Shown: in pieces, positions 1-43,779 of the stretch
Layout of the letters: each line of letters starts with the position of its first letter
How positions within the stretch are numbered: position 1 is the first letter of the stretch
Virus record (IMG/VR): IMGVR_UViG_2534681654_000010
DNA from: a virus
Lineage: Duplodnaviria; Heunggongvirae; Uroviricota; Caudoviricetes
Reading direction: 5' to 3' (one strand)
Length of the DNA: 43,779 nt
The notes under the pieces: model-generated
The model's database searches: none
The model's input: the letters and a program-made list of their open reading frames with translations, nothing else
Told to the model about the DNA's origin: nothing
Position numbers and translations under genes: made by a program

Positions 1-2
1 CT

Positions 3-113
3 ACTGATGACGGAACATCAGGTTCCCTGACGGAATCGAACTCCGCTGGAACAATTATTCAGGCGACTTCATGTCGCACATTTGATCACCAGTATGGTGG
101 CCAGTGGCTATGA
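3..113 (+). CDS. U: tail protein U-like, C-terminal fragment (5' end outside window)
   Basis: Frame open from the window edge to TGA at 111-113 (…GGQWL*), directly upstream of V as in the lambda tail operon. Confidence 0.5.
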   Translation, partial: TDDGTSGSLTESNSAGTIIQATSCRTFDHQYGGQWL

Positions 114-193
114 CTACCGGCGCGACGATGATGCGGGCCTGTGGAGTTCAGCCGATCTGACTTATGTCATTACCTATGAAATGTGAGGACGAT

Positions 194-934
194 ATGCCAA
201 CACCAAATCCTCTGGCACCGGTGAAAGGGGCCGGGACCACACTGTGGGTTTATAACGGGAACGGCGACCCATATGCAAACCCGCTTTCAGACAATGACTG
301 GTCGCGTCTGGCAAAGGTTAAAGACCTGACGCCCGGCGAACTGACCGCTGAGTCCTATGACGACAGTTATCTCGATGATGAAGATGCGGACTGGGCCGCG
401 ACCGGACAGGGGCAGAAATCCGCTGGAGATACCAGCTTCACGCTGGCGTGGATGCCCGGAGAGCAGGGGCAGCAGGCGCTGCTGGCGTGGTTTAATGAAG
501 GTGATACCCGTGCCTATAAAATCCGCTTCCCGAACGGCACGGTCGATGTGTTCCGCGGCTGGGTCAGCAGTATCGGTAAGGCGGTGACGGCGAAGGAAGT
601 GATCACCCGCACGGTGAAAGTCACCAACGTGGGACGTCCGTCGATGGCAGAAGATCGCAGCACGGTAACAGCGGCAACCGGCATGACCGTGACGCCTGCC
701 AGCACCTCGGTGGTGAAAGGGCAGAGCACGACGCTGACCGTGGCATTCCAGCCGGAAGGCGCAACCGACAAGAGCTTCCGTGCGGTGTCTGCGGATAAAA
801 CAAAAGCCACCGTGTCGGTCAGTGGTATGACCATCACCGTGAAAGGTGTTGCTGCAGGCAAGGTCAACATTCCGGTCGTATCCGGTAATGGTGAGTTTGC
901 TGCGGTTGCAGAAATCAACGTCACCGCCAGTTAA
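194..934 (+). CDS. V: major tail (tube) protein V with C-terminal Ig-like domain
   Basis: Translation [20 protein letters not shown]… is near-identical to my recollection of lambda gpV. GAGGA RBS precedes the ATG at 194, so the internal start is chosen over the track start at 164. Confidence 0.9.
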
Positions 935-949
935 TCCGGAGAATCAGCG

Positions 950-1372
950 ATGTTCCTGAAAACCGAATCATTTGAACATAACGGCGTGACCGTCACGCTT
1001 TCTGAACTGTCAGCCCTGCAGCGTATTGAGCATCTCGCCCTGATGAAACGGCAGGCAGAACAGGCGGAGTCAGACAGCAACCGGAAGTTTACTGTGGAAG
1101 ACGCCATCAGAACCGGCGCTTTTGTGGTGGCGATGTCCCTGTGGCATAACCATCCGAAGAAGACGCAGATGCCGTCCATGAATGAAGCCGTTAAACAGAT
1201 TGAGCAGGAAGTGCTTACCACCTGGCCCGCGGAGGCAATTTCTCATGCTGAAAACGTGGTGTACCGGCTGTCCGGTATGTATGAGTTTGTGGTGAATGAT
1301 GCCCCTGAACAGGCAGAGGACGCCGGGCCTGCAGAGCCTGTTTCTGCGGGAAAGTGTTCGACGGTGAGCTGA
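950..1372 (+). CDS. G: tail assembly chaperone G
   Basis: 140-aa product MFLKTESFEHNGVTVTLSELSALQRIEHLALMKRQ… matches lambda gpG; lies between V and the T frame. Confidence 0.9.
   Translation: MFLKTESFEHNGVTVTLSELSALQRIEHLALMKRQAEQAESDSNRKFTVEDAIRTGAFVVAMSLWHNHPKKTQMPSMNEAVKQIEQEVLTTWPAEAISHAENVVYRLSGMYEFVVNDAPEQAEDAGPAEPVSAGKCSTVS
1348..1354 (+). promoter_or_regulatory. programmed -1 ribosomal frameshift slippery heptamer G GGA AAG (G to G-T)
   Basis: GGGAAAG sits in the G zero frame (gcG GGA AAG); the -1 frame continues as the T ORF through 1788. Confidence 0.7.
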
Positions 1373-1788
1373 GTTTTGCCCTGAAACTGGCGCGCGAGAT
1401 GGGGCGACCCGACTGGCGTGCCATGCTTGCCGGGATGTCATCCACGGAGTATGCCGACTGGCACCGCTTTTACAGTACCCATTATTTTCATGATGTTCTG
1501 CTGGATATGCACTTTTCCGGGCTGACGTACACCGTGCTCAGCCTGTTTTTCAGCGATCCGGATATGCATCCGCTGGATTTCAGTCTGCTGAACCGGCGTG
1601 AGGCTGACGAAGAGCCTGAAGATGATGTGCTGATGCAGAAAGCGGCAGGGCTTGCTGGAGGCGTTCGTTTTGGCCCGGACGGGAATGAAGTTATCCCCGC
1701 TTCCCCGGATGTGGCGGACATGACGGAGGATGACGTAATGCTGATGACAGTATCAGAAGGGATCGCAGGAGGAGTCCGGTATGGCTGA
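1354..1788 (+). CDS. T: tail assembly protein T frame, expressed as G-T fusion by -1 frameshift
   Basis: ORF in the -1 frame relative to G, overlapping the G 3' end; product …GELSFALKLAREMGRPDWRAMLAGMSSTEYADWHRFY… matches lambda gpT. Confidence 0.8.
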   Translation: MFDGELSFALKLAREMGRPDWRAMLAGMSSTEYADWHRFYSTHYFHDVLLDMHFSGLTYTVLSLFFSDPDMHPLDFSLLNRREADEEPEDDVLMQKAAGLAGGVRFGPDGNEVIPASPDVADMTEDDVMLMTVSEGIAGGVRYG

Positions 1789-2854
1789 ACCGGTAGGCGA
1801 TCTGGTCGTTGATTTAAGTCTGGATGCGGCCAGATTTGACGAGCAGATGGCCAGAGTCAGGCGTCATTTTTCCGGTACGGAAAGTGATGCGAAAAAAACA
1901 GCGGCAGTCGTTGAACAGTCGATGAGCCGGCAGGCGCTGGCTGCACAGAAAGCGGGAATTTCCGTCGGGCAGTATAAAGCCGCCATGCGTATGCTGCCTG
2001 CGCAGTTCACTGACGTGGCCACGCAGCTTGCAGGTGGGCAAAGTCCGTGGCTGATCCTGCTGCAACAGGGGGGGCAGGTGAAGGACTCCTTCGGCGGGAT
2101 GATCCCCATGTTCCGGGGGCTTGCCGGTGCGATCACCCTGCCGATGGTGGGGGCCACCTCGCTGGCGGTGGCGACCGGTGCGCTGGCGTATGCCTGGTAT
2201 CAGGGCAACTCAACCCTGTCCGATTTCAACAAAACGCTGGTCCTTTCCGGCAATCAGGCCGGGCTGACGGCAGATCGTATGCTGGTCCTGTCCAGAGCCG
2301 GGCAGGCGGCAGGGCTGACGTTTAACCAGACCAGCGAGTCACTCAGCGCACTGGTTAAGGCGGGGGTAAGCGGTGAGGCTCAGATTGCGTCCATCAGCCA
2401 GAGTGTGGCGCGTTTCTCCTCTGCATCAGGCGTGGAGGTGGACAAGGTCGCTGAAGCCTTCGGGAAGCTGACCACTGACCCGACGTCGGGGCTGACAGCG
2501 ATGGCGCGCCAGTTCCATAACGTGACGGCGGAGCAGATTGCGTATGTTGCTCAGTTGCAGCGTTCCGGCGAAGAAGCCGGGGCATTGCAGGCGGCGAACG
2601 AGGCCGCGACGAAAGGGTTTGATGACCAGACCCGCCGCCTGAAAGAGAACATGGGCACGCTGGAAACCTGGGCAGACAGGACAGCACGGGCATTCAAATC
2701 CATGTGGGATGCGGTGCTGGATATTGGTCGTCCTGATACCGCGCAGGAGATGCTGATTAAGGCAGAGGCCGCGTTTAAGAAAGCGGACGATATCTGGAAT
2801 CTGCGCAAGGATGATTATTTTGTTAACGATGAAGCGCGGGCGCGTTACTGGGAT
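1781..2854 (+). pseudogene. H: tape measure protein H, N-terminal fragment (codons 1-358), disrupted by insertion
   Basis: MAEPVGDLVVDLSLDAARFDEQ…DEARARYWD matches the lambda gpH N-terminus; after codon D (2852-2854) the frame reads 7 unrelated codons (IARRFF*) into the inserted element and stops at 2875. Confidence 0.9.
2850..2854. repeat. target-site duplication GGGAT, left copy
   Basis: GGGAT ends the H-homologous left flank; the identical pentamer begins the H-homologous right flank at 41610-41614. Joining the flanks with one copy restores …tac tgg gat gat cgt… (YWDDR). Confidence 0.8.
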
Positions 2855-2936
2855 ATAGCGCGGCGATTTTTTTGATACCGATTTGCATTTCATTTGATAC
2901 CGCTGAAAAACGCCGATACGCAACTTATTTGATACT
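2855..2936. repeat. element end (Mu right-end equivalent) with three TTTGATAC(C) transposase-binding-like repeats
   Basis: TTTGATAC at about 2871-2879, 2893-2901 and 2928-2936; reverse complements (GGTATCAAA) recur at the other end. Confidence 0.6.
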
Positions 2937-2981
2937 AAATCGGCGCTTTTCTTTTGAGTTTTAGAATGAGTTTTTAAGCGC

Positions 2982-3719
2982 TCATTCACTCTCTTTCAAA
3001 CCAGTTTTAACTGTTTGTGGTTTTGGGTAAGGCTGGACTTTGAATAGCTTTGTGTTGAGGCGTTTTCTGGCCCTCTTGTTCAGAAACCGGATGTAACGAA
3101 ACTGTCGGAACTTATGAACACTGGCTCTGTCAATATTAGCCCTCAGATGTTCACCTCGTTGTCCGCCTCGTTTAATGGCATTCCTGCAAATCTCGTGATA
3201 CCACTCGCCATCAAGTTCATAGAATATTGATTCATGGCTGCCTACATAATCAAAATTGCTTGCCTGATACACGACACCAAGACAGCCACAACGCTCATCT
3301 GCAAACGACTGAACCCACTGTACCTGCGGATAAAGCTGCCTGATTAGCTTGAGCGCGTAACTGATTGCCCTTGATTCGGAGTTTCTCGGCATACAGTCAT
3401 GCAGCCATAGCCGGTTAAGCTCCATATATTCTCGGTTCTGCGTACCCGTTACGACGCGTGCACCACTGTTTGGGTTAAGGGCGTAACCCCATTGCATTAC
3501 GCCAACAAGTTCCCGTTCTGAAAATATGCCCAGATGAAGGTAGGAGTTATTTACGAAACGGTGGCTGTAATGTTTATTGACGATGACCAGTCTGGCCAGC
3601 CAGCAACTTATTGTCTCAACCCGCAACTCACGGGAGCCATAACCAACGATATTGTCGTTATAGCGAATAAGTTCAGGCGTGCTGATGATTCGGGATGTGA
3701 CTTGCTTTCTGTTCCCCAC
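2982..3719 (-). CDS. mom: DNA modification protein Mom (adenine modification, anti-restriction)
   Basis: Product …[59 protein letters not shown]… matches my recollection of Mu Mom; last gene before the element end; 5' end overlaps com. Exact start codon uncertain. Confidence 0.8.
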
Positions 3720-3873
3720 GACAGGATTTCCTTGTGTATGTGGGGTGCTCTGTGGCGCTCGGAGATGTGATTTGATTGAGGGTTTTACAGCGCGGACATT
3801 TTACTTCCAGATAACTGAAACTGGCCCGTGCCAGTAGCTTATTGCAGTGTCGGCACCGTATGTTTCGATACAT
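3673..3873 (-). CDS. com: Com zinc-finger translational activator of mom
   Basis: [14 protein letters not shown]…CPRCK… has the CxxC…CxxC zinc ribbon and resembles Mu Com; AGGAGG RBS upstream of the ATG at 3873; 3' end overlaps mom. Confidence 0.75.
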
Positions 3874-3960
3874 GACCGCATAACCTCCTGCTTTGTTGTT
3901 GATGCCTTTCTCATGCAATCGATCGACAAAAACGATCGATTCGATTTGTTTAATTGATAC
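3874..3960 (-). promoter_or_regulatory. putative mom promoter/operator region with clustered Dam GATC sites
   Basis: GATC at about 3921-3924 and 3934-3937 (two more near 4044-4059) just upstream of com, followed by an AT-rich tract; Mu mom expression is Dam-methylation dependent. Confidence 0.4.
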
Positions 3961-4284
3961 AACAAATAGATTGAAAAGTCATCAACAATGATTCAGGGAG
4001 GTGATTATTTACTTAAAGAAAACGAAGAGTTAGGTGGTGAAAACGATCATAAAATGATCATTTTATTGACTTTTTATACAGTGAAGGTAGGATCACGCGT
4101 ATATGTAGTATGTTTCAAATCAACAGGATACTACATAAAAGTGAAACCCAGCATAGCTGGAACTATGCTGGGTCAATCTGTAAAAACTTGCATCAATGCT
4201 TTACTTCGAGCTCGTGGCGTATCCTATGATATTCCCCGGTCTCCTGTAAAGCAGAGATGCATAAAAAGGAGATCTTTATCATGG

Positions 4285-4452
4285 ATGAAAGAGCCTGTTT
4301 GCCCTGCCTGTAAGACTCCCTTACAGCTCATCTATCGCCGTTCTCGATCTCAAAATGGCAAGACATACAAACCCAAAAATGCTTCCTGTTTCAGGATGCT
4401 GATATGTCCTGCCTGTTCTCCCAGGAGGGAAAATACACAAAACGTGCATTAA
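4285..4452 (+). CDS. hypothetical small zinc-ribbon protein (CPAC…CPAC), speculative
   Basis: 55-codon frame MKEPVCPACKTPLQ…CFRMLICPACSPRR… with two CPxC motifs; AAAAAGGAGA lies upstream but is better spaced for a 10-codon ORF at 4281; AT-rich context. Confidence 0.3.
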   Translation: MKEPVCPACKTPLQLIYRRSRSQNGKTYKPKNASCFRMLICPACSPRRENTQNVH

Positions 4453-4461
4453 CAAACTCAC

Positions 4462-4481
4462 CCGGCAGGGAAACCTGCCGG
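4462..4481. terminator. perfect 8-bp stem / GAAA-loop hairpin between convergent ORFs
   Basis: CCGGCAGG-GAAA-CCTGCCGG between the plus-strand ORF ending 4452 and the minus-strand ORF ending 4491; no strong U-tract on either side. Confidence 0.4.
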
Positions 4482-4490
4482 TCGGTATTG

Positions 4491-4736
4491 TTACATCATA
4501 GTACCGTCAGTTCCGGGCTGAACCGGCTCTGGTTGCTCTACGGGTTGAGGATCATTTTCCGTGCTGTTTTCAGCCGGAGAACGGCCAACCATTCGGGCCA
4601 GCACTTCATCAACATATGCGTCGATTTGTGCCTCAAAATCCTTGCGAACCTGCGCCTTCAGCACGCGGTTCACTTCTTCAGAATAAAGTGCCTGTTTGAC
4701 AAGCTCTTCAGTAACCGTGCCTTTAATCTCTGGCAT
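4491..4736 (-). CDS. hypothetical 81-aa acidic protein
   Basis: ATG preceded by AAAGGAGA RBS; no family recognised. Confidence 0.5.
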   Translation of the reverse strand: MPEIKGTVTEELVKQALYSEEVNRVLKAQVRKDFEAQIDAYVDEVLARMVGRSPAENSTENDPQPVEQPEPVQPGTDGTMM

Positions 4737-4771
4737 GAATATTCTCCTTTTGCAGGTATATTGCCCCGTTA

Positions 4772-4954
4772 TCAGAGCGGGGTCGGGTCGTTTGGGGATG
4801 ACGGTGCCTGTGCTGTTTTACTGAGTTTTTCAGCTGCCGCATCATCAATTTTACGGCGAATATAATTTCTGATGACCTTATAACCACCGCTCACCAGATA
4901 TAACGCACTGACCACAGCGCAGAAATAAAGCAGCATTGTATGAACGAATGTCAT
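4772..4954 (-). CDS. hypothetical 60-aa single-pass membrane protein
   Basis: ATG preceded by AAGGTAAGG RBS; hydrophobic N-terminal helix (MLLYFCAVVSALYLVSGG) then a charged tail. Confidence 0.5.
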   Translation of the reverse strand: MTFVHTMLLYFCAVVSALYLVSGGYKVIRNYIRRKIDDAAAEKLSKTAQAPSSPNDPTPL

Positions 4955-5100
4955 ATAACCTTACCTTTGATATTGACTACATAATTCGTTATCGGGTAAA
5001 AACATCGAAGCGACTGATAACCACTCCTTCGGGAGTATTTTTATTTTCCTTTATGGGTTAGGTAGCTCCCGCCAGCCATATCATGACCGGCGGGATTTTT

Positions 5101-7140
5101 TTATTCTGTTACCGCTTTTTTCACTTCCACCACAATGCTGTCAATCAGCACCGGGTAAGTTGCATTTTTTGTGATATCCGTTACGCGGAGTTTGTCCACC
5201 GGGAAAGTTCCTACTGGTGACTGCGTCAGGGTAAACGCGGCACCATCCTGACCATCAATAACCGGAATAACCTGAAGGCTGTTATTTCCTGCAAAACGGA
5301 AGGCCAGCGTATGCCATTCATTATCAAATGCACCAAAGGTTCCCAGTTTCTGGTTATTTGTTGCCACTTTTGCATTGTGGTACATCACATTCAGGTCTTT
5401 TGCGTCTGTCTGGATGTAGAACGATGCCAGCAGATTATTCCCTGCATCCCCTGTCAGGGTGACACCCTGCGGCAGAGAGGAAACCGGCCAGTAAAGCCCC
5501 ATGACATACTGGTTTGCCACCAGGTCGCCAGGTACTTTAAAACGACAACTGATTAAACCACCATTTTTCAGCAGTTCAGCACCAGTACCGGCATCATGAT
5601 CCAGATACCAGGATGATTTACCTGTTTCCTTGGTCAGTTTCATTGCCTTACCACCTGTGCCTCCTGCATCACTGATAATTTCAGCTTTACCGCCAGCCGG
5701 CTCCCAGCCCTGGGCTTTCAGATTTCCTTCTGACTCACTGACACGATAAGACAGCAGTGTTGTGGTTACTGCTTCAGTTTCTGAAGGTGACGGCACTGGT
5801 GCTTCAGTTTCAGAAGATGGAACATCGGCTTTTACTGTGGTTCGCCCCGCATGAGTCAGAACTGCCGTGGCCAGACGGTCGGAAATAATCCCACGACGTG
5901 CCCATGAACTGAAATGGCTGGCCCGGTCCGCAGATGTCCAGGTGGCGGCACTGTTACGCCACGTTGAGCCGTAATAACCAATGGATTCAATATCCGGGTC
6001 TTCTGCCGGATTGTTGGTGGGTACATTCGCGTCATTTTCATCTGTCATTAATGGAACGAAATGAATGTTTTTATCTGTTTTGTTTTTGTAGCCGCCATAG
6101 ATTGCCTGGTATGCCGGTTCATTTTTCTGTTTCCAGAAATACGTGGTATCGCCACAAATCCACGGAACGCCAGCAGCACTGCCACCGGTACACTGTTCCG
6201 CCTGTTCAGCCAGGTCTGCGCGGAATTTTTCCACCATCGCCAGAAACAGCGCGGAATGCTCCGTCGGCTTCGCATCAATATCAAACTCGCCCTGCATCCA
6301 CACCACAGCAAGCAGGCGGTTTTTCGGGTTCTTCGCCAGTGCCGCTTTTGTCCGGCTGATTAAGTCCTTATACAGCGGCTTATCCACACCCCAGCGGGCT
6401 GAGTCCTCTGAAGCACCCGTGCTGTCACTGTACGTGCCGTCAGCACCCGCCGTGAATGCAGAACCACCACGGCAGCAGGGAACCAGCAGAATCCCCGCAT
6501 CTGCCGGAATAAACGGCAGCAGTTTTTTGGCAATGTGAAGCCCCTGACCCACGGTGCCATATTGCCCTTTAGCCACATCCGCTTTCGGGTGATTTTTTCC
6601 ACTCATATCCTGCACATCATGCAGACAGTGGTCGGCCAGAATGATGTCGTTATACTGACAGGCTTTACCTCCCGGCGTGACTGTACTGCGACGGGCTAAC
6701 TGCATAATACGCGGTTCGGGGCGGTCATATGTCTCCGGCAGTGGCAGACCTTCACCGTAAGCCATACCGTTTGACTGACCAGCAAGAACCACCACGTAAT
6801 ACCAGGAAGGGGAGCTGGAAGCAGTTTCATTTCCTGACGGACGGGTATGTGTTTCAGCATTATCCCAGTCTGACGGTTCAGCAGTACCGGCAACATCAGC
6901 ACTTAACGGAATGACCGCACCAATACCCGCTCCGGTAATTTCCACACTCGGATCACCGGATACTGGCCTTACCCACAGGCAATCCCGTGTATTAAAACTG
7001 ATGAGACAGTCAGCAAATGTCATTCCTCCTTTTGTTTCGGCCGGAGGAAAGGGAGCCTCAAGAAATGCCGCTGTACCACCGGAAACTTTAACAGTAAAGT
7101 TTCCGGGCATTGATGATAGTTGAACCCATTTGGACGTCAT
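5101..7140 (-). CDS. SGNH/SASA-family esterase, NanS-p-like (putative sialate O-acetylesterase) with C-terminal lectin-like domain
   Basis: 679 aa; GQSN serine motif in YYVVVLAGQSNGMAYGEG and overall resemblance to prophage-encoded NanS-p esterases of E. coli; lies between gin and com-mom. Confidence 0.6.
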   Translation of the reverse strand: MTSKWVQLSSMPGNFTVKVSGGTAAFLEAPFPPAETKGGMTFADCLISFNTRDCLWVRPVSGDPSVEITGAGIGAVIPLSADVAGTAEPSDWDNAETHTRPSGNETASSSPSWYYVVVLAGQSNGMAYGEGLPLPETYDRPEPRIMQLARRSTVTPGGKACQYNDIILADHCLHDVQDMSGKNHPKADVAKGQYGTVGQGLHIAKKLLPFIPADAGILLVPCCRGGSAFTAGADGTYSDSTGASEDSARWGVDKPLYKDLISRTKAALAKNPKNRLLAVVWMQGEFDIDAKPTEHSALFLAMVEKFRADLAEQAEQCTGGSAAGVPWICGDTTYFWKQKNEPAYQAIYGGYKNKTDKNIHFVPLMTDENDANVPTNNPAEDPDIESIGYYGSTWRNSAATWTSADRASHFSSWARRGIISDRLATAVLTHAGRTTVKADVPSSETEAPVPSPSETEAVTTTLLSYRVSESEGNLKAQGWEPAGGKAEIISDAGGTGGKAMKLTKETGKSSWYLDHDAGTGAELLKNGGLISCRFKVPGDLVANQYVMGLYWPVSSLPQGVTLTGDAGNNLLASFYIQTDAKDLNVMYHNAKVATNNQKLGTFGAFDNEWHTLAFRFAGNNSLQVIPVIDGQDGAAFTLTQSPVGTFPVDKLRVTDITKNATYPVLIDSIVVEVKKAVTE

Positions 7141-7239
7141 AATAATCAGCCTGTTCCTGAATAAACTGAATTATCATATCCACAGACCGATAAACGCCAT
7201 TTTGCGTTAATTCAGTAAAGGCCCAACAAAGAGAGCGTC

Positions 7240-7800
7240 TTATTTTTCCGAAACGCTCGCAGGATAATAACGATAAAGGGTTGAAAGGCCGATATCAAAA
7301 ATAAGTGCCACCTGTCTTCGACTGACACCCCCGGCCAGTAAACGCCCGACCTGCTCGTATTGTTCCTGCGTGAGACGACGGGGTCTGCCGCCGGTTCGTC
7401 CCCTTTCACGGGCAGCTGCAAGACCAGCCCGTGTCCGTTCGACAATTAATTCACGCTCCATTTCTGCCAGCGCACCCATTATGTGAAAAAAGAAGCGCCC
7501 CATGGGGGGTGACGTATCAATGTTGTCAGTAAGACTACGAAAATTTATCCCCTGTTGCTGTAATTCATCTGTCAGCGCAACAAGGTGGCGCATACTGCGC
7601 CCCAGCCTGTCCAGTTTCCAGACCATCAGTGTGTCACCGGGTTTTAGTTTCTTCAGTGCCCGCTTCAGTCCCGGCCGCTGTGTCGTTTTACCACTCATTT
7701 TATCTTCAAAAATCTGCTCACATCCTGCACATTCCAGCGCATTTCTTTGTAAACCTGTGTTCTGGTCATTTGTTGATACGCGTATATAGCCAATCAGCAT
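7240..7800 (-). CDS. gin: Gin-type serine recombinase (DNA invertase)
   Basis: MLIGYIRVSTNDQNTGLQRNALECAGCEQIFEDKMSG… is a typical Gin/Hin/Pin/Cin resolvase-family invertase with C-terminal HTH; adjacent to the invertible tail-fibre segment. Confidence 0.9.
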   Translation of the reverse strand: MLIGYIRVSTNDQNTGLQRNALECAGCEQIFEDKMSGKTTQRPGLKRALKKLKPGDTLMVWKLDRLGRSMRHLVALTDELQQQGINFRSLTDNIDTSPPMGRFFFHIMGALAEMERELIVERTRAGLAAARERGRTGGRPRRLTQEQYEQVGRLLAGGVSRRQVALIFDIGLSTLYRYYPASVSEK

Positions 7801-7854
7801 GTATTTACCTTCCTTAAAAAGAGGTGGAAAGGCCTTTTAAAGCAGATATACGGC

Positions 7855-7880
7855 ATCCCTGAAACCTTCGGTTTACGGGA
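7855..7880. repeat. gix-like recombination site (gin-proximal), at the outer edge of a ~170-bp imperfect inverted repeat
   Basis: Reverse complement reads TCCCGTAAACCGAAGGTTTCAGGGAT, resembling Gin/Hin/Cin crossover sites; the half-site TCCCGTAAACC is shared with the site at 9231-9256. Inverted homology (~80%) extends from about 7873 to 8040. Confidence 0.55.
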
Positions 7881-8226
7881 TACTGTAAACAGGGCCGCGA
7901 ATGCCCTGCCATCGAACGGAGCGGCTGTTGCAGCGAATAAACTCGCCACTCCAAGAAATATTAATGGTGTCCCATTTGACGGAACGCAGGATATAAATAT
8001 TACATCGGGGATGACGCAGTCTGTGGCTGACTCACGTTATGTTCAAAGCATTCGAAGAGGTTCAAGGTCAACGATTGGAATGCAATATAATATTTTTGAG
8101 GTTCCTGACGGATGCGTACTTACAGGGCTTGATGTCGCTGGTGATGGTAATGCAACGGTAACCGCATATTATCGACCTGTTCAGTTTCTGATAGATGGTT
8201 CGTGGAAAACAGCTTCCAGCGCATAA
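7861..8226 (+). other. silent alternative tail-fibre C-terminal cassette (S'v), no start codon of its own in this orientation
   Basis: Frame open from 7777 to 8226; encodes …ALPSNGAAVAANKLATPRNINGVPFDGTQDINITSGMTQSVADSRYVQ… homologous to the C-terminal region of the expressed fibre gene on the opposite strand, then a different tip (…YYRPVQFLIDGSWKTASSA). Confidence 0.65.
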
Positions 8227-8305
8227 AAGTGCAGTAGTTCAAAAAACAGATTATCTGAATAAATATATGATGATTTTGTCTTTTCAACAAAAACAAGGTG
8301 AAATA

Positions 8306-8827
8306 ATGGAGCTTATTAACGTAAAACGATATTACCCGGAACACAAACCCTATGGTGAGGATGTTCAGTATTTCCAGAGTGAGGACGGAAGGGATTTTTA
8401 TGAATCTATCCCGCTTTTCACAAAGAAATACAAACTCTGTATTTCGCCTGTAACGGGTATTATCTGCTCTGTTGCTGAAGATGTCTCTGCTTTATATCCG
8501 GCAGGTTTTACTGTTGTTGAAGTGGACGAACTGCCGGAAGGTGTGAATATTGACGGTAACTGGCAGTTTTCTGATGGCCTGATATCAAAGGTGCCGGTAA
8601 ACTGGAAGACGGTTGCTGAAAAGCGCCGCTCATCGCTGCTCCAGGAAGCCAACGAAACTGTGGATGACTGGAAAACGGAATTAAAACTGGACATGATTAG
8701 CGATGAAAATAAATTACAGCTGACGCGCTGGATGGCGTATATCCGACAGCTTAAAGAAATGCACTTTAATGATATTGCCAGTGAGGGGCATTACCAGGCG
8801 ATTCCCTGGCCGGAAAAACCGGAATAA
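8306..8827 (+). CDS. tail fibre assembly chaperone (U'/Tfa-like), inside the invertible segment
   Basis: 174-aa product MELINVKRYYPEHKPYGEDVQYF… with a Tfa-type C-terminus; follows the S'v cassette on the same strand; AT-rich. Confidence 0.7.
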   Translation: MELINVKRYYPEHKPYGEDVQYFQSEDGRDFYESIPLFTKKYKLCISPVTGIICSVAEDVSALYPAGFTVVEVDELPEGVNIDGNWQFSDGLISKVPVNWKTVAEKRRSSLLQEANETVDDWKTELKLDMISDENKLQLTRWMAYIRQLKEMHFNDIASEGHYQAIPWPEKPE

Positions 8828-8861
8828 TTCAGAGGGTGCATTCAGCACCCTTTTCTGTGGT

Positions 8862-9773
8862 TTACACTGAACTTACCGTTCTCCAGGCATTATTAATATA
8901 AATCTGAACCGGGCGATAATAGACCCCACCGATATTGTCCGCAGACCGGGAGCCGGTTTCCTGCACGTTAATTCCGGAAAGCATACAACCGGAAGGTGCG
9001 CTGTAATTCCATGACATTTCATTGCCTCCGGGTGAATGATAGCTCTGTGCTCCAAGCTGAACATTCTGTACATACCGGCCATCTGCGGTTGACTGCGTCA
9101 TTCCTGACGTGATGTTGATATCCAGCGTTCCGTCAAAAGGAACACCATTAATATTTCTTGGGGTGGCGAGTCTGTTTGCTGCCACGGCGGTTCCACCCGA
9201 TGGCAGGGCATCAGCAGCCTTATTTACCGTTTCCCGTAAACCAACGTTATCGATAAAAGCGCCTTTATCCGGAATGTCTGCGCCGTTCTGCTCCCTGCGC
9301 AGGTAACGGTTATCACCTTCGCTTTTGCTGTAAACATCCAGATTATTACGGGCGGTTCCCGCATTCTCCAGGTCGGCAAGGTTCTGATCCTTCGCCAGAG
9401 CATTAACGTCACCGGGACCAAGACTGTTTTTTGTGGCAAGCGCCCCAAGACCAAGATAACCACGGGCAAGACGCTGGGCTTCCGCACCGGCATCAGCAAT
9501 TTCTTTCAGGTTGTTTTTCCGGGAAAAGGCATTCGCAGCGATAATGGCTTTAATGGACAGCGTAAGCTGGTTTAACTGCGCCTTATCCGGCTGAATACTG
9601 GCTTCAGCCAGAATATTCAGCAGTTCGGCCTGGAGAATATTCAGCCAGTCCTGACCAATCCAGCTGATACCTTTTTGTCCGTCACCTTCGGTAAACCAGG
9701 TGGTGGTATTACTCTGCGCCGGTGCCAGCGCAGGCATATTCGCCACGCCGGAATTATTATCAACATGGAACAT
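8862..9773 (-). CDS. S: tail fibre protein (constant N-terminus fused to the currently expressed variable C-terminus, Sv)
   Basis: Start MFHVDNNSGVANMPALAP… overlaps the stop of the upstream gene (TAATG); the C-terminal ~120 aa lie inside the invertible segment and end …GGVYYRPVQIYINNAWRTVSSV. Confidence 0.75.
   Translation of the reverse strand: MFHVDNNSGVANMPALAPAQSNTTTWFTEGDGQKGISWIGQDWLNILQAELLNILAEASIQPDKAQLNQLTLSIKAIIAANAFSRKNNLKEIADAGAEAQRLARGYLGLGALATKNSLGPGDVNALAKDQNLADLENAGTARNNLDVYSKSEGDNRYLRREQNGADIPDKGAFIDNVGLRETVNKAADALPSGGTAVAANRLATPRNINGVPFDGTLDINITSGMTQSTADGRYVQNVQLGAQSYHSPGGNEMSWNYSAPSGCMLSGINVQETGSRSADNIGGVYYRPVQIYINNAWRTVSSV
9231..9256. repeat. gix-like recombination site inside the tail-fibre gene
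   Basis: TTCCCGTAAACCAACGTTATCGATAA resembles Gin/Cin/Hin crossover sites; inverted ~170-bp homology with 7873-8040 runs inward from here (about 9065-9240). Confidence 0.55.
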
Positions 9774-10333
9774 TAAATATTCTCCTCTTCGTGACTGTTT
9801 GCATATACGTAAATAAACGTCTGCCATGCAGGCTTATAACGGTTCAGAATACATTCCAGCGCACCGCCTTCATAAATACGCAGCGGCGTGAGAATATCAT
9901 CCAGCACATTCATATTCCGGTAGCCGGTTTCACTGTTAATCGTGACAATACTGACCCACTGTGAATCCGGTGATGGCTGAATATCTATTTCATAACCAAA
10001 CTCTGCCGCAAACCGGATATAAAATTCACGGTTAAGAGAGGGTTTCATCCGGTATTTATTCCCGGCATAACGCTGACGCTCCTGAATGGTTGCGCCGGTC
10101 ATATCACATTCCGGTAACCCCAGATAACGCTCCCAGTCTTCCAGCAGCAGACGGGATGAATCAGGAAAACGTTCTGCCAGCATCTGGTTACCGGTCCAGG
10201 AAACACGCTCCGTGGAATGACTGAGGCCCAGGCACAAAGCCGCAAGAACGGATGACGGCCGCTTATCCCATGCCAGCCCGTCAGGCAGCAACTGCAACAG
10301 GGCGCGCTGATGCGGGGTCAGGGTTACAGCCAT
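9773..10333 (-). CDS. Mu gp48-like tail protein (DUF2313/YmfQ-like)
   Basis: 186-aa ORF between the baseplate J-like gene and the tail fibre; position and size match Mu gp48. Confidence 0.55.
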   Translation of the reverse strand: MAVTLTPHQRALLQLLPDGLAWDKRPSSVLAALCLGLSHSTERVSWTGNQMLAERFPDSSRLLLEDWERYLGLPECDMTGATIQERQRYAGNKYRMKPSLNREFYIRFAAEFGYEIDIQPSPDSQWVSIVTINSETGYRNMNVLDDILTPLRIYEGGALECILNRYKPAWQTFIYVYANSHEEENI

Positions 10334-11409
10334 GTGATTTCCCCCACGGTCAGCAACTCTGTATCTCCGGCCATCACGGACTTCAGCGGGCTGCGAACTT
10401 CAAAATCCTCCAGTCCTTTCACCCCTGCAACAGCCCGCCAGAATGATGAAGGCAATACAAGTCCACCCGGCCGCGATTCGTTATAAAGCAGGTCTGTTAA
10501 TGCCTGTTTTACGGCAGCCTGATTTTCCGGCGTTTTGGGTACAATCCTGATCTCAAACGCCACCGGCTTATTGGTCAGCTTAAACACGCTGATTGTCGGC
10601 CCAAGTGGCTGACCAACGGGCTGGCCCGTCGCCGGATCATCATGACTGCGGATATAATCCGCCACCCGCTTCACATCACCTTCTCCGGGGAAAATGTCAG
10701 GGTTATTATCCTGAACAAAAGTCACACCAACACTACCCGCCTCAGGCCATTCAGGCTTACACCATGCCCGCGTCACGCCCGGTACTTCCCGTGCCCAGCG
10801 TTCAAAATCATACTGTGTTCCCCCTGATGGCGGGTTCTGTACCCGGAATACCAGCCTGGACAGCAACTCCGGCACCGTTTCCACATCCGCACCACCGGTG
10901 AGTCCCGTGCCGGTGACCGTGGCTGTCTGGTTGATGCCCGCCTGTGGCGTGATAAAGGACAGGCGGGTTCCGGTCGGGGTATTTCCAGCGCGCCCCGCAC
11001 TTTCCGCCTCCACATTAACATTCAGTGTTCCGGCTTTTCCGGTCGCAGAGCCGGTGATGCGGTACACAACCCCATCGCTTCGCTGAAGGAGTACGCCTTC
11101 CGTGATCCCTGCATCCGTGGTCAGCATCAGTTGTACCGGTCCGTCAGCGCGGGAAGCCGGTTTACGGATGACACCCCAGAATGCGCAGTGTTTCAGGAGT
11201 TCGGCTTCATCAGCTTCTGTCGGAATTATCTGCCGGGAGATCCAGGCCAGATGTTCATGCTCCTGTGCTGACAGACCCGCCAGTGCATACGCAATGGCAT
11301 TCAGGGTGGTTTCATTCACGCCCGGCTGCGAACCGGGCAGGCGCTGGCTGATATCCTGTTGTGTCTGTGTGATCAGTTGCGCCAGTGGTAAGGGCTGATA
11401 AGGCATCAT
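10324..11409 (-). CDS. baseplate J-like protein (Mu gp47-like)
   Basis: 361 aa, overlapped with neighbours in a Mu-type baseplate module. Confidence 0.6.
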   Translation of the reverse strand: MMPYQPLPLAQLITQTQQDISQRLPGSQPGVNETTLNAIAYALAGLSAQEHEHLAWISRQIIPTEADEAELLKHCAFWGVIRKPASRADGPVQLMLTTDAGITEGVLLQRSDGVVYRITGSATGKAGTLNVNVEAESAGRAGNTPTGTRLSFITPQAGINQTATVTGTGLTGGADVETVPELLSRLVFRVQNPPSGGTQYDFERWAREVPGVTRAWCKPEWPEAGSVGVTFVQDNNPDIFPGEGDVKRVADYIRSHDDPATGQPVGQPLGPTISVFKLTNKPVAFEIRIVPKTPENQAAVKQALTDLLYNESRPGGLVLPSSFWRAVAGVKGLEDFEVRSPLKSVMAGDTELLTVGEITWL

Positions 11410-11843
11410 TCCCCCTTCATATCAGCATAAAAAATCATCGGATGTCTGCTTCCGTCCGGCAGGGTGATTTTCACGGAAAGCGAAAGGCGAGCATGCCCCA
11501 CACGCATGGCATGACATACCACGGATGTGGCAGCACCGCTTTTATGCAGCCACGCCAGCGCTTCATCAGCATAGGCCTGTGCACGGCTGACCACGGAGGA
11601 CAGCGTCTTTTCACGGCTTAACAGCCAGAGACGGGAGCCAACGGGGCGCTCCCGGAAACTGTCTCCCCACCATCCCCGACGGTCACGGGTGCCGTCAGGG
11701 ATTTCATCGGAATCCAGCGCCCGCCTGTCCGTAAACAGTGAAATAATGACCGCAGTCAGCAGGCTGTTATCCGTCAGAAGATCTGCGCCGTTCAGTTGCA
11801 GGGAACCGCAACCCTGATCCCAGACGACAGCAATATCAGCCAT
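11406..11843 (-). CDS. Mu gp46-like baseplate protein
   Basis: Start MADIAVVWDQGCGSLQLNGADLL… chosen at an internal ATG that overlaps the upstream stop; position matches Mu gp46. Confidence 0.55.
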   Translation of the reverse strand: MADIAVVWDQGCGSLQLNGADLLTDNSLLTAVIISLFTDRRALDSDEIPDGTRDRRGWWGDSFRERPVGSRLWLLSREKTLSSVVSRAQAYADEALAWLHKSGAATSVVCHAMRVGHARLSLSVKITLPDGSRHPMIFYADMKGE

Positions 11844-12450
11844 TCTCTGGTCCTCCCGTTTTGCTGCCTTCACCGTTATCGTGATGCACATGACCTGAAT
11901 AGGTGATCCCGGCAATAACCGCTTCGGACATCGTGAACGTCCCCTGTGATCTTCCGGTGCCGTCAATGGACACATTGCCTTTGACATGCAGGTTCTTATC
12001 CACTGTGACATTACCGGTAAAGTGAGCCTCCGGTGTATCCACCTGAACACCTTCATCGGCGTAAATCTCCAGCGTCTTACAGGTCACAATGATCCGGCCG
12101 TTCTTTGTCAGACGTATACGGTGCCCCTCATGGTGATACACGCCGGTATCTCCGGCGGTAAGTCCGGTCGGGCGACTGCGGCGGTCTTCCACCACAAGCA
12201 CCACGGCCTGATCCCGTTGTCCGCCAGCACAGGCCAGAAAAACTTCCGCACCAGGCAGGGGGACGCTGATTTGCCCGTACTGCTGGGGGCGTTCAACGTC
12301 ATCAAAGGTTTCACCATCCATACCGGTGATTTGCACATTCTGGATTTTCAGCGTGTCCGTTGTGCCGGTCAGTACACCACGCCCGAACAGCAGACGAACA
12401 CCCCGCATCACGGGGGCCAGAAGGCGGCTGATGACTTCGTCATTCATCAT
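11836..12450 (-). CDS. baseplate spike / assembly protein V-like (Mu gp45-like)
   Basis: 204-aa product with a gpV/VgrG-like fold signature (…GDTGVYHHEGHRIRLTKNGRIIV…). Confidence 0.6.
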   Translation of the reverse strand: MMNDEVISRLLAPVMRGVRLLFGRGVLTGTTDTLKIQNVQITGMDGETFDDVERPQQYGQISVPLPGAEVFLACAGGQRDQAVVLVVEDRRSRPTGLTAGDTGVYHHEGHRIRLTKNGRIIVTCKTLEIYADEGVQVDTPEAHFTGNVTVDKNLHVKGNVSIDGTGRSQGTFTMSEAVIAGITYSGHVHHDNGEGSKTGGPENG

Positions 12451-13564
12451 TGAATTTAATCCCCTGTTTTTTCATCTGTGCCCGCACGAAGGCGTCCACG
12501 TCACCCGCATTTCCGCTTCCGCTGTTTCCCGGCTCTGCCGGAACAATAAAGCCGTCACGGGGTGCCAGAATCAGACGGGTGGTTTCGCCGTGATTTGCAT
12601 CCAGCGAAAACTCCACCTGACAGACAAGAAGATCACGCTCTTCCACTCCGGTGCGGGGAGCCGTGACAGCCGTCAGCAGGTTGATATCCCACAACTGGCC
12701 GTTCTCCCGAAACCAGTGCCGCACGGTGGCTGTCAGGCGCACAGAGCGGGCAACCGCCCGGCGCATTTCCCGGACAGCCCTCTGGCGTGCACCGTCTGCA
12801 TCAACAGCATGATCCGCCAGCACAATTTTCGGTCTGTAACGGTGGATGGCACTGTCTGTCACCGTACCAACGGGTGCGGCCAGCGTTCCGGCTGTCAGTG
12901 CATCCCCGGCATGACCACCACCACGCCCGTGCCCCCGTACACGGTATTCACTGTGGCGCAGACGGTGATCCACGTTGTGATCCAAATCCAGCAGATTTTC
13001 GCCCAGCGTCAGCGTGTCGCCACGCTGACTGCCGGCCTGAGTGAAAACCAGTTCACCGGCGGCATTACTGGTTACCAGGACGCCTCTGTGTCTCGCGGCC
13101 CGTGTCAGCGCATCTGCCACGGTTTCTGAGTTTTCCAGTGTGAAGGTGGAAAAGGGCCGGGCTGCCGTTGCATCATTTACCTGCCAGCGCACCGTGACCC
13201 CGAACGGAGCACACAAATCTGAAGCAATGTGCTCCAGCGTGCGGTTCCTCCACTGGCTGCCCGGATGAATGGCTGAACAGTCCACCAGGTCACCGGTTTT
13301 ATCCCGTCCGCTGAGCGTGATCTGAAAACGCGTGGCGCTGATGCGCTGCCGGACCTGATCCAGCCAGCCAGTGATCACAGGCTGACCGTCAATGCGCAAT
13401 TCCAGAGACTGACCGGCACGGACGGATGACGGAAGGCGTACACCGGGCATCATTACCCCCAGTTCAAAGGAGCCCGCCAGATGTTCAAGAGAGCGACGAA
13501 CACTCACCGTCAGCCAGCCGGAAAAAATCTCACCGCCCAGATACAGTTCAACCCTGCTGCTCAC
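12440..13564 (-). CDS. baseplate hub protein (Mu gp44-like)
   Basis: 374 aa in the conserved position between the DNA circularization protein and the baseplate spike. Confidence 0.55.
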   Translation of the reverse strand: MSSRVELYLGGEIFSGWLTVSVRRSLEHLAGSFELGVMMPGVRLPSSVRAGQSLELRIDGQPVITGWLDQVRQRISATRFQITLSGRDKTGDLVDCSAIHPGSQWRNRTLEHIASDLCAPFGVTVRWQVNDATAARPFSTFTLENSETVADALTRAARHRGVLVTSNAAGELVFTQAGSQRGDTLTLGENLLDLDHNVDHRLRHSEYRVRGHGRGGGHAGDALTAGTLAAPVGTVTDSAIHRYRPKIVLADHAVDADGARQRAVREMRRAVARSVRLTATVRHWFRENGQLWDINLLTAVTAPRTGVEERDLLVCQVEFSLDANHGETTRLILAPRDGFIVPAEPGNSGSGNAGDVDAFVRAQMKKQGIKFNDE

Positions 13565-14918
13565 TAATCACCTCCACTGAATGGCCTCCGGGAATGAACA
13601 GCGGATCAACAATACCGTTACGGCGCACAAAACGTTGCCAGCCGGTACTGTTCCCGGTGGCACGGTACAGGGTCACCAGTGCAGGCTCGGTGGTACGTAC
13701 AGTCACTACTGTTGCACCGGGTAGCTGAACTCCCCGTGTATTCAGATCCTCTGTCAGTGCCAGTCTGGCATCACGAAGCGTCAGCGCCGTGGCGGTATAC
13801 CCCTGCCCGGACAGTGTCATCACCTGCCGTTCGAGCGCTTCGCTTAAGTCACGGTTAATGCGCTGAAGATCAACTGAACTTTCCAGCCAGACAGGCCAGG
13901 TACGGTGGGCTGCGTCACTGTCCGGCAGGGTTTCCTGACTGAGAACCTGATCCAGCAGTTTTCCCACGGTCTGTGCCTGGGCCACCACGGCAGCACTCTG
14001 CATTACCGCCCGTATCAGACGAATATTCTTTTGTGCTGCCGGTGTCAGACCGATGAGAGTCTGCGGATTATCCTGCTCATCCAGCACGTAACGCAGGGAA
14101 GATAATGTCCTGTACAGTTGCGGCATTCCCTGAGAGAAGGCGGATGTCGTCCGGCCGATACTGCCACCGGGCCGGGTATTCAGGCCTCCTGAAGACAGTG
14201 ACGGCAGCGATGGCAGGGTGATCAGGGCACTGAAAAGCCCCGCAAAAGATGAGGCCATGCGGGAAGGTGCTGTCAGTAATGCCGTGGCATTCCCTTTCAG
14301 CGCCGTGAACGTGGCAGTAAAGGCACTGATATCCTGTACAATCCCCATGCCGGAAACGGCATTTTCCAGGGCGGACACCTTATCGCTGATGGTTTCGGTC
14401 ATTGCCTGGACATCGTGCATTCCGTCAGAAATCACCGTCCAGCCCGCTTCCAGGGTTTCAAAAACCTTCCCGAGCGCGGTGGTACTCTTCTGCTCCAGAA
14501 TGGCGGCCGTGTCCTGTGTGACAGCAGGTGCGGTATCATCACTTACCGGCGTGACATTAATGGTGAACTCAACCACGCCCTGTTCAGCAGCGTTATAACG
14601 ACTTTCAAAGCTGTTTATCAGCACATTTAACGTGCCGTAATCCGGGTGAAGCAGCTCCCCGGCACCGGGAGCACGAAGGGCATCACGCAGACGATTTCGC
14701 TGTGTCTGAACATCATCCCCCATCACAAGTACACTGAACGTAAATTCAGCCAGTTTAGGTCCCAGATCGTCTGCACCACCGGTTTCCCGTAACGGATATT
14801 CCCGACGGACAATGTTTCGCCCGCCACGTTCGCGCTGCTCACGCCAGACGAGGAACGGCACACCACGGAACGCACCACGACCGTCACCAGAGGCCATAAT
14901 TCCCTCCGTTCCAGACAT
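13548..14918 (-). CDS. Mu N-like DNA circularization protein (gp43-like)
   Basis: 456 aa immediately downstream of the tape measure gene, as in Mu. Confidence 0.6.
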   Translation of the reverse strand: MSGTEGIMASGDGRGAFRGVPFLVWREQRERGGRNIVRREYPLRETGGADDLGPKLAEFTFSVLVMGDDVQTQRNRLRDALRAPGAGELLHPDYGTLNVLINSFESRYNAAEQGVVEFTINVTPVSDDTAPAVTQDTAAILEQKSTTALGKVFETLEAGWTVISDGMHDVQAMTETISDKVSALENAVSGMGIVQDISAFTATFTALKGNATALLTAPSRMASSFAGLFSALITLPSLPSLSSGGLNTRPGGSIGRTTSAFSQGMPQLYRTLSSLRYVLDEQDNPQTLIGLTPAAQKNIRLIRAVMQSAAVVAQAQTVGKLLDQVLSQETLPDSDAAHRTWPVWLESSVDLQRINRDLSEALERQVMTLSGQGYTATALTLRDARLALTEDLNTRGVQLPGATVVTVRTTEPALVTLYRATGNSTGWQRFVRRNGIVDPLFIPGGHSVEVISEQQG

Positions 14919-16959
14919 TCACATCCAGTCCGTGACCGGACGTGTCATCAATATCAATACTGCGAGCCTGCCACCCTTCCGGGGCAACCAGCTCCACACG
15001 GGCAGAGGCTTTTTGTACCGCCTGTCCACTGCTTTCATCATCACTGCCCCGTAATTTCTGCCAGGCTTCAGTCAGCCATCCCCCCAGATAGTTACCGAGA
15101 TAGCTGCCCACCGTAGAACCAATGGCAATCCCCACAGGTCCGGCTGCCGCCCCCAGCGCACCACCGGCAATACTGCCTGCAAGAGAGCCGACCGCTTCTC
15201 CCTTGTCTGTGGCACTGGCGCTGCCATCCAGCAGAACCGGGGCTGCCATCGCGCCAGCCCACAGGGCACCTCCACCCAGCCGGCCGGCCAGTCCACCGGC
15301 ACTGCGGAAAAAGCCGGAGAAACGCCCCAGCCCCATGCGGCTACCGACAGACGAAAGTAACCCACCGGCGCGCCCCATCATGCGCCCCCAGAACCCTGCC
15401 CCACCAGAAGAGGGAGACGGTGGCACTGGGGACGGTGGCAGGGGAGGCGTGACCGGTCTTCCGCGCCCCGGTCCGCGTTTCCTGCGGCCCCGCCCCTGAC
15501 GTCCGCCTGAGGATGTATCGGTCGCGCCGGTGCCGGACAGTCCTCCTGTGGGCCAGTTTGTTACAAGTACTGGCTGAACGGCTGCCGGATTTACCCCGGT
15601 AAGAAAGTTTATAAAACGTTGCCCTCGTCCCTGATATGTGCCTGGTGGTGTTCCGGCCGGAGGAGAGCGCCGGAAAGGTGAGGTCAGGAAGGCCGCCGCT
15701 GATAATCCGTATCCCAGCAATGCAGCACCCGGACGTATAATCCCCGTTCCGACAGCCCGCGCCATTTTCAGGGCACGGGTGGCGAGATACATGTACAGCA
15801 GGTATTTCGCGGCGGTCTGTGCCCCCTGACCAATGCGATCCAGCGCATCACCATAGCCCGCATCCCGCAGAGCCTGAAGCGTGTCGCGTACCTTTCTGAT
15901 CGCCTGATAAAACCCAGTCACTGCATCACGGGCATACTCAAAGCCCTGGTTCATGGCTGATGCCGTGCTTTCCGCCAGGGAATGGTAACTGCCATCAGAT
16001 TTGGCACTGTCAACCCATGAAAGAAATCCCCTGAGATTACCCTTCAGTTTTTCAAATGGCCCACTGTCCATCACATCCCGGGCAAACTGGTCCCAGACGT
16101 CACCCATCATGGCCGTCAGGCCACTCCAGGAATTCATTGCGTCCTTTTGTGCTCCCCTGGCCTGTTCCGCCAGCGTCTGAAATAACAGGCGAATACTGTC
16201 CGGCCCAAGCAGCCCTTTTTCACCAAGTTTTCTGACCACTTTCTGGTCCACACCCAGACGATCAGCCAGCACGCGGTAGGCATTAATGCCGTAGGTGGCA
16301 AGAATATTTGCATCCGCCGCCTGAATACTGCCTCTTGCATACATCTGTTTCAGTTGCAGGGATGCCCCCTGTGCATCGGACAGTGACCAGCCGCCCACGG
16401 CACCCTGATCCTGAAGCATGGTGACAAAATTTCGGGCCTCCCTGTCACTCATACCAAAGCCCAGACTGGACGTATATTCCTGCATGACGCCAGCCAGCCC
16501 CCAGGTGGTTTCCTTCGCATTCTGTATTGCCCACCTGCGGACATCATCAGTTTTCGCCCGATCCCCTTTGTAAAGGGAGTTCAGGCGAATCATATAGGTT
16601 TCCATCTCCGCTGCCGGGCGAATAAATCCCCGGTTAAAGCCATATACAGCAGCACCACCGGCCAGCATTCCGTAAAGATTGCTGATCCGCCCGATGGTGC
16701 CGGTAATACTGCCCTGAAGACGGTCAAAATCAGAAGTGACATGGCGGATACTGCCCCGCACCCCGGCCAGCGTGCGCTGCATCCTGCTTCCGAGTACATC
16801 TGTTTCCTGCCCGGCACGGCGGGCAGCATTTCCCAGGCCACCCAGCCCCGCCTGGCCGGAGCGTGAGAATGCCCCCAGCTCCTGTGACCACTGGCGGGAT
16901 TTGGCTGAGATATTGCCGAGCAAATCAACTATCAGAGATGCTCTGAGATTTCGGGCCAT
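14884..16959 (-). CDS. tail tape measure protein (Mu gp42-like)
   Basis: 691 aa, Gly/Ala-rich with a Pro-rich segment; sits between the chaperone gene and the baseplate genes. Confidence 0.7.
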   Translation of the reverse strand: MARNLRASLIVDLLGNISAKSRQWSQELGAFSRSGQAGLGGLGNAARRAGQETDVLGSRMQRTLAGVRGSIRHVTSDFDRLQGSITGTIGRISNLYGMLAGGAAVYGFNRGFIRPAAEMETYMIRLNSLYKGDRAKTDDVRRWAIQNAKETTWGLAGVMQEYTSSLGFGMSDREARNFVTMLQDQGAVGGWSLSDAQGASLQLKQMYARGSIQAADANILATYGINAYRVLADRLGVDQKVVRKLGEKGLLGPDSIRLLFQTLAEQARGAQKDAMNSWSGLTAMMGDVWDQFARDVMDSGPFEKLKGNLRGFLSWVDSAKSDGSYHSLAESTASAMNQGFEYARDAVTGFYQAIRKVRDTLQALRDAGYGDALDRIGQGAQTAAKYLLYMYLATRALKMARAVGTGIIRPGAALLGYGLSAAAFLTSPFRRSPPAGTPPGTYQGRGQRFINFLTGVNPAAVQPVLVTNWPTGGLSGTGATDTSSGGRQGRGRRKRGPGRGRPVTPPLPPSPVPPSPSSGGAGFWGRMMGRAGGLLSSVGSRMGLGRFSGFFRSAGGLAGRLGGGALWAGAMAAPVLLDGSASATDKGEAVGSLAGSIAGGALGAAAGPVGIAIGSTVGSYLGNYLGGWLTEAWQKLRGSDDESSGQAVQKASARVELVAPEGWQARSIDIDDTSGHGLDVNVWNGGNYGLW

Positions 16960-16961
16960 AC

Positions 16962-17144
16962 TTACTGCTTCGTTCTGATGATTTTTTCTGTCTGTCGGCA
17001 GTGCCGGTAAAGTTGCGACAGGGGGAGGTTAAGCGCCCATTCCGGACCGCTTTTTGTCACCATCCCCAGGATAATTGCCGCTTCTTCAATCTGATCCCGA
17101 CACTGCGCCTGATCGCCCCCGGTCAGCTGCCAGCTTTCCGGCAA
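16962..17144 (-). CDS. possible frameshift extension of the tail assembly chaperone (speculative)
   Basis: 60-codon frame overlapping the 3' end of the chaperone ORF in a different frame, in the position where tailed phages use a programmed frameshift; no canonical slippery heptamer seen. Confidence 0.25.
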   Translation of the reverse strand: MPESWQLTGGDQAQCRDQIEEAAIILGMVTKSGPEWALNLPLSQLYRHCRQTEKIIRTKQ

Positions 17145-17580
17145 GCGCGGTATCCAGCAGGCTGACCGCTGCCATCAGGCGGGAGAGATCGCGCTCGCTT
17201 AACTGTCCAATCTGACGGGGTGACAACGGACCTTCAATGTCTCCCACTGCGGCAATCTGACGGCGCAGCAGTGCAACACCGCGTAACGACGGAGACGCTA
17301 TCAGCATCGGGCCATTGTTTGTCTCCACCACGCGCTCGGCTTCTGCTTCTGCGTCAATACTGTCTTTCGCTGTCAGTTCCCGGAACGTGACACGATATTC
17401 ACGGGTCTCACCAAACGGCAGACCATCAAGCAGATCCACATATCCCTTTGCCAGTTGCTCTGTCAGCCCGGCAGTGCGTGGATCAGCCCCCTCAAGTGCT
17501 TCCCGGATTGCCTCCATCACGGCTGCCTCGGAAACTGCCGTTTTTTTCTTACGTGTGGTCATTTTATTTTTCCTGATCAC
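17086..17580 (-). CDS. tail assembly chaperone (Mu gp41-like)
   Basis: 164-aa acidic protein between the tube and tape measure genes. Confidence 0.55.
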   Translation of the reverse strand: MIRKNKMTTRKKKTAVSEAAVMEAIREALEGADPRTAGLTEQLAKGYVDLLDGLPFGETREYRVTFRELTAKDSIDAEAEAERVVETNNGPMLIASPSLRGVALLRRQIAAVGDIEGPLSPRQIGQLSERDLSRLMAAVSLLDTALAGKLAADRGRSGAVSGSD

Positions 17581-17942
17581 TGAACACGGGTACTGGAGGC
17601 GCTGGCGAACTTCACGGAGATCTCCCCGCCACCGTCAAGCGAGGCCGGTTCACTGCTCCAGGCCTTCGTCATCATGTGGACTTCGCCGGTATCCGCCACA
17701 AACTCGATAGTGACCGCAGTCCAGTTGTTGATTTCATCGGCGGCTGGTGAACCTTCTCCGCCTGCCGGAAATTTGCAGTCCAGCGTCGCTTCACGTGGTT
17801 TCTGGCGGTAACCATAGACTTTCGCGCCTTTCACCACTTCACGTTCAAAACCAGACGGAGAAAATGTAGCCCCCTCAAGCGTCTCGTATTCCTGACCGTT
17901 CACACGGATAGTGGCCGTACCCTGATACTGTTTTCCGCTCAT
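17577..17942 (-). CDS. tail tube protein (Mu M-like)
   Basis: 121 aa directly downstream of the sheath gene. Confidence 0.65.
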   Translation of the reverse strand: MSGKQYQGTATIRVNGQEYETLEGATFSPSGFEREVVKGAKVYGYRQKPREATLDCKFPAGGEGSPAADEINNWTAVTIEFVADTGEVHMMTKAWSSEPASLDGGGEISVKFASASSTRVQ

Positions 17943-17950
17943 GCCTTACC

Positions 17951-19453
17951 TCACAAAATGAAACGGATCTGTGCTGCCAGGAAGCGGAACTGGTTAACCA
18001 GATCCGGCGTGCATAACACGTCAAGACGGTTTCGATCTGACGCATTACGCTCCACAAGCAGATTCTTTTTAAAGGTGTCCAGATTTTCGACCAGCCCGAG
18101 TTCCACCCACTCTTCACCCAGCGAAATTAACTGAAGCTTCATGATCTCCGGCGTCACGATATTCTGACCGGCACGAACGGGCGTCCCGTCATCAGCCAGT
18201 TTATGGCGCGGAAAACGTTGTGTGATAAAAGTACGCAGGGAATAACGCAGCCAGGAGAGGGTGTAGATGGTTTCCACATCCAGATAGCTGGGATCACTTT
18301 CGCCGTACACGTTCTGGCGATACATGGTCACCTGACGTTCGATCTGAACCACATCACCGGCAGCCACACTGACCGTGGCAATCCCTCCCCACAGCAGACT
18401 GTTACGCTCTTCACGCGTCAGACGATCGGCCGGAGCCGGGGCCATGCGTGACGGAAGCGCCAGCGTCTGAAGCGGACGCGCAGGATCTGCTCCCAGAGAG
18501 GGTGCACAGGTGGCACAGACCGCCGCTGCCCAGAGGTAATCCGGTTCAGGGGCTTTGGGAATGGATGTGCAGGTCGCCAGAAAATCATTGCGTTTTGCCC
18601 CGAATGCCTGCACCTCACCAAACGTGCCGGTATGTGCCAGCCACAGCACGCCGTCAGACATTTTGGCCGGTCCCCAGCGTTTCAGAAGCTCATCACTGAT
18701 GATTTTCAGGTTTGCATCATCCTTATAGGGCATGACGACATAGTTGTACTGGCGATCGCCCATACCCGCCACGCTTCGGGTGATATCCGGGTTAGCCGCT
18801 TTTTGTTTCGGATAGGCTATAGCGACCTGTATTCCTTCCGGGGTTGCTTCCCCGTCGTGATAGTTCAGGCGCACATCATGAACGGAGCATTCACCGGTAA
18901 AGCGGGCGGTGATCCCCAGAGACCCTTTCAGACCTGCGCCATTATCACCACTTCCTGCACCAGAGGAGGCCGTGAAGGGCGCGTCAGGATCGGCATTGAT
19001 CAGCGCGGCCAGCTCGTCGGTCAGTTCTTTGCCTTTCTTACCTTTTGGTGCCGGGAGTGTATAACGCCGCCCCCCCACGCAGGCATAAACAATCCCGTCA
19101 CGGGTGACCGTTCCGGTCAGATTCATGGCCGCAGCCGTTGCCTGTCCGGTGCCGTTCCCCTGAGCAATGGCATACAGTTCAGCATCAGGATTGATGGCGA
19201 TAAATTCCGCCACCATCAGGGCAATCATGGAGCCGCGCCCCCAGAGTTCTGTTGCCTGAGACGCACGGGTGATCCTGACCGGAACATCCAGAACACCGGC
19301 ACCGTCCACGGCATTCTCTTTCATTCTCGCCTGACCAAACAGCAGCACACACTGACGCTGTGCCGGAGTGCCGGTGACAGCCATGGAGTTATTAAACTCA
19401 ACCTCAATCAGCGGTATACGGCGGTCATTACCGATCCCGTCAAAATTAATCAT
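17951..19453 (-). CDS. contractile tail sheath protein (Mu L-like)
   Basis: 500 aa, in conserved order upstream of the tube gene. Confidence 0.75.
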   Translation of the reverse strand: MINFDGIGNDRRIPLIEVEFNNSMAVTGTPAQRQCVLLFGQARMKENAVDGAGVLDVPVRITRASQATELWGRGSMIALMVAEFIAINPDAELYAIAQGNGTGQATAAAMNLTGTVTRDGIVYACVGGRRYTLPAPKGKKGKELTDELAALINADPDAPFTASSGAGSGDNGAGLKGSLGITARFTGECSVHDVRLNYHDGEATPEGIQVAIAYPKQKAANPDITRSVAGMGDRQYNYVVMPYKDDANLKIISDELLKRWGPAKMSDGVLWLAHTGTFGEVQAFGAKRNDFLATCTSIPKAPEPDYLWAAAVCATCAPSLGADPARPLQTLALPSRMAPAPADRLTREERNSLLWGGIATVSVAAGDVVQIERQVTMYRQNVYGESDPSYLDVETIYTLSWLRYSLRTFITQRFPRHKLADDGTPVRAGQNIVTPEIMKLQLISLGEEWVELGLVENLDTFKKNLLVERNASDRNRLDVLCTPDLVNQFRFLAAQIRFIL

Positions 19454-19695
19454 TGCGGTTTCTCCTTATCGGATGCCGGTTGGGCGACCGGTTTTTCTGT
19501 CGCAGTCGTTGCATCCGCAGATACAGCCGGAGCCTCTTCAGCGGCTTTTTCAGCCTGAATGACATCGCCGTCATCAAGACGCCGACACCAGAACGGCGTA
19601 AAGGGCTTTTCCTCCCCCTCCTGTGCCAGCGGGCGCATTGTGTCGGGATCACGAATCAGGCGTCCCGGCGCGGGTTTGATAAAGATGGTTTTCAT
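19450..19695 (-). CDS. Mu gp38-like small protein
   Basis: 81 aa, translationally coupled upstream of the sheath gene. Confidence 0.45.
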   Translation of the reverse strand: MKTIFIKPAPGRLIRDPDTMRPLAQEGEEKPFTPFWCRRLDDGDVIQAEKAAEEAPAVSADATTATEKPVAQPASDKEKPQ

Positions 19696-20256
19696 TTACA
19701 GTTCCTCCGGCGGTTCGACCGCCGTTGTCGTGTTCCCCGGCAAATCAATATGTGCCTCAAACGGCGGCGTACCGGGCGGCTCCACAAAGGTTTCGTAATG
19801 ACGCAGGAAGTCGTCCAGCGAGCTGGTATCGGTCAGCGGTGCGATCATTTCCTCGCAGGAGAAATAAAGCGCATACATCACCGCACCACTGTCCGCCTGG
19901 GTTTCGGTGTAACCGTTGACCGCCTTTTCAAAGTAAAGCGGTGAGGTTTTTTCTGTTCTGAAGCCGTTAAGCACGGCAATCAGCCGGGCCACAATCTGAT
20001 ACAGTCCGGGACGGCTGGCCTCACGCCCGTTGAGCATGTCGCCGATGACGTAGAACACCCAGTGACTGACCAGGCGACCACGGGTACGGCCTTCACCGGC
20101 ACCCAGCCAGGCAACGTAGATCGCCGGGGCGTTAATCAGCATGGTGCGCAGTACGCTGTCGCTCCAGTCGCCGGGATGCGTGTCAACAGACACCAGTTCA
20201 TTCCCGAAATACTCACGGATACGGGCGATGTATGCCTGTTCGGTTTCCGTAATCAT
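19696..20256 (-). CDS. Mu gp37-like virion morphogenesis protein
   Basis: 186 aa in the head-tail joining region. Confidence 0.5.
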   Translation of the reverse strand: MITETEQAYIARIREYFGNELVSVDTHPGDWSDSVLRTMLINAPAIYVAWLGAGEGRTRGRLVSHWVFYVIGDMLNGREASRPGLYQIVARLIAVLNGFRTEKTSPLYFEKAVNGYTETQADSGAVMYALYFSCEEMIAPLTDTSSLDDFLRHYETFVEPPGTPPFEAHIDLPGNTTTAVEPPEEL

Positions 20257-20672
20257 ATGAAGCCCTTCTGGTTGCGCCCGAATACCGCTGCATCAGACTG
20301 AACCTGTGGTAAATCCCCGGATTCAGGGGCCGCACCGTTCGTATCCACACCGACCGGCACATTGCCGTTCATGACATCTTTCAGCCAGGCCAGCGCTTCA
20401 CGGTAACGGTCACGCGCCTGATCGGAGGCTCGCTGATCGCACAGGTAATAAAAGGCAATCGCGCAACAGTGCTGAACAAGAACGGCCGGAATAACCTCCA
20501 GCGGCAACGTGTAACGGGCGGACAGATAGCTGTCGATAAGGGCTGACGCATCTGTCAGCGCCCGGTTCAGCTTGCGCGTGTCCGGCTCATCCGAACGGGG
20601 CACAGCCAGTAACGGCCTGAGCAAATCCTCGCGGTAACGCGCCCGCATATCGGTTTCAGTGGCGTAATTCAT
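20253..20672 (-). CDS. Mu gp36-like head-tail connector protein
   Basis: 139 aa, overlapped with neighbours. Confidence 0.5.
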   Translation of the reverse strand: MNYATETDMRARYREDLLRPLLAVPRSDEPDTRKLNRALTDASALIDSYLSARYTLPLEVIPAVLVQHCCAIAFYYLCDQRASDQARDRYREALAWLKDVMNGNVPVGVDTNGAAPESGDLPQVQSDAAVFGRNQKGFI

Positions 20673-21055
20673 GCACGGGCCTGTTCCGCTTTGTTACCGG
20701 TCTTTTTCCGGGGAGCATCCTGTCCGGCTTCGGCTTCGGCTTCGGCTTCGGCTTCGGCTTCGGCTTCGGCTTCGGCTAAATCTGTACCGGCCACTGCATG
20801 AACCACACCCGCCACGCTCCCCGCATCATCAGCAGACGTCTGTAGTATTCGCACAGTGAGGCATGGCTCCTCCTCCAGTCGGGCAAGCTGCTCCGGGGTG
20901 ACCTCAACCTGCTGACGTCCACGCGTGAACAGGAACCCCGCACGACGAAACGCCGAACGACTGCAACGCACTTCTGCCAGCACCGTGACAGAATTGTCAC
21001 CACTGACCTGAAGACCTGAATCATCTGTTGCTGCCACAGTGTGATGTTCATTCAT
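20669..21055 (-). CDS. Mu gp35-like protein with C-terminal (AE)n repeat
   Basis: 128 aa downstream of the major head gene; C-terminus contains AEAEAEAEAEAEAEAEA encoded by a hexanucleotide tandem repeat. Confidence 0.5.
   Translation of the reverse strand: MNEHHTVAATDDSGLQVSGDNSVTVLAEVRCSRSAFRRAGFLFTRGRQQVEVTPEQLARLEEEPCLTVRILQTSADDAGSVAGVVHAVAGTDLAEAEAEAEAEAEAEAEAGQDAPRKKTGNKAEQARA
20726..20776. repeat. hexanucleotide tandem repeat (GGCTTC) x8.5, in frame within a CDS
   Basis: Perfect repeats read directly from the sequence; encode alternating Ala-Glu on the minus strand. Confidence 0.9.
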
Positions 21056-21098
21056 ATTTGCCCTCCGCAGGGGCCGGGCCGTAAGCCCGGCTCACCGT

Positions 21099-22046
21099 TT
21101 ACAGATAATCCGCGACAACCAGCTCCAGCTTACCCTTCATCTCGTTAGAGACGGTTGCGTTTCCGTCTGCGAACAGTTCACGCTCCAGCAGCTGCACCGC
21201 CTGTTTTTCCAGCGAGGTGGGGACAACAATATGGGTGGGTTTAATGCCGAGTTTGCGGCCACCGTCAGCGGTAAATTCGCGCATGGCTGACCAGCCGTGC
21301 CACAGTGCATCCAGCGTCAGCGGTGACTGCATCATGTAGGCCATCTGCCAGAAGCCGTAGCCCACATTGCGACGGGCGGATGCACCAAACACAAATTCGT
21401 TATCGGTGAATGCGCGACCTTCATCGACTTTGGTCTGGGCAACCAGTTCAGCCTTACGGCGATCCTGATAAATCAGCGGTTTTACCGCGCGGGAGCAGTC
21501 AAGCAGATACCAGGCCGGACCGCTGTAATCAGCCTGTGCGCCGACAGAGCCGGTTTTTGCCACAAACATATTGCTGACCATCTGCGCATCCCCGGAGCCA
21601 TCCACTTTGGGGTAAACCGGATGTTCGGTATCAAAGAAGTTCTGACCGTCATAGCAGGCCGCACTGATCCCGTCACGCAGGGCAGCAAAGACCAGCTCAT
21701 CCGGTTGTACCGCCGCAGCGCGCCCCATCTCCTGGAACAACGGGGAATAAATACCGAGGTTGTCGTCTTCGAAGTCATCGCGGCTAATGGCGACAGTGCC
21801 TTCAAAAGTTTTGTTCACGATGGCATAGCCATAGGCTTTCATCTTCTCGATGACGCGGGAGCCGATCCACTCACGGAACTGCGGGAACTGCCCCAGCCAG
21901 CCGTAGGTGTTGGATTTCGATGTGGAGGGCACGGTCATCGCAATTTTTTTATACTGCGACGGGGCCATGGACATCCCGGCCTGAAAATCAGAACGGTAGC
22001 CCGTCATCAGGGCTGTGATCATCGCCGGTGTAATCGGGGTAGGCAT
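21099..22046 (-). CDS. major head subunit (Mu T-like)
   Basis: 315 aa; position and sequence character match the Mu major capsid protein. Confidence 0.75.
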   Translation of the reverse strand: MPTPITPAMITALMTGYRSDFQAGMSMAPSQYKKIAMTVPSTSKSNTYGWLGQFPQFREWIGSRVIEKMKAYGYAIVNKTFEGTVAISRDDFEDDNLGIYSPLFQEMGRAAAVQPDELVFAALRDGISAACYDGQNFFDTEHPVYPKVDGSGDAQMVSNMFVAKTGSVGAQADYSGPAWYLLDCSRAVKPLIYQDRRKAELVAQTKVDEGRAFTDNEFVFGASARRNVGYGFWQMAYMMQSPLTLDALWHGWSAMREFTADGGRKLGIKPTHIVVPTSLEKQAVQLLERELFADGNATVSNEMKGKLELVVADYL

Positions 22047-23170
22047 TATTGCATTTCCTCTTTCATTTTCAGGAACTCGGCTTCGGTTTTACCCAGCAGT
22101 TTGGCGGCCGCGATATCTTCAGCCGACAGCGCAGCGGTGGCAGTCTTTTTATCCGGCACGGTCACGGTGTCGGTCTGAAGAGAGGTCAGGGCCGCAACCG
22201 GCTGGCGGGCGTCAAGCTGTGCAGAAAGTGCCGCAACGCCAATCTGCCCGCCCAGTTGTTCCAGATAGCCGCGTTCGCTTTTGAAGATGCGCCCTTCGGA
22301 TTCAGCCTTGTCCAGCACCTGCTCCAGCGTGGTGCTGCCGTGCTGCGCCGACAGCGCAACGTATTCGGTACGCAGGGCGTTATACGTTTCAACGGGCACG
22401 TATTTCGTCAGATCAATAATGCCGCCAGCCGGTGTGCCTTTTGCGGTTTCCAGCTCTGCCGACAGACTGGCGACCTGTGTTTTCAGGTTGTCGTGTGCAT
22501 CCGCACGGGTTTTGATCCCGGTGAGGGCAGACAGCGCCGCCGTGCCCAGCTCCGGCGTAAATTCGTCACCGTCAGCCACGGTCAGACCGAGCGCCGTCAG
22601 CAACTGGCGTAATTGCTCATTCATGGAGGTATCCTTTAAAGGAGGGTTTAAGGCGTTATAAAGGTCATCCGCCGACAGTGCGGCGACAGGATTCATGCCG
22701 GTCAGACCGGGGTCACCGGTAATAGCCAGCATCCGAAGTTCGACAGGTTCGCCGGTGCTCTCGTCATAGCCAATCACCGGTGAAAACCAGGGGAATTCGT
22801 TATTACGCAGATGTTCAAGGGCCGGAGGGTTCCACTTCGGGCGCACCTCGAAACCTCGCTCTTCACTGAAGCGAAAATTCTCCGGTGAGGCCATCACAAA
22901 ACCGGCAGCCGGTGCCGGATGTCCCTCAATCAGGGTCTGGTGGTTGTAGTCAATTTTCACCGGCTGATTGAGCGCCACAACACGGGAGACCATGCGCTCA
23001 ACGGCTGCATGGTTGATCAGCCAGCCTTCCGCCGGTTTTTCCGGGCGACCGTCACGGGCCTTTACCCGACCGGCTGGCATGATCTGACACCAGTCACCGT
23101 CCCCGTCTGCGGACAGGCTGATGGCATTCAGAATGGCATAAGCAAGTTTGGGCGTGTTTTTCGTCTTCAT
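22046..23170 (-). CDS. head maturation protease / scaffold (Mu I-like)
   Basis: 374 aa immediately upstream of the major head gene. Confidence 0.65.
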   Translation of the reverse strand: MKTKNTPKLAYAILNAISLSADGDGDWCQIMPAGRVKARDGRPEKPAEGWLINHAAVERMVSRVVALNQPVKIDYNHQTLIEGHPAPAAGFVMASPENFRFSEERGFEVRPKWNPPALEHLRNNEFPWFSPVIGYDESTGEPVELRMLAITGDPGLTGMNPVAALSADDLYNALNPPLKDTSMNEQLRQLLTALGLTVADGDEFTPELGTAALSALTGIKTRADAHDNLKTQVASLSAELETAKGTPAGGIIDLTKYVPVETYNALRTEYVALSAQHGSTTLEQVLDKAESEGRIFKSERGYLEQLGGQIGVAALSAQLDARQPVAALTSLQTDTVTVPDKKTATAALSAEDIAAAKLLGKTEAEFLKMKEEMQ

Positions 23171-23346
23171 TCCGGCAGCATAGGCCGGGAATTTTCAGGG
23201 CGGGTTTTGCGGGATTTCAGGAAGTGCTTCCAGGGGAAAAATACAAAGGCGCTTCACGCAGATTTTAAAGCCCGTTAAATACAGGTTAGAAAATCACGAC
23301 ACGCGCCTGAAGGGGGTAAGGTAATGCATTTGCATACCTTAAACAA

Positions 23347-23820
23347 TTAAGGCGTTTCTGTGGCCTTTTTAAAGCGTTTTCTGATTTCGTCCATGATCTC
23401 CTGCTCTGCCACCTGATCAAAACCCATATACGGACGTGCACCAATGGCCGCCGGTCCAGGCGGCATACCTGGCAGGCCACCCCACTGATGAATGGCCGCA
23501 TAAGGCTCATTTGATCCAATCAGCGCCCAGGTATCGCCATAATCCGTGGTCAGGCGTCGGGCCAGATCGCCGTTCAGCGTCAGGATTTTGCCGGGCATGT
23601 TTCCCTTACGGGTACGCCACTTGCGGTAAGGATCTGACCAGTCATGCCAGCGTTCGCCGTCCGGCTCTTTTTCCTGTTCAAACGCCATTTCTGACGATGA
23701 CAGAAGGCTGGACGCCACACTGCGGGCCAGGTCTTTTCCACCACCCACAAACTGAAGCCGGGCAAAGACCCGCTGGAGACGCGCAACGTCCACCACCACG
23801 GCTGCATCGATGGATGACAT
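23347..23820 (-). CDS. virion morphogenesis protein (Mu G-like)
   Basis: 157 aa between the F-like and I-like genes. Confidence 0.5.
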   Translation of the reverse strand: MSSIDAAVVVDVARLQRVFARLQFVGGGKDLARSVASSLLSSSEMAFEQEKEPDGERWHDWSDPYRKWRTRKGNMPGKILTLNGDLARRLTTDYGDTWALIGSNEPYAAIHQWGGLPGMPPGPAAIGARPYMGFDQVAEQEIMDEIRKRFKKATETP

Positions 23821-23938
23821 GTTGCCTCCTTAAAACTATCTGATTAAAATAAATACAGGCCGGTGTACTCTTAACTGGTAAAGCGGCATAAACCCTCAGG
23901 GGTCATATGTTTATGCGGGTTCGACCCCCGTCACCGGC

Positions 23939-25264
23939 TTACAATTTACCTTCCAGTAGTTCCAGCTTTCCGCCCTCTATTGCTTTTTCAATATCAAATT
24001 TATTTACCCGGTAAGCATTAATTACCACATCCAGCTTATCCGGCTGGCGCTTCACACCATAAGGCGCATTGACGGCAATCTTTGCCGTTCCGTCACGGGT
24101 TTCAGTGATGTAAAGCAGGTTCTGATGGACATGATCCCACAGCACGGCATCGGGGGCAGCCAGCATGGCGGGAAGCTGCGCGAAATCCTCCGGCGTCAGG
24201 GCGATACCGTCATTCTGATGTTTCACACTGTCCGCATGGAGCACATTTTTACCGCTCATCGCCAGCAGGCGGGCCGGTGGCGTTCCTGTCCGGCTTTCCA
24301 CTGCCTGCGCAATACTTTCGGTCATAAAGCCCAGCGTGCGGATATCGTGACCACCGCGCCGGGTTTTCATGATATTTTTTGCCCAGATGCGGAACGCCAG
24401 CTGCCGCTCCGGGCTGTTGTTCATCTCCTGAACCACCATTTCCCGTAACGCCGGGCTTTTCACCTCGATCAGTTTACGGATCAGCGCCTGGTCTGTGCCG
24501 AACGCCGCCGAACCGGGGTTATATGACCAGCCCACATCCGGTGTCATGGTTCTGGTGCCATCTGAATATGTGGTCACCGGCATTTCTCTGACTTCTCCGG
24601 TCTGTTTATCCACGCCAGCCTCAACATTGCGGGTGGAGAGATGATCCTCACCGGATGAAACGGATAACCCCATTGCAACCAGACGGGCCTGAGACAATGG
24701 CCGCACACGGCAGCGGCAGTTCCAGCCATTGGGTGGGTAGTGTGTTTTCCAGAACGGATCATCATAGCGGAATACCAGACCGTTAAGGGTGGAATGCGAC
24801 GGGCGGGTACGGCTGTCCATGACCGCCACATACTGCCAGAACGGATGCGTGTCCGTGTTGTTCATCATCTGCGTGTAACGCCCGGCATTGTAAGCCACGC
24901 GGGTGTTCACGTTGTAAATCAGCGCCAGACGGCGGGGACTGCCCAGCTGTACTTCTTCTGCGTTACCGGCGCTGTCCACCACAATCTGCTTCCCCCACCA
25001 TCCCAGCTTTTGCAGGCGGGGTGTCAGTGTGCGGATAAATGCTTTCTGTGAAATCCCCTCATCAATGGCCCGTTGCACTTCCGCCTGTAGTGTGGTCAGT
25101 ACGTCCAGGCGTGCCGCTTTTGCCGCCGTGAACGATCGGGCATGAACATCTGCGTCTGTTTCGAACCAGTTCCAGCTGATATGCGCCCCTTTGGCGCGGA
25201 AGTATGCCACCGCCTCTTTTGAGGGAAGGGTGGCGGCATAACCTAAATCAATCCCCTGTGCCAT
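23939..25264 (-). CDS. head morphogenesis protein (Mu F-like minor head protein)
   Basis: 441 aa directly downstream of the portal gene. Confidence 0.65.
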   Translation of the reverse strand: MAQGIDLGYAATLPSKEAVAYFRAKGAHISWNWFETDADVHARSFTAAKAARLDVLTTLQAEVQRAIDEGISQKAFIRTLTPRLQKLGWWGKQIVVDSAGNAEEVQLGSPRRLALIYNVNTRVAYNAGRYTQMMNNTDTHPFWQYVAVMDSRTRPSHSTLNGLVFRYDDPFWKTHYPPNGWNCRCRVRPLSQARLVAMGLSVSSGEDHLSTRNVEAGVDKQTGEVREMPVTTYSDGTRTMTPDVGWSYNPGSAAFGTDQALIRKLIEVKSPALREMVVQEMNNSPERQLAFRIWAKNIMKTRRGGHDIRTLGFMTESIAQAVESRTGTPPARLLAMSGKNVLHADSVKHQNDGIALTPEDFAQLPAMLAAPDAVLWDHVHQNLLYITETRDGTAKIAVNAPYGVKRQPDKLDVVINAYRVNKFDIEKAIEGGKLELLEGKL

Positions 25265-26846
25265 CCAGCATCCCCTTCATTTCCGCAGCAAACATGGCAT
25301 CACTGAGCAGCGTCATCAGGCGGGAATCATCCATTTCACGGTAAAGGGCAGGCAGGTCTGCCAGCGCATCCGCCAGCCCCCGCGTTCTGATGGCATCAAT
25401 GACCGGCTCCAGCAGCGGGTCGATAGCGTCCTGTAACCGGCGGGCAGGCACCGCATCCCCCATATCGTCCAGTTCATCACGGGGGCTGCTTTTCGCTTCC
25501 GGCAGTCGGGCTGACAGCGCCGTCTGCTCTGTCTTCTCCTGTTTTTCCGGTGGCATCTCTTTGTCTGTCTGAGCAGGTTCATTGCCACTCTGACGGACAC
25601 GGAAGATGGCTTCACCGGGGGCAGGCTGTGGAATACCGGTCTGGTCCCGTACCCAGGGATCAGGAATATCCATCCCCGTACTGAGCTGCATCACCGCACT
25701 GGTGATTTTGGTGATATCCCCCGGCTCTTTTGTCTGGAAACAGATACGCGGCAGGCGACGGATATCTATGGCGTGGGCGGTGTTCAGGGCATACAGCGGA
25801 TACACCAGATCGCGGTTCAGCGTGGCGGCCAGCTGACGTAAATCAGAATCCCTGATTTCCCGGCGCACCTCGTTATGCACCTCACCCAGTGAGCGCGCGC
25901 CTTTGTCTCCGGCTTCCGTGGTCAGCGTGCCGCCGAGGATAGCTTTGGAGATGGAACGCTCCCCCCACGAAATCATGGTTTCAAACGGATCGGCCTGACC
26001 GTTCGCGGCTACCTGAAACTCCAGCGACATCCCGGCCGGGATGATCCCGCCTGTACGTCGCCCGATATCCATCACCGCCCGCATCAGGGCGCTTTTCTGC
26101 TCCGATGTTGCCCCGGACGGGTATTTACCGACCTTCATCGGCAGGCCGTACACCTCCAGAAATTCAGCCAGATCGCGCACGGAATAGTTTTTGAAAATGA
26201 ACGGCCAGATAAGCGTTCTGACAAGCCCCGTCGCACCACCGTAACCGGTGCGTGAACGTGACTGATGCACTACCCAGCCAAAGGGCTGAAACGCCACCCC
26301 GGCATGGCTGCCGTCACGCAGCCGCAGTTCGCTCAAATCATCCGGGTTAAGGCAGAAATGCCCGCTGTCACGCCAGCGGATGGCGCGGATGATGTGCATT
26401 TTACCGAGCATCCCGTGCTCAATCTCCATGCAGGAATAGCCCTTCAGGATGGCATCCGTGGCGTCAAACAGCATGGCATCAAACCAGTCGGCGGAATGCA
26501 GATATTCGTCGAGCATTTCCGCGTCCTTTTTCTCATTCGCGCTGGCGTTCGGTGGCGGCTCAATACTCCAGGGCACGCTCTGAATGGCAAGACGTCGCTT
26601 GCCCAGCTCTGCAAAAAGGTGGGTATCCTTTTCTTCAATGTCAGCCGCCAGATCGGACTGGGCAATCAGATCGCCACGTTCAGCCCCGCGAAGGCACTGC
26701 GCCGCCCGGTTCGGGGTGATACCCGAGGCCGGATGTTCAATATAACGGCTGGCAATCTGCGGAATATCCAGCACGGCACTCTGCATCTCCGGGTCAAAGG
26801 AGAAAGGTTTTCCGTCAAGATCAATTATGCGTCCCACTACCAGCAC
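25248..26846 (-). CDS. portal protein (Mu gp29-like)
   Basis: 532 aa directly downstream of the terminase large subunit. Confidence 0.7.
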   Translation of the reverse strand: MLVVGRIIDLDGKPFSFDPEMQSAVLDIPQIASRYIEHPASGITPNRAAQCLRGAERGDLIAQSDLAADIEEKDTHLFAELGKRRLAIQSVPWSIEPPPNASANEKKDAEMLDEYLHSADWFDAMLFDATDAILKGYSCMEIEHGMLGKMHIIRAIRWRDSGHFCLNPDDLSELRLRDGSHAGVAFQPFGWVVHQSRSRTGYGGATGLVRTLIWPFIFKNYSVRDLAEFLEVYGLPMKVGKYPSGATSEQKSALMRAVMDIGRRTGGIIPAGMSLEFQVAANGQADPFETMISWGERSISKAILGGTLTTEAGDKGARSLGEVHNEVRREIRDSDLRQLAATLNRDLVYPLYALNTAHAIDIRRLPRICFQTKEPGDITKITSAVMQLSTGMDIPDPWVRDQTGIPQPAPGEAIFRVRQSGNEPAQTDKEMPPEKQEKTEQTALSARLPEAKSSPRDELDDMGDAVPARRLQDAIDPLLEPVIDAIRTRGLADALADLPALYREMDDSRLMTLLSDAMFAAEMKGMLDGTGD

Positions 26847-28501
26847 CCCCGATCAAATTCATGATATGCCTCATCGTCATCACGATAACCGCCCTCCATT
26901 GCCCGCGACCGCTCCGGCAGCGCCTGACAGGCTGATTCATCCAGGATGAAGCCCTCCATGTATGACGCCCGGTTTGCCATACAGAGCGCCACGGCAAAAT
27001 CACCATGGCGGCGGGCGTTCACAGCCGTTGCGTTCTGGTCCTTCGTACGCCCCTTGTCGATTTGCGGGATACCGTTCACCACCTTCACATGGCGCAAATC
27101 ATCAAGCGTGGTCTGATGGCGGGCGACGAGGATATTCTGATCCTCAAACTCGGCCTTCAGTTTTGGCATCCACTCACCGTACCACTTCGGCGATAACATC
27201 ACGCAGTCGATGATGTCCGGGCCAAAGGCCAGCAGCGCGGCTTCGGCCAGATAGCCGCCGTTACCGGTGGCGTCGAACGCCGCACCGACCAGCGCCGGAA
27301 CGCGGGTCAGGATGTACATCATCACCTGCTCCTGCTGGGCATACGGCAGGTTGCGCAGCTCCACGCGAAACACCTCGCGTTTTGCCAGGGATTCAGTGAT
27401 TTCCAGCAGCACAAAGCAGGACAGGTCACCGGTGCGGGCAAAGTCTTCCCCGAAGCTGAAGCGGGAACGGGGATTTAACGCCTCTAAAAGCGGTTTTAAA
27501 TGTTCTTCACACCAGGTTAAAACTTCCGATTCACGCAGCCATGCGGCACGGCTGATGAAGTCGTCCGGGGCTTCAAACGTCAGAATCGGGATGTCGCGGA
27601 GCATCGCCATTTCAATAAGCGCGTGAGGAATATAGGCACCGCCGGATTTTTTCGGGATACAGCCGTATTCCTCGTCGGCATCCTCACGGGTCGGGGCGTT
27701 TTTGTAGAGATCATCACGCCACTTCTGCTCGCTTTCCGGTGACCATTCGCGGCCGGTGACATAACAGATACGACGGTACAGCCCGTCCGCAATGGCATCA
27801 TCCAGGGTAATGCGGTGGACGCTGTAATCCTTGCGCCCTTCGCGGGCTTCCTGAATGTACTGATTAAACAGATTATCGACGCCGTTATGCGTGGAGATAA
27901 TACGCACGCGCGCGCCCCACATGGTAAGCGCCATTGCCGCCTTGAGAAGCTCATCCAGTGACTCGTGGAACGCGGCTTCATCAATCACCACATCCCCCTG
28001 AAGGCCGCGCAGGTTTGACGGACGGGAAGACAGTGCCTGAATTTTGAATCCACTGTTCGGAAAGCGGATCATGTAGGTCAGAATTTCTTCTTTTTTATCC
28101 CGATCCCAGAAGGTCTGCTCATACACATCAGCATCTGCCAGCTGGTTAAAGGCACGGGAGAACAGTGCACAGGCAGAAATATATTCCAGCGCCATCTCCT
28201 GCTTTGACCCCACATAAAACACATTGCGGCCACCACGCCGCTTCGGTTTTGCAGCGGTAATGACGTTACGCCCGGCTTCCGCCCAGGTAAGCCCGGTGCG
28301 GCGGGATTTTTCCGCGATGCAGACCTCGCTTTCATCCTCAAACCAGCGGGCCTGATAATCCAGAAACACCGGCATATCACCGGGCAAATCAAGGCTGTCC
28401 GGCACATCCACGCCCAGCAGGGCTTTTTCACCGGCCAGATCAATTTTGCGGGTGGAGACGGTATTCGTCAGTAAGGGTGAGAGTTCTTCGGCGTTATTCA
28501 T
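26837..28501 (-). CDS. terminase large subunit (Mu gp28-like)
   Basis: 554 aa with ATPase and nuclease-like regions; upstream of portal. Confidence 0.8.
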   Translation of the reverse strand: MNNAEELSPLLTNTVSTRKIDLAGEKALLGVDVPDSLDLPGDMPVFLDYQARWFEDESEVCIAEKSRRTGLTWAEAGRNVITAAKPKRRGGRNVFYVGSKQEMALEYISACALFSRAFNQLADADVYEQTFWDRDKKEEILTYMIRFPNSGFKIQALSSRPSNLRGLQGDVVIDEAAFHESLDELLKAAMALTMWGARVRIISTHNGVDNLFNQYIQEAREGRKDYSVHRITLDDAIADGLYRRICYVTGREWSPESEQKWRDDLYKNAPTREDADEEYGCIPKKSGGAYIPHALIEMAMLRDIPILTFEAPDDFISRAAWLRESEVLTWCEEHLKPLLEALNPRSRFSFGEDFARTGDLSCFVLLEITESLAKREVFRVELRNLPYAQQEQVMMYILTRVPALVGAAFDATGNGGYLAEAALLAFGPDIIDCVMLSPKWYGEWMPKLKAEFEDQNILVARHQTTLDDLRHVKVVNGIPQIDKGRTKDQNATAVNARRHGDFAVALCMANRASYMEGFILDESACQALPERSRAMEGGYRDDDEAYHEFDRGCW

Positions 28502-29082
28502 CAGGCTTTACCCAACAGAATCCCCTTAATACGGGACTCAAGCTGTTCACTCATCCCGTCCACGCCGCGCAGCTCGTCGGTGACCGCGTTTGCCATCTCT
28601 TCAGCAAATGCGGCCCGGATTTCTTTTTCACGCTTAATGCTGCGCTCGGCGGCACTTTCCGCACGCTGTGCTGACAGGAGGATGTCTTTGATGAGGCGCA
28701 TATCCACGTCGCTGTCGCTGTTCAGAGATTCGGTCGCGGCACGCAGGCGGCGGTACATCAGGGCGCGGGACATTTCCAGAATCAGCGCTGTGGTTTCACC
28801 GGTCGGCTTGTCCCCCAGTTCGGCCATCATGGCTTTTGTCTGCTCGCGTAAATCACGCAGGTTACGGGCAATCAGCTCATTACGGGAGGCTTCCCGGCTG
28901 ATGGCCGCCGGTGAAAGCTGCTGCTCTTCCGGCAGGCCCGCCTCACGGATCAGACGGTTGATTTCCTCACGGATCTGGACCTGCGTCAGACGTTTTTCAC
29001 GCAGCATTTCCAGCAGCGGCTTACGGATGCTGTCGGGGAGCAAATCCACCTTGCGTACACGACCACGCGTCGGCTTGTCCAT
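28501..29082 (-). CDS. terminase small subunit-like protein (Mu gp27-like)
   Basis: 193-aa charged protein translationally coupled to the large subunit. Confidence 0.55.
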   Translation of the reverse strand: MDKPTRGRVRKVDLLPDSIRKPLLEMLREKRLTQVQIREEINRLIREAGLPEEQQLSPAAISREASRNELIARNLRDLREQTKAMMAELGDKPTGETTALILEMSRALMYRRLRAATESLNSDSDVDMRLIKDILLSAQRAESAAERSIKREKEIRAAFAEEMANAVTDELRGVDGMSEQLESRIKGILLGKA

Positions 29083-29084
29083 CG

Positions 29085-29375
29085 TTACCCCCTTGCGCGT
29101 GGTTTCTTCACACCCGGAACGCAGACCCGGCCTTCCGCCACATCCTGCCCACGACCGGTCAGTTCCGCGATGAAATAACCGTTAATCAGAACGCGTTTGC
29201 GCACCAGTCCCTGCTCGGCAAGCCAGGCAATGTGGGTGTGAACGGTGTCGCGGGACACGCGGTGGCCGTAATCATCCAGACAGTCCTGGAGCACGGATTC
29301 ACCCAGTTCACCGTTGTAATCTGCCAGCGACCGCAGAATGACCAGACGCTGATCTTCAGTAATGAAATCACTCAT
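29085..29375 (-). CDS. Mu gp26-like protein
   Basis: 96 aa in conserved position. Confidence 0.4.
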   Translation of the reverse strand: MSDFITEDQRLVILRSLADYNGELGESVLQDCLDDYGHRVSRDTVHTHIAWLAEQGLVRKRVLINGYFIAELTGRGQDVAEGRVCVPGVKKPRARG

Positions 29376-29680
29376 TGCGTTTTTTTCCTTACAGCCTGCT
29401 CCAGCAGCAGTTCGTTCTGATAGGAGACAGAGCGGAGCGTGGCGTTCGTGGTTTTCAGTTCACCCCGCAGGGTCACGATTTCCACATTCAGACGGTTGAC
29501 CTCGGCTTCTGTCGGCAGTGACGACAGGCGGGTTTCCACCTTCTCAACGCGGTCGGAGAGTTTTTCAAAGGCCTCGCGGGGGACAAACGTTTTGCGCATC
29601 AGCGCCATGAATATCCCGCCAGCGGTTGCCGTCGCCGAAAGGATCGGCACAACATAATCTTTAACGATGCTGACCCACAT
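29372..29680 (-). CDS. Mu gp25-like membrane / coiled-coil protein
   Basis: 102 aa with an N-terminal hydrophobic helix. Confidence 0.4.
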   Translation of the reverse strand: MWVSIVKDYVVPILSATATAGGIFMALMRKTFVPREAFEKLSDRVEKVETRLSSLPTEAEVNRLNVEIVTLRGELKTTNATLRSVSYQNELLLEQAVRKKTQ

Positions 29681-29888
29681 GACGGGCCTCCATGATGTTC
29701 TGGCAGTTCACACAACGGATGGCATCCGGCACAGCAACAAGACGTGCGGCGGGGATCTCTCCGCCACAGTCCGCGCAGACACGTCTGCCCGGCGTATCCA
29801 CTGCCTGGCGCTTACGTGTCAGCCGGTTACAAAGGGCGCGTTCTGATCCCCGCTCCATCACAGCCTGAGCACGATCTGAATCATCCAT
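29661..29888 (-). CDS. TraR/DksA-family C4 zinc-finger protein
   Basis: CADCGGEIPAARLVAVPDAIRCVNCQ four-Cys zinc finger. Confidence 0.65.
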   Translation of the reverse strand: MDDSDRAQAVMERGSERALCNRLTRKRQAVDTPGRRVCADCGGEIPAARLVAVPDAIRCVNCQNIMEARHVGQHR

Positions 29889-29897
29889 ACCTTTTCC

Positions 29898-30173
29898 TTA
29901 CTTCGTTTTTCCTGCCGGAACAGCAGGCGTTCCGGCCATATCAGTAAATTCATGTTGTCGCCGCGTCTCCAGACGACGAATACTGGCCTTGTCCACGTTG
30001 CAGTTCTTGATCACCGCCAGCAGTTGCAGGTTGTAAGTGACCGATGCCCCAAACGTGAACGGCTCCGGCGCAGGAGGGACCAGGCAGTCAGCCAGCCATT
30101 CAGCGGGGATCGGCACCGGCTTCACAGGCACGTATTTCACAGACGGCCCGGCGCACCCGATCAGCCACATCAT
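29898..30173 (-). CDS. o-spanin (Rz1-like outer-membrane lipoprotein)
   Basis: MMWLIGCAG… lipobox with Cys, Pro-rich; overlaps the 3' end of the i-spanin frame. Confidence 0.6.
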   Translation of the reverse strand: MMWLIGCAGPSVKYVPVKPVPIPAEWLADCLVPPAPEPFTFGASVTYNLQLLAVIKNCNVDKASIRRLETRRQHEFTDMAGTPAVPAGKTK

Positions 30174-30450
30174 CAGGAACAGGGGCAGAGGCCGCAGGCA
30201 CTGCTGCCAGCGACCGGCGGACAACGCTCTGCTGCCCCTCGCTGTGCTGAATGTTCTGTTGTTTTTCATTCGTGGCCGCCTCACTGATTTGTGAAATGAG
30301 TTGCAGGGTGTGCTGCTGATTTGCCAGCACCTGACGCGCCTCATCCCGCTCACGCACAAGCACCTGATTATTGTCTTCAAGGCGCTGCGTCTTCTGGTGC
30401 ATTCCCCATATAGCGGCAACCAGTACAGCGATAATCCCCAGCGCCGCCAT
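30100..30450 (-). CDS. i-spanin (Rz-like); start ambiguous (ATG at 30450 or 30600)
   Basis: N-terminal transmembrane helix (ALGIIAVLVAAIW) then a Gln/Arg-rich coiled-coil-like domain; downstream of endolysin with o-spanin overlapping its 3' end. Confidence 0.5.
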   Translation of the reverse strand: MAALGIIAVLVAAIWGMHQKTQRLEDNNQVLVRERDEARQVLANQQHTLQLISQISEAATNEKQQNIQHSEGQQSVVRRSLAAVPAASAPVPDDVADRVRRAVCEIRACEAGADPR

Positions 30451-30562
30451 GCACGCCCCGGCAATCAGGGCCGGTAAGGCATTATTCACCGCAGCCACAG
30501 GACACCCCGTAACAGCAGTACCGCACACAGCAGCGCTATCATGAGCGGTCGCCAGAAGCGGT

Positions 30563-31063
30563 TCAGACTTTCGGCAAGTCGTAGCGACATAACCATTCAT
30601 CCGCCGAACGGCGGGCCTCAAGGCCGGGGAGTTTCACCCCCTTTGAATAAATCCAGCGGATATACTGCTTACAGGACGCGGGCATCTGCCCGGCATTGAT
30701 CAGGCGCAGAAGCGTGGAGTTGCGAAAGTTCGTTTCACCGGCCCAGAAGATCCACGAAGCCAGCGCCACCGTCTGACCACGGGTAAGCGGCACCTGAACA
30801 CGCCGATCAATGGCCGCAAAGGCCCATTTCATGTCCTTTTCCAGTAGTTCCAGGCATTCTTCATCTGTCAGGGTCATACCCGGTTTCACATCCGGGCCGG
30901 TATGGCCGTAACAGATGGTGGGTGTACCGGTGGGATCGATATACGTGGAGTTTTCTTTCCCTTCCCAGTAACCGGTGTAATGCGTGGCAATCGTGAACGT
31001 CCCGGCACCGGCCAGAACAAGGGCAATCAGCTTTTTACGCAGTGGTGCGGGGAGTTTTGGCAT
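30563..31063 (-). CDS. lys: SAR endolysin (lysozyme-type)
   Basis: N-terminal signal-anchor-release-like helix (KKLIALVLAGAGTFTIA) followed by a lysozyme-like domain (YWEG…CYGHTG…NFRNSTLLRLIN…) resembling phage P21 R-type SAR endolysins. Confidence 0.8.
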   Translation of the reverse strand: MPKLPAPLRKKLIALVLAGAGTFTIATHYTGYWEGKENSTYIDPTGTPTICYGHTGPDVKPGMTLTDEECLELLEKDMKWAFAAIDRRVQVPLTRGQTVALASWIFWAGETNFRNSTLLRLINAGQMPASCKQYIRWIYSKGVKLPGLEARRSADEWLCRYDLPKV

Positions 31064-31134
31064 TGTTACGCTGTCTCATGATGTTCTCTGAGTCAGCGTA
31101 ACGGTGAAGGAGAGGCGGCAGGCTTTGCGGAATA

Positions 31135-31560
31135 TCAGAAAAGTGGCGGTTGCGTTCTTGCCAGATGCAGACGGCGCTGTTCGCGTATGACGGTATAAAT
31201 CTGGGTTTCTGACATCCGGTAATGGCGGCGAAGGGATTCAATTTTCTCGCCCCGGTCCCAGCGCGAAAATATCTCATTGTTTCGCAGCTCGGCAAAGAGA
31301 GATTCCCCGACCGGCAGGTAATAACCCCGTCCGCCCATATAGGCTGCCTGAGCCGCAGCCACCTTGCGTGCCAGTTTACCGGCCAGTACCGGCTCAATCC
31401 CCTGACGCTGAAGTTCTGCGCCGGTGACTTCAACCAGTTCTGACAGGGTCCGCGGCCAGTTCTTTTTGAGAACATCATCAGGGATGTCATCAAGGCGGTC
31501 GATAAGGGCGTGCAGTTGCTCACTGTCACCACCAAACATGCTCATCTGAGTTTCTGCCAT
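31135..31560 (-). CDS. Mor/C-family transcriptional activator (middle/late gene activator)
   Basis: 141 aa with the Mor/C-family pattern (…LIDRLDDIPDDVLKKNWPRT…IYTVIREQRRLH…); the only family member seen between gemA and lys. Confidence 0.7.
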   Translation of the reverse strand: MAETQMSMFGGDSEQLHALIDRLDDIPDDVLKKNWPRTLSELVEVTGAELQRQGIEPVLAGKLARKVAAAQAAYMGGRGYYLPVGESLFAELRNNEIFSRWDRGEKIESLRRHYRMSETQIYTVIREQRRLHLARTQPPLF

Positions 31561-31629
31561 ATCAGCCTCCGGTTCTCGCGTTCCCGGTAAGTTTAAAATA
31601 AAAATCCCGCGTTGTGGCGGGATTTGGGG

Positions 31630-32139
31630 TTAACGGGGAAGTGATTTTTCATACTGCCTGCAAACGGCGTCATACCCCATCAGCGTGCGTTCGGGCATTC
31701 CCATCGCGGCCAGCATTTTGCGGCGGTGCCATCGCTTGAGACGCTCCAGCACATCTGAGGCCAGGGCGGGGTGTTGCTCCAGCCACTGCCAGTTTGCCAC
31801 ACCTTCGCCGCCGTTCTGCGCGGCCGTCTGCGATTTCACCCAGCGGTTAAGGGCGGTTTCCGCACCATCGGTGATAAAGCCCTGCCGGTGCATCACCTTC
31901 CAGATGGCGCGAATTTTGGCGGTCACCGTACCCGGTTTTAAGGCCCGGTTAACCGGGTTCTGACGCACTTTAAAACCGCGTTTTTTGAAAACATCCAGCA
32001 CGCGGGATAACTCATCCGGTGACATATCCCGGCAGCTGGTTTTGCCGGTGGCTGCCAGCAGCGCGGATGTATAAGTCTCATCATCCAGGGCAAGCTCGCG
32101 CTTTGCCACATGAATGGCGGATATCAGTTTTCCTCTCAT
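31630..32139 (-). CDS. gemA: GemA-like regulatory protein
   Basis: 169 aa adjacent to the Mor/C-family gene, as in Mu. Confidence 0.6.
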   Translation of the reverse strand: MRGKLISAIHVAKRELALDDETYTSALLAATGKTSCRDMSPDELSRVLDVFKKRGFKVRQNPVNRALKPGTVTAKIRAIWKVMHRQGFITDGAETALNRWVKSQTAAQNGGEGVANWQWLEQHPALASDVLERLKRWHRRKMLAAMGMPERTLMGYDAVCRQYEKSLPR

Positions 32140-32432
32140 ACCGTATTTACCTTTTTACGGACATGGAAAGCCTTTTCTGCCTCATCCCACCGGGCATGGT
32201 GTGTTGGTGGAATAATCATTATGTGCCAGCCATCTCTGGTTGTTATCCGGCAGAAAAACTCACCGCTATATAACACAATGGCCTGCTGAATGAGCGCATC
32301 AGCCGCCCGTTCAACCGGATGTCTTTTATCAAAAAAGCAGATGATTTTTCGACATAACCACCGGGTAATAACAAATGCGCCGAAAAAGGATGTGATATAT
32401 AAGCACCAGAACAACAGAGAACTATTGTCCAT
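32136..32432 (-). CDS. hypothetical membrane protein (early region)
   Basis: 98 aa, hydrophobic N-terminus; coupled to gemA. Confidence 0.4.
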   Translation of the reverse strand: MDNSSLLFWCLYITSFFGAFVITRWLCRKIICFFDKRHPVERAADALIQQAIVLYSGEFFCRITTRDGWHIMIIPPTHHARWDEAEKAFHVRKKVNTV

Positions 32433-32619
32433 TATCTTTCTCCTTATTCACTCTTCTGCGGCATTCGGCACAGTCATCAGGGCTTTCAAATGTATCCGGC
32501 TCGCGATTATGAGCCAGATATAACCACCGTCCACATATACTGATATTTTCGCCTGTTTTAAAAAAATGATGCTTCCTGGCCATTAGTGGCCGCGCCCATC
32601 CAGCGGGTAGACTATTCAT
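32422..32619 (-). CDS. hypothetical small Cys-containing protein
   Basis: 65 aa with CGRW…CAECRRR; AT-rich islet. Confidence 0.35.
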   Translation of the reverse strand: MNSLPAGWARPLMARKHHFFKTGENISICGRWLYLAHNREPDTFESPDDCAECRRRVNKEKDNGQ

Positions 32620-32986
32620 TTGCTTTATCCTCCATGCTGGACAGAATCATATGTATTAATGTCGGGCGTGGAGATATACGCATTTCATTAAGCGTCTGAA
32701 GGGCAGCAACAGCTGCCTGTTTATCGGTGCCTTTGGCAATTTCAGCAAGAGAATGCACAATCCATAACGGACTTAACGCCACGGCTGAATCCAGAATCAT
32801 GTCATCCATAATAATTTCTGGCATATCCCGTTTGTCACATTCTTTATCCATAAAAGAAACGATTTTTTCTGCATCTTCCGGTTTCATGCCTCCGGCGATG
32901 AGAATTTTACGATATTCATAAGACGATCTTAATTCAATACTCATATTCATCTCCTGTAACTCTGACAAGGTCGTGATTTTTCTCAT
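32612..32986 (-). CDS. hypothetical protein (early region)
   Basis: 124-aa ORF, overlapped with neighbours; no family recognised. Confidence 0.4.
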   Translation of the reverse strand: MRKITTLSELQEMNMSIELRSSYEYRKILIAGGMKPEDAEKIVSFMDKECDKRDMPEIIMDDMILDSAVALSPLWIVHSLAEIAKGTDKQAAVAALQTLNEMRISPRPTLIHMILSSMEDKANE

Positions 32987-33168
32987 TTATGTTTTCCAGT
33001 AATACGGATATATATGTCGATAAGAAGATTCATAATAAACAGGAAGAGCGACATCCTGATAAAGAACCATATATCCGGCATCATGGACAGATTTCCTGTA
33101 ACCGCAAATATAAAACCAACCCCCCACACAGGAACGATAATTGCGAAAAAAACAAGTCTCCTTATCAT
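32983..33168 (-). CDS. hypothetical small two-helix membrane protein
   Basis: 61 aa, very hydrophobic; AT-rich. Confidence 0.4.
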   Translation of the reverse strand: MIRRLVFFAIIVPVWGVGFIFAVTGNLSMMPDIWFFIRMSLFLFIMNLLIDIYIRITGKHK

Positions 33169-33716
33169 GTCGTTAACTCCCGTAATACAACATCTTCGGC
33201 AGTCCGACGACGGTGATAAATAAAACTCACCGTGCCCTCGGATAATTCAAATTTCTCGCCGATTTCCCTAAAGGTAAGACGCCGTGGTGATTCAGCATCC
33301 CGTAATTCACGAATAAGATGAACATCATCGTCAGGTATGCGGGTAAAAGGCAGTAATTCTCCGTATTTTTTCATGCTTACGCCAATATATCGCGCCCGAT
33401 TGTGGACAGAATCCCGGTCTCGCCCCAGATATTCTCCTATTTGCTTACCGGTCATCGTCCTGGCATTTTTTCGGATAAATTTATCTTCATCAGGTTTAAA
33501 TCTGAGGCGTTTGCATTTGAGCAACTCCGGGTAAGTACCGCGTAATAAAACAATCCGGTTATGTACACCCCAGAAACTTCTTTTTATCCTGACAGCAATA
33601 TCCTTAACCGGGGTGGATGGATAAAGCGCAATCAGCAGCGCATCTTCTTCAGGTGTCCATGCGCGAACATGAGCGGGTGCACGGCCTTTTCTCCCCATGG
33701 GTTGTAATTTCATCAT
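33165..33716 (-). CDS. hypothetical DNA-binding protein with Myb/SANT-like and HTH-like repeats
   Basis: 183 aa; WTPEEDALLIALY resembles a Myb/SANT helix; two further HTH-like segments. Confidence 0.45.
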   Translation of the reverse strand: MMKLQPMGRKGRAPAHVRAWTPEEDALLIALYPSTPVKDIAVRIKRSFWGVHNRIVLLRGTYPELLKCKRLRFKPDEDKFIRKNARTMTGKQIGEYLGRDRDSVHNRARYIGVSMKKYGELLPFTRIPDDDVHLIRELRDAESPRRLTFREIGEKFELSEGTVSFIYHRRRTAEDVVLRELTT

Positions 33717-33719
33717 GCA

Positions 33720-34235
33720 TCACCCCCCGACTCGCTTTTCGGCAGCATAAAACTCATCAGACAGAATTTCGGTCATTTTCCGTTTTGCGGAATCATCTTC
33801 GCACTGAAGGTAAATAACATCGTCAACGCAGAACCACTTCACGGGACCATGCAATATTGCTGAGAAGTCAATACCCAGCCAGAACAACAGTGCATCGGTT
33901 CTGGCATACGTGACGGGCGAATATTCACGCCACAGACTGTTAAGTTCGTCAGAGGCAACGCGCAGGGCTTTGGGAATACGTGATGTGCGCGGTGTGCAGC
34001 TCCAGCCATTCGACGCAGTCGGTTTTCGCCATAAGTCGCGATGAAAAGGATATTTGTCATCCATAAAGCGCAGCCCTTTAAAACAAAAGCCACTGATACC
34101 GGATACAAATACCGACCGGCACGCAACATTCAGCACGGCCTCAAGGCGTTTTGCCTCATCCTTAACTTTCTGGCAGTCCTGCTGATATTTTTGCCACGCG
34201 GCCAGCGCGGAAGGGTTTGATGTTTTAAAGAACAT
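33720..34235 (-). CDS. hypothetical protein (early region)
   Basis: 171-aa ORF, tight spacing with neighbours. Confidence 0.45.
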   Translation of the reverse strand: MFFKTSNPSALAAWQKYQQDCQKVKDEAKRLEAVLNVACRSVFVSGISGFCFKGLRFMDDKYPFHRDLWRKPTASNGWSCTPRTSRIPKALRVASDELNSLWREYSPVTYARTDALLFWLGIDFSAILHGPVKWFCVDDVIYLQCEDDSAKRKMTEILSDEFYAAEKRVGG

Positions 34236-34768
34236 TACGCCACCTCCGCAGATATCCCGGCAGGTGCAGCCGTCCGGTCAACAATCAGGTAACGCAGAAC
34301 ATGTTCGGTGATATTCCAGCCGCTTAAACCGCAGATAATGACACCCAGGCGAATGTCGATATACGCCATCACAAACTGGGGCACGCCTTCTTTCATGGCC
34401 TGCTCATCAACTTCAACCACCACATAAACGGTTTCGCAGGTCAGTACGCCCTGAGCAAATTCCCACGCCATCGACGGAATATCATGCCCCTCAATCCACG
34501 GCAGGGATTTTCTGAAGCTGCACCACTGAACATCATCAGCCGCACCTTCCTGGCTGCATTTGCGACGAACCGGCTGCACCGGGCGGGGACGCGGAATATC
34601 ATAAAAACCGTTACATTCCGTCAGCACCCCGGCATCGACCGCATCACGCAAAAAATAAACCATCGAGGATGGCGGCATATTCATTTTTTCAGCCAGAATG
34701 CCGCAGGTCAGACGCCCGTAAATACTCAGCCAGTTTTTAACCCCTTCAAGCACTTTTGCATCAATCAT
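34235..34768 (-). CDS. hypothetical protein, possible N-terminal winged-helix
   Basis: 177-aa ORF sharing a stop/start junction with the next gene. Confidence 0.45.
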   Translation of the reverse strand: MIDAKVLEGVKNWLSIYGRLTCGILAEKMNMPPSSMVYFLRDAVDAGVLTECNGFYDIPRPRPVQPVRRKCSQEGAADDVQWCSFRKSLPWIEGHDIPSMAWEFAQGVLTCETVYVVVEVDEQAMKEGVPQFVMAYIDIRLGVIICGLSGWNITEHVLRYLIVDRTAAPAGISAEVA

Positions 34769-34771
34769 GAA

Positions 34772-35314
34772 TTATTCCTCCGTCAGCGCCACATATTCAG
34801 AATGTTTAATTTCCTGGCATTCTTCAGGAATACACCCTTTTATTTCCCTGCCATAAGCGCCTACTTTAAACACCACGCACAGGGCATCACGGGAGAGCGA
34901 CGGGGTCCACCAGGAGTCCGTGTTAAACATGGAGGGGATTCTCATTACCCCCAGCTTTTCACAGAGCCAGACAAGGAAATCAGGACGCTTTCTTAACTCA
35001 CGTTCAGCGGTTTCAATCATTGCGGCAATCGCCGGACCTTCAGGGCATGACTCATCAGGTCTGGCAATAAAGCACGGTCCGTCCCCGATAAAAGCCACAT
35101 CATCGCGCTTACGCCAGCCCGCAGGCAGAGCACCAGAAAAATAAAACTCACTGATTACGTCCATGGCAAACGGCTTTAAGCGCAATCCGGCAGCGCCTGT
35201 ATTTTTCAGTAATGCCCGAAGAATACTGTTGCGTAGCGGTAAAACAGTCTGTTGATATTTGGTGAAATATTTATTTGTCTGCACACGGTCTAATTTGAAA
35301 TAAAAATATGCCAT
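34772..35314 (-). CDS. hypothetical protein (early region)
   Basis: 180-aa ORF downstream of gam. Confidence 0.45.
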   Translation of the reverse strand: MAYFYFKLDRVQTNKYFTKYQQTVLPLRNSILRALLKNTGAAGLRLKPFAMDVISEFYFSGALPAGWRKRDDVAFIGDGPCFIARPDESCPEGPAIAAMIETAERELRKRPDFLVWLCEKLGVMRIPSMFNTDSWWTPSLSRDALCVVFKVGAYGREIKGCIPEECQEIKHSEYVALTEE

Positions 35315-35411
35315 ATATCCTGTTCCTTATTTTCAGTTTACAGGCGCAGGCAGTCCCCTGACGCGAGCGCCATAATTAAAACGAAGTGATATTTAATTGA
35401 TTAATGCGGTG

Positions 35412-35942
35412 TTATTTATTCAGTCCGGCGTCCTGTTCAAAAGGCTCGACATAAAAACTTTCAGCGCCTTTATTCACCTTAATACCGGCAATCCCTTTCA
35501 CCGCATCCGGCTCCGCCAGGACCGCTTCCTTGTTCACTTCCTCTTTCGTGCGGATAAAACGCTCAAGGCCCATACGGCGCAGCATTTCAATCACACCTTC
35601 CACATCACGACTGACGCTGCATGATGGATTCCCCAGTCGCCATGACACCGTTCCGGTGGTCAGATTGGCAGTTTTGGTTTTGCCGCCGTTCGTCAGCTCA
35701 TCACGGTTGGTTTTGCACCAGTCCTGAATCCCCTTAAAAAGCACTTTGATTTCTTTTTTAAGGTTTTCAATCTGCGGCGTATAACGGGCGGTGATTTCTG
35801 CCACTTCATCATTCATCGCTGTTTCCAGGCGCAGCGCCTCTCGCTGAATATCGCCCAGGGTGCGGATATCGCGGCTGACCTCTTCACGGGTCTGCGGTGC
35901 CGCCTCTGCTGCGGCCTTTAATTTTGTAACGCGTTTTGCCAT
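35412..35942 (-). CDS. gam: Gam host-nuclease inhibitor (Ku-like DNA end-binding protein)
   Basis: 176-aa product MAKRVTKLKAAAEAAPQTREEVSRDIRTLGDIQREALRLETAMNDEVAEITARY… resembles Mu Gam. Confidence 0.75.
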   Translation of the reverse strand: MAKRVTKLKAAAEAAPQTREEVSRDIRTLGDIQREALRLETAMNDEVAEITARYTPQIENLKKEIKVLFKGIQDWCKTNRDELTNGGKTKTANLTTGTVSWRLGNPSCSVSRDVEGVIEMLRRMGLERFIRTKEEVNKEAVLAEPDAVKGIAGIKVNKGAESFYVEPFEQDAGLNK

Positions 35943-35953
35943 TTTGTTTTTCC

Positions 35954-36247
35954 TTATTGCAGTGTGCCTGATGCTTTATGCACGCGGTGGCGTTTAATGA
36001 TGGCATCCGCCCCAAAAGCCTGTACAGATGCCTGAAATTCCGCTGAGAGAAACTGAATAATTTCAGGGCTGTGATACTGGAGAATACTTGCATAAACGTC
36101 ACAGAGTGACGTCGGCCTGTTATTCGTATCACGTTCTGTTTTTACATCCACACCAATCTTTTCATGCACTTCAACACAGTCATTGCCTGCCGGTTTTTCG
36201 TCATGCGAAACATGCTTAAATTCAAAAATAACGCGTACTTTGCTCAT
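35954..36247 (-). CDS. hypothetical small protein, paralogue of the adjacent ORF
   Basis: Begins MSKVRVIFEFKHV…; the upstream neighbour begins MSKVVRIIFEYKEHV…. Confidence 0.45.
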   Translation of the reverse strand: MSKVRVIFEFKHVSHDEKPAGNDCVEVHEKIGVDVKTERDTNNRPTSLCDVYASILQYHSPEIIQFLSAEFQASVQAFGADAIIKRHRVHKASGTLQ

Positions 36248-36251
36248 GGAA

Positions 36252-36524
36252 TTACCCCTGCTGATTAAATTCATTACCTTTAATAACCCCGGAACGCATG
36301 CTCATATCTTTCATGAGCGCACTGGCTTTCATTGCCACAAGTTCAGCAAAGTCTCTGCTTTCCGCGAGCATAACCACCCCAAAAATCATGGCGGGTCCAT
36401 CACCTTTCTGCTTTATCCCGGTTGAACGTATGTCCAGACTTACCCCCATGCGCACTGTTCCATCAGCGTTTTTATGGATAACGTGCTCCTTGTATTCGAA
36501 AATAATGCGTACGACTTTACTCAC
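36252..36524 (-). CDS. hypothetical small protein, paralogue of the adjacent ORF
   Basis: 90 aa; shared N-terminal motif with 35954-36247. Confidence 0.45.
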   Translation of the reverse strand: MSKVVRIIFEYKEHVIHKNADGTVRMGVSLDIRSTGIKQKGDGPAMIFGVVMLAESRDFAELVAMKASALMKDMSMRSGVIKGNEFNQQG

Positions 36525-36802
36525 CCTCTGGTCCTCGTTCTGTTTGGATAACTGACCCGGCGTCTGACCTCACGGCAGAACCGAATCATGGCATTAAAGG
36601 CTTCTTCCTCCGTCACCGCTTCCGGTATCCCCGGAACCAGTAACTGCTCCTGTTCATCACGTCCATGACGCGCCATAACCTCAATCACATGCCGTACCGT
36701 GGCAGGCTTTCCGGCAACTATCGGCAATGCACCTTCCGGCAGGACGTAACCAAACTCAATAAGACCACTCGACCACGCCCATGCAATGAGATTTTTTTTC
36801 AC
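36521..36802 (-). CDS. hypothetical early protein
   Basis: 93-aa ORF in an overlapped operon downstream of B. Confidence 0.4.
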   Translation of the reverse strand: MKKNLIAWAWSSGLIEFGYVLPEGALPIVAGKPATVRHVIEVMARHGRDEQEQLLVPGIPEAVTEEEAFNAMIRFCREVRRRVSYPNRTRTRG

Positions 36803-36803
36803 C

Positions 36804-37070
36804 TCACACCTCCCAGTAAACCGTGCAGCCGCTGATGCGGGTGGCCTTCACACGGCGGCGCAGGCCGTTGGTCTGTATGGTGATTTCAATTTCACCGGTT
36901 CCCTGCACGTTGCCTACCGGCGGCGTGGTTTTCAGTGCAAAACGTTGTGGGTAGCGCTTACTGCGTTCCAGTACCGCACCGGCAAGTTCGGTCAGACGGC
37001 GCGCGCTGTTCAGGGAGTCGAATAAATTCATTTTGTTACCGCAGGATTGCATATTCATATAACACCTCAT
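36804..37070 (-). CDS. hypothetical early protein
   Basis: 88-aa ORF; start uncertain. Confidence 0.35.
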   Translation of the reverse strand: MRCYMNMQSCGNKMNLFDSLNSARRLTELAGAVLERSKRYPQRFALKTTPPVGNVQGTGEIEITIQTNGLRRRVKATRISGCTVYWEV

Positions 37071-37298
37071 TTAGCTGACTTGTTTCGCACCAACAGAACG
37101 GCATATTCCGCTGTAAACGTCTGTCGCACCTTCGCGATCAAGTCCGGCAGATATCACCATTCGTGTGCGGTCATTAAATTCAAAAAGTAAATCGCCACAT
37201 TCTTTATTTTCGGCCAGTGAAATCACCTTCACGTTATCGAAATTAACCAGGTAAAAGCGTCCGTAAATATCAGGAATATAAAATACCGCCATAATCAC
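37071..37298 (-). CDS. hypothetical early protein in the position of Mu kil
   Basis: 75-aa ORF immediately downstream of B; call by position only. Confidence 0.35.
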   Translation of the reverse strand: MIMAVFYIPDIYGRFYLVNFDNVKVISLAENKECGDLLFEFNDRTRMVISAGLDREGATDVYSGICRSVGAKQVS

Positions 37299-38227
37299 AC
37301 CTGTGAGAGTAATTCAGGGTTGGTATAAACCTCTTTAAAGGCCGCATTAATATGTTTTTCTGTCAGCGCCGCACCTTCACCGCTGGCGGTGAGCCACGCC
37401 TGGTTAAGCGTATGTGTCAGAACGCGTAACGCTCCCGGCTTTTCAGCGATAGCCTGCATGACGGCCAGCTCGGCCTCACCACTGATACCCCATGCCCTGG
37501 CAATGGCCAGCACATCCGCCTTTTTGGCCTTGCGAAGTTGTTTTGTACGGGCAAGACGGCTGAACAGGCGCGATAAATCATCAAAGGCGCGGCGTCCACC
37601 TTTAAACAATCCGCGCGGGTTACCAATAAGCACCATCCCGATCCCCGTGGCGTCCTGAATTGCCCGGAGTTGCTCCAGACCGTCAATACCAAGATGATCC
37701 GCCTCATCCACAATCACCAGTCCACGCGTTCCCATCAGGCGACGGCGGATGGCGCGGGATAATGCCCCTTTGTTCGCGCGGGTGTAATCAATCCCCAGCG
37801 CATCGGCCAGCTCCAGCAGACACTCCGTGACGCTGGAGTGCGCGGGTGACAGGGTGATCATCCAGGTGTTTGGTTGCTCCTGGCAGTAATTACGGGCGGT
37901 GGCCGTTTTACCTACCCCCGGCACGCCCACAATGACGTTAATACAGCCCATCAGGCGAACCGCCTGAAACAGTGCGCGCAGCTCCTGAACTGTCTGCGTT
38001 TCCACAAACTGCGGCGGTTCCGGCAGTGCGCTTTGTTTATTCCAGTTCTCATACCAGGAACGCAGGGAAGCAGCCACAGCGGCGTTATCGCCTTTATATT
38101 TCCCCTTGCGGAAAGCCGATAATGTGCCGTCGGAAATTCCCGCCTCTCTGGCGATGGCATACTGCGTCAGTACGCCGCCATCAATAAGTTCATCAATGGT
38201 CTTGATTACATCGTTAATATCAGTCAT
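37295..38227 (-). CDS. B: MuB-like AAA+ ATPase (transposition target DNA activator)
   Basis: 310 aa with N-terminal HTH and Walker A GVPGVGKT; directly downstream of the transposase. Confidence 0.85.
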   Translation of the reverse strand: MTDINDVIKTIDELIDGGVLTQYAIAREAGISDGTLSAFRKGKYKGDNAAVAASLRSWYENWNKQSALPEPPQFVETQTVQELRALFQAVRLMGCINVIVGVPGVGKTATARNYCQEQPNTWMITLSPAHSSVTECLLELADALGIDYTRANKGALSRAIRRRLMGTRGLVIVDEADHLGIDGLEQLRAIQDATGIGMVLIGNPRGLFKGGRRAFDDLSRLFSRLARTKQLRKAKKADVLAIARAWGISGEAELAVMQAIAEKPGALRVLTHTLNQAWLTASGEGAALTEKHINAAFKEVYTNPELLSQV

Positions 38228-38297
38228 ATTATTAACCTCTCATTTGATACCTTGTTTAATCAAATAACCTGAGTCGCCGCTCGGGTTATTTTTTATT

Positions 38298-40388
38298 TCA
38301 GGCCAGCGGGTCATTTTCTTTTAATTTCGCTTCGAGCAACTGCAATCCCCGCTGGAAATTGCGCTCGTATTCTTCATCAGGCTCATCATCAATGGCAGGT
38401 TGCTGAACGGCCACCGTATTACCTACCGGGCGATAGATGTTTTCCAGCCAGGGCTCCTGCGGCTTGTGCTCCAGCACGTTGACAACCTCATCCTCGGCAT
38501 CACGGATTTTTTCCTCTGCGCGTTTACGCATGCCTTTAAGGCGTTGCTGCTGTTTGTAGTATTCCGCGCTAACCGGGAAGGCTTCGCGTTTATTACCGTC
38601 CCATACCGCCTCGCAAATCACGCTGCCATCCAGGCGACGTACGGTAATTCGTTCGGCATCATGAATGTCATAGCTGATAAGCACCTTGCGGCCATGCTCA
38701 TCACGCAGCTCGGGCGCGTAGTAAATATTATTCAGCCAGCGTATTTCACAGCGTCTTACAGGGCGTTCCACCATCGGCCGGAACATGTCCCGCAATTCCA
38801 CATCGGACAGCCATTCAATTTCCGTGTCCTCTTCCGCCAGGCGTTTTTTTCTGAACTCCGCCGGGCTGTAATGCTTGCCGTTCGGCTTCACCGGTAATTC
38901 ATCGTGCGGCCGGTTGTTGTACCACTCAACACCATCACGAATGGCATCAATCAGTTCAGACCAGGACGGTAAATCACGCATCGCTGACTGCTGCCGGGCG
39001 TTCAGCCGTTTGCCCTGTTGCAGGGCAGTAAATGCCGAGCGTAAATCGCGGTTGGTTTTGCGTAACGTCTCGCGATCTGCACCTTTCCCGAAATAGGTGC
39101 GGTATTTACGGGCTATGCGCATCGGTAATGTGCGGTTAAGCCGTTCGATAATGCCTCGTCCCTGCGGATTACCGGCAATCCCGGTCGGGTGATTAATCCC
39201 CAGTCGCGGCAGTATCCCCACAACCTCCTTATCCAGGATGTCGGCGGTTTCCCCGGAGCCGTTATCCGAGTAATACAGAAACGGTTTGCCGTGATGGCGA
39301 ATGCCGTGCTGTATGGCACCGGCTACGGCGAAAACATTTTCAGCCAGGTCAAGGCTCCAGCCCACCACAAAGCGCGTGCCACCGTCGATAACAAAGGTCA
39401 CTTCCGGTGCAAATGGCCGACCGTGAACCGGGTGTGCGCATTTCAGCTTCATGCCGTGACCGTCACCAATCCAGACATAATTCACCGGCATTCTGGACCA
39501 GTCGCGGCGCGTGAATCCCTCAAGCTGGCGGTATTCACTGCCGGTCACCCGGCCTTTTTGTTTCACCACTTCCGGCAGTTTCTTCATTGCGCGGCGAATG
39601 GTGTCATAAGACGGCATGATATCGAGCATATAAGGCTCATCAGCGTGCCGGTGCTGCCATTCAGCGACAAAATCCTCGTAAGCCTCGGTCATTGGTCGGC
39701 CGTTTGACTGGCGATACTGCGCCAGAAATTCGGGCAGCCAGTTAATATCTTCGGCTTTTATTTCCTGGCGTTTACCCGGTGCCAGTAAAAGCAGGCGTTC
39801 AGCGGCGTTCTGTGCCTTGTTAAAGGCCGCAATCCATCGCTTCAGCGTGATTTCACTCAACGCACGGCTGTTTCCCTTTTTGGCGTTCGCCGTCTCAACC
39901 ATTGCCACAATGCGCTCGTCCAGCTGTGAACGTGCCAGGTTGTCAACGATAAACCGGATAGCCTTCGCGCAGCTGAAACCGGGTTGTTGCGCGACTTTCA
40001 TCACTTCGCTGACGATCGCGATTCGTGCATCAGCCACCTGGCGCTGGTTTTCAGTCAGGGCATTGAGGCGTTCGACCATCAGTTGTGGTGATCCGCGATA
40101 TGCCTCCACCGCATCAACCACGTCAGATGAGCGTCTGGCCTTTGTCACCACCGGAGCCGGTGATTCATCGGCTTTTTGCGTCATCAGTTGCAGGGCATAA
40201 CGTTCACGTAATGCCTGCTGCGTCACTTCAGGTAAACAGTCGATGCTGTATTCAGTTGCTTTAGAGCCTGAGCGACGACGGGAACAACAGCTTTTCCCTT
40301 GTACGTAACGTTGTAATGCCTGGCGAATACCTTTTGTTGTAGCAGGCATTCCGGGCGCGCCAATCAGTTCTTTTGCAATGACATACAT
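38298..40388 (-). CDS. A: MuA-like DDE transposase
   Basis: 696 aa; strong overall resemblance to Mu transposase A, with central catalytic core and C-terminal acidic tail. Confidence 0.9.
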   Translation of the reverse strand: MYVIAKELIGAPGMPATTKGIRQALQRYVQGKSCCSRRRSGSKATEYSIDCLPEVTQQALRERYALQLMTQKADESPAPVVTKARRSSDVVDAVEAYRGSPQLMVERLNALTENQRQVADARIAIVSEVMKVAQQPGFSCAKAIRFIVDNLARSQLDERIVAMVETANAKKGNSRALSEITLKRWIAAFNKAQNAAERLLLLAPGKRQEIKAEDINWLPEFLAQYRQSNGRPMTEAYEDFVAEWQHRHADEPYMLDIMPSYDTIRRAMKKLPEVVKQKGRVTGSEYRQLEGFTRRDWSRMPVNYVWIGDGHGMKLKCAHPVHGRPFAPEVTFVIDGGTRFVVGWSLDLAENVFAVAGAIQHGIRHHGKPFLYYSDNGSGETADILDKEVVGILPRLGINHPTGIAGNPQGRGIIERLNRTLPMRIARKYRTYFGKGADRETLRKTNRDLRSAFTALQQGKRLNARQQSAMRDLPSWSELIDAIRDGVEWYNNRPHDELPVKPNGKHYSPAEFRKKRLAEEDTEIEWLSDVELRDMFRPMVERPVRRCEIRWLNNIYYAPELRDEHGRKVLISYDIHDAERITVRRLDGSVICEAVWDGNKREAFPVSAEYYKQQQRLKGMRKRAEEKIRDAEDEVVNVLEHKPQEPWLENIYRPVGNTVAVQQPAIDDEPDEEYERNFQRGLQLLEAKLKENDPLA

Positions 40389-40389
40389 A

Positions 40390-40638
40390 TCATGACGCCT
40401 TTCTCATATAGCTCTTAACCTGGTATCTACTGGGCCAGATTTCTTCAGGCGATACCCCAAGAGCATCAGCAATTATTTGCTGATACGGTCGGCAAGGAGT
40501 ACGTAATACGCTTTTCAGCGAATCCCTGCTGTAACCAGCCTTTAAAGATAAAGAGCGCAGTGATAAGCCAGCCATGTGTAAGCGCGCCTTGATGATTTCA
40601 GGCGGCCAATCGTGATCTGAAACTTCTCTTCTACTCAT
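40390..40638 (-). CDS. ner: Ner-like DNA-binding regulator
   Basis: 82 aa with …SLSLKAGYSRDSLKSVL…QQIIADALGVSPEEIWPSRYQ… resembling Mu Ner; upstream of A and divergent from the repressor gene. Confidence 0.75.
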   Translation of the reverse strand: MSRREVSDHDWPPEIIKARLHMAGLSLRSLSLKAGYSRDSLKSVLRTPCRPYQQIIADALGVSPEEIWPSRYQVKSYMRKAS

Positions 40639-40828
40639 ACTTCCTCTATTCTAAAAAGTTACCCGCGCGGATATTCGTGCGGATATCTGCACGGGTAAAT
40701 AATGCATCACCAAAAATACCAAATCAAGGTATTTTTGGTATTTTGGCTAATTTTTGCTTTTATCCTTATTTTTCAATTGGATAAATAGAAAGAAACCTTT
40801 CCTTAGAAAAGCACCAAGAGGTATCTTT
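40639..40828. promoter_or_regulatory. divergent early/repressor promoter-operator region
   Basis: Intergenic region between ner and the repressor gene; 7-bp inverted arms TTACCCG/CGGGTAA enclose a duplicated GCGGATAT (about 40659-40698); perfect 11-bp inverted repeat CCAAAAATACC/GGTATTTTTGG (about 40710-40738). Confidence 0.5.
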
Positions 40829-41359
40829 ATGTCGCAGGGAAAAGAACCTGTTATTGAACGTATTGGAATGCTTACAAAGCGCTACCCTTCAAGAAGTGCA
40901 GCTGCCAGAGCGTGGGGAATCAATATCAACACATTAAACAGCTATTTCAAGGGAGGACAAACACAACCAGCCCCCAGAGAAAGTATCCTTATACGAATTT
41001 CTGAAAGTGAAGGAGTTAGTCTTGAGTGGCTTAAAGAGGGCAAGGGTGAATCACCAAACGATGTTGGTATTTGTGGTAATTTTGGTTGTTCTGGTGATAA
41101 GGGAGATCAACTTACACAGATGCTTTCATTCCTTACGAAAGACGAACGAGAACAGTTAACCAATCTCCTTGCTCGCAAAGGTGTAGAGACGGTTCTGACA
41201 CTGCTGGATAAAGAAAACCAGGATTTATTACAACTAGAAGGCAGGAAGCGCCTGGCTGCGTTGATGATTGTAGATATGCCAGACGATTGCGTCAGAGAGA
41301 TTTTGGAAAAAACCGAGACAAGTAGGCAATCAAATCCGGTAGAATCTAAAGCGGGTTAG
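40829..41359 (+). CDS. c: putative prophage repressor (Mu c-like position)
   Basis: ATG with AAGAGG RBS; N-terminal HTH-like segment; divergent from ner and transcribed toward the element end as in Mu. Confidence 0.55.
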   Translation: MSQGKEPVIERIGMLTKRYPSRSAAARAWGININTLNSYFKGGQTQPAPRESILIRISESEGVSLEWLKEGKGESPNDVGICGNFGCSGDKGDQLTQMLSFLTKDEREQLTNLLARKGVETVLTLLDKENQDLLQLEGRKRLAALMIVDMPDDCVREILEKTETSRQSNPVESKAG

Positions 41360-41437
41360 TTTGGCGAGGCTGGCCCGTATGTTAGTTGCCATATAGATTT
41401 AATGAAGTTTTAAACGCTTTAAAAAGTTGAGATCGCA

Positions 41438-41609
41438 GTATCAAAAGTTTTGCCGATTTTAGAATAAACGATTAATTATTGCACAATCGGTATCAAATAG
41501 ACTTTAAGCGCTCATCCAGACATCACCTGTTTTATTTCAGTATCTTACAGGTGATTTCACCTCCTTTCACTAAAACCCTCGTTGGTATCAAATGATTCAC
41601 CTGGTTACA
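41438..41609. repeat. element end (Mu left-end equivalent) with GTATCAAA transposase-binding-like repeats
   Basis: GTATCAAA at about 41438-41446, 41489-41497 and 41584-41592; element terminates …GGTTACA at 41609 (terminal CA). Confidence 0.6.
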
Positions 41610-41614
41610 GGGAT
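41610..41614. repeat. target-site duplication GGGAT, right copy
   Basis: Identical to 2850-2854; followed by H-homologous sequence gat cgt gaa aag…. Confidence 0.8.
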
Positions 41615-43090
41615 GATCGTGAAAAGGCCCGTCTTGCGCTTGAAGCCGCCCGAAAGAAGGCTGAGCAGCAGAGTCAACAGGACAAAAATGCGCAGCAACA
41701 GAGCGATACCGAAGCGTCACGGCTGAAATATACCGAAGAGGCGCAGAAGGCTTACGAACGCCTGCAGACGCCGCTGGAGAAATATACCGCCCGTCAGGAA
41801 GAACTGAATAAGGCACTGAAAGACGGGAAAATCCTGCAGGCAGATTACAACACGCTGATGGCGGCGGCGAAAAAGGACTATGAAGCGACGCTGAAAAAGC
41901 CGAAACAGTCCGGCGTGAAGGTGTCTGCGGGCGATCGTCAGGAAGACAGTGCTCATGCTGCCCTGCTGACGCTTCAGGCAGAACTCCGGATGCTGGAGAA
42001 GCATGCCGGAGCGAATGAGAAAATCAGCCAGCAGCGCCGGGATTTGTGGAAGGCAGAAAGTCAGTTCGCGGTACTGGAGGAGGCGGCACAACGTCGCCAG
42101 CTGTCCGCACAGGAGAAATCCCTGCTGGCGCATAAAGACGAGACGCTGGAGTACAAACGCCAGCTGGCTGTACTTGGCGACAAGGTCACCTATCAGGAGC
42201 ACCTGAACGCGCTGGCACAGCAGGCGGATAAATTCGCACAGCAACAACGGGCAAAACGGGCCGCCATTGATGCAAAAAACCGGGGGCTGACTGACCGGCA
42301 GGCAGCGCGGGAAGCCACGGAACAGCGCCTGAAGGAACAGTATGGCGATAATCCTCTGGCGCTGAATAACGTCATGTCAGAGCAGAAAAAGACCTGGGCA
42401 GCTGAAGACCAGCTTCGCGGGAGCTGGATGGCAGGCCTCAGGTCAGGCTGGAGTGAGTGGGAAGAGAGCGCCACGGACAGTATGTCGCAGGTTAAAAGTG
42501 CTGCCACGCAGACCTTTGATGGTATTGCACAGAATATGGCGGCGATGCTGACCGGCAGTGAACAGAACTGGCGCAGCTTCACCCGTTCCGTGCTGTCCAT
42601 GATGACAGAAATTCTGCTTAAGCAGGCAATGGTGGGGATTGTCGGAAGTATAGGCAGCGCCATTGGCGGCGGCGCATCAGCGTCAGGCGGTACAGCCATT
42701 CAGGCAGCTGCGGCGAAATTCCATTTTGCGGCCGGAGGGTTTACGGGAACCGGCGGCAAATATGAGCCAGCGGGGATTGTTCACCGTGGTGAATTTGTCT
42801 TCACGAAGGAGGCAACCAGCCGGATTGGCGTAGGAAATCTTTACCGGCTGATGCGCGGCTATGCCACCGGCGGTTATGTCGGTACACCGGGCAGCATGGC
42901 GGACAGCCGGTCGCAGGCGTCCGGGACGTTTGAGCAGAATAACCATGTGGTGATTAACAACGACGGCACGAACGGTCAGATAGGGCCACAGGCACTGAAG
43001 GCGGTTTATGACGTAGCCCGTAAGGCGGCAATGGATGTTGTGACCGGGCAGATGCGCGATGGTGGTCTGTTCTCCGGAGGTGGACGATGA
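41610..43090 (+). pseudogene. H: tape measure protein H, C-terminal fragment, separated from its 5' part by the Mu-like insertion
   Basis: Frame reads …DDREKARLALEAARKKAEQQ… to …MRDGGLFSGGGR*, matching the lambda gpH C-terminal portion; in frame with the N-terminal fragment once the insertion and one TSD copy are removed. Confidence 0.9.
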
Positions 43091-43416
43091 AAACCTTCCG
43101 CTGGAAAGTGAAACCCGGTATGGATGTGGCTTCGGCCCCTTCCGTAAGAAAGGTGCGCTTTGGTGATGGCTATTCCCAGCGAGCGCCTGCCGGGCTGAAT
43201 GCCGACCTGAAAACGTACAGCGTGACGCTTTCTGTTCCCCGTTGGGAGGCCACGGCGCTTGAGTCGTTTCTGGCTGAGCACGGGGGCTGGAAGGCCTTTC
43301 TGTGGACGCCGCCTTATGAGTGGCGGCAGATAAAGGTGACCTGCGCAAAATGGTCGTCGCGGGTCAGTATGCTGCGTGTTGAGTTCAGCGCAGAGTTTGA
43401 ACAGGTGGTGAACTGA
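43087..43416 (+). CDS. M: minor tail protein M
   Basis: 109 aa MKTFRWKVKPGMDVASAPSVRKVRFGDGYSQRAPAGLNADLKTYSV… matches lambda gpM; ATGA overlap with the H stop. Confidence 0.9.
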   Translation: MKTFRWKVKPGMDVASAPSVRKVRFGDGYSQRAPAGLNADLKTYSVTLSVPRWEATALESFLAEHGGWKAFLWTPPYEWRQIKVTCAKWSSRVSMLRVEFSAEFEQVVN

Positions 43417-43779
43417 TGCAGGATATCCGGCAGGAAACACTGAATGAATGCACCCGTGCGGAGCAGTCGGCCAGCGTGGTGCTCTGGGAAATCGATCTGA
43501 CAGAGGTCGGTGGAGAACGTTATTTTTTCTGTAATGAGCAGAACGAAAAAGGTGAGCCGGTCACCTGGCAGGGGCGACAGTATCAGCCGTATCCCATTCA
43601 GGGGAGTGGTTTTGAACTGAATGGCAAAGGCACCAGTACGCGCCCCACGCTGACGGTTTCTAACCTGTACGGTATGGTCACCGGGATGGCGGAAGATCTG
43701 CAGAGTCTGGTCGGCGGAACGGTGGTCCGGCGTAAGGTTTACGCCCGTTTTCTGGATGCGGTGAACTTCGTCAACGGAA
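43416..43779 (+). CDS. L: minor tail protein L, N-terminal part (3' end outside window)
   Basis: ATG at 43416 overlapping the M stop; frame open to the window end; MQDIRQETLNECTRAEQSASVVLWEIDLTEV… matches lambda gpL. Confidence 0.85.
   Translation, partial: MQDIRQETLNECTRAEQSASVVLWEIDLTEVGGERYFFCNEQNEKGEPVTWQGRQYQPYPIQGSGFELNGKGTSTRPTLTVSNLYGMVTGMAEDLQSLVGGTVVRRKVYARFLDAVNFVNG

Follow-up and report, generated by a model that had tools for sequence, protein, structure and literature searches.

How a lambda-like prophage came to have its tail tape-measure gene H divided by 38.8 kb of DNA with a Mu-like gene organization, and what each of the two nested phages can still do, are the questions raised by this locus. 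The window analyzed here (43,779 nucleotides) is an entire 43.8-kb scaffold of draft assembly GCA_000303895.2, and the junctions were read from the assembled sequence.

Gene H is interrupted by a transposable phage

The lambdoid prophage is visible over 2.9 kb and 2.2 kb flanking the insert, where V-G-T-H-M-L synteny and Pfam families for each gene confirm a lambda-type siphovirus tail module (Table 1). The 5′ frame of H starts at 1781 and runs through GCG CGT TAC TGG GAT, with the native match ending at 2854, after which six insert-derived codons (IARRFF) are followed by a TGA at 2873-2875. The initial annotation had counted 358 native residues and 7 junk codons; the former number holds, but the latter resolves into 6 residues and a stop. 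Reading of H resumes at 41615 with GAT CGT GAA AAG, that is, DREKARLALEAA. Excision of 2854-41609 together with one copy of the duplication restores an uninterrupted 849-aa lambda-type gpH, and the blastn comparison that had been proposed as a check, of the joined flanks with lambda, gives a single colinear V-G-T-H-M-L match (one HSP, lambda 8838-13792, 96.1% identity, 4,962 aligned columns). The empty site in lambda is GTTACTGGGATGATCG, where GGGA occurs once.

The junction sequences and the restored H frame bear out the original proposal of a Mu-like transposable prophage in a lambda-like H, and we conclude that a phage of the Sp18 lineage almost certainly inserted into codon 358 of H in a resident lambda-like prophage by transposase-mediated strand transfer. 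Strand transfer would have taken place either upon infection or through transposition within the cell. The conserved TG...TA termini of the element abut the two halves of H, and a 4-bp staggered cut would account for the GGGA found on both sides of it. The target carries no other rearrangement, and none of the insert's genes is truncated.

An assembly or scaffolding artefact, in which repeated lambdoid tail sequence was misjoined to both ends of a Mu-like prophage that lies elsewhere, could be suspected since the window is a whole draft scaffold ending within lambdoid tail genes and the H part is matched in 3,640 of 5,426 genomes, at up to 6 places per genome, being repeated in most EHEC genomes. 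However, a chimera would not put exact conserved termini against adjacent positions of one gene, nor would it create the 4-bp duplication of this lineage, seen at seven other sites, and the reading frame of the restored H is open throughout. We regard a misassembly as exceedingly improbable. Insertion by strand transfer, in turn, we infer to have been recent, because the duplication is perfect, H is otherwise undamaged, 5 positions differ from Sp18 of the Sakai strain, and the H::Sp18 junction has no match with at least 80% coverage among 5,426 complete E. coli genomes. As an exact protein sequence, the truncated gpH was found only in the source assembly.

Element boundaries and a 4-bp target duplication

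GGGAT is present at both 2850-2854 and 41610-41614, as the initial annotation stated, but its reading as a 5-bp target duplication fails when other insertions are considered. A perfect 4-bp duplication is found in 8/8 independent Sp18-type insertions, the present one included, while the fifth base matches in only 3/8. The seven others lie in sorM, dcuC, an aminopeptidase gene, an APC permease gene, flgL, a prophage J gene, and a Stx2c phage, and the eight duplicated tetranucleotides (GGGA, TTTA, TAAT, TGAT, ATCG, TGCG, AGGT, and GATG) have no common motif. On the element side the fifth base is always T, whereas on the other side it is T, A, G, A, T, G, T, and A (n = 8). This invariance is the discriminating evidence, because comparison with an empty site cannot separate a 4-bp duplication from a mutated 5-bp one; with the fifth base invariant on the element side and variable on the target side, a 5-bp duplication is rejected. 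On the sequences compared, T 2854 belongs to the element as its invariant terminal base, and the match at the fifth base is coincidental. The agreement with the duplication size expected for the Mu family that had been pointed out therefore holds only by coincidence, since the Sp18 lineage makes 4 bp.

A first megablast comparison had hinted at a 3-bp duplication with the element ending at 2853. We rejected this as well, since alignments in a spread sample most often begin at 2854 and those beginning earlier are consistent with chance extension; in this 60-row sample (283 places in 232 E. coli genomes), the alignment starts at or outside T 2854 in every row listed. None of the literature searched gives the size of the Sp18 duplication; it was found stated explicitly only in the feature table of GenBank LC727881, where the 4-bp duplication is annotated as repeat_regions. 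We correct the element to 2854-41609, so that the placement of the insert between the halves of H stands but its span, first given as 38,755 bp, becomes 38,756 bp once the terminal T is counted.

The termini TGTAACC...GCGCTATA, with TG at attL and TA at attR, are conserved together with the 4-bp duplication at unrelated sites (8/8 insertions). Inward-oriented TTTGATAC repeats lie 18, 113, and 165 nt from the attL end and 18, 40, and 75 nt from the attR end, and are predicted to be transposase-binding sites; three at each end follow the Mu-like L1..L2-L3 / R1-R2-R3 layout, and they are in register at both ends only if T 2854 is counted as base 1. Sp18-type elements are best delimited by their own termini and the 4-bp duplication, not by the 5-bp rule of Mu.

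Identity and gene content of the insert

The insert aligns with Sp18 of E. coli O157:H7 Sakai over 38,757 positions at 99.987% identity, with 4 mismatches and 1 gap. Its genes lie on the minus strand of the window, the mom/attR end being at 2854 and the repressor/attL end at 41609. All of the Sakai CDS (56/56) are full length without frameshift or stop, in keeping with the earlier impression of an intact Mu-like element. There are 3 amino-acid changes, D196V in the head-morphogenesis protein, A118V in an early protein, and T98P in the invertase, and an extra base relative to Sakai at 7869 falls within the inversion crossover site adjoining the invertase gene. T98P and this 1-bp insertion should at most lock the tail-fiber segment.

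A portion of the esterase gene in the accessory cassette (query 1213-2907, approximately 5110-6810) has 78-81% nucleotide identity to genes of about 300 Stx-converting phages, in which the counterparts are annotated as 9-O-acetyl-N-acetylneuraminic acid deacetylase. PADLOC matched none of the accessory and early genes to a defence system. tRNA and Rfam scans of the whole window gave no match, and a "tRNA-OTHER" annotated by PGAP in two related copies is unsupported by ARAGORN in the window. The contractile-tail coordinates in Table 1 were mapped from the Sakai and RefSeq annotation, the tail tape measure being Pfam TMP_3.

Table 1. Features of the nested prophages, in window coordinates
Feature	Position	Strand	Basis
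Lambda-type major tail tube gene V	164-934	+	Pfam Phage_TTP_12 + Big_2; 96.9% nt identity to lambda V
Tail assembly chaperones G (950-1372) and T (1354-1788)	950-1788	+	Pfam Phage_TAC_2, Phage_tail_T; colinear with lambda
Gene H 5′ fragment, 358 native codons + 6 from insert + stop	1781-2875	+	Pfam TMP_2; translation; ORF list
Target duplication GGGA, left copy	2850-2853	.	4 bp in 8/8 independent insertions
Sp18-type transposable (Mu-like) prophage, 38,756 bp	2854-41609	-	99.987% identical to Sakai Sp18
attR terminus, 5′-TATAGCGCGG... read inward; three TTTGATAC repeats (2871-2878, 2893-2900, 2928-2935)	2854-2935	.	
mom (2982-3719) and com (3673-3873)	2982-3873	-	Pfam Mom E 4e-77; Zn_ribbon_Com
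154-aa ORF, opposite strand	3988-4452	+	phrog_26524, function unknown; no Pfam or PADLOC match
Accessory cassette: DUF826 (4491-4736), DUF1378 (4772-4954), 679-aa SASA esterase/DUF6645 (5101-7140)	4491-7140	-	Pfam
Serine DNA invertase, Gin/Hin type, T98P vs Sakai	7240-7800	-	Pfam Resolvase + HTH_7
Invertible tail-fiber segment; 185-nt inverted repeats (7861-8045, 9067-9251)	7861-9251	.	
Contractile-tail module: fiber, baseplate, DNA circulation, tape measure (14884-16959), tube, sheath (17951-19453)	8862-19453	-	
Head and packaging module	19450-29082	-	Pfam Mu-like_gpT, Portal_Mu; PHROG terminase large subunit
Head module genes: gpT major head; protease; head morphogenesis F	21099-22046; 22046-23170; 23939-25264		
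Packaging genes: portal; large terminase	25248-26837; 26837-28501		
Lysis genes (endopeptidase, lysozyme) and late activator Mor (31135-31560)	30100-31560	-	Pfam Mor; annotation mapping
Gam host-nuclease inhibitor	35412-35942	-	Pfam Phage_Mu_Gam, E 1.5e-41
MuB-type AAA+ transposition protein B	37295-38227	-	Pfam Phage-MuB_C + AAA_22; 48% identity to MuB
Transposase A, 696 aa	38298-40388	-	Pfam Mu-transpos_C, HTH_Tnp_Mu_1; rve weakly; phrog_310 transposase
Ner-like regulator (40390-40638, -) and divergent repressor (40829-41359, +)	40390-41359	.	Pfam HTH_35; PHROG transcriptional repressor
attL terminus, ...CCTGGTTACA; three TTTGATAC repeats (41585-41592, 41490-41497, 41438-41445)	41438-41609	.	
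Target duplication GGGA, right copy	41610-41613	.	sequence read directly
Gene H 3′ fragment, 491 codons, in frame with 5′ fragment after insert removal	41615-43090	+	Pfam Tape_meas_lam_C
M (43087-43416) and start of L, running off scaffold end	43087-43779	+	Pfam Phage_min_tail; colinear with lambda

Consequences for the two phages

We infer that the lambdoid prophage has lost the ability to build tails of its own, because gpH is truncated at residue 358 of 849 and because 38.8 kb of antisense DNA now lies between the late promoter and M, L, and the tail genes beyond them. The additional 38.8 kb would also be expected to make this prophage too long to fit into a lambda-sized head. Several lambdoid prophages coexist in EHEC strains and are able to complement each other's defects (PMC2669165), so "tail-defective" describes the H-disrupted prophage alone and may not hold for its particles.

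Sp18 is a published transposable phage that is predicted to be intact and whose DNA is efficiently packaged (PMC2669165); it is not circularized, and its insertion sites vary between strains (PMC2669165, PMC7430833). Because the Sakai copy, which is all but identical, is found packaged in particles, the insert, by analogy, probably remains an active transposable phage. If instead the insertion were real but the Mu-like copy dead, both nested phages would be remnants from which nothing is released, and the three non-synonymous differences from Sakai Sp18, with D196V among them, as well as a terminus that is TA and not the canonical CA, could be taken as signs of decay. However, the TA terminus is common to every Sp18-like copy examined, including the Sakai Sp18 with its packaged DNA, a variant in L005 with TA at both ends nonetheless occupies a new site with a clean duplication, and none of the 56 coding sequences has a frameshift or stop. 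A dead copy is on this evidence unlikely. Mitomycin C induction, which had been suggested for seeing which phage is released, would be uninformative for the insert, because Sp18 has been published as not inducible by mitomycin C and as spontaneously released (PMC2669165); it is the wrong assay for Sp18-type elements.

Nested insertions in Shiga-toxin E. coli

Published cases of Sp18-like phages nested within resident lambdoid or Stx prophages already exist (Nakamura 2023, PMC10132054), and further nested insertions are visible in complete genomes, one in a J gene, with neighbor annotations elsewhere naming lysis, portal, and L genes. The present locus is a real, probably recent, and strain-specific case of a known phenomenon that is fairly common in Shiga-toxin E. 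coli, and it adds one more instance, from pathogenic E. coli, of a transposable phage disabling a lambdoid prophage that was already resident.

If Sp18-type phages were directed to resident prophages in a form of phage-against-phage interference, then the insertion in H would be a targeted hit, and nesting would serve to disable competitors rather than being a neutral accident. Such targeting would fit the location of 6/10 Sp18-like phages of closed CC119 genomes in mobile elements (PMC10132054), as well as the spread sample, in which roughly one quarter of the E. coli insertions with a named neighbor gene lie in phage genes. Across the matches inspected, the neighbors include J, TipJ, portal, lysis, L, and tail-fiber genes. 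Weaker selection against insertions that fall in prophage DNA explains both figures equally well, however. A sizable part of an EHEC genome consists of prophages and other mobile elements (16% in Sakai; PMC2669165), and insertions in mobile elements are those least likely to be purged by selection, so that enrichment is expected without any targeting. Most insertions in the spread sample are in ordinary chromosomal genes, and the duplicated tetranucleotides, lacking a shared motif, also speak against directed insertion, which we consider quite improbable. Nested insertions such as this strand transfer into H alter which prophages, including Stx phages, still form particles, and they are useful strain markers; prophage finders will call composite regions of about 90 kb one oversized phage.

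Comparison with Mu and other transposable phages

Phage Mu makes a 5-bp target duplication and has 5′-TG...CA-3′ termini. The insert resembles Mu (Muvirus mu, NC_000929) in its gene order (repressor-ner-A-B...gam...mor-lysis-head-tail-invertible fiber segment-gin-com-mom), in a B protein that is 48% identical, in the Pfam Mu Gam, Mor, Mom, Portal_Mu, and gpT families, in its three plus three terminal repeats, and in the many unrelated insertion sites with a short duplication. It differs from Mu in having a 4-bp duplication, TG...TA termini, and a sialate-esterase cassette in common with Stx phages, and in its transposase A, which is 22% identical to MuA and has no match to Pfam DDE_2 (PF02914) even at E ≤ 1, whereas MuA scores 2e-136. 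The best PDB sequence matches of this transposase (E ≤ 0.01) are RSV integrase cores, with no MuA chain among them, and it is a distant MuA relative with a weak rve/retroviral-integrase-like core signal. The "full Mu-type gene set" initially described thus stands for the organization and for most genes, but not for the transposase. With transposase A and activator B adjoining a repressor/Ner switch at one end, the insert is a transposable phage in the broad sense; judged by its sequence, it would fall outside Muvirus in the strict sense (Mu, D108), which is marked by a DDE_2 core, a 5-bp duplication, and TG...CA termini.

By transposase, the nearest sequenced phages are Yersinia vB_YpM_5/vB_YpM_6, Klebsiella Kp4866-3, and Haemophilus SuMu (79%, 56%, and 43% identity, respectively), which have other hosts. 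Sakai Sp18 (NC_002695.2, 5040970-5079724) shares the 56 genes, the termini, the invertible tail-fiber segment, and the esterase cassette, but sits in sorM, while the present insert sits in a lambdoid gene H and has 4 substitutions (3 of them non-synonymous) and one extra crossover-site base. The STEC Sp18-like insertions in LC727881.1, LC727895.1, and the J gene of O157:H7 Show KS 470-1 are alike in transposase (99.1-99.4% identical) and in being transposable phages nested in a lambdoid prophage with equal termini and a 4-bp duplication; they differ from the insertion described here in their target gene and in their host prophage.

Interruption of gene H by an Sp18-type phage

Read by translation, the lambda-type H frame starts at 1781 and runs to ...EARARYWD up to 2854, after which six foreign codons (IARRFF) lead to a stop at 2873-2875; the same frame picks up again at 41615 as DREKARLALEAA, and GGGAT is present both at 2850-2854 and at 41610-41614. 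With the interval removed, gpH reads through as an open frame of 849 aa, and the joined flanks give a single colinear blastn alignment to lambda (8838-13792, 96.1% identity) that takes in V, G, T, H and M as well as the beginning of L; the empty site in lambda is GTTACTGGGATGATCG. Every flank gene also falls into a lambda tail family by Pfam, independently of blastn. Together, these results confirm that a lambda-type H is interrupted by the insert, far beyond what chance would produce. The initial annotation had described this break and resumption, and had expected the colinear V-G-T-H-M-L match; its count of 358 native residues in the truncated gpH also stands, while its seven junk codons prove to be six, followed by the stop.

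At the left end of the window, positions 1-76 align neither to lambda nor to the other lambda-like phages listed, with alignment beginning at 77, and this unaligned stretch appears to mark a mosaic boundary upstream of V.

Termini and target duplication

Both junctions were compared across eight independent insertions (Table). In window orientation, the element begins with T-ATAGCGCGG... and ends with ...CCTGGTTACA in all of them, save for a variant end (...GGTTATA) in the flgL insertion, and a perfect 4-bp direct repeat surrounds it in 8/8. A candidate fifth base is T on the element side every time but T, A, G, A, T, G, T and A on the opposite side, so that the two sides are identical in only three of the eight. 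Alignments of the mom end, drawn as a spread sample of 283 places in 232 E. coli genomes, start at or outside the T (2854) in all matches listed, and only when this T is counted as base 1 do the two ends come into register, each then having TTTGATACC at positions 18-26. At the very same boundaries, GenBank LC727881.1 carries 4-bp repeat_regions labeled "duplication due to insertion of Mu." Because the 4-bp repeats, the invariant T, the register, and this annotation agree, we place the element at 2854-41609 (38,756 bp) and take GGGA as the target duplication. The 5-bp GGGAT duplication proposed initially is therefore one base too long: the T belongs to the element, and the fifth base matches only because the following target base in the window is, by chance, T as well. 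Read in phage orientation, the element has 5'-TG...TA-3' termini, with TA at the mom end, and the flgL variant has TA at both ends; for Sp18-type phages, we found the combination of 4-bp duplication and TG...TA in the LC727881 feature table only, and in no searchable paper.

The attL (repressor) end plus the duplication (41603-41614, GTTACAGGGAT) resembles the left flank of the target (2843-2854, GTTACTGGGAT), which is why the lambda alignment ran 6 bases into the element. This likeness is probably a coincidence, since nothing comparable is seen in the other insertions.

Exact ends and a 4-bp duplication, in a target that is otherwise unchanged, show this to be a simple transposition insertion. 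That scaffolding instead produced a chimera is very unlikely in the face of exact termini and a lineage-specific duplication.

Identity and gene content of the insert

The insert is 99.987% identical to Sp18 of E. coli O157:H7 Sakai, with 4 substitutions and one 1-bp indel over 38,757 aligned positions, and all 56 annotated Sakai Sp18 CDS are full length in the window. Its genes lie on the window minus strand, from the repressor/attL end at 41609 to the mom/attR end at 2854, and Pfam and PHROG scans recovered the Mu-type set (Table), so that the gene set and the intact appearance reported earlier both hold. The alternative that the insert is itself dead seems improbable, as the sequence offers no argument for it.

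Features of the insert, differences from Sakai Sp18, and 4-bp repeats of the insertions compared (window positions unless stated)
Feature	Position	Strand	Detail
Early region			repressor, Ner-like HTH, transposase, MuB-type ATPase, Gam (Pfam/PHROG)
Late regulation			Mor (Pfam/PHROG)
Head and packaging			large terminase, Mu portal, gpT major head (Pfam/PHROG)
Tail			tape measure, serine invertase (Pfam/PHROG)
Right end			Com and Mom (Pfam/PHROG)
Transposase A	38298-40388	-	predicted transposition module, with B
Cassette between invertase and com/mom	4491-7140	-	SASA-esterase/DUF6645 protein (679 aa), DUF1378, DUF826
154-aa ORF	3988-4452	+	between com and DUF826, opposite strand to neighbors
ECs_4954 homolog (early protein)	34416		A118V vs Sakai
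Head-morphogenesis protein	24678		D196V vs Sakai
DNA invertase	7509		T98P vs Sakai
DNA circulation protein	14451		silent change vs Sakai
Inversion crossover site, non-coding	7869		one extra G on - strand (C on + strand)
Window insertion			H of a lambda-like prophage; GGGA
L001 (Sakai)			sorM; TTTA
L002 (FRIK2533)			dcuC; TAAT
L003			aminopeptidase gene; TGAT
L004			APC permease gene; ATCG
L005			flgL; TGCG
L007			J gene of a lambdoid prophage; AGGT
L009			an Stx2c phage; GATG
RefSeq "tRNA-OTHER", L002	21331-21411 (locus)		between virion-morphogenesis and head-morphogenesis genes
RefSeq "tRNA-OTHER", L005	21082-21161 (locus)		as in L002

The tail-fibre inversion system takes two of the five differences. 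The invertase substitution lies just before a conserved PMG motif, and the invertase-side crossover site reads TCCCTGAAACC-TTC-GGTTTACGGGA where Sakai has -TT-, the extra base falling at the center of this hix/gix-like site; FRIK2533 carries the identical +1 variant. Between them, T98P and the altered site may lock the tail-fibre segment.

The esterase gene of the cassette shares 78-81% nucleotide identity with genes found in about 300 Stx-converting lambdoid phages, where they are annotated as 9-O-acetyl-N-acetylneuraminic acid deacetylase, which suggests that the pools of Mu-like and lambdoid phages have exchanged genes. The 154-aa ORF, which matched nothing in Pfam or PADLOC and belongs to a PHROG family of unknown function, could be a moron. 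Scans of the window found no tRNA or Rfam family, those of the accessory and early genes found no PADLOC defense model, and the place equivalent to the RefSeq "tRNA-OTHER" features (about window 23,850) had no ARAGORN or Rfam match.

Consequences for the host prophage and precedent

The event is likely to be recent, given a perfect duplication, an H with no further damage, and an insert that hardly differs from Sakai Sp18. The distribution points the same way, since none of 5,426 complete E. coli genomes has the H::Sp18 junction and the truncated gpH protein is found in no assembly but the source (GCA_000303895.2, scaffold JH959753.1). The host prophage would lose its tape measure beyond residue 358, and 38.8 kb of oppositely oriented genes would now separate the late promoter from the downstream tail genes. 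The composite prophage should also exceed a lambda-sized head; the packaging range of lambda is roughly 78-105% of 48.5 kb.

The initial annotation expected the host prophage to be tail-defective, which holds for its own genes but goes no further, because the lambdoid prophages of EHEC are able to make good each other's defects (PMC2669165). Sakai Sp18 is predicted to be intact, and is efficiently packaged, not circularised, and not mitomycin C-inducible (PMC2669165), so the mitomycin induction suggested earlier would not reveal the insert.

Sp18-like phages have entered other phages before. Nakamura et al. 2023 reported 10 in 13 closed CC119 genomes, 6 of the 10 within mobile elements, with several Stx phages carrying such insertions (PMC10132054). 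Two Stx phage records in GenBank have an annotated inserted Mu-like phage, a complete O157:H7 genome has an Sp18-like phage inserted in a lambdoid prophage, in gene J, and further neighbor genes named among the search matches are TipJ, portal, HK97 gp10, lysis, L, and tail-fibre. Sp18 sites are strain-specific (PMC7430833). On these published and database cases, the H insertion is a new instance of a known phenomenon. We consider it highly improbable that prophages are directed targets of Sp18-type phages, as relaxed selection adequately explains the enrichment.

Relationship to Mu

B, the AAA+ partner of the transposase, is 48% identical to MuB. A shares only 22% identity with MuA (E 5e-11) and has no match to Pfam DDE_2, for which MuA itself scores 2e-136. 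Its rve hits are sub-threshold, and a sequence search against solved structures found retroviral (RSV) integrase cores, with MuA absent. The two partners of the transposition module thus appear to differ in kinship, B being Mu-like and A only a distant relative. Both ends have three TTTGATAC repeats, one terminal and two distal at attL and all three close together at attR, an arrangement that we take to be the Mu L1/L2/L3 and R1/R2/R3 pattern. A passage of the KS10 paper, drawing on earlier work, credits six sites to Sp18 too.

By transposase, the nearest sequenced phages are Yersinia vB_YpM_5 and vB_YpM_6 (79%), followed by a Klebsiella phage (56%) and SuMu (43%). Mu makes a 5-bp duplication and has TG...CA termini. 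Unlike Mu proper, the window element has no DDE_2 core, no 5-bp duplication, and no CA terminus; it belongs to the Sp18 lineage and, judged from its sequence, would work like Mu.

Follow-up and report, generated by a model that had tools for sequence, protein, structure and literature searches.

NanS-p esterases let pathogenic E. coli use the O-acetylated sialic acids of mucus, and EHEC carries many copies of them. In the NanS-p region of Stx/lambdoid phages (933W L0105 to S), the esterase gene is followed by a DUF1378 gene and a DUF826 gene, and the block lies upstream of the holin gene (PMC10462455, PMC8065619). The two small ORFs that separate nanS-p from S, DUF826 and DUF1378, have been mentioned in passing (PMC10462455); this was the only mention of them that we found in the literature, and searches under the WP accession and the old locus tags gave none. 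The com-mom control region of phage Mu is a GATC-rich stretch of 95 bp, in which the divergent promoter momP2 faces away from com and mom and drives no known gene (PMC3378877). The Hfq-binding sRNAs of EHEC prophages (the EcOnc series, AsxR, AgvB, and HnrS) are short RNAs that end in an intrinsic terminator and are convergent with moron coding sequences (PMC4104026, PMC13502914). In type I toxin-antitoxin loci such as tisB/istR-1, hok/sok, and zorO/orzO, the leader of a single-pass peptide gene is overlapped by an antisense RNA that has its own promoter.

The locus described here resembles these systems in part. It lies in a window of 43,779 nt (the whole stretch of DNA that was analysed), which carries the same element as prophage Sp18 of Sakai at a different insertion site. 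The window is not Sakai's own Sp18 insertion, since frvX is intact in Sakai and Sp18 lies in sorM there. Many STEC genomes contain the region at 4285-4954 at 100% identity, with DUF826 and DUF1378 annotated in it. The features are as follows.

2982-3719, minus strand: mom, Mu-type backbone gene flanking the cargo (Pfam Mom, annotation)
3673-3873, minus strand: com, Mu-type backbone gene flanking the cargo (Pfam Zn_ribbon_Com, annotation)
3988-4452, plus strand: 154-aa ORF (ECs_4996), annotated by RefSeq/PGAP in place of the 55-aa ORF
4066-4093, plus strand: promoter-like site of the zinc-ribbon gene, TTGACT-16-TAGGAT (promoter scan)
To 4284, plus strand: predicted structured leader of the zinc-ribbon gene, about 185 nt, with hairpins at 4102-4137, 4146-4173, and 4189-4261
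4238-4245, plus strand: predicted anti-SD GGTCTCCT in that leader (leader fold)
4285-4452, plus strand: zinc-ribbon gene, 55 aa (ATG 4285, stop 4452; in Sakai within ECs_4996)
4461-4480, no strand assigned: 8-bp-stem GAAA hairpin, CCGGCAGG-GAAA-CCTGCCGG (fold; position kept across variants)
4491-4736, minus strand: DUF826 gene (ECs_4995 in Sakai), 81 aa, acidic, Pfam PF05696
4772-4954, minus strand: DUF1378 gene (ECs_4994 in Sakai), 60 aa, Pfam PF07125
4973-5102, plus strand: antisense sRNA gene (EcOnc37) with promoter-like pair and terminator; transcript about 5009-5102
4973-4978 and 4997-5002, plus strand: sRNA promoter, -35 TTGACT and -10 TAAAAA (sequence)
5067-5095, plus strand: sRNA terminator hairpin plus T7 (sequence)
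5101-7140, minus strand: NanS-p-type sialate O-acetylesterase (ECs_4993), SASA + DUF6645 (Pfam), first gene of the cassette
7240-7800, minus strand: gin-type DNA invertase, backbone gene at the opposite end of the cargo (Pfam Resolvase + HTH_7)

We read this region, with a probability of about 0.65, as the place where two independent accessory units meet, within the variable stretch between gin and com of a Mu-like transposable prophage of the Sp18 type. The DUF1378/DUF826 pair and the zinc-ribbon gene belong to two separate accessory units: the pair is found with the esterase gene and the zinc-ribbon gene by com-mom, and the reading frames are conserved. Since the gin-com gap of phage Mu is only 95 bp, the esterase/DUF1378/DUF826 block is extra cargo (a "moron"), and the preliminary description was right that these genes do not belong to the gene set of Mu. 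L024-type Mu-like prophages hold other genes at the same site. The three small ORFs that it listed are real. They lie where it placed them, all show purifying selection, two of them belong to Pfam families, and a strong ribosome-binding site can be read from the sequence in front of each. Its statement that the region is AT-rich is true, but the difference is mild (GC 48.1% at 4285-4954 vs 53.6% for the prophage). A 153-aa ORF (4404-4865, plus strand) antisense to DUF826 and DUF1378 had no independent support and was treated as a shadow ORF.

DUF1378 and DUF826 close a mobile cassette that consists of the NanS-p-type esterase gene, DUF1378, DUF826, and a terminator hairpin. The order esterase-DUF1378-DUF826 was present in all 80 IMG/VR loci that the search with DUF1378 recovered, 53 of which are lambdoid (holin and endolysin/lysozyme genes follow) and 27 Mu-like. 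When close relatives of the esterase with enough downstream DNA were counted instead (n = 73), 72 carried DUF1378 and DUF826 downstream. The exception is a P2-like phage in which the esterase is accompanied by a DUF1378 member at 29.9 bits, located after the lysis cassette. Sakai Sp4 and Sp12 have kept the esterase and the sRNA and lost DUF1378 and DUF826, and thus the esterase is not strictly dependent on the two genes. Mu-like prophages of Cedecea carry a lone DUF1378 adjoining a Dam-type methylase, without the esterase, DUF826, or sRNA elements, and therefore DUF1378 is not strictly dependent on the esterase or DUF826. The only DUF1378 locus among GTDB species representatives is in Cedecea, indicating that the family is narrow. 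The tight linkage of the cassette may reflect co-inheritance instead of joint function. Compared with the Stx-phage copies, DUF1378 is about 52% and DUF826 about 42% identical. The esterase is 74% identical to NanS-p of Stx phage PA28 over residues 65-673, but its N-terminus differs from the Stx-phage enzyme (no DUF1737). The same three genes occur in the same order in both settings and a terminator follows DUF826 in both, while the block here lies between gin and com of a Mu-like transposable prophage and not upstream of a holin gene. Upstream of the esterase the promoter scan gave no more than weak promoter-like matches. Expression of DUF1378 and DUF826 probably depends on transcripts that read through from the esterase (or gin).

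The DUF1378 protein matches PF07125 over model positions 1-59 of 59 (131.5 bits, E = 1.2e-38; gathering threshold 25 bits) and also phrog_494, and its gene has the ribosome-binding site AAGG/GGTAAGG 4-5 nt 5' of the ATG. The preliminary description had seen a single-pass membrane peptide, and hydropathy and charge agree with this: one hydrophobic segment is predicted at about residues 3-24, its hydropathy peaking at 3-21, and the tail behind it is basic (pI 9.8). The motif LYL.SGGY ends the N-terminal hydrophobic helix and a basic helix, residues 26-45, comes after it; L17, Y18, L19, S21, G22, G23, and Y24 are invariant across 11 diverse members. Family members are 50-61 aa long with one N-terminal transmembrane helix each, and pN/pS values of 0.28-0.45 indicate purifying selection. 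No match was found in a PDB sequence search at E <= 1 or to a holin family in Pfam. Most likely, DUF1378 is a bitopic protein of the inner membrane, with its N-terminus predicted to be outside and its basic tail cytoplasmic. The DUF826 protein is acidic as had been described (pI 4.3), and matches PF05696 at residues 1-52 (56.7 bits, E = 2.8e-15; gathering threshold 25 bits) and phrog_311 (E = 6.6e-30). Its ribosome-binding site is AAGGAG, 6 nt 5' of the ATG, and pN/pS values of 0.23-0.56 likewise indicate purifying selection. In the AF2 model of DUF826 a long helix at residues 19-49 makes up nearly all of the structure, preceded by a helix at 9-16 and followed by a disordered tail at 54-80, and the PDB sequence search gave no match at E <= 1. 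DUF826 is most likely a soluble, helical protein that would work with DUF1378 on the cytoplasmic side of the membrane.

The spacer between the esterase and DUF1378 genes encodes an antisense sRNA, which is the published Hfq-bound RNA EcOnc37. The promoter-like pair and the terminator are kept in 59 of 69 distinct spacers. Hfq-CRAC peaks have been published for EcOnc37, EcOnc51, and EcOnc52 (PMC4104026, Table S2), and all three fall on the spacer sRNA after a coordinate shift of +128 bp. The EcOnc37 peak at 5077340-5077410 (minus strand) becomes 5077468-5077538 in NC_002695.2, where the predicted sRNA occupies 5077476-5077572 (minus strand), corresponding to 5009-5102 (plus strand) of the window. 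The shift was checked against HnrS/EcOnc10, and EcOnc51 and EcOnc52 behave alike. Two other published RNAs were rejected as the spacer RNA: HnrS sits near bor/Rz of Sp12, and EcOnc04 sits 5' of the esterase. The spacer RNA resembles the EHEC prophage sRNAs in being short and Hfq-bound, in its intrinsic terminator at the end, and in being convergent with a moron coding sequence. EcOnc37 (Sp18) and its relatives EcOnc51 and EcOnc52 are not among the characterised sRNAs; AsxR, for example, lies 3' of stx2B. An Rfam scan of 3600-5200 gave nothing near threshold. We know of no reported target or function of EcOnc37, and to our knowledge its fixed position beside DUF1378 has not been noted before. 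The -35 element sits 19 nt from the DUF1378 start codon, and the RNA is complementary to the DUF1378 leader between positions -55 and -149 and not to the SD or the ORF. A read-through transcript of DUF1378 and DUF826 would meet the promoter and body of EcOnc37 head-on, and this probably lowers or uncouples the expression of the two genes. The -10 element, TAAAAA, lacks the usual final T, and the 5' end of the RNA is a predicted one. The two small genes that almost always trail NanS-p, and the Hfq-bound antisense RNA in between, have been overlooked so far.

The hairpin at 4461-4480 is the terminator of the esterase-DUF1378-DUF826 unit. It parts the two directions of transcription, as had been described, 8 nt past the stop codon of the zinc-ribbon gene and 10 nt past that of DUF826. 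In its 61-nt context it folds at -22.9 kcal/mol (z = -3.5), and 2 of 200 shuffles were as good. Of 36 distinct sequences downstream of DUF826, 32 have a hairpin at this position after the stop codon; the stems differ in sequence and a T-tract is often present. The homology between cassette variants restarts exactly at the hairpin. The hairpin probably also stops the convergent zinc-ribbon transcript. In the window copy the U/T-tract is weak.

On the other side of the hairpin, the zinc-ribbon gene encodes a basic protein (pI 10) with CPAC at residues 6-9 and 41-44, the double CPxC of the preliminary description. The ribosome-binding site AAGGAG (4266-4271) precedes ATG 4285 by 13 nt and ATG 4281, where other alleles begin (MDKEP..., 56 aa), by 9 nt. 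Other Mu-like prophages have at this site, divergent from com-mom, the homologue P0100 (43% identical), and they carry it without the esterase, DUF1378, or DUF826. Sequence comparison points to purifying selection on the ORF: against the distant homologue pN was 0.32 and pS 0.77 (saturated), and close alleles differ by 4 synonymous and 0-1 non-synonymous changes. The gene is frameshifted in two loci (L012 and L121) and thus dispensable. Com, the translational activator of Mu, is likewise a small basic Cys4 zinc-ribbon protein of the same neighborhood, but the cysteine spacing here (CX2C-X31-CX2C) is unlike that of Com. We rejected the protein as a relative of Com (PF10122, Zn_ribbon_Com), since no Com match was found in Pfam. 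BLASTP against the Com of the window aligned only a 13-residue CPxCKT stretch (E = 0.015). The only Pfam match was to Trm112p, below threshold (17.2 bits vs a cut-off of 22). The AF2 model has four beta strands (pLDDT 79.7); Foldseek against the PDB gave only generic zinc ribbons and nothing below E = 1.7, and the PDB sequence search gave no match at E <= 1. The leader folds at -65.3 kcal/mol (z = -5.3). Promoter and leader are kept in L024, L025, and L118-121, and hairpin 2 of the leader has at least five different paired sequences. The gene is predicted to be a monocistronic unit for a small, probably nucleic-acid-binding protein. The conserved sigma-70-like promoter, back-to-back with the mom control region, would drive it through the structured leader, and the transcript would end at the hairpin shared with the cassette. 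The com-mom control region of Mu also has a promoter facing away from com and mom and is rich in GATC. However, the region here is about 410 bp long, would drive the leader and a conserved zinc-ribbon gene, and is not alignable with Mu. The zinc-ribbon sequence is absent from the supplements of the Sakai Ribo-seq paper on small genes, but this is uninformative, as ECs_4996 had been annotated at the locus beforehand.

For the function of the cassette genes we can offer tentative readings. The likeliest role of DUF1378 and DUF826, though a doubtful one, would be to assist the signal-less esterase, through membrane targeting, release, or modulation of the envelope, and not to take part in the Mu life cycle. 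We consider it unlikely that DUF1378, DUF826, the EcOnc37-type sRNA, and NanS-p form a self-contained four-part mobile unit, in either of two versions counted together. In one, a minimal membrane protein and its cytoplasmic partner, restrained by the sRNA, might let the signal-less esterase be released or targeted in the absence of phage lysis. In the other, the same parts might serve as an addiction module of type I-like character that retains the esterase cassette. Either version, if true, would explain the intact capture of the cassette by lambdoid, Mu-like, and P2-like architectures. The block moves as a unit among these phages and is a candidate for the deployment of the signal-less enzyme or for cassette maintenance. 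If no functional idea holds, the region is ordinary phage cargo. Taken by itself, a type I system, in which DUF1378 would be a toxin-like membrane peptide, the EcOnc37-family sRNA its RNA antitoxin, and DUF826 a modulator, also seems improbable. It would either lend stability to the cassette or the prophage or serve in abortive infection. The size and single helix of DUF1378, the closeness of the sRNA to its start codon, the promoter-like site and strong terminator of the sRNA in most spacer variants, its binding to Hfq, and the multicopy occurrence of the loci in prophages, as in many type I systems, are all consistent with it. However, the sRNA is complementary to the upstream part of the leader only. 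The SD of DUF1378 is strong, exposed, and not obviously sequestered, and the gene comes second in an operon, after a 2-kb gene for an enzyme; known type I toxins differ in this. Unlike the parts of type I loci, the sRNA and DUF1378 are each found alone in some genomes (the sRNA in Sp4 and Sp12, DUF1378 in Cedecea), and PADLOC gave no match. We think it still harder to accept that DUF1378 and DUF826 are lysis-timing regulators, an antiholin-like pair of the lambdoid pinholin/SAR-endolysin cassette whose Mu-like copies hitchhike with the esterase. The two genes are directly upstream of an S21-type holin and an endolysin in the 53 lambdoid loci, and a small membrane protein paired with a small cytoplasmic one recalls RI/RIII of T4. 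Nevertheless, both genes are intact and under purifying selection in the 27 Mu-like loci distant from lysis genes, and neither these loci nor the window has an adjacent lysis gene. The lambdoid phages have a separate bona fide holin behind a terminator that follows DUF826, and the P2-like DUF1378 follows the lysis cassette yet goes with the esterase.

The preliminary description had likened the three ORFs to a single exclusion or toxin-antitoxin module, and three small genes with strong ribosome-binding sites that converge, closely packed, around a single hairpin would suit one. We now regard this as scarcely credible. The module is unsupported because its parts occur independently: the zinc-ribbon gene is found without the DUF genes and the DUF genes without it, so that they are not conserved neighbors as in type II toxin-antitoxin or known defence systems. 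In L004-type prophages the zinc-ribbon segment (4259 to about 4460; junction 4258/4259) is replaced with unrelated small genes, and in L024 the zinc-ribbon homologue has its own terminator. The three proteins had no PADLOC match better than E = 0.05, and no toxin-antitoxin or defence family was found among them in Pfam or NCBIfam. It is very unlikely, in our view, that the 154-aa ORF is the true gene on the plus strand, with the 55-aa zinc ribbon as no more than its C-terminal domain. The long ORF is annotated in RefSeq, its N-terminal ~104 aa match phrog_26524, and the replacement of hairpin 2 changes the length by a net 6 nt and so leaves the frame intact. However, the long frame joins the zinc-ribbon frame only in alleles with an extra G4287, and in seven alleles that lack this G the zinc-ribbon frame and its own ATG are retained. 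The long frame departs from the zinc-ribbon frame in the 135-aa variants (P0012, on 213 contigs) and continues in another frame, while the zinc-ribbon frame retains its ATG and SD. In L024-type loci a stop codon closes the long frame despite highly conserved DNA. The stretch also holds the promoter-like site, three conserved hairpins, and six GATC sites. The 154-aa ORF is thus probably an artefactual fusion of a non-coding leader with the zinc-ribbon ORF. Annotated ECs_4996-type 154-aa proteins, as probable artefacts, mask the 55/56-aa zinc-ribbon gene and its structured leader. DUF1378 and DUF826 are themselves left unannotated in some prophage records.

The element in the window is a Mu-like transposable prophage of the Sp18 type, from E. 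coli. Many chromosomes of O157 and other STEC strains match bases 3900-5100 at 100% identity; among complete E. coli genomes, 224 of 5,426 have a match. The same element was found at many chromosomal sites, among them frvX, ves/cho, rpoS, paaX, and sorM, which is the pattern expected from a transposing phage. The prophage in the window interrupts frvX (2855-2981, L001), and an identical element interrupts sorM in strain Sakai, which points to another O157 lineage, such as FDAARGOS_293, as the origin of the window. The left part runs on the minus strand from gin through the esterase and the small genes to com and mom. Since phage Mu has only 95 bp between gin and com, the interval of ~3.4 kb here is cargo. 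The three open reading frames, their Shine-Dalgarno (SD) sequences, and the hairpin lie exactly where the preliminary description had placed them, and the region is indeed mildly AT-rich (GC 48.1% vs 53.6% for the prophage). The genes are as follows:

2982-3719, minus strand: mom
3673-3873, minus strand: com
4285-4452, plus strand: zinc-ribbon gene, 55 aa
4491-4736, minus strand: DUF826 gene, 81 aa
4772-4954, minus strand: DUF1378 gene, 60 aa
5101-7140, minus strand: esterase, SASA+DUF6645, 679 aa
7240-7800, minus strand: gin

The components are catalogued but uncharacterised families plus one uncatalogued zinc-ribbon family. The 60-aa protein belongs to Pfam DUF1378 (131.5 bits) and PHROG 494, and the 81-aa protein to Pfam DUF826 (56.7 bits) and PHROG 311; all four are catalogued families of uncharacterised function. 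RefSeq annotation already carries both DUF names, and the ORFs receive a passing mention in one paper (PMC10462455). What is new is the strict esterase-DUF1378-DUF826 cassette structure spanning phage types, the cassette terminator after DUF826, the placement of the Hfq-bound sRNA EcOnc37 inside the cassette, and the re-interpretation of the Sakai ORF ECs_4996 in favor of a short zinc-ribbon gene.

Canonically, DUF1378 and DUF826 reside in the late region of lambdoid phages, Stx phages included, and the genes there run stx (or another moron), NanS-p esterase, DUF1378, DUF826, S21-type holin, and endolysin. We surveyed the linkage from both sides, using a DUF1378 alignment against IMG/VR and close esterase relatives with enough downstream DNA. 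All 80 IMG/VR loci retrieved by the alignment have esterase, DUF1378, and DUF826 on one strand in the same order; 53 are lambdoid, with holin and lysozyme next, and 27 are Mu-like, with com/mom next. Both small genes are downstream of the esterase in 72 of the 73 esterase relatives. The sole exception is L172, a metagenomic P2-like phage whose genes run holin, lysozyme, Rz, esterase, a 50-aa DUF1378 member (29.9 bits), gpR, gpS, and gpV. It adds a third backbone to those that carry the cassette, here minus DUF826. At this locus (1973-7255) the esterase C-terminus is frameshifted, DUF1378 is divergent, and the insertion lies between the Rz-like gene and gpR. Thus, across three unrelated backbones, it is the esterase that the small genes accompany, rather than the lysis genes. 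Two counter-examples limit this claim. Cedecea Mu-like prophages have a solitary DUF1378 beside a Dam-type methylase, and Sakai Sp4 and Sp12 retain the esterase but have lost both small genes. In the Cedecea loci (L021-L023, L026), the 54-aa DUF1378 gene lies between the tail-fibre genes and the methyltransferase, and esterase, DUF826, and the antisense sRNA elements are absent.

The perfect 8-bp GAAA-loop hairpin CCGGCAGG-GAAA-CCTGCCGG was confirmed by folding at 4461-4480 between the convergent genes, 8 nt past the plus-strand stop codon and 10 nt past that of DUF826 (61-nt context, -22.9 kcal/mol, z = -3.5). A hairpin immediately follows the DUF826 stop codon in 32 of 36 distinct downstream sequences, with stems that vary among variants. 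In lambdoid phages it sits between DUF826 and the holin gene and usually has a clear T-tract, e.g. AGGGCCATCAGT-AAAGA-GCTGGTGGCCCT-TTTGTTGTTG. When the window is compared with cassette variants that have a different neighbour, homology restarts precisely at the hairpin. Therefore, the hairpin is the cassette's own terminator and, with the presence/absence pattern also taken into account, the block qualifies as a classical moron. Because the window copy has a weak U-tract on either strand, termination there may be incomplete. From its location, the hairpin probably also stops the convergent plus-strand transcript.

The spacer between esterase and DUF1378 is 130-165 nt long, and its architecture is conserved in all backbones. 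Directly past the esterase stop codon is an A-run followed by a GC-rich hairpin, which on the opposite strand is a strong intrinsic terminator. About 80 nt away on that strand, 19 nt from the DUF1378 start codon, is TTGACN-17/18-TAAAAA. Both promoter-like pair and terminator are present in 59 of 69 distinct spacers, predicting an RNA with a median length of ~80 nt. In the window, the elements are:

4973-4978, plus strand: sRNA -35
4997-5002, plus strand: sRNA -10
~5009, plus strand: predicted sRNA start
5067-5095, plus strand: terminator hairpin
5096-5102, plus strand: T7

The Hfq-CRAC peaks predicted as sRNAs by Tree et al. 2014 (Table S2, PMC4104026) include EcOnc37 in Sp18 (5077340-5077410, minus strand, 5/5 datasets, Rho-independent terminator), EcOnc51 in Sp12, and EcOnc52 in Sp4. 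The published coordinates refer to an older Sakai sequence, and NC_002695.2 is offset by +128 bp past ~2.23 Mb. We verified the offset with HnrS/EcOnc10: the HnrS-like sRNA, which carries the CTTCT and mazF-complementary CCCAATCAGTACATT described for HnrS (PMC13502914), ends at 2234435 in NC_002695.2, and the published peak is 2234239-2234287. The peaks then compare with our predictions as follows:

EcOnc37: shifted peak 5077468-5077538 (window plus strand, 5040-5110); predicted RNA 5077476-5077572
EcOnc51: shifted peak 2237607-2237683; predicted RNA 2237617-2237683
EcOnc52: peak 1181998-1182075 (no shift at 1.18 Mb); predicted RNA 1182010-1182076

Since peaks and predicted RNAs coincide, the antisense RNA has been experimentally detected; no target or function has been reported for this RNA. 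Being convergent with any esterase read-through, it would be expected to impede DUF1378-DUF826 expression or to uncouple it. Sp12 (L198, 2237230-2237690) and Sp4 (L196, 1182009-1182130) kept EcOnc51 and EcOnc52 with the esterase. In Sp4, IS629 is inserted just past the sRNA promoter, while in Sp12 a second hairpin and T-run upstream is possibly another sRNA. The hairpin at the esterase stop codon (5067-5095) is better paired on the minus strand, that of the esterase, where it has 13 bp (two of them G-U); on the sRNA strand these two pairs turn into A-C mismatches. It may also stabilise the esterase mRNA 3' end.

DUF1378 and DUF826 are under purifying selection (pN/pS 0.2-0.56 against Mu-like, Stx-phage, Citrobacter, and Cedecea relatives). 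DUF1378 is a predicted membrane peptide, as had been proposed, with a single hydrophobic segment (residues ~3-24) ahead of a basic tail; its transmembrane helix and its basic helix meet at an invariant SGGY boundary motif, and the positive-inside rule predicts a cytoplasmic tail. DUF826 is acidic (pI 4.3), also in agreement with the preliminary description, and is predicted to consist of one short and one long helix (the latter 19-49) with a disordered tail that is acidic and proline-rich. Pairing of the membrane-anchored basic helix with the acidic helical DUF826 would be a reasonable candidate model. Over residues 65-673 the window esterase shares 74% identity with PA28 Stx-phage NanS-p; its N-terminus differs, and no signal peptide is visible on reading its sequence. 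From the linkage, we prefer DUF1378 and DUF826 as accessory to this signal-less esterase, with a probability of about 0.25. With a membrane peptide facing an antisense sRNA, DUF1378 might instead be a type I toxin-like peptide and the sRNA its RNA antitoxin, which we consider improbable. Lysis-timing regulation by the two proteins would suit the lambdoid position before the holin gene, but the small genes do not go with the lysis genes, and this role is quite improbable. The cassette genes may also be plainly co-inherited.

On the plus strand, PGAP annotates a 154-aa ORF (3988-4452, ECs_4996), and we favor the short zinc-ribbon ORF. Seven related alleles lack G4287; there the long frame departs from the zinc-ribbon frame and yields a 135-aa product (P0012, on 213 contigs), while the zinc-ribbon frame opens at ATG 4281 (MDKEPVCPAC...), 9 nt past AAGGAG. 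The extra G4287 of the window, also seen in L031 and L033, shifts the MDKEP... frame and creates ATG 4285 in frame. What remains from ATG 4281 is a mini-ORF of 10 codons with better SD spacing, so O157 alleles may translate the zinc-ribbon protein less. When 1.84 billion cluster representatives were searched, a single distant homologue emerged, P0100 (53 aa, 43% identity, E = 1.9e-6), with both CPxC motifs and the GKTY(K/R)PK motif in common. Its gene occupies the matching position in Mu-like prophages without esterase, DUF1378, and DUF826, on the strand opposite to com and ~390 bp from it; it has its own strong terminator, and the long upstream frame is shut by a stop codon. Hence, the single convergent module of three ORFs proposed earlier is not supported. 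All three frames are under purifying selection across related prophages. Between the two zinc-ribbon types, pN is 0.32 and pS 0.77 (saturated); dN/dS within types is 0.07-0.4. The gene is frameshifted in two loci (L012, L121) and therefore dispensable. Its AF2 model is a four-stranded zinc ribbon (pLDDT 79.7) with no significant PDB neighbour, and a relationship to Com was rejected. The family is tiny and previously uncatalogued. In L004-type prophages, two unrelated small convergent genes replace segment 4259-~4460. At L004 (5321-5690; also L005, L034, L037, L041, L043) they encode 68 aa (plus strand) and 66 aa (minus strand), overlap at their 3' ends, and have no family match.

Conservation is higher in the DNA between com and the zinc-ribbon gene than in the ORF downstream. 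This DNA contains:

3921, 3934, 4045, 4056, 4091, 4271: GATC sites within 3874-4284
4066-4093, plus strand: sigma-70-like promoter TTGACT-16-TAGGAT (promoter scan)
4102-4137: leader 5' hairpin
4146-4173: leader hairpin 2, at least five different, fully paired sequence versions
4189-4261: long third leader helix, some G-C to G-U and compensatory changes

At the promoter position, one variant reads TTGACG-17-TATAAT. The leader (201 nt) has a folding energy of -65.3 kcal/mol (z = -5.3) and includes an anti-SD sequence able to pair with the SD. GATC occurs 6 times per 411 bp vs 1 per 313 bp overall and is absent from mom and com; GATC 4091 overlaps the -10, and a perfect 18-bp palindrome ATAAAATGATCATTTTAT (4048-4065) abuts the -35. 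This arrangement suggests that both divergent promoters are under Dam-sensitive control. Mu mom is known to have a divergent promoter, momP2 (PMC3378877), of which the plus-strand promoter may be an analogue. The leader (4066-4284, plus strand) is retained up to base 4258 in prophages with a different small gene there, and thus resembles a reusable expression slot pointing away from com/mom. Hairpin 2 (4145-4174), read on the minus strand and followed by TTCACTTTTAT, is the top-scoring terminator-like site of the region and may also shield the mom promoter from cargo-gene read-through. L034, L119, and L120 carry a tandem duplication of the leader unit 'ACTACATAAAGGG, hairpin, GCATCAATGCTTTACTTCGAG'.

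Follow-up and report, generated by a model that had tools for sequence, protein, structure and literature searches.

A predicted NanS-p-family sialate O-acetylesterase gene between gin and com-mom of an Sp18-like Mu-type prophage, with an unrelated N-terminal domain in the place of DUF1737

The window, i.e. the whole stretch of 43,779 nucleotides of phage DNA that was analysed, was recognised as carrying a Mu-type prophage by its Pfam matches to Resolvase, Com and Mom. Within it, gpT is encoded at 21099–22046 and an HI1506-like protein at 20669–21055. It is co-linear (71–95% nucleotide identity) with the annotated M1 prophage of E. coli, the genes of which include Mu transposase, gpT and gp45–48, and its right end lies at approximately 2854. 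The Sp18-like prophage, found in pathogenic E. coli, occupies many different insertion sites and is accompanied by a GGGA(T) target duplication. An esterase gene is located between gin and com-mom of this prophage. The features of the region are as follows:

7240..7800, minus strand: gin-type serine DNA invertase (Resolvase Pfam match), upstream boundary of the insert
5101..7140, minus strand: predicted NanS-p-family sialate O-acetylesterase gene, 679 aa (RefSeq WP_010917876.1, "DUF6645 domain-containing protein")
6856..7140, minus strand: N-terminal domain of the esterase (aa 1–95), in place of DUF1737, predicted all-beta with low confidence
6805..6855, minus strand: linker 1 (aa 96–112), rich in Ser/Thr/Pro/Glu (…ETASSSPSW), recombination breakpoint
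5836..6804, minus strand: catalytic SGNH type II/SASA domain (aa 113–435), by Pfam and PDB 3PT5 match
5761..5835, minus strand: linker 2 (aa 436–460), rich in Pro/Ser/Glu/Thr, by alignment
5101..5760, minus strand: C-terminal lectin-like jelly-roll domain (DUF6645; aa 461–679 and stop codon), by Pfam and 6YP6 match
4772..4954, minus strand: small membrane-like DUF1378 protein, 60 aa, by Pfam and synteny with phage 1720a-02
4491..4736, minus strand: DUF826 protein, 81 aa, by Pfam and synteny with phage 1720a-02
3988..4452, plus strand: Cys-rich ORF of 154 aa, located where the insert is variable and low in GC, annotated as hypothetical and possibly not a real gene
3673–3873 or 3673–3918, minus strand: com (Com Pfam match), with mom (together 2982..3918) the downstream boundary of the insert
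2982–3719, minus strand: mom (Mom Pfam match), with com the downstream boundary of the insert

The flanking genes, their order and their orientation are those of the right ends of Mu, D108 and SfMu (genus Muvirus), and gin and mom of the window are approximately 71% identical to those of Mu at the nucleotide level (71.5% for gin). The stop codon of gin starts at 7240, and com starts either at the first TTG (3918) or at the RefSeq start (3873). The resulting gin–com spacing of about 3.3 kb, which in the Sp18-like lineage accommodates the esterase, DUF1378, DUF826 and a variable segment, contrasts with 94 bp in Mu, 82 bp in D108 and 82 bp in SfMu, all of which are without the esterase gene; the inserted 3.3 kb of which an earlier note on this DNA had spoken is thus real. 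The GC content of the insert (0.40–0.53) is below that of the Mu-like structural genes (0.55–0.61). When the esterase gene was scanned for sigma-70 promoters, the matches were no better than chance, and no Mu-type C-box (TTATN6ATAA) was found in the whole window.

The esterase ORF (ATG start, 679 aa) is intact. Its SGNH/SASA nature and GQSN block, as well as the beta-rich C-terminal domain, had been proposed in the earlier note and were borne out by the profile and structure-database searches. SASA (PF03629) was matched at aa 116–312 with E 6.5e-12, above the curated cut-off, and DUF6645 (PF20350) at aa 524–642 with E 2.4e-69; in the PDB sequence search, NanS (YjhS, 3PT5) matched aa 104–428 (E 1.9e-118) and the C-terminal domain of NanS-p (6YP6) matched aa 459–674 (E 1e-111). 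These matches are far beyond chance. The homology to chromosomal NanS extends over the whole catalytic domain, whereas the N-terminal and lectin-like C-terminal domains of the window protein are additions with respect to the deposited NanS chain (337 residues), which covers aa 104–428 only.

The GQSN block is situated at aa 121–124 (codons at 6769–6780), and the block V histidine in an SHF motif at aa 408–410. On the basis of an alignment offset of 11, Gln122, Ser123 (codon 6772–6774) and His409 (codon 5914–5916) correspond to Gln18, Ser19 and His301 of NanS, which serve as oxyanion-hole residue, nucleophile and base, respectively (PMC9063846). All three were invariant in a six-sequence alignment. 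The third member of the classical triad, Asp, shows no conservation in the window esterase, and a conserved catalytic Asp is likewise missing from NanS (PMC9063846). By sequence, the central domain is therefore assigned as an SGNH type II/SASA esterase that retains all three NanS residues (nucleophile, oxyanion-hole residue and base), and the C-terminal domain as the lectin-like jelly-roll of NanS-p, the fold being that of Franke et al. 2020 as quoted in PMC10462455. Prediction of the full-length protein with AF2 from the single sequence gave a pLDDT of 34, too low for the model to be used.

So far, NanS-p esterases have been studied in the context of lambdoid and Stx prophages. Such proteins (L0105 of 933W, vb_24B_21/gp84 of phi24B and the EDL933 paralogues) combine a catalytic SASA/SGNH domain with a C-terminal DUF6645 domain like those of the window protein (77–82% amino acid identity). 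Over aa 100–676 the window esterase is 81% identical to a Stx-phage NanS-p, and 82% identical in the catalytic domain. Both kinds of protein are prophage-borne, and no obvious signal peptide was seen by eye in either. The genomic setting differs: nanS-p of Stx phages lies between stx and the lysis genes (PMC10462455), a layout shared by the lambdoid genomes examined, with the gene placed between Q/stx and holin S, whereas the window gene lies between gin and com-mom of a transposable prophage. The earlier statement that the lambdoid and Stx esterases follow tail-fibre genes is consequently incorrect, their downstream neighbour being the holin–endolysin cassette.

What the two settings have in common is the gene order. 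In the lambdoid phage 1720a-02, as in the window, DUF1378 and DUF826 genes come after the esterase gene: the DUF1378 protein of the window is 54% identical to the product of the gene after nanS-p, and the DUF826 protein is 47% identical to the product of the gene before holin S. The element common to Stx/lambdoid and Mu-like phages is thus the block esterase–DUF1378–DUF826, which in lambdoid phages precedes the lysis genes, and not the mobile tail-fibre-associated cassette that had been suggested.

The distribution was determined in 5,426 complete E. coli genomes, in which 246 + 39 (about 285) places with the esterase were counted against 295 places with com-mom. Of the complete E. coli genomes, 233 carried the Mu-like esterase (one type of N-terminal domain in 205, the other in 28), and among the matches listed most belonged to Shiga-toxin-producing serotypes (e.g., O157:H7, O26, O111, O103 and O145). 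The gene was also present in 34/34 IMG/VR loci and 17/17 metagenome loci, although these loci were recovered through the N-terminal domain, so that this sample cannot show absence. In a distant Salmonella Mu-like prophage an esterase is again found behind gin. Since practically every copy of this Mu-like lineage has the gene, it is a lineage-conserved accessory gene rather than sporadic cargo. The earlier designation as cargo holds insofar as Mu, D108 and SfMu do without it, but not in the sense of an occasional passenger; its occurrence throughout the lineage and in the Salmonella prophage brings it part of the way towards the conserved core of related Mu-like phages. No paper combining nanS-p with Mu-like phages, or mentioning DUF6645, was found in the literature searched.

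The part in which the window esterase departs from NanS-p of Stx/lambdoid phages is the N terminus. DUF1737, for which a search had been proposed in the earlier note, was not matched in Pfam, neither with the whole protein (E≤0.01) nor with the N-terminal domain alone (E≤10), whereas NanS-p of 1720a-02 (lambdoid/Stx-type), used as positive control, did match it with E 1.6e-11. Nothing alignable was found between aa 1–99 and the N termini of Stx-phage NanS-p, and DNA homology to lambdoid nanS-p begins at 6802, at linker 1. Compared with DUF1737 of phi24B gp84, the domain shows no sequence similarity and is longer (ca. 95 versus ca. 55 aa); DUF1737 consists of one helix and three strands, whereas the window domain was predicted as all-beta in a low-confidence AF2 model (six-row alignment, pLDDT 54). 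The two share their N-terminal position before a Ser-rich linker, and both have relatives among small stand-alone phage proteins, in the case of the window domain by weak matches to the PHROG 4772 family (phrog_4772, E 0.004 and 9.7e-6).

The N-terminal domain alone gave no match to any Pfam family, CBM and lectin families included, and no similarity to phage tail families; Foldseek of the low-confidence model against the PDB returned nothing below E 0.6, and no paralogue was found among the proteins encoded in the window. An exhaustive HMMER search of 1.8 billion representatives gave five matches, all of them esterase N termini except P0005, a low-complexity repeat protein that was dismissed as spurious. 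Only fragments of the same esterases were retrieved by a word-indexed protein search, only the two Mu-like inserts by tblastn against 50,697 phage records, and only the two E. coli alleles from IMG/VR and the metagenomes. The GTDB species representatives gave no match, nor did IMG/VR when the Salmonella domain was used as query. Homologues were thus found in these searches only on esterases located behind Mu-like tail and gin genes of enterobacterial prophages, with identities of 62% (E. coli M1/AST198 type) and 29% (Salmonella). For the 62%-identical pair dN was 0.28 with dS saturated, which indicates that the domain is under purifying selection. The new point, as judged from the sequences, is that DUF1737 is absent and replaced by an unrelated domain of ca. 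95 aa so far found only on Mu-like prophage esterases; the kind of enzyme itself was already known.

Downstream of this domain the gene is a mosaic. In JNE082796 the N-terminal and catalytic domains are 98–100% identical to those of the window, whereas the C-terminal domain is closer to that of lambdoid 1720a-02 (95% identity) than to that of the window (85%). In four further loci (L016–L019) the N-terminal domain is 97–98% identical to that of the window, the catalytic domain 67% and the C-terminal domain 38–45%. The N-terminal domain thus co-segregates strictly with the Mu-like phage type, in contrast to the catalytic and C-terminal segments, which have been swapped repeatedly between alleles; the partner was lambdoid-like in at least one instance, JNE082796. 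The window allele itself is old, because dS relative to the closest lambdoid alleles is about 1.0, and transfer may have run from lambdoid to Mu-like phages or the other way.

Taken together, the gene probably codes for a functional NanS-p-family sialate O-acetylesterase composed of three modules, and it is kept between gin and com-mom as an accessory gene conserved in the Sp18-like Mu-type lineage. According to earlier work reviewed in PMC10462455 and PMC8319020, the NanS-p homologues that have been tested act on Neu5,9Ac2 and on mucin. By analogy with these relatives (approximately 80% identity), the enzyme would remove 9-O-acetyl (and 7/8-O-acetyl) groups from mucin sialic acids. Because of the apparent lack of a signal peptide, it would be expected to reach its substrate when the cell is lysed by the phage or by riding on phage particles, and Neu5,9Ac2 would thereby become usable for those lysogens that survive. 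The N-terminal domain is a candidate for a phage-type-specific adaptor.

With respect to this domain, it is possible, though on the unlikely side, that the N-terminal 95 aa form a second module, for carbohydrate binding or oligomerisation, in a soluble enzyme that is released by lysis and has no link to the virion. A conserved, beta-rich domain attached in CBM fashion through a flexible Ser/Pro linker would suit such a role, and NanS-p already possesses one non-catalytic lectin-like module; however, the domain resembles none of the CBM or lectin families in Pfam, and its distribution follows the phage type and not the catalytic or C-terminal allele.

The idea that the enzyme is displayed on the virion is to be regarded as unlikely. 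The N-terminal domain would then be an anchor to the Mu-type virion (capsid or tail) replacing a capsid-binding DUF1737, and during infection the enzyme would have mucus or the cell surface as its target. The DUF1737 module of phi24B NanS-p (gp84) has been described as a hexamer that binds the central hexons of the capsid (bioRxiv 10.64898/2026.04.10.717836); in capsid-decorating NanS-p of this type the linkers are also cleaved by proteolysis. It is exactly at this module that the swap is located, the homology to lambdoid nanS-p DNA setting in at the linker behind it. The tracking of the Mu-like phage type, the purifying selection and the distant relationship to small stand-alone phage proteins, as for DUF1737, are consistent with an anchor. 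The low-confidence model and the empty Foldseek search, on the other hand, lend it no structural backing. Moreover, the backbones of window and M1 have major head proteins that are 97.5% identical where their N-terminal domains are only 62% identical, which is not the picture expected of a capsid contact under tight co-evolution; for sheath, tape measure and baseplate hub the identity is 73–75%, although a comparison of only these two backbones is too small to name a partner from co-variation. The co-segregation can also be explained by the mechanics of recombination alone, as the 5′ end is not exchangeable because there is no homology upstream of the linker. The broader proposition that NanS-p-type esterases are modular, virion-displayed, mucus-modifying enzymes with an N-terminal adaptor swapped per phage type, the ca. 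95-aa domain being a previously unrecognised Mu-type virion-binding module, may be put forward just as tentatively.

That the gene belongs to a mobile glycan-esterase cassette which travels with tail-fibre genes and is tied to host recognition, e.g. by deacetylation of a surface polysaccharide receptor, is improbable. In Mu-like phages the gene does follow gin and the invertible tail-fibre segment at a distance of about 100 bp, SGNH domains are known from some phage tail proteins, and a weak match to the "tail protein" family phrog_25867 was obtained at aa 210–311 (E 4.4e-5). [quoted passage not shown] It is DUF1378 and DUF826 that move with the esterase, not the fibre genes, and the E. coli M1 prophage has kept the esterase despite the loss of gin and of part of the invertible segment. 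In addition, sialic acids are the substrates of the most closely related enzymes that have been characterised, and the protein ends in the lectin module of NanS-p. A decaying, functionless remnant of a recombination accident (a fused pseudogene), as the chimeric architecture and the low-GC variable region might suggest, is extremely improbable in view of the intact ORF, the full-length annotation in every RefSeq match listed, the dN/dS of 0.1–0.2 in the catalytic and C-terminal domains, the conservation of the N-terminal domain down to 29% identity in Salmonella and the intact catalytic residues.

The most probable assignment thus remains that of a functional NanS-p-family enzyme, which means that a second, unrelated lineage of transposable phages maintains a version of NanS-p. 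Through NanS-p, enterohaemorrhagic E. coli can use the O-acetylated sialic acids of gut mucus. Counts of nanS-p gene dosage that are limited to lambdoid prophages would miss the Mu-like copy. At this locus, recombination has also exchanged individual domains between prophages of different families residing in the same host, and the breakpoints fall at the linkers that separate the domains. The phage types differ in the module for which capsid binding was recently reported in phi24B, and for this reason particle-borne enzymes with exchangeable adaptors are a testable hypothesis. If the N-terminal domain does bind the virion, it would be the counterpart of the phi24B DUF1737 module in Sp18-like phages, and the Mu-like phages of enterohaemorrhagic E. 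coli would bear a sialate O-acetylesterase on their particles.

The esterase gene is an intact ORF of 679 aa that lies in the following arrangement (window positions):

2982-3719: mom (Pfam)
3673-3918: com (Pfam)
3988-4452, plus strand, opposite to the esterase: Cys-rich ORF of 154 aa in a low-GC variable stretch
4491-4736: DUF826 gene, downstream of the esterase
4772-4954: DUF1378 gene, downstream of the esterase
5101-7140, minus strand: esterase
7240-7800: gin (Resolvase and HTH_7, Pfam)

The assignment in the earlier note, a SASA-type esterase with a GQSN block (aa 121-124 of the 679-aa protein), was borne out by Pfam matches to SASA (aa 116-312, E 6.5e-12) and DUF6645 (aa 524-642, E 2.4e-69) and by PDB sequence searches, in which aa 104-428 matched E. 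coli NanS/YjhS (3PT5, E 1.9e-118) and aa 459-674 matched a NanS-p C-terminal domain (6YP6, E 1e-111). Because the offset in the alignment with 3PT5 was constant (11), Gln122, Ser123 and His409 were equated with the catalytic residues Gln18 (oxyanion hole), Ser19 and His301 of NanS (PMC9063846); all three are invariant in an alignment of the esterase with five relatives. Where measurable, dN/dS was 0.1-0.2, with purifying selection on all three domains. At the level of sequence, the protein is thereby shown to be an intact NanS-p-family enzyme with complete catalytic residues and a lectin-like C-terminal module. The gene already carries the RefSeq annotation "DUF6645 domain-containing protein" or "sialate O-acetylesterase". 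DUF1737, which had been proposed for a profile search, gave no Pfam match on the esterase, whereas a lambdoid NanS-p used as control matched it at E 1.6e-11.

Residues 1-95 (the N-domain) gave no Pfam match even at E<=10 and are followed by a Ser/Thr/Pro-rich linker (linker 1) extending to about aa 112. All N-domain homologues found were esterase N-termini, namely a second E. coli/Shigella allele of 62% identity (M1, AST198 and a Shigella sonnei fragment) and a Salmonella enterica allele of 29% identity, for which the comparison covers the N-terminal part, the contig stopping 153 codons into the esterase. In Salmonella, too, the gene follows gin, closing a Mu-type module of tail and baseplate genes. 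No further homologues were found by exhaustive HMMER among 1.8 billion representatives or by tblastn against 50,697 phage records; GTDB species representatives yielded nothing, and IMG/VR with metagenomes yielded the two E. coli alleles only. Between these two alleles dN was 0.28 and dS was saturated. The domain matched PHROG 4772 (a family with a 79-position profile and no assigned function) weakly but reproducibly, with almost the whole profile covered (E 0.004 for the window copy, 9.7e-6 for the Salmonella copy). The dN/dS pattern and this match are evidence for a real, selected domain. The AF2 model (pLDDT 54) was predicted as all-beta, and Foldseek with this model returned no match. In the distant Mu-like prophage of the Salmonella genome (GCA_037428405.1), gin and the esterase are separated by two small ORFs (contig L042, 9426-9910), one of 58 aa (phrog_6330, weak "hemolysin" families) and one of 87 aa (phrog_20491, weak transcription-regulator families).

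The remainder of the protein is related to the nanS-p of Stx and lambdoid phages. DNA homology spans window 6802-5112 (aa ~113-676), with 77-81% identity in about 300 Stx/lambdoid phage records, and over aa 100-676 the protein shows 81% identity to the NanS-p of lambdoid phage 1720a-02; the first ~99 aa did not align to the DUF1737 N-terminus of the latter. The order esterase-DUF1378-DUF826 is common to the window prophage and Stx/lambdoid phages, the DUF1378 and DUF826 proteins being 54% and 47% identical, respectively, between the two phage types. The window protein differs in being without the DUF1737 module and in its location outside a lambdoid late region. Lambdoid esterases had been described in the earlier note as cargo downstream of tail-fibre genes; this premise was wrong, as the Stx-phage order is Q - stx - nanS-p - (DUF1378) - (DUF826) - S - R - Rz (also PMC10462455). 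As for the suggested tail-fibre-associated cassette, the esterase does lie close to fibre genes in the Mu-like phage, but the unit common to both phage types is esterase-DUF1378-DUF826, and this proximity comes from where the right-end accessory region is situated. The esterase persists in the prophage of E. coli M1 despite the loss of gin and of part of the invertible segment.

The proposed insertion between gin and com-mom was confirmed together with its flanking genes: the gin-com gap is about 3.3 kb in the window versus 94 bp in Mu and 82 bp in D108 and SfMu. The GC content of the insert is 0.40-0.53, versus 0.55-0.61 in Mu-like structural genes. The 154-aa ORF, in the lowest-GC part (0.40), carries two CxxC pairs and a terminator-like hairpin (13-bp stem, window 4145-4174, minus strand); it matched phrog_26524 (E 2.5e-52) and no Pfam family, and the segment holding it differs among related prophages. 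Upstream of com, a GATC cluster in the palindromic arrangement aTCGATCgtttttgtcGATCGATt (window ~3915-3945, minus strand) is similar to the repeats with GATC sites that precede com in Mu, where they form the Dam-methylation/OxyR region of the mom promoter. Nowhere in the window does the C-protein box of Mu (pattern TTATN6ATAA) occur; late-gene activation sites must therefore differ from those of Mu. In the segment adjoining gin, a 71-aa ORF (8011-8226, plus strand) and the C-terminal part of a 321-aa tail-fibre ORF (8862-9827, minus strand) contain the similar motifs MTQSVADSRYVQ… and MTQSTADGRYVQ… on opposite strands. This is consistent with an invertible G-like segment that encodes alternative fibre tips, one of them much shorter than in Mu.

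A whole Mu-type prophage is present (window ~2854-41609), co-linear with the annotated M1 prophage (Mu transposase A/B, gpT head protein, baseplate gp45-48) and interrupting the H-like (tape-measure) gene of a lambdoid prophage; GGGA(T) is duplicated at both junctions:

2850-2854 and 41610-41614: prophage junctions
1-2853 and 41610-43779: lambdoid flanks

V-, G- and T-like tail genes lie upstream of the interrupted gene, which becomes an ORF of ~850 aa again once the flanks are joined. Going by the literature, the prophage matches the Mu-like family typified by Sp18 of O157 Sakai. Among 5,426 complete E. coli genomes, 168 contain its gin to com-mom segment at 99.9-100% identity with at least 80% query coverage, and the copies occupy many different chromosomal positions. 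The M1 prophage (L006/L043; NZ_CP010180.1 3927500-3966080) sits in flgL and, without gin, has a single fibre/assembly gene pair and the esterase-DUF1378-DUF826-com-mom block; its head proteins are 90-98% identical to those of the window phage, and its sheath, tape-measure, DNA-circulation and baseplate-hub proteins just 73-75%. Single genomes, such as E. coli AST198 (NZ_AP043606.1), hold up to five copies of the com-mom right end and up to four of the esterase, which points to several Mu-like prophages, or copies arisen by transposition, on one chromosome. In the Mu-like insert of the Stx2c phage JNE082796, mom is replaced right behind an intact com:

L001 9426-10478 (LC727881 Mu-like insert), corresponding to window 2954-3706: 350-aa ORF with DNA cytosine-5 methyltransferase motifs by eye (…GGTPCQAFS…, ENV)

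A comparable pair of Com and DNA cytosine methyltransferase occurs in E. coli SW070917 (H119).

The core order [N-domain-SASA-DUF6645], DUF1378, DUF826 was conserved in M1, AST198 and all 34 IMG/VR loci, a sample recovered via the N-domain, to which Mu-like prophages without the esterase are invisible; where the contig reaches, gin lies upstream (missing in some) and com-mom follows after a variable stretch. In complete E. coli genomes, the window-type N-domain was counted at 246 places (205 genomes), the second type at 39 (28 genomes) and the com-mom lineage of the window prophage at 295 (233 genomes); almost every copy of the lineage therefore has the esterase. Identities to the window protein differ by domain. 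The JNE082796 insert has an N-domain and catalytic domain 98-100% identical, and a C-terminal domain 85% identical to the window versus 95% to 1720a-02. Four further prophage loci (L016-L019) show 97-98% in the N-domain, 67% in the catalytic domain, 38-45% in the C-terminal domain and 59% in DUF1378, and the window catalytic domain is 82% identical to Stx-phage alleles versus 71% to the other Mu-like allele. Judged from these alignments, the esterase downstream of linker 1 is a patchwork. The N-domain thus stays with the Mu-like backbone while the remainder is exchanged, at least once (JNE082796) with a lambdoid-like allele. Strains with these prophages often have several lambdoid nanS-p copies.

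According to a 2026 preprint, the DUF1737 module of NanS-p (gp84) in phi24B decorates the capsid as a hexamer on central hexons, and the remainder of the protein is cleaved off at linkers (bioRxiv 10.64898/2026.04.10.717836). Since it is this module that is replaced in the Mu-like phages, and since the replacement tracks phage type, the N-domain could be a Mu-type virion adaptor; we regard this as rather unlikely, as phages with N-domains of 62% identity share a major head protein at 97.5% identity, and co-segregation with the backbone can also result because recombination has no homology to act on upstream. A role as a second carbohydrate-binding module, or in oligomerisation, is about equally likely.

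The protein, a NanS-p-family esterase with complete catalytic residues and a lectin-like module, probably deacetylates Neu5,9Ac2 and mucin sialic acids and would be released by lysis or carried on particles. Removal of O-acetyl groups from these substrates would be expected from relatives of ~80% identity assayed by others, as PMC10462455 and PMC8319020 summarise, and would make the sialic acids accessible to sialidases and to Nan catabolism. Inspection by eye showed nothing hydrophobic and signal-peptide-like at the N-terminus, so release would need phage-induced lysis or particle attachment.

In the literature searched, no paper tied nanS-p to Mu-like phages, DUF6645 was not mentioned and no prior description of the N-terminal swap was found. 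The protein works like NanS-p, and the enzyme itself is ordinary; the Mu-like prophage family hosting it is already well known. The parts worth pursuing are the domain swap, its strict tie to phage type and the cross-family recombination.

Follow-up and report, generated by a model that had tools for sequence, protein, structure and literature searches.

Invertible fibre cassettes are a textbook host-range hedge of temperate phages. P1 and e14 carry two chaperone genes in theirs, and tips of the Mu/P2 class are generally regarded as needing a Tfa chaperone; Hin of Salmonella switches a promoter, not a coding tip. The locus described here shares its recombinase family and its general logic with the P1 C segment (Cin), the e14 P segment (Pin) and Hin, systems built on 26-bp sites whose 2-bp cores have to agree and on an enhancer dependent on Fis (PMC3798978, PMC3575834). 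A close relative is the G segment of phage Mu (Gin, gixL/gixR, S-U / U'-S'), where the tip protein S depends on U according to a secondary summary of Mu work (PMC9608196). In the Shigella phage SfMu, a 1-bp change beside the central crossover bases of one repeat has been put forward as a cause of weakened or lost inversion of G (PMC4406740). Among Mu-like prophages of Escherichia coli, Sp18 of O157:H7 strain Sakai has already been credited with an invertible host-specificity region whose genes are unlike those of Mu (Asadulghani et al. 2009, PMC2669165), and Sakai packages Sp18 DNA efficiently (PMC2669165).

The stretch analysed here in its entirety (43,779 nucleotides, hereafter the window) carries an Sp18-type Mu-like prophage of E. 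coli with such a tail-fibre flip switch (Table 1). The locus is 99.9% identical to Sp18 of Sakai, with identical gene order. The two copies differ in insertion site, the window copy lying in a lambdoid tape-measure gene and Sakai Sp18 in the sorbose operon (PMC7430833), and also at the switch itself, where Sakai has canonical TT/TT cores and the window has TTC/TT together with a T98P substitution in Gin. The Sp18 switch has been known since 2009, and the new details, a one-chaperone asymmetry and an apparently jammed allele, are modest. The best overall explanation, which we consider probable, is that the locus is to an Sp18-type prophage what the G segment is to Mu, that the switch flips in the family, and that the window copy is most likely frozen with the tip Sv expressed.

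Table 1. Features of the invertible tail-fibre locus, in window coordinates.
Feature	Coordinates	Strand	Basis
gin, serine DNA invertase, 186 aa	7240..7800	-	Pfam Resolvase E=1e-50, HTH_7 E=2e-14; PHROG DNA invertase
gin-proximal crossover site L, ATCCCTGAAACC / TTC / GGTTTACGGGAT, 3-bp spacer	7855..7881		sequence; Mu gixR homologue
Invertible segment, 1373 bp	7870..9242		opposite orientation seen in relatives
S'v, alternative fibre C-terminus, silent in window orientation, 118 aa	7870..8226	+	57% identical to Sv
tfa, sole tail-fibre assembly chaperone gene, 173 aa	8306..8827	+	Pfam Caudo_TAP (PF02413) E=2e-18; PHROG 136 E=1e-57
Terminator-like GC-rich hairpin then T-run, between convergent tfa and Sv stops	8831..8853	+	predicted from sequence
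Sv, variable fibre tip expressed in window orientation, 126 aa + stop	8862..9242	-	ORF
Whole fibre gene (Sc+Sv), 303 aa	8862..9773	-	ORF
Crossover site R within fibre gene, TTCCCGTAAACC / AA / CGTTATCGATAA	9231..9256		aligns with Mu gix
Sc, constant N-terminal fibre part, ~177 aa	9245..9773	-	whole fibre PHROG 1833 tail fibre, E=6e-166

The first-pass annotation of this DNA had proposed a Gin-type invertible tail-fibre segment, and this identification holds. The invertase adjoining the segment is a small serine recombinase (Resolvase catalytic domain followed by a C-terminal HTH) that shares 75% identity with Mu Gin across 181 aa and keeps the catalytic-serine motif YIRVSTNDQ, and the inverted sites are homologous to gix. 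The 5' ~190 nt of gin align with Mu gin, the spacing from site to gin is conserved, and this part of Mu gin is presumably where the Fis-bound recombinational enhancer lies. Sc follows a homologue of Mu gp48 and is 98% conserved within a subgroup of relatives whose Gin is 81% identical. The Sv tip domain matches the C-terminus of Mu S (5YVQ_A) and the short tail fibre of phiTE (9CUY), and the tfa product matches Mu U (PDB 5YVQ_B, E=2e-15), its PF02413 score lying above the curated cutoff. By homology to Mu, the Gin-family invertase would act on the two inverted 26-bp sites, one 67 bp upstream of gin and the other inside the tail-fibre gene, and a 1.37-kb inversion would join Sc in frame to Sv or to S'v, which lacks a start codon of its own at the crossover site. 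With tfa lying behind S'v, only the S'v orientation would place a tip and the chaperone in the same late transcript.

Both sites had been recognised at the outset as gix-like, inverted, about 1.4 kb apart and sharing a half-site, and they are as described: TCCCGTAAACC occurs exactly at 7870-7880 (-) and 9232-9242 (+), L lying 67-68 bp from the gin ATG. (A third exact copy, at 42738-42748 within the lambdoid tape-measure gene, is a half-site alone and probably a chance match.) The reverse complement of R, TTATCGATAACG-TT-GGTTTACGGGAA, aligns with Mu gix, TTATCCAAAACC-TC-GGTTTACAGGAA, over the same codons, GL(Q/R)ETVN, and the crossover core sits in a valine codon, GTT or GTC. R has the canonical 12+2+12 layout, which both sites have in Sakai and 26 other relatives read, whereas L in the window is 12+3+12, departing from the plan of two 12-bp half-sites and a 2-bp core; in Sakai and other relatives L is the same but has a 2-bp core, TT or TC. 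The central dinucleotides had been described as not obviously matching, and the cores do differ (TTC vs TT), but the real change is a 1-bp insertion that gives L a spacer of 3 bp where Sakai Sp18 and other relatives have 2 bp. Long degenerate inverted repeats, likewise reported, are present as arms at 7861-8045 and 9067-9251 (185 nt, 77% complementary), and no other inverted repeat in the window comes close to them in length; they represent coding homology between two related tip cassettes, however, and the recombination substrates are the 26-bp sites.

In the family, the switch flips, and the 2-bp cores of its two sites stay the same as each other. The segment lies the other way round, the exchange falling precisely at the sites, in no fewer than 15 complete genomes of E. 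coli and in 5 contigs of IMG/VR, and a synthetic inverted locus has matches covering 80% or more of it in 23 complete genomes, 6 of these at 99.3-99.9% identity. In inverted genomes S'v continues the reading frame of Sc, and the fusion is a fibre of 295 aa (WP_032213164.1); the fibre gene is in frame both ways (Sc+Sv 303 aa, Sc+S'v 295 aa), and both proteins are annotated and abundant, the Sc+S'v fusion on 153 contigs and Sc+Sv on at least 1000. Matched cores (TT/TT or TC/TC) were found in 12/12 sampled RefSeq prophages with 2-bp cores and in 15/15 IMG/VR prophages, the latter read by a site-pattern search, for a total of 27/27. A query with Sc limited to one genome per species returned 4 loci, 2 of them informative. 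The Sv orientation is the commoner in every data set, by ~6-8 to 1, an excess that could reflect clonal sampling.

The exact TTC allele of the window occurs in 36 complete E. coli genome records, all in the window orientation, compared with 24 carrying TT and 88 carrying TC; TTC was found neither among the inverted L junctions nor among the inverted R junctions of complete E. coli genomes. TTC strains include RM10386, FRIK2533 and 12E115, and strain 2-6-2 has TC/TC cores. The association with orientation gives a Fisher p of 0.003-0.02, uncorrected for relatedness among the genomes. A linked SNP suggests that TTC arose once, from a Sakai-like TT/TT phage. The allele has reached at least five insertion sites and at least four serotypes, TTC prophages lying in a lambdoid portal gene (two strains), dcuC, yoaF and, in the window, the lambdoid tape-measure gene. 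In one TTC sublineage the R core has drifted to TC and is mismatched. The Gin residue substituted in the window, relative to the common allele, is T in 80/80 homologues; T98P also occurs on unlocked backgrounds. In serine invertases the distance from half-site to cut is fixed and the overhangs that are rejoined are 2 nt long, so that a 3-bp spacer should not exchange productively with a 2-bp partner site; a search of the available literature found no paper testing a 3-bp spacer in gix or hix, and nothing usable on spacer-length mutants of gix. The window copy would thus most likely be stuck in the state that expresses Sv and leaves tfa on the strand that is not transcribed. On the basis of mechanism and of 0/36 non-independent genomes, the window switch is probably locked, with a tip expressed that has no chaperone gene behind it. 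The earlier suggestion of a locked switch therefore probably stands for this copy, but not for the element as a whole, since relatives invert with matched cores and the lock is specific to the +1 allele.

Two other accounts bear on these results. Inversion in the family might be homologous recombination by RecA between the 185-bp arms, not site-specific exchange; the arms are long, and hybrid arms in the relatives Z869 and 2012C-4502 suggest gene conversion. Yet inverted genomes keep each arm's own sequence right up to the 26-bp site, which places the exchange at the site, the cores co-vary in all 27 prophages, 77% identity with short exact runs makes a poor RecA substrate, and a Gin homologue is adjacent with gix homology present, all of which renders a RecA origin extremely improbable. 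The second account concerns the window copy, which might still flip if the extra base is tolerated or Gin shifts its register, inverted TTC genomes being missing through sampling. Gin is full length, R has the canonical form and L retains both of its half-sites; moreover, inversion is seen in just ~12-15% of unlocked relatives, which, given the relatedness of the genomes, keeps 0/36 from being overwhelming. Against this, overhangs of 3 nt and 2 nt cannot be joined to each other, and if the register were shifted (core TT, inner half CGGTTTACGGGA), the extra C would end up in the fibre gene and shift its frame, a junction that is absent from 5,426 complete E. coli genomes. The drift of the R core to TC within a TTC sublineage also has no counterpart in the 27 unlocked prophages, where mismatches were absent. 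We therefore regard continued flipping of the window copy as doubtful, and prefer a frozen switch.

Of the two different C-terminal tips proposed initially, both are present, but they are related, Sv and S'v (126 vs 118 aa) being 57% identical over their full length. That only one Tfa-type gene exists, oriented with the silent tip, is borne out: tfa is the sole Caudo_TAP gene in the window, and the Mu arrangement of a chaperone gene behind each tip (U and U') is absent. The expressed tip has, as claimed, no chaperone gene downstream, the convergent stops of tfa and Sv being 34 bp apart, which leaves no room for one. A second Tfa-like gene was sought on refined annotation, by tblastn of Tfa against the whole window and by Pfam on local ORFs, and none was found. 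A hidden chaperone antisense to tfa was considered, where a stretch of 98-130 aa is free of stops; the corresponding stretch is at most 67 aa in tfa alleles 64% identical, in Mu U and in Rac-SA53, and we dismissed it as spurious. A sigma-70 scan for a promoter that would express tfa in the Sv orientation was empty upstream of tfa and between gin and the site, although Mu late promoters depart from the sigma-70 consensus; the two types of spacer upstream of tfa share no obvious promoter. The idea of a shared chaperone is thereby left without a predicted route of expression.

One-Tfa loci comprise the Sp18-like elements, the 81%-Gin subgroup and a locus in Citrobacter braakii, so that the layout is kept across three Gin clades (99%, 81% and 67% identity) and many tip alleles, in E. 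coli and Citrobacter; two convergent tfa genes are found in Mu and at many loci with 72-77% Gin identity. Judged by this distribution, the single Tfa is a conserved layout of the clade, not a recent deletion or a loss peculiar to the window locus. In five other phage or prophage contexts an Sv-like tip is followed directly by a Caudo_TAP gene. In one of them, Rac-SA53, the Tfa is 53% identical to that of the window, and the tip is closer to Sv (64% identity) than to S'v (38%); together these observations offer a hint of a shared chaperone. Either the single Tfa would also serve Sv from another, putative transcript, or Sv would fold unaided. A literature search for single-chaperone invertible segments yielded nothing usable.

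The single chaperone might instead be a mark of decay, a second tfa (the equivalent of Mu U) having been deleted, so that Sv fibres misfold and a prophage in the Sv orientation is defective. Two convergent tfa genes do occur in Mu, in P1-type loci and at many further Gin loci, Sv-like tips elsewhere always have a Tfa gene behind them, and the requirement of Mu S for U, as that secondary summary gives it, fits the same reading. Set against these are the conservation of the one-tfa layout across the three clades and both genera, the predominance of the Sv orientation in every data set, the efficient packaging of Sp18 DNA in Sakai (PMC2669165) and the spread of the apparently locked Sv allele. 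Decay is, on this evidence, quite unlikely. A frozen allele that has reached new insertion sites in several serotypes argues that Sv fibres are probably functional. We tentatively raise the possibility, short of an even chance, of a conserved asymmetric host-range switch, in which the S'v state couples tip and chaperone and the Sv state presents a Tfa-class tip without a chaperone in its operon and is nevertheless fully infectious, as would fit the spread of an allele jammed by nature.

Compared with the Mu G segment, the window locus has the same position in a Mu-type tail module, after gp47 and gp48 homologues, crossover sites homologous base for base, which fall on the same codons of the fibre gene and likewise lie 67 bp from gin, and a tip domain and Tfa homologous to Mu S and U (PDB 5YVQ); the core TC is common to Mu and many Sp18-type relatives. 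It differs in the length of the segment (1.37 kb vs 3.0 kb), in its tips of ~120 aa that are 57% identical to each other, in the 3-bp spacer of the gin-proximal site, and in an 80-bp AT-rich spacer upstream of tfa where Mu has a 2-bp gap. It also has one tfa where Mu has two, so that just one orientation couples tip and chaperone. SfMu resembles it as a natural Mu-like phage with a 1-bp crossover-site change proposed to impair inversion, but there the change is a substitution in a Mu-type 34-bp repeat with the full S-U-U'-S' set, whereas the window has a spacer-length insertion and one chaperone.

For STEC genomics, the +1 base accounts for the frameshifted ORF flagged here by annotation pipelines, and the +1 allele, found in many sequenced STEC strains, would serve as a natural fixed-orientation control. 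Two tips with one chaperone raise the question of whether a tip is truly chaperone-dependent or a chaperone shareable, which bears on fibre-swap engineering of phages and tailocins. If the asymmetric switch is real, a Mu S-class tip would fold without Tfa, or one Tfa would serve two tips through orientation-independent expression, and inversion would toggle chaperone coupling besides receptor specificity.

The prophage in the window is Mu-like and of the type of Sp18, a prophage of Escherichia coli O157:H7 Sakai: the 2.7 kb around the invertible segment are 99.9% identical to Sakai Sp18, and prophages in over 30 further complete STEC genomes match them with at most one base of difference. Its tail genes lie on the minus strand, with homologues of Mu gp45, gp46, gp47 and gp48 followed by the fibre gene, and the element as a whole splits a lambdoid tape-measure gene, beside one half of which stand lambdoid major-tail and chaperone genes. 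The two gix-like sites proposed in the first-pass annotation are present at the coordinates given there. They occupy the outer ends of the arms of an inverted repeat (185 nt, 77% complementary) that is the longest in the entire window. Since the two alternative tips, Sv (expressed in the window orientation) and S'v (silent), are 57% identical across their full length, this long degenerate repeat is coding homology between two related tip cassettes, and it is the 26-bp sites that serve as substrates of recombination.

Features of the switch region and its surroundings (positions in the window)
Feature	Position	Strand	Size or sequence
Lambdoid major-tail and chaperone genes	164-1788
Lambdoid tape-measure gene, first half	1781-2855
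Mu-like prophage	~2860-41560
Cysteine-rich ORF	3988-4452	+	154 aa
SASA/DUF6645 protein	5101-7140	-	679 aa
Serine recombinase gene (gin)	7240-7800	-	186 aa
Small hypothetical ORF	7794-7949	-
Gin-side site	7855-7881		ATCCCTGAAACC-TTC-GGTTTACGGGAT
Inverted repeat, arms	7861-8045 / 9067-9251		185 nt
Fibre fragment without start codon (S'v)	7870-8226	+
Caudo_TAP chaperone gene (tfa)	8306-8827	+	173 aa
Antisense ORF in tfa, most likely spurious	8398-8694	-	98 aa
Hairpin and T-run, putative terminator	8831-8853
Fibre gene	8862-9773	-	303 aa
Fibre-side site	9231-9256		TTCCCGTAAACC-AA-CGTTATCGATAA
Lambdoid tape-measure gene, second half	41582-43090
Third half-site copy, probably chance	42738-42748	-	TCCCGTAAACC

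One half-site recurs exactly, as a third copy, in the lambdoid tape-measure gene beyond the limits of the Mu-like prophage; it lacks the partner half and is probably a chance match. Between gin and com/mom, at a position where Mu has nothing, a protein combines a SASA domain (sialate-O-acetylesterase-like) with a C-terminal DUF6645; kept in all Sp18-like relatives examined (66-97% identity), it could be a surface-glycan esterase tied to host recognition or lysogenic conversion. The cysteine-rich ORF, located between com and the DUF826 gene and without a family match, is annotated in the opposite direction to every neighbouring gene and is kept in those relatives that were examined.

Gin of the window shares 75% identity with Mu Gin. 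On the strand of the fibre gene, the fibre-side site reads TTATCGATAACG-TT-GGTTTACGGGAA, compared with TTATCCAAAACC-TC-GGTTTACAGGAA for Mu gix, both lying on codons for GL(Q/R)ETVN of the fibre protein; the distance between the gin-side site and the start of gin is 67 bp in Mu, to which the window adds its extra base. The last ~70 residues of Sv match the Mu S C-terminal domain of the S-U complex (5YVQ_A) and, with greater strength, the phiTE phage short tail fibre (9CUY); the tfa product matches Mu U (5YVQ_B). The Sp18-type switch is already known, and a natural cis-lock has precedent. Asadulghani et al. (2009; PMC2669165) describe the host-specificity region of Sp18 as invertible, with genes unlike those of Mu, score this function as atypical and report that Sp18 DNA is packaged, and in SfMu a natural 1-bp change next to the crossover bases of one repeat is a possible cause of non-inversion (PMC4406740). 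Our literature search found no description of a conserved one-chaperone asymmetry, of strict TT/TT or TC/TC core co-variation, or of a widespread +1 allele.

An inverted version of the locus, built in silico, was searched against 5,426 complete genomes of E. coli: 23 genomes match it across 80% or more of its length, six with an identity of 99.3-99.9%, and 182 match the window orientation. Each arm in the inverted genomes retains its own sequence up to the site, which places the exchange at the sites, and the in-frame fusion of S'v to Sc, the constant N-terminal part of the fibre, is annotated there as a protein of 295 aa. This exact Sc+S'v protein occurs on 153 contigs in a collection of 15 billion proteins, and Sc+Sv on at least 1000. 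With both orientations present among near-identical prophages, the comparative evidence shows the family's switch to be active on a timescale of 0.1% sequence divergence. The orientation expressing the tip without a chaperone gene predominates, in counts that are not phylogenetically independent: the ratio is ~6-8 to 1 both for RefSeq genomes and for the protein collection, and 14 to 5 among IMG/VR contigs (loci L026-L044). A free switch should give about 1 to 1; the bias could be explained by founder effects of the infecting particles, by unequal rates or by clonal sampling. On the fibre side of the inverted prophages of O157:H7 Z869 and 2012C-4502 (L004 and L005), Sv-arm sequence replaces the first ~25 nt of the S'v arm; the resulting type of fibre (P0004, 298 aa) is found on 205 contigs, and such hybrid arms suggest gene conversion, or else exchange between the arms at a second point.

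Sakai has a normal 12+2+12 gin-side site, ATCCCTGAAACC-TT-GGTTTACGGGAT, relative to which the window carries one extra base, producing the spacer TTC. Two-bp cores in relatives are TT/TT (6 sampled RefSeq complete genomes, 1 IMG/VR contig) or TC/TC (6 and 14, respectively), with no mismatched pair in either set, and each class includes both orientations. A serine invertase needs cores matched in this way, as its 2-nt overhangs must pair after a 180-degree rotation (PMC3798978, PMC3575834). In a census of cores by orientation with junction-specific queries of 72-73 nt, window-orientation records comprised 36 with TTC, 24 with TT and 88 with TC, and TTC was found at none of the inverted junctions of complete E. 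coli genomes, gin side or fibre side. Zero inverted among the 36, against 15-23 of ~130 unlocked genomes, gives a Fisher p of 0.003-0.02, a test that overstates the evidence because the genomes are related.

We consider the TTC allele probably locked. Its 3-bp spacer would leave a 3-nt overhang unable to join the 2-nt overhang of the partner site, and if cutting used an alternative register, inversion would frameshift the fibre; a literature search found no paper testing spacer length in gix. The earlier suggestion of mismatched cores and a possible lock is narrowed: TTC does face TT and was never seen inverted, but the mismatch is a 1-bp insertion, and relatives have matched cores and invert. 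A linked SNP, 7232A, joins all TTC prophages, that of FRIK2533 included, to a Sakai-like TT/TT ancestor. In FRIK2533 the fibre-side core later changed to TC; this type of mismatch was seen in none of the unlocked relatives read (RefSeq sample, IMG/VR), and fits relaxed constraint. The small ORF spanning the gin-side site (NCBI pipeline; 7483-7669 in L006-L009) is flagged as frameshifted in exactly the TTC genomes, making the flag an easy marker of the +1 allele in public annotations. Gin itself differs from the common allele by T98P (position 7509, codon 98, motif DTS(T/S)PMGR), where 80 of 80 IMG/VR homologues have T and Mu has S; that this is a real allele is shown by its presence on 31 contigs, in TC/TC as well as TTC/TT backgrounds and at several sites of insertion.

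The window holds one Caudo_TAP gene, as first proposed, with only 34 bp separating the tfa and Sv stops. A GC-rich hairpin (GGGTGC / GCACCC) with a T-run sits exactly between these convergent stops, is retained where tfa is a variant allele, and may end both transcripts. The antisense ORF in tfa, inside a 130-aa stop-free stretch, is closed in tfa alleles 64% identical and in Mu U. In Mu and at many loci with 72-77% Gin identity there is a convergent pair of tfa genes, whereas Sp18-type relatives share the order Sc, tip, tfa (in the opposite direction), second tip, gin. The single-chaperone layout is not a local accident, since this order recurs in E. coli variants with other tip alleles (tfa only 64% identical), in a subgroup at 81% Gin identity (tfa 61% identical, both orientations) and in Citrobacter braakii (Gin 67% identical, much longer tips).

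How, then, could the chaperone-less tip function? Of three options, a shared Tfa, supplied in trans or through a putative expression route in the Sv orientation, is marginally the likeliest, though at less than even odds. The nearest outside relative of the window Tfa, a Rac-SA53 protein (53% identity over its full length), has a cognate fibre tip 64% identical to Sv and 38% to S'v, and in one case within the family, a tfa that is 96.5% identical to the window's follows a tip sharing only 55% identity with S'v; from these pairings, Tfa seems to accept varied tips and plausibly serves the two found here. No sigma-70-like promoter was found 5' of tfa, and comparison of the two spacer types there revealed no obvious common signal. 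That Sv folds unaided is nearly as likely. Sv does not belong to a chaperone-free class of tips: those 45-64% identical to it are directly followed by a Caudo_TAP gene in five other contexts (P2_4E6b, Rac-SA53, Actinobacillus phage pPE4, phage 19-1-2 and the silent C. braakii cassette). A defective Sv state is unlikely, and the least likely of the three, because the Sv orientation is in excess in every data set and the TTC allele is present at several insertion sites, implying working Sv fibres if it arose once and is locked.

These sites are lambdoid portal genes (O145:H28 12E115 and O26 RM10386), dcuC (O157:H7 FRIK2533), yoaF (O103 RM8385) and the lambdoid tape-measure gene of the window; among the Stx phages in GenBank, too, are some whose annotation includes a Mu-like phage insertion. 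Each lysogenisation by a transposable phage uses a new insertion site. If the TTC allele arose once and is truly locked, its occurrence at several sites argues that particles carrying the locked genome were infectious, which would imply that fibres with the Sv tip work.

Follow-up and report, generated by a model that had tools for sequence, protein, structure and literature searches.

A frame-preserving six-base repeat in the gp35 homologue of a Mu-like Escherichia coli prophage matches the VNTR typing locus EHC-5

In the Mu-like prophage Sp18 of Escherichia coli, the gene for a homologue of Mu gp35 carries a tandem array of GGCTTC that is, with high probability, a coding six-base VNTR, the typing locus EHC-5, whose length is driven by slippage and tolerated in a protein tail predicted to be disordered. 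The array was analysed within a 43,779-nucleotide stretch of viral DNA, referred to here as the window. It already serves as a fingerprinting marker for enterohaemorrhagic E. coli in outbreak surveillance. New here is the placement of EHC-5 in the tail of a gp35 homologue, a segment that is predicted to be disordered and stands in place of a lost domain, on a Mu-like prophage that appears to have been mobile recently.

The array consists of eight perfect copies of GGCTTC at 20726..20773 followed by GGC at 20774..20776, the 8.5 perfect units that an earlier sequence-only reading had counted at this position. Tandem Repeats Finder returned the same array (20725..20777, period 6, 8.8 copies, 100% matches) with a score of 106, against 44 for the second-best array within the 43.8-kb window. 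Matches to a three-unit GGCTTC pattern in the window were confined to the array itself, and the same pattern gave 0 matches in 100 dinucleotide-preserving shuffles of the window. An array of this kind at these coordinates is far beyond chance. Read on the minus strand, as in the mRNA, it becomes (GCC GAA)n and encodes (Ala-Glu)8-Ala, AEAEAEAEAEAEAEAEA, at residues ~94–110 of a 128-residue open reading frame (ORF). Translation of this ORF bears out the earlier claim that the array is in frame and codes for (Ala-Glu)n. The tract had also been described as C-terminal; it does lie near the C terminus but not at the end, as 18 residues (GQDAPRKKTGNKAEQARA) come after it, and the protein around the tract reads …TDL-AEAEAEAEAEAEAEAEA-GQDAPRKKTGNKAEQARA. 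Two further ORFs were called mechanically over the same DNA. One (20671..20859, plus strand) is antisense to the gene and reads the repeat as (Arg-Leu)n; the other (20776..21051, minus strand, 91 residues) is an alternative frame over the gene that is also found in the database. Both are probably spurious gene calls.

The product of the array-bearing gene scores 35.2 bits for FluMu_N (PF17891; E 9.8e-9), above the Pfam gathering threshold of 25.8, and its match to phrog_3622 runs the whole length. The FluMu_N domain occupies residues ~21–75 and is followed by a tail with the AE tract and a basic end. Among its relatives, a structure has been solved for HI1506 alone, which is gp35 in the Haemophilus FluMu prophage (PDB 2OUT, E 1.6e-4). 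The gene stands in the position of the gp35 family, with the order gpT, gp35, gp36 the same as in Mu, where gp36 is the adaptor (PMC11915804). The start codon of gp36 overlaps the stop codon of gp35 (ATGA at 20669..20672), and the genes that come after gp36 are, in order, gp37, a DUF2635 gene and the tail sheath gene (Table 1). That the gene is gp35-like and lies immediately downstream of the major capsid gene had been proposed from the letters alone, and the PF17891 and PDB 2OUT matches and the adjoining gpT gene uphold it. NCBIfam had no model for the protein, and no relative turned up when species-representative genomes were scanned with it. The old Sakai label for ECs_4975, 'DNA processing protein', was without support in the present analysis.

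Table 1 Coordinates of the array, its gene, the neighbouring genes and the primer sites in the window
Feature	Position	Strand	Basis
Hexanucleotide VNTR	20726..20776	-	(GGCTTC)8.5 on + strand, (GCCGAA)n in mRNA; array matching typing locus EHC-5
gp35 / HI1506-family gene (ECs_4975 in Sakai), 128 aa	20669..21055	-	PF17891, phrog_3622, PDB 2OUT, Sakai annotation
gp36 head-tail adaptor, downstream of gp35	20253..20672	-	PF07030 E 3.5e-35
Major head subunit gpT, upstream of gp35	21099..22046	-	PF10124 E 6.6e-119; phrog_371
Mu-type protease/scaffold gene, upstream of gp35	22046..23170		
EHC-5 reverse primer site CCGCTTTGTTACCGGTCTTTTTC	20686..20708	+	0 mismatches, unique in window; primer from PMC10062581 S5 Table
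EHC-5 forward primer site ATACTACAGACGTCTGCTGATGA	20826..20848	-	0 mismatches, unique in window; primer from PMC10062581 S5 Table

EHC-5 is a VNTR locus in a Japanese typing scheme for enterohaemorrhagic E. coli O157, O26 and O111 (Izumiya et al. 2010; PMC10062581, reference 3). Its two primers are convergent around the array and delimit an amplicon of 163 bp in the window (20686..20848). Judged by these primers, as given in a later paper of the same group (PMC10062581, S5 Table), the array is the known typing locus EHC-5, and both the feature and its hypervariability are already known and in routine use. PCR fragment sizing in that paper distinguished alleles 2 to 14 and scored the locus 0 (no product) in 31–100% of O157 strains, depending on the clade (PMC10062581, S3 Table). 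This polymorphism range and the frequent absence agree with our genome survey, in which a 501-base query spanning the array found the locus in 228 of 5,426 complete E. coli genomes. Absence from many strains, together with polymorphism where the locus is present, is the pattern that fits a locus on a mobile prophage. The later literature found on EHC-5 does not discuss the gene or protein that carries it. The forward primer of a second locus of the scheme, EHC-6, had no match in the window. Most O157 strains lack EHC-6 as well, and its absence in clade 2 equals that of EHC-5 exactly, at 0.762 (PMC10062581, S3 Table); it may lie on another mobile element travelling with the same strains.

The array-bearing stretch recurs with 100% identity, its 8 units included, in E. 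coli O157:H7 Sakai and in 17 other genomes among the matches listed, and the Sakai annotation assigns the gene to 'prophage Sp18, Mu-like phage'. Complete E. coli genomes carry the locus in up to 4 places each. The copy of the prophage in strain F1 E4 differs from the window (2854..~41600) by 3 mismatches in ~38.2 kb and occupies a different chromosomal site. The prophage appears to have been mobile recently, and for this reason EHC-5 can be multi-copy and move with the phage. A location on a mobile Mu-like prophage explains why the marker is missing from most strains and why a genome may hold more than one copy.

Several other features of the prophage were noted. The F1 E4 copy adjoins tape-measure and tail genes of another prophage, and annotations put close copies within Stx1a- and Stx2c-converting phages. 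RefSeq places a 'tRNA-OTHER' between the virion and head morphogenesis genes of the F1 E4 copy (23432..23512, corresponding to ~23820..23939 of the window); ARAGORN found no tRNA anywhere in the window. By the annotation of strain 118, a recombinase gene neighbours genes for tail fibres and fibre assembly that lie on the other strand (7240..7800, minus strand, and 8195..8827, plus strand). This layout presumably resembles the invertible G segment of Mu, with its recombinase Gin, and by that analogy the tail-fibre region of the prophage may switch orientation.

The array differs in length between strains. Alleles of 1, 4, 7, 8, 10, 11, 13, 14, 15, 17, 18 and 20 units were read directly from sequence, the 10-unit allele in strain 20R2R and the 17-unit allele as 14 perfect and 3 variant units. 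The ORF is intact in 12 of these 12 alleles and encodes 117–152 residues. Across complete genomes, the length of the stretch matched by the 501-base query changes in 6-base steps; match lengths in 100 complete genomes correspond to 17 allele sizes, from 1 to 20 units, and to two variants of the tail that lie 9 bases apart (…EQARA vs …KQAKKARA). Proteins in the database show the same length variation, with the variant units AG, VE, SE, TE and KA in some alleles. The sequence-only reading had suggested that tract length could vary between isolates with the frame kept, and had proposed comparing copy number across related prophages. That comparison gave widely differing rather than identical numbers, and the suggestion holds for the whole range of 1–20 units, with every sequenced ORF intact.

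The variation is set against nearly invariant flanks. Cattle isolates 118, 114 and 131 carry 15, 14 and 13 units, respectively, with 0 mismatches in 40,453 flanking bases, and the F1 E4 prophage carries 20 units compared with 8 in the window, despite the near-identity described above. Unit differences between prophages with such flanks indicate that the array evolves at a much higher pace than the DNA around it. Among the database homologues, many are 'partial' proteins with their start or end at the AE tract. Since they stop there, draft short-read assemblies evidently break at the tract, and allele length is often lost in draft genomes. One E. coli homologue in the database reads …PAGTKPKPKPDEGYSRKKTG…, in which two frameshifts that compensate each other enclose the repeat, read in frame +1 (Pro-Lys); it represents a rare allele that is out of frame or else an error in sequencing.

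We compared the tail with that of other family members. Mu gp35 (136 residues) has the same N-terminal domain, a linker ending in …TLAEAGG… and then a C-terminal domain of ~50 residues. In the alignment, this two-domain layout is common to Mu gp35 and most of the distant representatives of the family, and the C-terminal domain (…IRxAVAxL…GxPKVxAV…) is missing in the Sp18-type protein. There, the conserved D-L is followed by (Ala-Glu)n and a basic tail of 18–21 residues. On the strength of this alignment, the Sp18-type protein is a truncated, tail-substituted variant of the Mu gp35 / HI1506 family. The one-unit allele reads …DLAEAGQD…, close to the LAEAG of Mu gp35, and by this resemblance the array seems to have grown out of one codon pair that was already present.

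An AlphaFold2 model built from a 16-sequence alignment placed residues 21–75 in a β-hairpin, helix and strand with pLDDT values of 84–92, and gave residues 79–128 no secondary structure and pLDDT values below 50. The single-sequence model (pLDDT 53.7) was too poor for use. The C-terminal tail with the AE tract is predicted to be disordered, and a segment of this kind is expected to tolerate length changes. The two domains of HI1506 are reportedly joined by an unstructured linker of ~30 residues, as described in its NMR study, which would agree with the disorder predicted here. In a fold search with the gp35 model, the only meaningful neighbours were HI1506 and YqbF of Bacillus subtilis (PDB 2HJQ), both with weak scores; the search offered no further lead to a function, and no meaningful structural similarity to decoration proteins was found. 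A role for gp35 as a capsid decoration or cement protein, like T4 Soc or gp39 of JBD30, was considered and set aside, as neither structural similarity nor capsid density speaks for it. In JBD30, a Mu-like siphophage, a Soc-like decoration protein is the product of the gene that follows the capsid gene (PMC11445458). In the 2025 cryo-EM study of Mu, gp35 was not resolved and the capsid bore no cement proteins; the study went no further than to suggest that gp35 might be connector-related (PMC11915804).

The mechanism that we propose combines these observations. Whole GGCTTC units would be gained or lost, most likely by slipped-strand mispairing in DNA replication, and each change would add or remove one Ala-Glu pair. 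Because the unit is six bases long and spans two codons, the reading frame is never broken and the gene is not inactivated. In the Sp18 lineage, the predicted-disordered tail stands in for the small C-terminal domain of Mu gp35, and changes in tract length would be tolerated there, accumulating far faster than base substitutions. We infer slippage from what is established about short tandem repeats in general; in these data, recombination between the units is indistinguishable from it. The length of the tract probably has no functional effect. Instability driven by hairpins in the array was rejected, as neither DNA strand folded better than shuffled controls (z +1.97 and +1.44); slippage needs no such hairpin.

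An alternative is that tract length is an adaptive tuning knob, with the acidic (Ala-Glu)n spacer determining how far the basic gp35 tail extends or how its charge is balanced, and certain lengths favoured by host or condition. Homologues that differ in the tract keep the basic tail behind it (RKKTGNKA...), and tract and tail together replace the ancestral C-terminal domain. Both points would suit such a role. So would the perfect arrays of the long alleles, although slippage alone also yields perfect long arrays. Alleles of 1 to 20 units are all found in otherwise near-identical prophages, tract length shows no link to any phenotype and disorder is predicted for the tract region. The allele peaks at 8 and 13–14 units reflect clonal sampling, as ~25 of the 100 genomes come from one series of cattle isolates. 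We regard tuning as unlikely. A more specific version, to which we give slightly less credence still, would have the lost C-terminal domain of Sp18 gp35 functionally replaced by the basic tail on a slippage-adjustable (Ala-Glu)n spacer that tunes a head- or DNA-associated function. If the spacer were tunable, EHC-5 would be a length-modulating contingency locus in a phage morphogenesis gene and not a functionless marker. The array would matter more only if tract length changed phage assembly or stability, and nothing here points that way.

It is very improbable that the repeat acts through DNA or RNA, for example by binding protein along the array, by forming a structure or by switching gp35 or the translationally coupled gp36 on and off. 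The array does occupy the stretch 53–107 nt ahead of the gp36 start, a codon that overlaps the gp35 stop. Against such a role, the window contains no other occurrence of the motif, the aligned position of Mu gp35 carries a single unit and the folding of either strand is no better than that of shuffled sequence. Six-base units leave the frame unshifted whatever their number, and each sequenced allele is in frame, which rules out an on/off phase-variation switch. Least probable of all is that low complexity in this region misled sequencing or assembly and produced false differences in copy number: the partial homologues show that short-read assemblies break at the tract, but the differences are all exact 6-base multiples in perfect arrays from closed genomes of many laboratories, and independent PCR fragment sizing of the same amplicon also gives many alleles (PMC10062581).

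The slippage-driven, length-tolerant coding VNTR that we favour can be placed among known systems. No difference was found between the array and EHC-5, which by the primer sites are the same locus. With Mu gp35 and FluMu HI1506, the Sp18 protein shares the N-terminal domain and its gene the place between the major head gene and the gp36 gene; unlike them, it lacks the C-terminal domain and has (Ala-Glu)n and an 18-residue basic tail instead. Its repeat sits where Mu gp35, which has no tandem repeat, has LAEAG, at the end of the inter-domain linker. The YqbF protein of the B. subtilis skin prophage is further removed, with weak structural scores, no detectable sequence similarity to the gp35 homologue and no repeat tract.

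Among typing loci, O157-3, O157-9, O157-17, O157-19, O157-25 and O157-37 of the PulseNet scheme for E. coli O157 are VNTRs that also have six-base units. Like these, the short-unit array described here varies by whole units and serves strain typing; unlike these, it resides on a mobile Mu-like prophage, and it is for this reason absent from most strains and can be multi-copy. With the phase-variable contingency genes of Haemophilus and Neisseria, it shares a slippage-prone repeat within a coding region. In those genes, the units shift the frame and switch the gene on or off, whereas the GGCTTC array keeps the frame and changes the length of the peptide alone.

Follow-up and report, generated by a model that had tools for sequence, protein, structure and literature searches.

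The window, meaning the whole 43,779-nucleotide stretch of viral DNA that was analysed, is that of a Mu-like prophage, and the target gene, at 33165-33716, is 100% identical to its counterpart in E. coli E2865. An 8-kb stretch of the window is 96-97% identical to regions recorded as 'inserted Mu-like phage' in Stx-converting phages. On the minus strand, the early genes run in the order ner-like helix-turn-helix (HTH) gene, A, B, small open reading frames (ORFs), gam, a 180-aa ORF, homologues of Mu gp11 and gp12, the target gene, four small ORFs, gemA, mor, and lysozyme (Table 1). The phage has a single Mor/C-family activator with the lysozyme gene directly after it, whereas Mu has mor, three small genes, C, and lys. 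When ten neighbouring genes were searched against Pfam, the Mu Gp11 C-terminal domain was the only match. In many near-identical prophages the 180-aa ORF is swapped for a version 23-31% identical to it, which marks this position as a mosaic hot spot.

Table 1. Features of the early region and segments of the three-HTH protein, with positions counted along the window
Feature	Position	Strand	Remarks
Transposase A	38298-40388	minus	
B	37295-38227	minus	
gam	35412-35942	minus	
180-aa ORF	34772-35314	minus	PHROG 2260; between gam and gp11 homologue
Mu gp11 homologue	34235-34768	minus	PHROG 1949, Pfam Gp11_C
Mu gp12 homologue	33720-34235	minus	PHROG 2314
Shine-Dalgarno-like run GGGGGG	33723-33728	minus	7-12 nt upstream of target ATG
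Target gene, complete ORF	33165-33716	minus	183 aa plus stop codon (33165-33167); D5-like / PHROG 323 triple-HTH protein
N-terminal basic arm, residues 1-17	33666-33716	minus	Net charge +4; G11 and H16 invariant; low model confidence
Domain 1, residues 18-62	33531-33665	minus	Myb/SANT/GcrA-like three-helix bundle; helices 22-31, 37-44, 48-59
Domain 2, residues 73-114	33375-33500	minus	Second Myb/GcrA-like three-helix bundle; helices 75-84, 90-97, 101-110
Domain 3, residues 127-171	33204-33338	minus	HTH like sigma-70 region 4 / AsnC-type; helices 129-140, 149-156, 160-169
C-terminal conserved helix, residues 172-183	33168-33203	minus	T172 and A173 conserved; net charge -2
61-aa strongly hydrophobic ORF	32983-33168	minus	PHROG 19804; ATG overlaps target stop (ATGA)
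gemA/gp16	31630-32139	minus	
Strong terminator-like hairpin	31602-31625	minus	9-bp stem then T-run; between gemA and mor
mor	31135-31560	minus	

The prophage spans about 2855-41609 (38.75 kb), with its transposase end at the right, and sits within the tape-measure gene of a lambdoid prophage that occupies positions 1-2854 and 41610-43779 of the window. A 5-bp direct repeat, GGGAT, is present at both junctions (2850-2854 and 41610-41614), and the tape-measure gene is uninterrupted in O157:H7 strain 86-24, where it reads ...TTACTGGGATGATCGTG..., so the repeat represents a target-site duplication of the Mu type. At the left (mom-side) end, the prophage starts without the canonical TG. In the E2865 copy (L001), RefSeq places a 'tRNA-OTHER' feature at 2697-2777, between the virion morphogenesis and minor head genes, and annotates frameshifts in the minor head, DUF935 portal-like, and tail sheath genes.

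Read on the minus strand, the target is an exact ATG-to-stop ORF; the plus-strand frame across the same interval contains many stops. Its ATG lies 3 nt past the stop codon of the gp12-like gene (33720-33722), a gap that indicates tightly packed genes of one operon. At the other end, the overlap with the 61-aa hydrophobic ORF, which is found in only some related prophages, suggests that the two genes may be translationally coupled. In a scan for promoters, promoter-like sites were not in excess, and the stretch immediately upstream of the target had none. This absence, together with the tight same-strand packing, makes it most likely that the gene is read from the early promoter. The hairpin between gemA and mor is the first terminator-like site downstream of the target on its strand, which agrees with a place for the gene within the early (Pe) operon. 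The region corresponds to the 'semi-essential early' region of Mu, which is poorly conserved and encodes small proteins whose function is uncharacterised (PMC8705779).

The ORF is a genuine gene of the early region of a Mu-like prophage, conserved and under purifying selection. Its product is identical to UniProt A0A0H3JR91_ECO57 from E. coli O157:H7 and to RefSeq WP_000977060, a protein known in exactly this form from at least 1000 contigs. The target DNA occurs in 229 of 5426 complete E. coli genomes, and intact homologues with 37-100% amino acid identity were found in 65 IMG/VR viral contigs. Pairwise dN/dS of the target ranges from 0.15 to 0.26 in comparisons with alleles that have dS of 0.09-0.8. 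A second, divergent allele is carried by loci L023-L041, in which identity to the window is 71-74% for the target protein and 88-98% for the neighbouring gp11 and gp12 homologues. In a 100-bp sliding comparison, the trough in identity (to 0.64) is confined to 33600-33165, the 3' two-thirds of the ORF, and covers mainly domains 2 and 3; identity recovers at the stop codon. With dS of about 0.8 and dN/dS of about 0.2, the divergent allele points to recombinational allele replacement, and diversifying or positive selection was rejected on the same values. Phages with the divergent target allele also tend to have different alleles of mor and gemA.

The architecture of the protein was examined with alignment A1, which comprises 27 full-length enterobacterial homologues that are 42-97% identical. 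An AlphaFold2 model built on A1 (mean pLDDT 85) has three three-helix bundles followed by a C-terminal helix and is all-helical, with no beta-sheet, and the three HTH domains account for the whole chain. Domain 1 retains W20, T21, D25, L28, R46, R54, and L58 as invariant residues; domain 2, which opens with F73 where many relatives have W, is homologous to domain 1; and domain 3 carries a nearly invariant LTFxEIGEKF. When the domains were compared with one another by hhalign, domains 1 and 2 matched at 98.3% (E 1.5e-14), domains 2 and 3 at 75% (E 2.5e-5), and domains 1 and 3 only weakly, at 12%. Domains 1 and 2 are clear homologous repeats, and domain 3 is a diverged or different HTH. Invariant residues are also found in the short linkers and at both termini, and the N-terminal arm may contact DNA or a partner protein. 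The protein has a pI of 10.1 and is net positive in the arm, domains 1 and 2, and the linkers; domain 3 and the C-terminal tail are net acidic. A whole-chain Foldseek search against the PDB returned nothing significant and was uninformative because the domains are loosely connected, and a phmmer search of PDB sequences with the single target sequence likewise gave nothing significant, a family profile being required.

With such a profile, the likeness of the first two domains to Myb repeats is supported. The A1 profile matched c-Myb R2R3 among PDB sequences at E 4.9e-6 over profile positions 18-106, with domains 1 and 2 in register with c-Myb R2 and R3, and B-Myb at 7e-5. It also matched a multi-HTH CRISPR-repeat-binding protein (PDB 2lvs) at E 1.6e-4 over two domains. 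Pfam Myb_DNA-binding (PF00249 / PF13921) was matched by 20 of the 27 homologues (E <= 0.01; best 6.3e-9), and on the target alone it scored 16.6 bits against a cutoff of 24.4, over residues 19-31 only. The closest structural neighbour is the DNA-binding domain of GcrA (PDB 5yiu), followed by Bdp1 SANT, CDC5L Myb, WER R2R3, Reb1, CoREST SANT, and Tc3. As in Myb/SANT domains, each bundle forms its HTH from helices 2 and 3, but the target does not preserve the triple-tryptophan core of the c-Myb and B-Myb R2R3 structures (PDB 1h88, 1a5j, 1mse): W20 is the sole invariant tryptophan of domain 1, and aliphatic residues fill the second and third positions. The target also differs from these proteins in its third, different HTH and in its origin in a bacterial virus. 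Its fold is of the type found in the N-terminal DNA-binding domain of GcrA, and Pfam GcrA (PF07750) gave no match to the target at E up to 10. Caulobacter GcrA has one DNA-binding domain and a C-terminal domain that interacts with sigma-70, whereas the target has three DNA-binding domains and lacks that C-terminal domain.

For the single target sequence, every Pfam match fell under the gathering threshold. Sigma70_r4, matched by 20 of the 27 homologues, scored 23.5 bits on the target against a cutoff of 24.1, over residues 145-169 only, and HTH_11 gave a sub-threshold match to residues 80-106. The protein is not a sigma-70 or ECF factor, as the region 4-like HTH occurs without region 2 and TIGR02937 scored 18.6 vs 42.9. 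Most NCBI records, and UniRef, name the protein 'AsnC family', which would make it a ligand-responsive regulator of the AsnC/Lrp type, and an AsnC-type HTH (PF13404) does match residues 131-163 at 20.1 bits, below its cutoff of 27. That match reflects a generic HTH in the C-terminal domain and not an N-terminal winged HTH. The ligand-binding RAM domain (PF01037) gave no match at E up to 10, and the all-helical model has no beta-sheet. Membership in AsnC/Lrp was therefore rejected, a ligand-responsive role of that type is extremely improbable, and the NCBI label is wrong. Some homologues are already named 'SANT/Myb-like DNA-binding domain-containing protein' in RefSeq. These results bear out part of what the sequence-only reading had proposed, namely a 183-aa product (for which it gave no strand) with one Myb/SANT-like signature and two further HTH-like segments. 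The three motifs it quoted are present at residues 20-32 (WTPEEDALLIALY), 88-113 (MTGKQIGEYLGRDRDSVHNRARYIGV), and 147-167 (LTFREIGEKFELSEGTVSFIY), structure prediction, which it had suggested as a check, gave the HTH fold, and the Myb likeness extends to domains 1 and 2 together.

The target belongs to PHROG 323, 'transcriptional regulator, D5-like', which it matches at E 1.1e-58 (200 bits; protein residues 2-182 against profile positions 80-256 of 319). Two named phage proteins belong to the same family, D5 of phage T5 (E 1.2e-71) and gp9 of Mu (E 5e-29). The target family, represented by A1, aligns with T5 D5 in hhalign at 96.6% (E 5e-10) over 144 colinear columns, with D5 residues 72-232 paired with target residues 19-172 across all three domains. 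Both are early phage proteins built of tandem HTH modules with no enzymatic domain. D5 (T5.118, YP_006946) is called a DNA-binding protein in its RefSeq note, which states that DNA replication and late transcription require it and that it also takes part in shutoff of expression; the primary source is McCorquodale et al. 1979 (J Virol 29:322), cited as reference 34 in PMC12630848. D5, at 255 aa, is extended at its N-terminus by about 70 residues and shares only about 27% identity with the target over the positions aligned by hhalign, both of which count against functional equivalence. It is also essential for replication and late transcription in a virulent phage, whereas the target lies in a dispensable early region of a temperate transposable phage. 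The target is a distant relative of D5, and a D5-type function might be extended to it by analogy only.

Canonical Mu also encodes a relative. Mu gp9/E8 (Mup09, NP_050613, 99 aa) aligns with target residues 66-166 at 32% identity in BLASTP (E 6e-10), matches the target family in hhalign at 97.9% and the A1 HMM at E 1.8e-12, and is labelled D5-like in RefSeq, as is PHROG 323. Its N-terminal half aligns with domain 2, which also aligns with c-Myb R3, and its C-terminal half pairs with domain 3. Judged from these alignments, gp9 is a two-domain homologue of domains 2 and 3, with no counterpart of the N-terminal arm or of the Myb-like domain 1. The claim that a tandem-HTH regulator is foreign to the canonical Mu early region thus did not hold. 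An HMM scan found one family member per phage, in the same early operon, in both the target phage and Mu. The positions differ, since gp9 lies directly upstream of gam and the target comes after the homologues of gp11 and gp12, where Mu has gp13/gp14; the slot of gp9 is filled in the window by an unrelated gene (PHROG 2230). Searches by tblastn, both of a phage collection and locally, gave no link between the target and gp9, and Mu was missing from the first phage search because plain tblastn misses a relationship that BLASTP, hhalign, the family HMM, and PHROG all recover. The literature searched yielded no report on the target protein and none of a function for gp9, so the relative in Mu is not, as far as these searches go, a protein of established function; a paper on DRT4 and ORF55 deals with a T5 protein unrelated to D5. 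The target extends a known phage family by one uncharacterised member, and it is not a new kind of regulator.

One view of such a protein is that of a host-takeover factor, a role raised already in the sequence-only reading, and here one that would act mainly through protein contacts. SANT-like surfaces or the conserved termini would attach it to RNA polymerase, sigma-70, or a nucleoid protein and so redirect host transcription. SANT domains often bind proteins, and GcrA acts through sigma-70. Conservation in the target reaches beyond the HTH cores into the N-terminal arm and C-terminal helix, domain 3 is acidic, as is the tail, and the gene has proved portable between unrelated temperate phage backbones, as described below, all of which would suit such a role. 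Domains 1 and 2, however, are strongly basic and align with DNA-binding Myb repeats and not with acidic SANT domains, and T5 D5, the relative that has been characterised, binds DNA. No partner-binding motif could be recognised, and no effector match was found, including in the PADLOC defence models, which matched neither the target nor five neighbours at E <= 0.01. A takeover function of this kind is improbable.

The gene is distributed over two main kinds of temperate phage, with 46 of the 65 IMG/VR loci Mu-like and 19 P2-like. In all Mu-like loci that extend upstream with recognisable neighbours, it follows the gp12 homologue and precedes gemA-mor-lys, and this gene order is kept down to 48% identity, so that a survey of Mu-like prophages, one of the checks envisaged beforehand, places the gene at a conserved early position. 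Carriers include the Mu-like prophages of many enterohaemorrhagic E. coli, some of them inserted in Stx-converting phages. In the P2-like prophages, which have a tyrosine integrase and a gpA replication protein, the three-HTH gene also lies in the early operon, and in all 19 P2-like IMG/VR loci its immediate predecessor is a D12-class adenine methyltransferase, and replication gene A follows it. A PAPS-reductase-like gene is present between the three-HTH gene and gpA in some of these loci (L045-L064). In one P2-like locus (L054, 5057-10052), the stop of the methyltransferase overlaps the start of the HTH gene. Two-domain versions are found among small early genes in the P1-like phage D6 and in Vibrio siphophages. 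Linkage to a methyltransferase is not universal, since the P2-like Citrobacter phage Shae_phiSM carries the three-domain gene without an adjacent methyltransferase, and none is nearby in the Mu-like carriers.

Beyond these phages, the domain belongs to a much larger population of small HTH arrays. An exhaustive profile search returned 13,887 representative clusters at E <= 0.001. Among the best 150 of these, 26 were single-stretch matches of 121-216 aa, mostly full-length (about 170-216 aa), and the other 124 were proteins of 190-1100 aa with 3-10 tandem copies of WTxEEDxxL...EIAxxLGRSxxSVxxRAxxLGL, examples of which are P0033, P0034, and P0043, with P0034 fused to a helicase. The tandem-repeat proteins of bacteria and mobile elements and the Sulfolobus Cbp1 fragment (PDB 2lvs) are, like the target, beads-on-a-string arrays of small HTH domains. 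The tandem-repeat proteins carry as many as about 10 near-identical repeats, or are fused to enzymes, whereas the target has exactly three differentiated domains joined by conserved linkers. Viral structure matches were mostly uncharacterised proteins, proteins named 'Myb-like domain-containing', or nuclease fusions, and matches in mycobacteriophages lay in or beside genes annotated as DNA methylase or HNH endonuclease. Such fusions of domain relatives to helicases, HNH nucleases, and methylases fit a DNA-targeting module. A pattern scan of genome contigs gave one weak locus only, the back-translated patterns being too specific. In a Verrucomicrobiae MAG (L069, 5821-6960), a 379-aa protein has about seven tandem WTxxEDxLLG... 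Myb/GcrA-like repeats and sits, as judged by eye from sequence, between 988-aa relaxase/helicase-like and 530-aa serine-recombinase-like proteins, which suggests that mobile elements other than phages often carry the repeat family.

These neighbourhoods invite the view that the protein is an accessory in DNA transactions, one that would aid or time replicative transposition or replication, or would read or direct DNA modification, for example of Dam-methylated DNA. The DNA-binding domain of GcrA, which is the top structural neighbour, recognises m6A sites. In Mu-like, P2-like, and Vibrio phages the gene has replication and recombination genes around it, and the requirement for T5 D5 in DNA replication, besides late transcription, is a further point in favour, as are the adenine methyltransferase before the gene in the 19 P2-like loci and the methylase and endonuclease genes at the mycobacteriophage matches. 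The methyltransferase linkage may reflect one lineage, given its absence in Shae_phiSM and the Mu-like carriers, and the target has neither a Pfam GcrA match nor the sigma-70-binding C-terminal domain of GcrA. An accessory role of this sort is possible but unlikely.

The reading preferred here is that the target is probably a D5-like early protein that binds double-stranded DNA and affects the timing of phage transcription, replication, or both. It is a small, basic protein built solely of modules of the nucleic-acid-binding type. We infer for it DNA binding itself, tandem binding by a monomer, and a regulatory outcome. To judge from the tight same-strand packing, the gene would share a transcript with transposase A, B, and gam, made from the early promoter once the prophage is induced. 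c-Myb R2R3 binds the DNA major groove with two repeats. A single molecule of the target could place three recognition helices in successive major-groove positions of double-stranded DNA, and its occupancy would then influence the expression of phage genes or replication. If T5 D5 is a guide, the result might be a shut-off of early genes, or the enabling of later transcription and replication.

Several considerations weigh against parts of this D5-like reading. Domain 3 and the tail are net acidic, and SANT-type domains can bind proteins instead of DNA. Mu-type phages already use Ner, Mor, and C for their transcription programme. The same gene occurs in unrelated Mu-like and P2-like backbones, a point against a regulator that is bound to the promoters of a single phage. 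The spread over Mu-like and P2-like phages leaves room for a host-directed role or for one that is not sequence-specific. A more speculative and quite improbable reading is a portable reader of DNA state, in which the GcrA/Myb-like array would recognise a generic feature, such as clusters of Dam-methylated or hemimethylated GATC, instead of the promoters of one phage. If true, this would explain the movement of the gene between Mu-like, P2-like, and other temperate phages and its position right after a Dam-type methyltransferase in one P2-like lineage, and it would tie the early-to-late switch to the status of replication or methylation.

For the transposable phages, these results provide a fold, a family, and a testable function for one gene in the semi-essential early region, about which little is understood, and they connect the uncharacterised gp9/E8 of Mu with the biochemically studied D5 of T5. 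They also correct a widespread misannotation as 'AsnC family protein'. If the target affects the timing of induction, it may have a bearing on prophage biology in pathogens; otherwise, it would be an ordinary accessory DNA-binding protein.

Follow-up and report, generated by a model that had tools for sequence, protein, structure and literature searches.

The window, i.e., the whole 43,779-nt stretch of viral DNA analysed in this study (Caudoviricetes; IMG/VR virus record IMGVR_UViG_2534681654_000010), carries a complete Mu-like prophage with its genes on the minus strand. Three consecutive co-directional ORFs, hereafter p180, p177 and p171, are located between the gam homologue and the gene of an HTH-repeat protein, p183. 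This layout had been proposed by an earlier sequence-only reading and was confirmed by the ORF list and by the sequence (Table 1). The ORFs are also early-region genes of a Mu-like element, as the same reading had stated, and the products of two of them are assigned below as Mu_11 and Mu_12 orthologues. The p180 stop codon is followed by 3 nt and the p177 start codon (TAA, 3 nt, ATG), with GGAGGA as the Shine-Dalgarno sequence for p177; p177 and p171 overlap by 1 nt (TAATG), with GGAGGTG upstream of p171; and the p171 stop codon is again separated by 3 nt from the next start codon (TGA, 3 nt, ATG). These tight junctions (3, −1 and 3 nt) are in agreement with the translational coupling suggested earlier for the three ORFs, but they are unspecific, as every gap or overlap between the 17 genes from B to gemA is ≤23 nt, with the sole exception of the 97 nt that separate gam from p180. 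Since the whole B-to-gemA operon is tightly packed, tight spacing is not particular to p180-p177-p171.

Table 1. Early-region features of the window (positions are those of the window)
Feature	Position	Strand	Description
B	38227-37295	−	recognisable Mu-like gene
Gam homologue	35942-35412	−	Pfam Phage_Mu_Gam, E 1.5e-41; upstream of p180
Conserved non-coding element, 41 nt	35381-35341	−	after gam; 5' border of the variable slot
p180	35314-34772	−	ATG-initiated ORF, 180 aa
p177	34768-34235	−	ATG-initiated ORF, 177 aa
p171	34235-33720	−	ATG-initiated ORF, 171 aa
p183	33716-33165	−	183 aa; three sub-threshold HTH/Myb-like matches; downstream of p171
GemA	32139-31630	−	recognisable Mu-like gene
Mor/C-type activator	31560-31135	−	recognisable Mu-like gene

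Each of the three proteins has full-length homologues in other phages, with 27–70% identity, and each matches a PHROG family with E-values of 7e-75 to 9e-106: PHROG 2260 for p180 (E 7e-75), PHROG 1949 for p177 (E 9e-106) and PHROG 2314 for p171 (E 8.6e-83). Together with the confident structural models obtained for p180 and p171, these matches indicate that the ORFs are genuine genes and not chance frames. The three PHROG families are all labelled "unknown function" and the current Mu record annotates both Mu_11 and Mu_12 as "hypothetical protein", so that the absence of a known function noted in the sequence-only reading holds. None of the three proteins matched NCBIfam models, enzyme families of Pfam and NCBIfam, the defence-system models of PADLOC-DB (E up to 0.1), or the Pfam families of the Mu early proteins Kil, Gam, GemA, Mor/C, Ner, Repc, A and B. 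Sequence and profile searches of the PDB with all three returned chance-level matches only (MIF, glutaredoxin and PnuC, E 0.4–1.7). When the three proteins were compared by tblastn with positions 1–12000 of Mu, Mu_11 and Mu_12 were the sole matches, and p180 had no counterpart in these first 12 kb. A search of the literature found nothing about the function of gp11, gp12 or DUF5420. The idea that the proteins are DNA mimics was discarded on the basis of their isoelectric points (7.5, 4.9 and 8.7), none of the three being strongly acidic.

p177 is assigned by sequence comparison as the orthologue of Mu gene 11 (Mu_11, formerly E10–E12). Its residues 1–177 align with Mu positions 6424–6951 with 67% identity (67.2%, tblastn), and residues 90–167 match the Pfam family PF25754, Gp11_C (E 3.5e-40; 136.6 bits for a gathering cut-off of 27), covering positions 1–78 of the 78 positions of the profile; PHROG 24761, a family of the stand-alone C-domain, is matched as well. 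p177 and Mu_11 are of nearly the same size (177 and 176 aa), and both have the Gp11_C domain and an early-operon position downstream of gam. However, Mu gene 11 comes directly after a short conserved element that follows gam, whereas here a DUF5420 gene is interposed. The N-terminal ~60 residues of p177 look like a winged-HTH domain: residues ~13–49 gave sub-threshold matches to HTH_10, HTH_24, HTH_20 and the CodY HTH (E 0.02–0.3), all in one register. This putative domain is followed by a Pro/Arg-rich linker (residues 63–80), the columns of which are variable in the alignment.

By the same type of evidence, p171 is assigned as the orthologue of Mu gene 12 (Mu_12, formerly E13), its residues 1–168 aligning with Mu positions 6954–7457 with 53% identity (tblastn, E about 4e-57). 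The Pfam family PF26885 is precomputed for 46/46 p171 homologues; in a local Pfam scan it was unmatched by p171, by one homologue and by Mu gp12, the model being perhaps absent from that copy. In Mu as in the window, gene 12 is immediately 3' of gene 11 and the stop and start codons of the two genes overlap. The downstream genes differ, with the small genes 13, 14 and 54 in Mu, and the 183-aa HTH-repeat protein and other small genes here.

The assignment of p180 is weaker than the Mu_11 and Mu_12 orthologies, and relies on transitive homology: p180 appears to be a divergent protein of the DUF5420 superfamily. No Pfam family was matched by p180 itself, DUF5420 included (E up to 0.1; the gathering score of PF17457 is 26 bits), and P0014, a relative with 38% identity to p180, scored 15 bits only against PF17457. 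Only 27 relatives emerged when 1.84 billion representative proteins were searched with a profile. Close relatives of p180 are few and the distant ones are DUF5420 proteins: PF17457 is matched by 19 of the 27 members of the alignment of these relatives (best E 9.3e-28), and p180 aligns end to end with the members of this alignment. p180 is 40% identical to a protein of Shigella phage SfMu named "DUF5420 family protein" in RefSeq, and shares 38% identity with a Salmonella protein to which NCBI gives the name DUF5420. It also possesses features of the family, namely (i) the YFK N-terminus, (ii) the PD...EG loop and (iii) the IKHSEYVALTEE C-terminus. In contrast to the basic loop typical of DUF5420 (PDRRYKEGK), the loop of p180 is acidic to neutral (PDESCPEGP), the basic version being lost. 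A scan of genome representatives for DUF5420 gave a single, weak locus. The earlier statement that the three ORFs belong to no recognisable family is hence corrected in that Mu gp11 (PF25754), gp12 (PF26885) and DUF5420 were identified, but it keeps its sense in that all of these are families of unknown function. The refuting observation named in the sequence-only reading, confident homology to Mu early proteins with a known role, was made only by half: the homology to Mu_11 and Mu_12 is confident, but these two proteins are themselves uncharacterised.

The AF2 models of p180 (pLDDT 94, pTM 0.85) and p171 (pLDDT 85, pTM 0.78) share a single succession of elements: a strand at the N-terminus, a long helix, a β-hairpin, a pair of helices, three strands and a helix at the C-terminus. 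A second hairpin of p180 corresponds to a lower-confidence loop in the p171 model. Pairwise BLAST and hhalign with shallow alignments gave no signal between p180 and p171, deeper alignments being needed. With these, hhalign aligned the DUF5420 and gp12 families colinearly over their full length (156 columns, E 2e-3 to 5e-4), and the E-value reached 2e-4 once distant gp12-like proteins of Klebsiella, Vibrio and Acinetobacter phages were added (151–156 columns over the comparisons); the hhalign probability was 31–53%. Controls with a reversed sequence or with unrelated families gave E-values of 0.24–0.6 over 9–35 columns. Two motifs are common to both families, an N-terminal strand [YF][YFW]K and a C-terminal EI-x-x-SE[FY]. 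These data give moderate support to p180 and p171 being, quite probably, distant paralogues, which would explain their similar size, and the two predicted structures probably represent one α/β fold without a solved relative: Foldseek searches of BFVD returned uncharacterised phage proteins only. The profile and fold searches recommended by the sequence-only reading have thus yielded the family links and the p180-p171 link, but no informative structural relative in the PDB or BFVD. The alignments also bear on the reading that the proteins are enzymes that modify small molecules or nucleic acids and whose folds have diverged beyond recognition. The invariant residues of either broad family are mostly hydrophobic or Gly/Pro, with no constellation of the catalytic type, which argues against an enzyme in the case of DUF5420 and gp12; we consider this reading very improbable.

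We then asked whether the three genes form a functional unit, as had been suggested from their size and coupling. Loci were gathered from IMG/VR with the DUF5420, gp11 and gp12 alignments and their genes were classed by HMMs; the resulting co-occurrence samples are query-biased and phylogenetically non-independent. With this reservation, the gp11-selected set comprises about 30 loci with DUF5420, gp11 and gp12, about 25 with gp11 and gp12 (the Mu arrangement), about 7 with DUF5420 and gp11, and about 15 with gp11 alone. In the three-gene loci, the order is invariably DUF5420-gp11-gp12 and the junctions are tight. The hypothesis that gp11 always needs a partner of the DUF5420 fold was rejected, as inspection of the flanking ORFs of at least 14 gp11-alone loci uncovered no hidden partner. 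In addition, one locus carries two DUF5420 genes in tandem (L032), and in a non-Mu phage (L040) DUF5420 is found alone between a primase-like and an apparent MazG-like gene (both assigned from their translations). gp12-like genes that have no accompanying gp11 were seen in two Klebsiella phages, one lytic and one transposable, in Vibrio phages of 83 kb, where a DNA ligase gene is nearby, and in a temperate Acinetobacter phage, where the operon includes Bet. Distant gp12-like genes of other temperate phages have CI-like repressors, RecT/Sak4/Bet, methylases and dNMP phosphatases as neighbours. The neighbourhoods of the distant gp12-like genes are early accessory and recombination territory.

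These distributions weigh on the idea that the three proteins constitute one dedicated host-takeover or anti-defence system, acting as a complex or as a pathway. The fixed order when all three are present, the coupled junctions, a position within the semi-essential early region beside the gene of the nuclease inhibitor Gam, and the variability of the p180 position described below, which is typical of accessory and counter-defence loci, are all consistent with it. However, all presence/absence combinations are found, gp11 being alone in 14 or more loci and DUF5420 being absent from Mu; relatives of p180 and p171 are found singly in unrelated phages; all 17 B-to-gemA genes are spaced just as tightly; and no defence-related PADLOC model was matched. 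We therefore consider a single dedicated system quite unlikely. The tight coupling and the near-constant DUF5420-gp11-gp12 order would also fit proteins that cooperate. As all gene combinations occur and tight packing is operon-wide, the "functional unit" idea is weak, and a three-gene unit is not supported, given the occurrence of gp11 with both, either or neither of its partners and of relatives on their own. An obligate three-part system does not fit easily with the presence/absence data, and p180, p177 and p171 are best interpreted as separate accessory genes.

The region between gam and gp11 was compared among close relatives of the prophage, defined as those with a gp11 at least 90% identical. 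A p180-type gene is present in 15 distinct loci, another DUF5420 allele in 6, and neither in 11. In the loci devoid of DUF5420, the flanks are 95–97% identical to the window; the match stops ~10 nt before the p180 ATG and returns ~5 nt before the p180 stop codon, so that the 548 nt carrying p180 are swapped for a 50-nt filler. This filler encodes a 14-codon mini-ORF and keeps the coupled arrangement with gp11. The p180 position, which extends from a conserved 41-nt element to the gp11 start codon, therefore behaves in these comparisons like a gene-sized replaceable slot and resembles the site of an accessory gene. In some loci, a ~212-aa protein takes the place of Gam before the same DUF5420-gp11-gp12 block.

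The 41-nt element that borders the slot (TTTTAATTAT GGCGC...CGTCAGGGGACTGC...GCGCC TG) is near-identical in 40 distinct intergenic sequences of Mu-like phages, Mu itself included. It is near-invariant although Gam is 57%, and the transposase 24% (partial alignment), identical to the Mu proteins. A scan of the element for promoters and terminators detected no consensus and nothing above the expectation from shuffled sequences, and the element had no match in Rfam. A structured-RNA hairpin is predicted, but this candidate was rejected, as a compensatory change was observed for 0/10 pairs.

Compared to Mu, the prophage has identities of 67% for gp11, 57% for Gam, 53% for gp12, 48% for B, 44% for GemA, 39% for Mor/C and 24% for the transposase A, the latter for a partial alignment of residues 306–686. 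gp11 is the constant member of the trio, and no other early protein is as well conserved between the prophage and Mu. This high conservation could result from a recent exchange of a gam-gp11 block instead of functional constraint. To our knowledge, several Mu semi-essential functions, such as arm, have no assigned ORF. The main rival to separate accessory genes is that at least one of the proteins, most plausibly gp11, is an auxiliary of Mu replication or transposition corresponding to arm, with a role in the transition from transpososome to replisome. Functions reported for the semi-essential region include sot, arm (amplified replication of Mu), cim and others (PMC4553209), and the genes of this region are largely uncharacterised (PMC3820752; PMC4553209). 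In favour of such a role, gp11 is constant in enterobacterial Mu-like early regions and its conservation exceeds that of B, Gam and the transposase, in line with a conserved host machine as its partner. However, no mapping of arm onto the gene 11 and 12 ORFs was found in the literature, the three proteins have no similarity to any replication protein, and DUF5420 and gp12 relatives are also present in phages that do not transpose. We consider such an auxiliary role unlikely.

Many STEC chromosomes (O157:H7, O26, O103) carry a 2.9-kb stretch with the three ORFs at 100% identity to the window. This stretch is found in 233 of 5,426 complete E. coli genomes (~4%), in which all three ORFs are annotated as "hypothetical protein", and is 95% identical to a Mu-like phage inserted in Stx phages. 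A further proposal is that the genes are expressed from the prophage and benefit the lysogen, by superinfection exclusion or defence, instead of acting in the lytic cycle. Lambdoid early leftward operons lie downstream of a CI-like repressor gene, on the same strand. Distant gp12-like genes are found in that position with respect to CI-like repressor genes, which is compatible with a lysogenic function, but this layout describes a lambdoid early leftward operon equally well. In Mu lysogens, low-level transcription from Pe through the semi-essential genes has been reported, together with the suggestion that the host may profit from some of these genes (PMC3820752). Against a lysogenic function, the three genes are within the repressor-controlled early operon, from gam to gemA, and no PADLOC model was matched; we regard it as very doubtful.

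The reading that we prefer, although tentatively, is that p180, p177 and p171 are three separate accessory genes of a Mu-like semi-essential early operon that encode non-catalytic early binding proteins. By extension from Mu, the early promoter transcript that encodes A, B and Gam would also give rise to the three proteins, which would be dispensable on laboratory hosts. All three may serve early in lytic growth as binders without catalytic activity. gp11 would be a modulator that binds DNA or protein and has a conserved partner of host or phage origin, and the probable DUF5420/gp12 paralogues, whose genes come and go independently on either side of gp11, would be exchangeable binders of host DNA-end/repair or defence proteins, in the manner of the accessory genes found around gam, bet and kil in other temperate phages. 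A more specific version of this model is conceivable but not likely: DUF5420 and gp12 would form one superfamily, with a fold that lacks a solved relative, whose interchangeable members inhibit DNA-end, repair or defence proteins of the host at an early stage, with a post-gam cassette slot, a regulatory or exchange role for the 41-nt element, and gp11 as a DNA-binding partner or regulator. It places the slot after gam, or after the DUF3164-like replacement of Gam, in transposable phages.

Taken together, these results do not reveal a new system: the families were already catalogued as being of unknown function, and the three ORFs are conserved hypothetical early genes. The new points are modest: DUF5420 and gp12 are probably linked in one superfamily, a gene-sized slot varies between relatives, a conserved element follows gam, and gp11 is unusually well conserved. 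Although Mu is among the classic model phages, no function has been assigned to most genes of its semi-essential early region. The ORFs are now tied to the named families Mu gp11, Mu gp12 and DUF5420; two of these, DUF5420 and gp12, are suggested to be a single superfamily with an unsolved fold; and the constant gp11 can be told apart from its variable neighbours, with a replaceable slot next to a conserved non-coding element. For deletion, expression and interaction studies, these genes offer targets that are concrete and inexpensive.

A parallel to this organisation, by genomic setting, is provided by the accessory genes of the lambdoid PL operon (ral, kil, gam, ea). These genes are small, dispensable, early and variable, and are clustered with nuclease-inhibitor and recombination functions. 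Lambdoid-type early leftward operons also host distant gp12-like genes. The analogy is one of genomic setting, with no relationship of sequence or fold between the PL accessory genes and the three Mu-like early genes described here.

The gene for p180, a divergent DUF5420-superfamily protein, occupies a gene-sized variable position (the slot) between gam and the gene for the Mu gp11 orthologue. Among the Mu-like loci collected from IMG/VR, p180 is absent in close relatives (L042 982-1126, compared with window 34772-35324; also L045, L052, L053 and L074), whose flanks are 95–97% identical to those of the window. Instead of about 548 nt, these loci have a 50-nt filler carrying a 14-codon mini-ORF (MKYVYIVINNVVGK), the end of which lies just ahead of the gp11 start. 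Other contents of the slot were also found: (i) a tandem DUF5420 pair in L032 (5473-6021 and 5997-6602) and (ii) a different, second DUF5420 allele in L050 (4407-4997), the backbone of which is otherwise near-identical. Replacement also affects Gam, the nuclease inhibitor: in L034 (5273-5911), as well as in L035, L036 and L038, an unrelated 212-aa protein, probably DUF3164-like (like the one in Klebsiella phage ST405-OXA48phi1.1), takes its place ahead of DUF5420-gp11-gp12.

The slot is preceded by a 41-nt non-coding element, TTTTAATTAT GGCGC..CGTCAGGGGACTGC..GCGCC TG, which is near-unchanging in 40 distinct Mu-like loci; the proteins flanking it share just 24–67% identity between this phage and Mu. 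The element is predicted to fold into a hairpin, with no supporting covariation, and had no match in Rfam.

Features of the prophage and their positions
Feature	Window coordinates	Strand	Remarks
Mor/C-family activator	31135-31560	minus	single in the prophage
183-aa protein	33165-33716	minus	next after p171, the Mu gp12 orthologue; matches PHROG 323 ('transcriptional regulator, D5-like')
gp11 (p177)	34235-34768		
Terminator-like hairpin and T-run	34659-34673	minus	within p177
41-nt element	35341-35381	minus	a short way after gam; Mu (L001) equivalent about 6366-6406
106-aa and 90-aa genes	35954-36274 and 36252-36524	minus	adjoining; upstream of gam
A (transposase)	38298-40388		

Compared with their Mu counterparts, gp11, Gam and gp12 are 67%, 57% and 53% identical, respectively, whereas the transposase shares only 24% identity with MuA over a partial alignment. 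As the transposition genes are far less conserved than the gam-gp11-gp12 block, sequence comparison suggests either that this block is under strong constraint or that it has been exchanged between lineages. Within p177, the terminator-like site falls inside the stretch of codons for PPSSMVYFLRD, a gp11 motif that is highly conserved; the count of such sites in the region was not above shuffled expectation.

On either side of the block lie further genes. The 183-aa protein bears three weak HTH/Myb-like segments, and shorter relatives of it (∼99 aa) are located upstream of gam in Mu-type loci. The 106-aa and 90-aa genes share a common start, MSKV(R)VIFEFK, and cross-match in tblastn; judged from their sequences, they look like tandem paralogues.

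The Mor/C activator of the prophage is 39% identical to Mu C versus 27% to Mu Mor, and a lysozyme gene lies directly 3' of its gene. With one activator, nearer to Mu C, and the lysozyme gene directly next to it, the arrangement is therefore unlike that of Mor and C in Mu.
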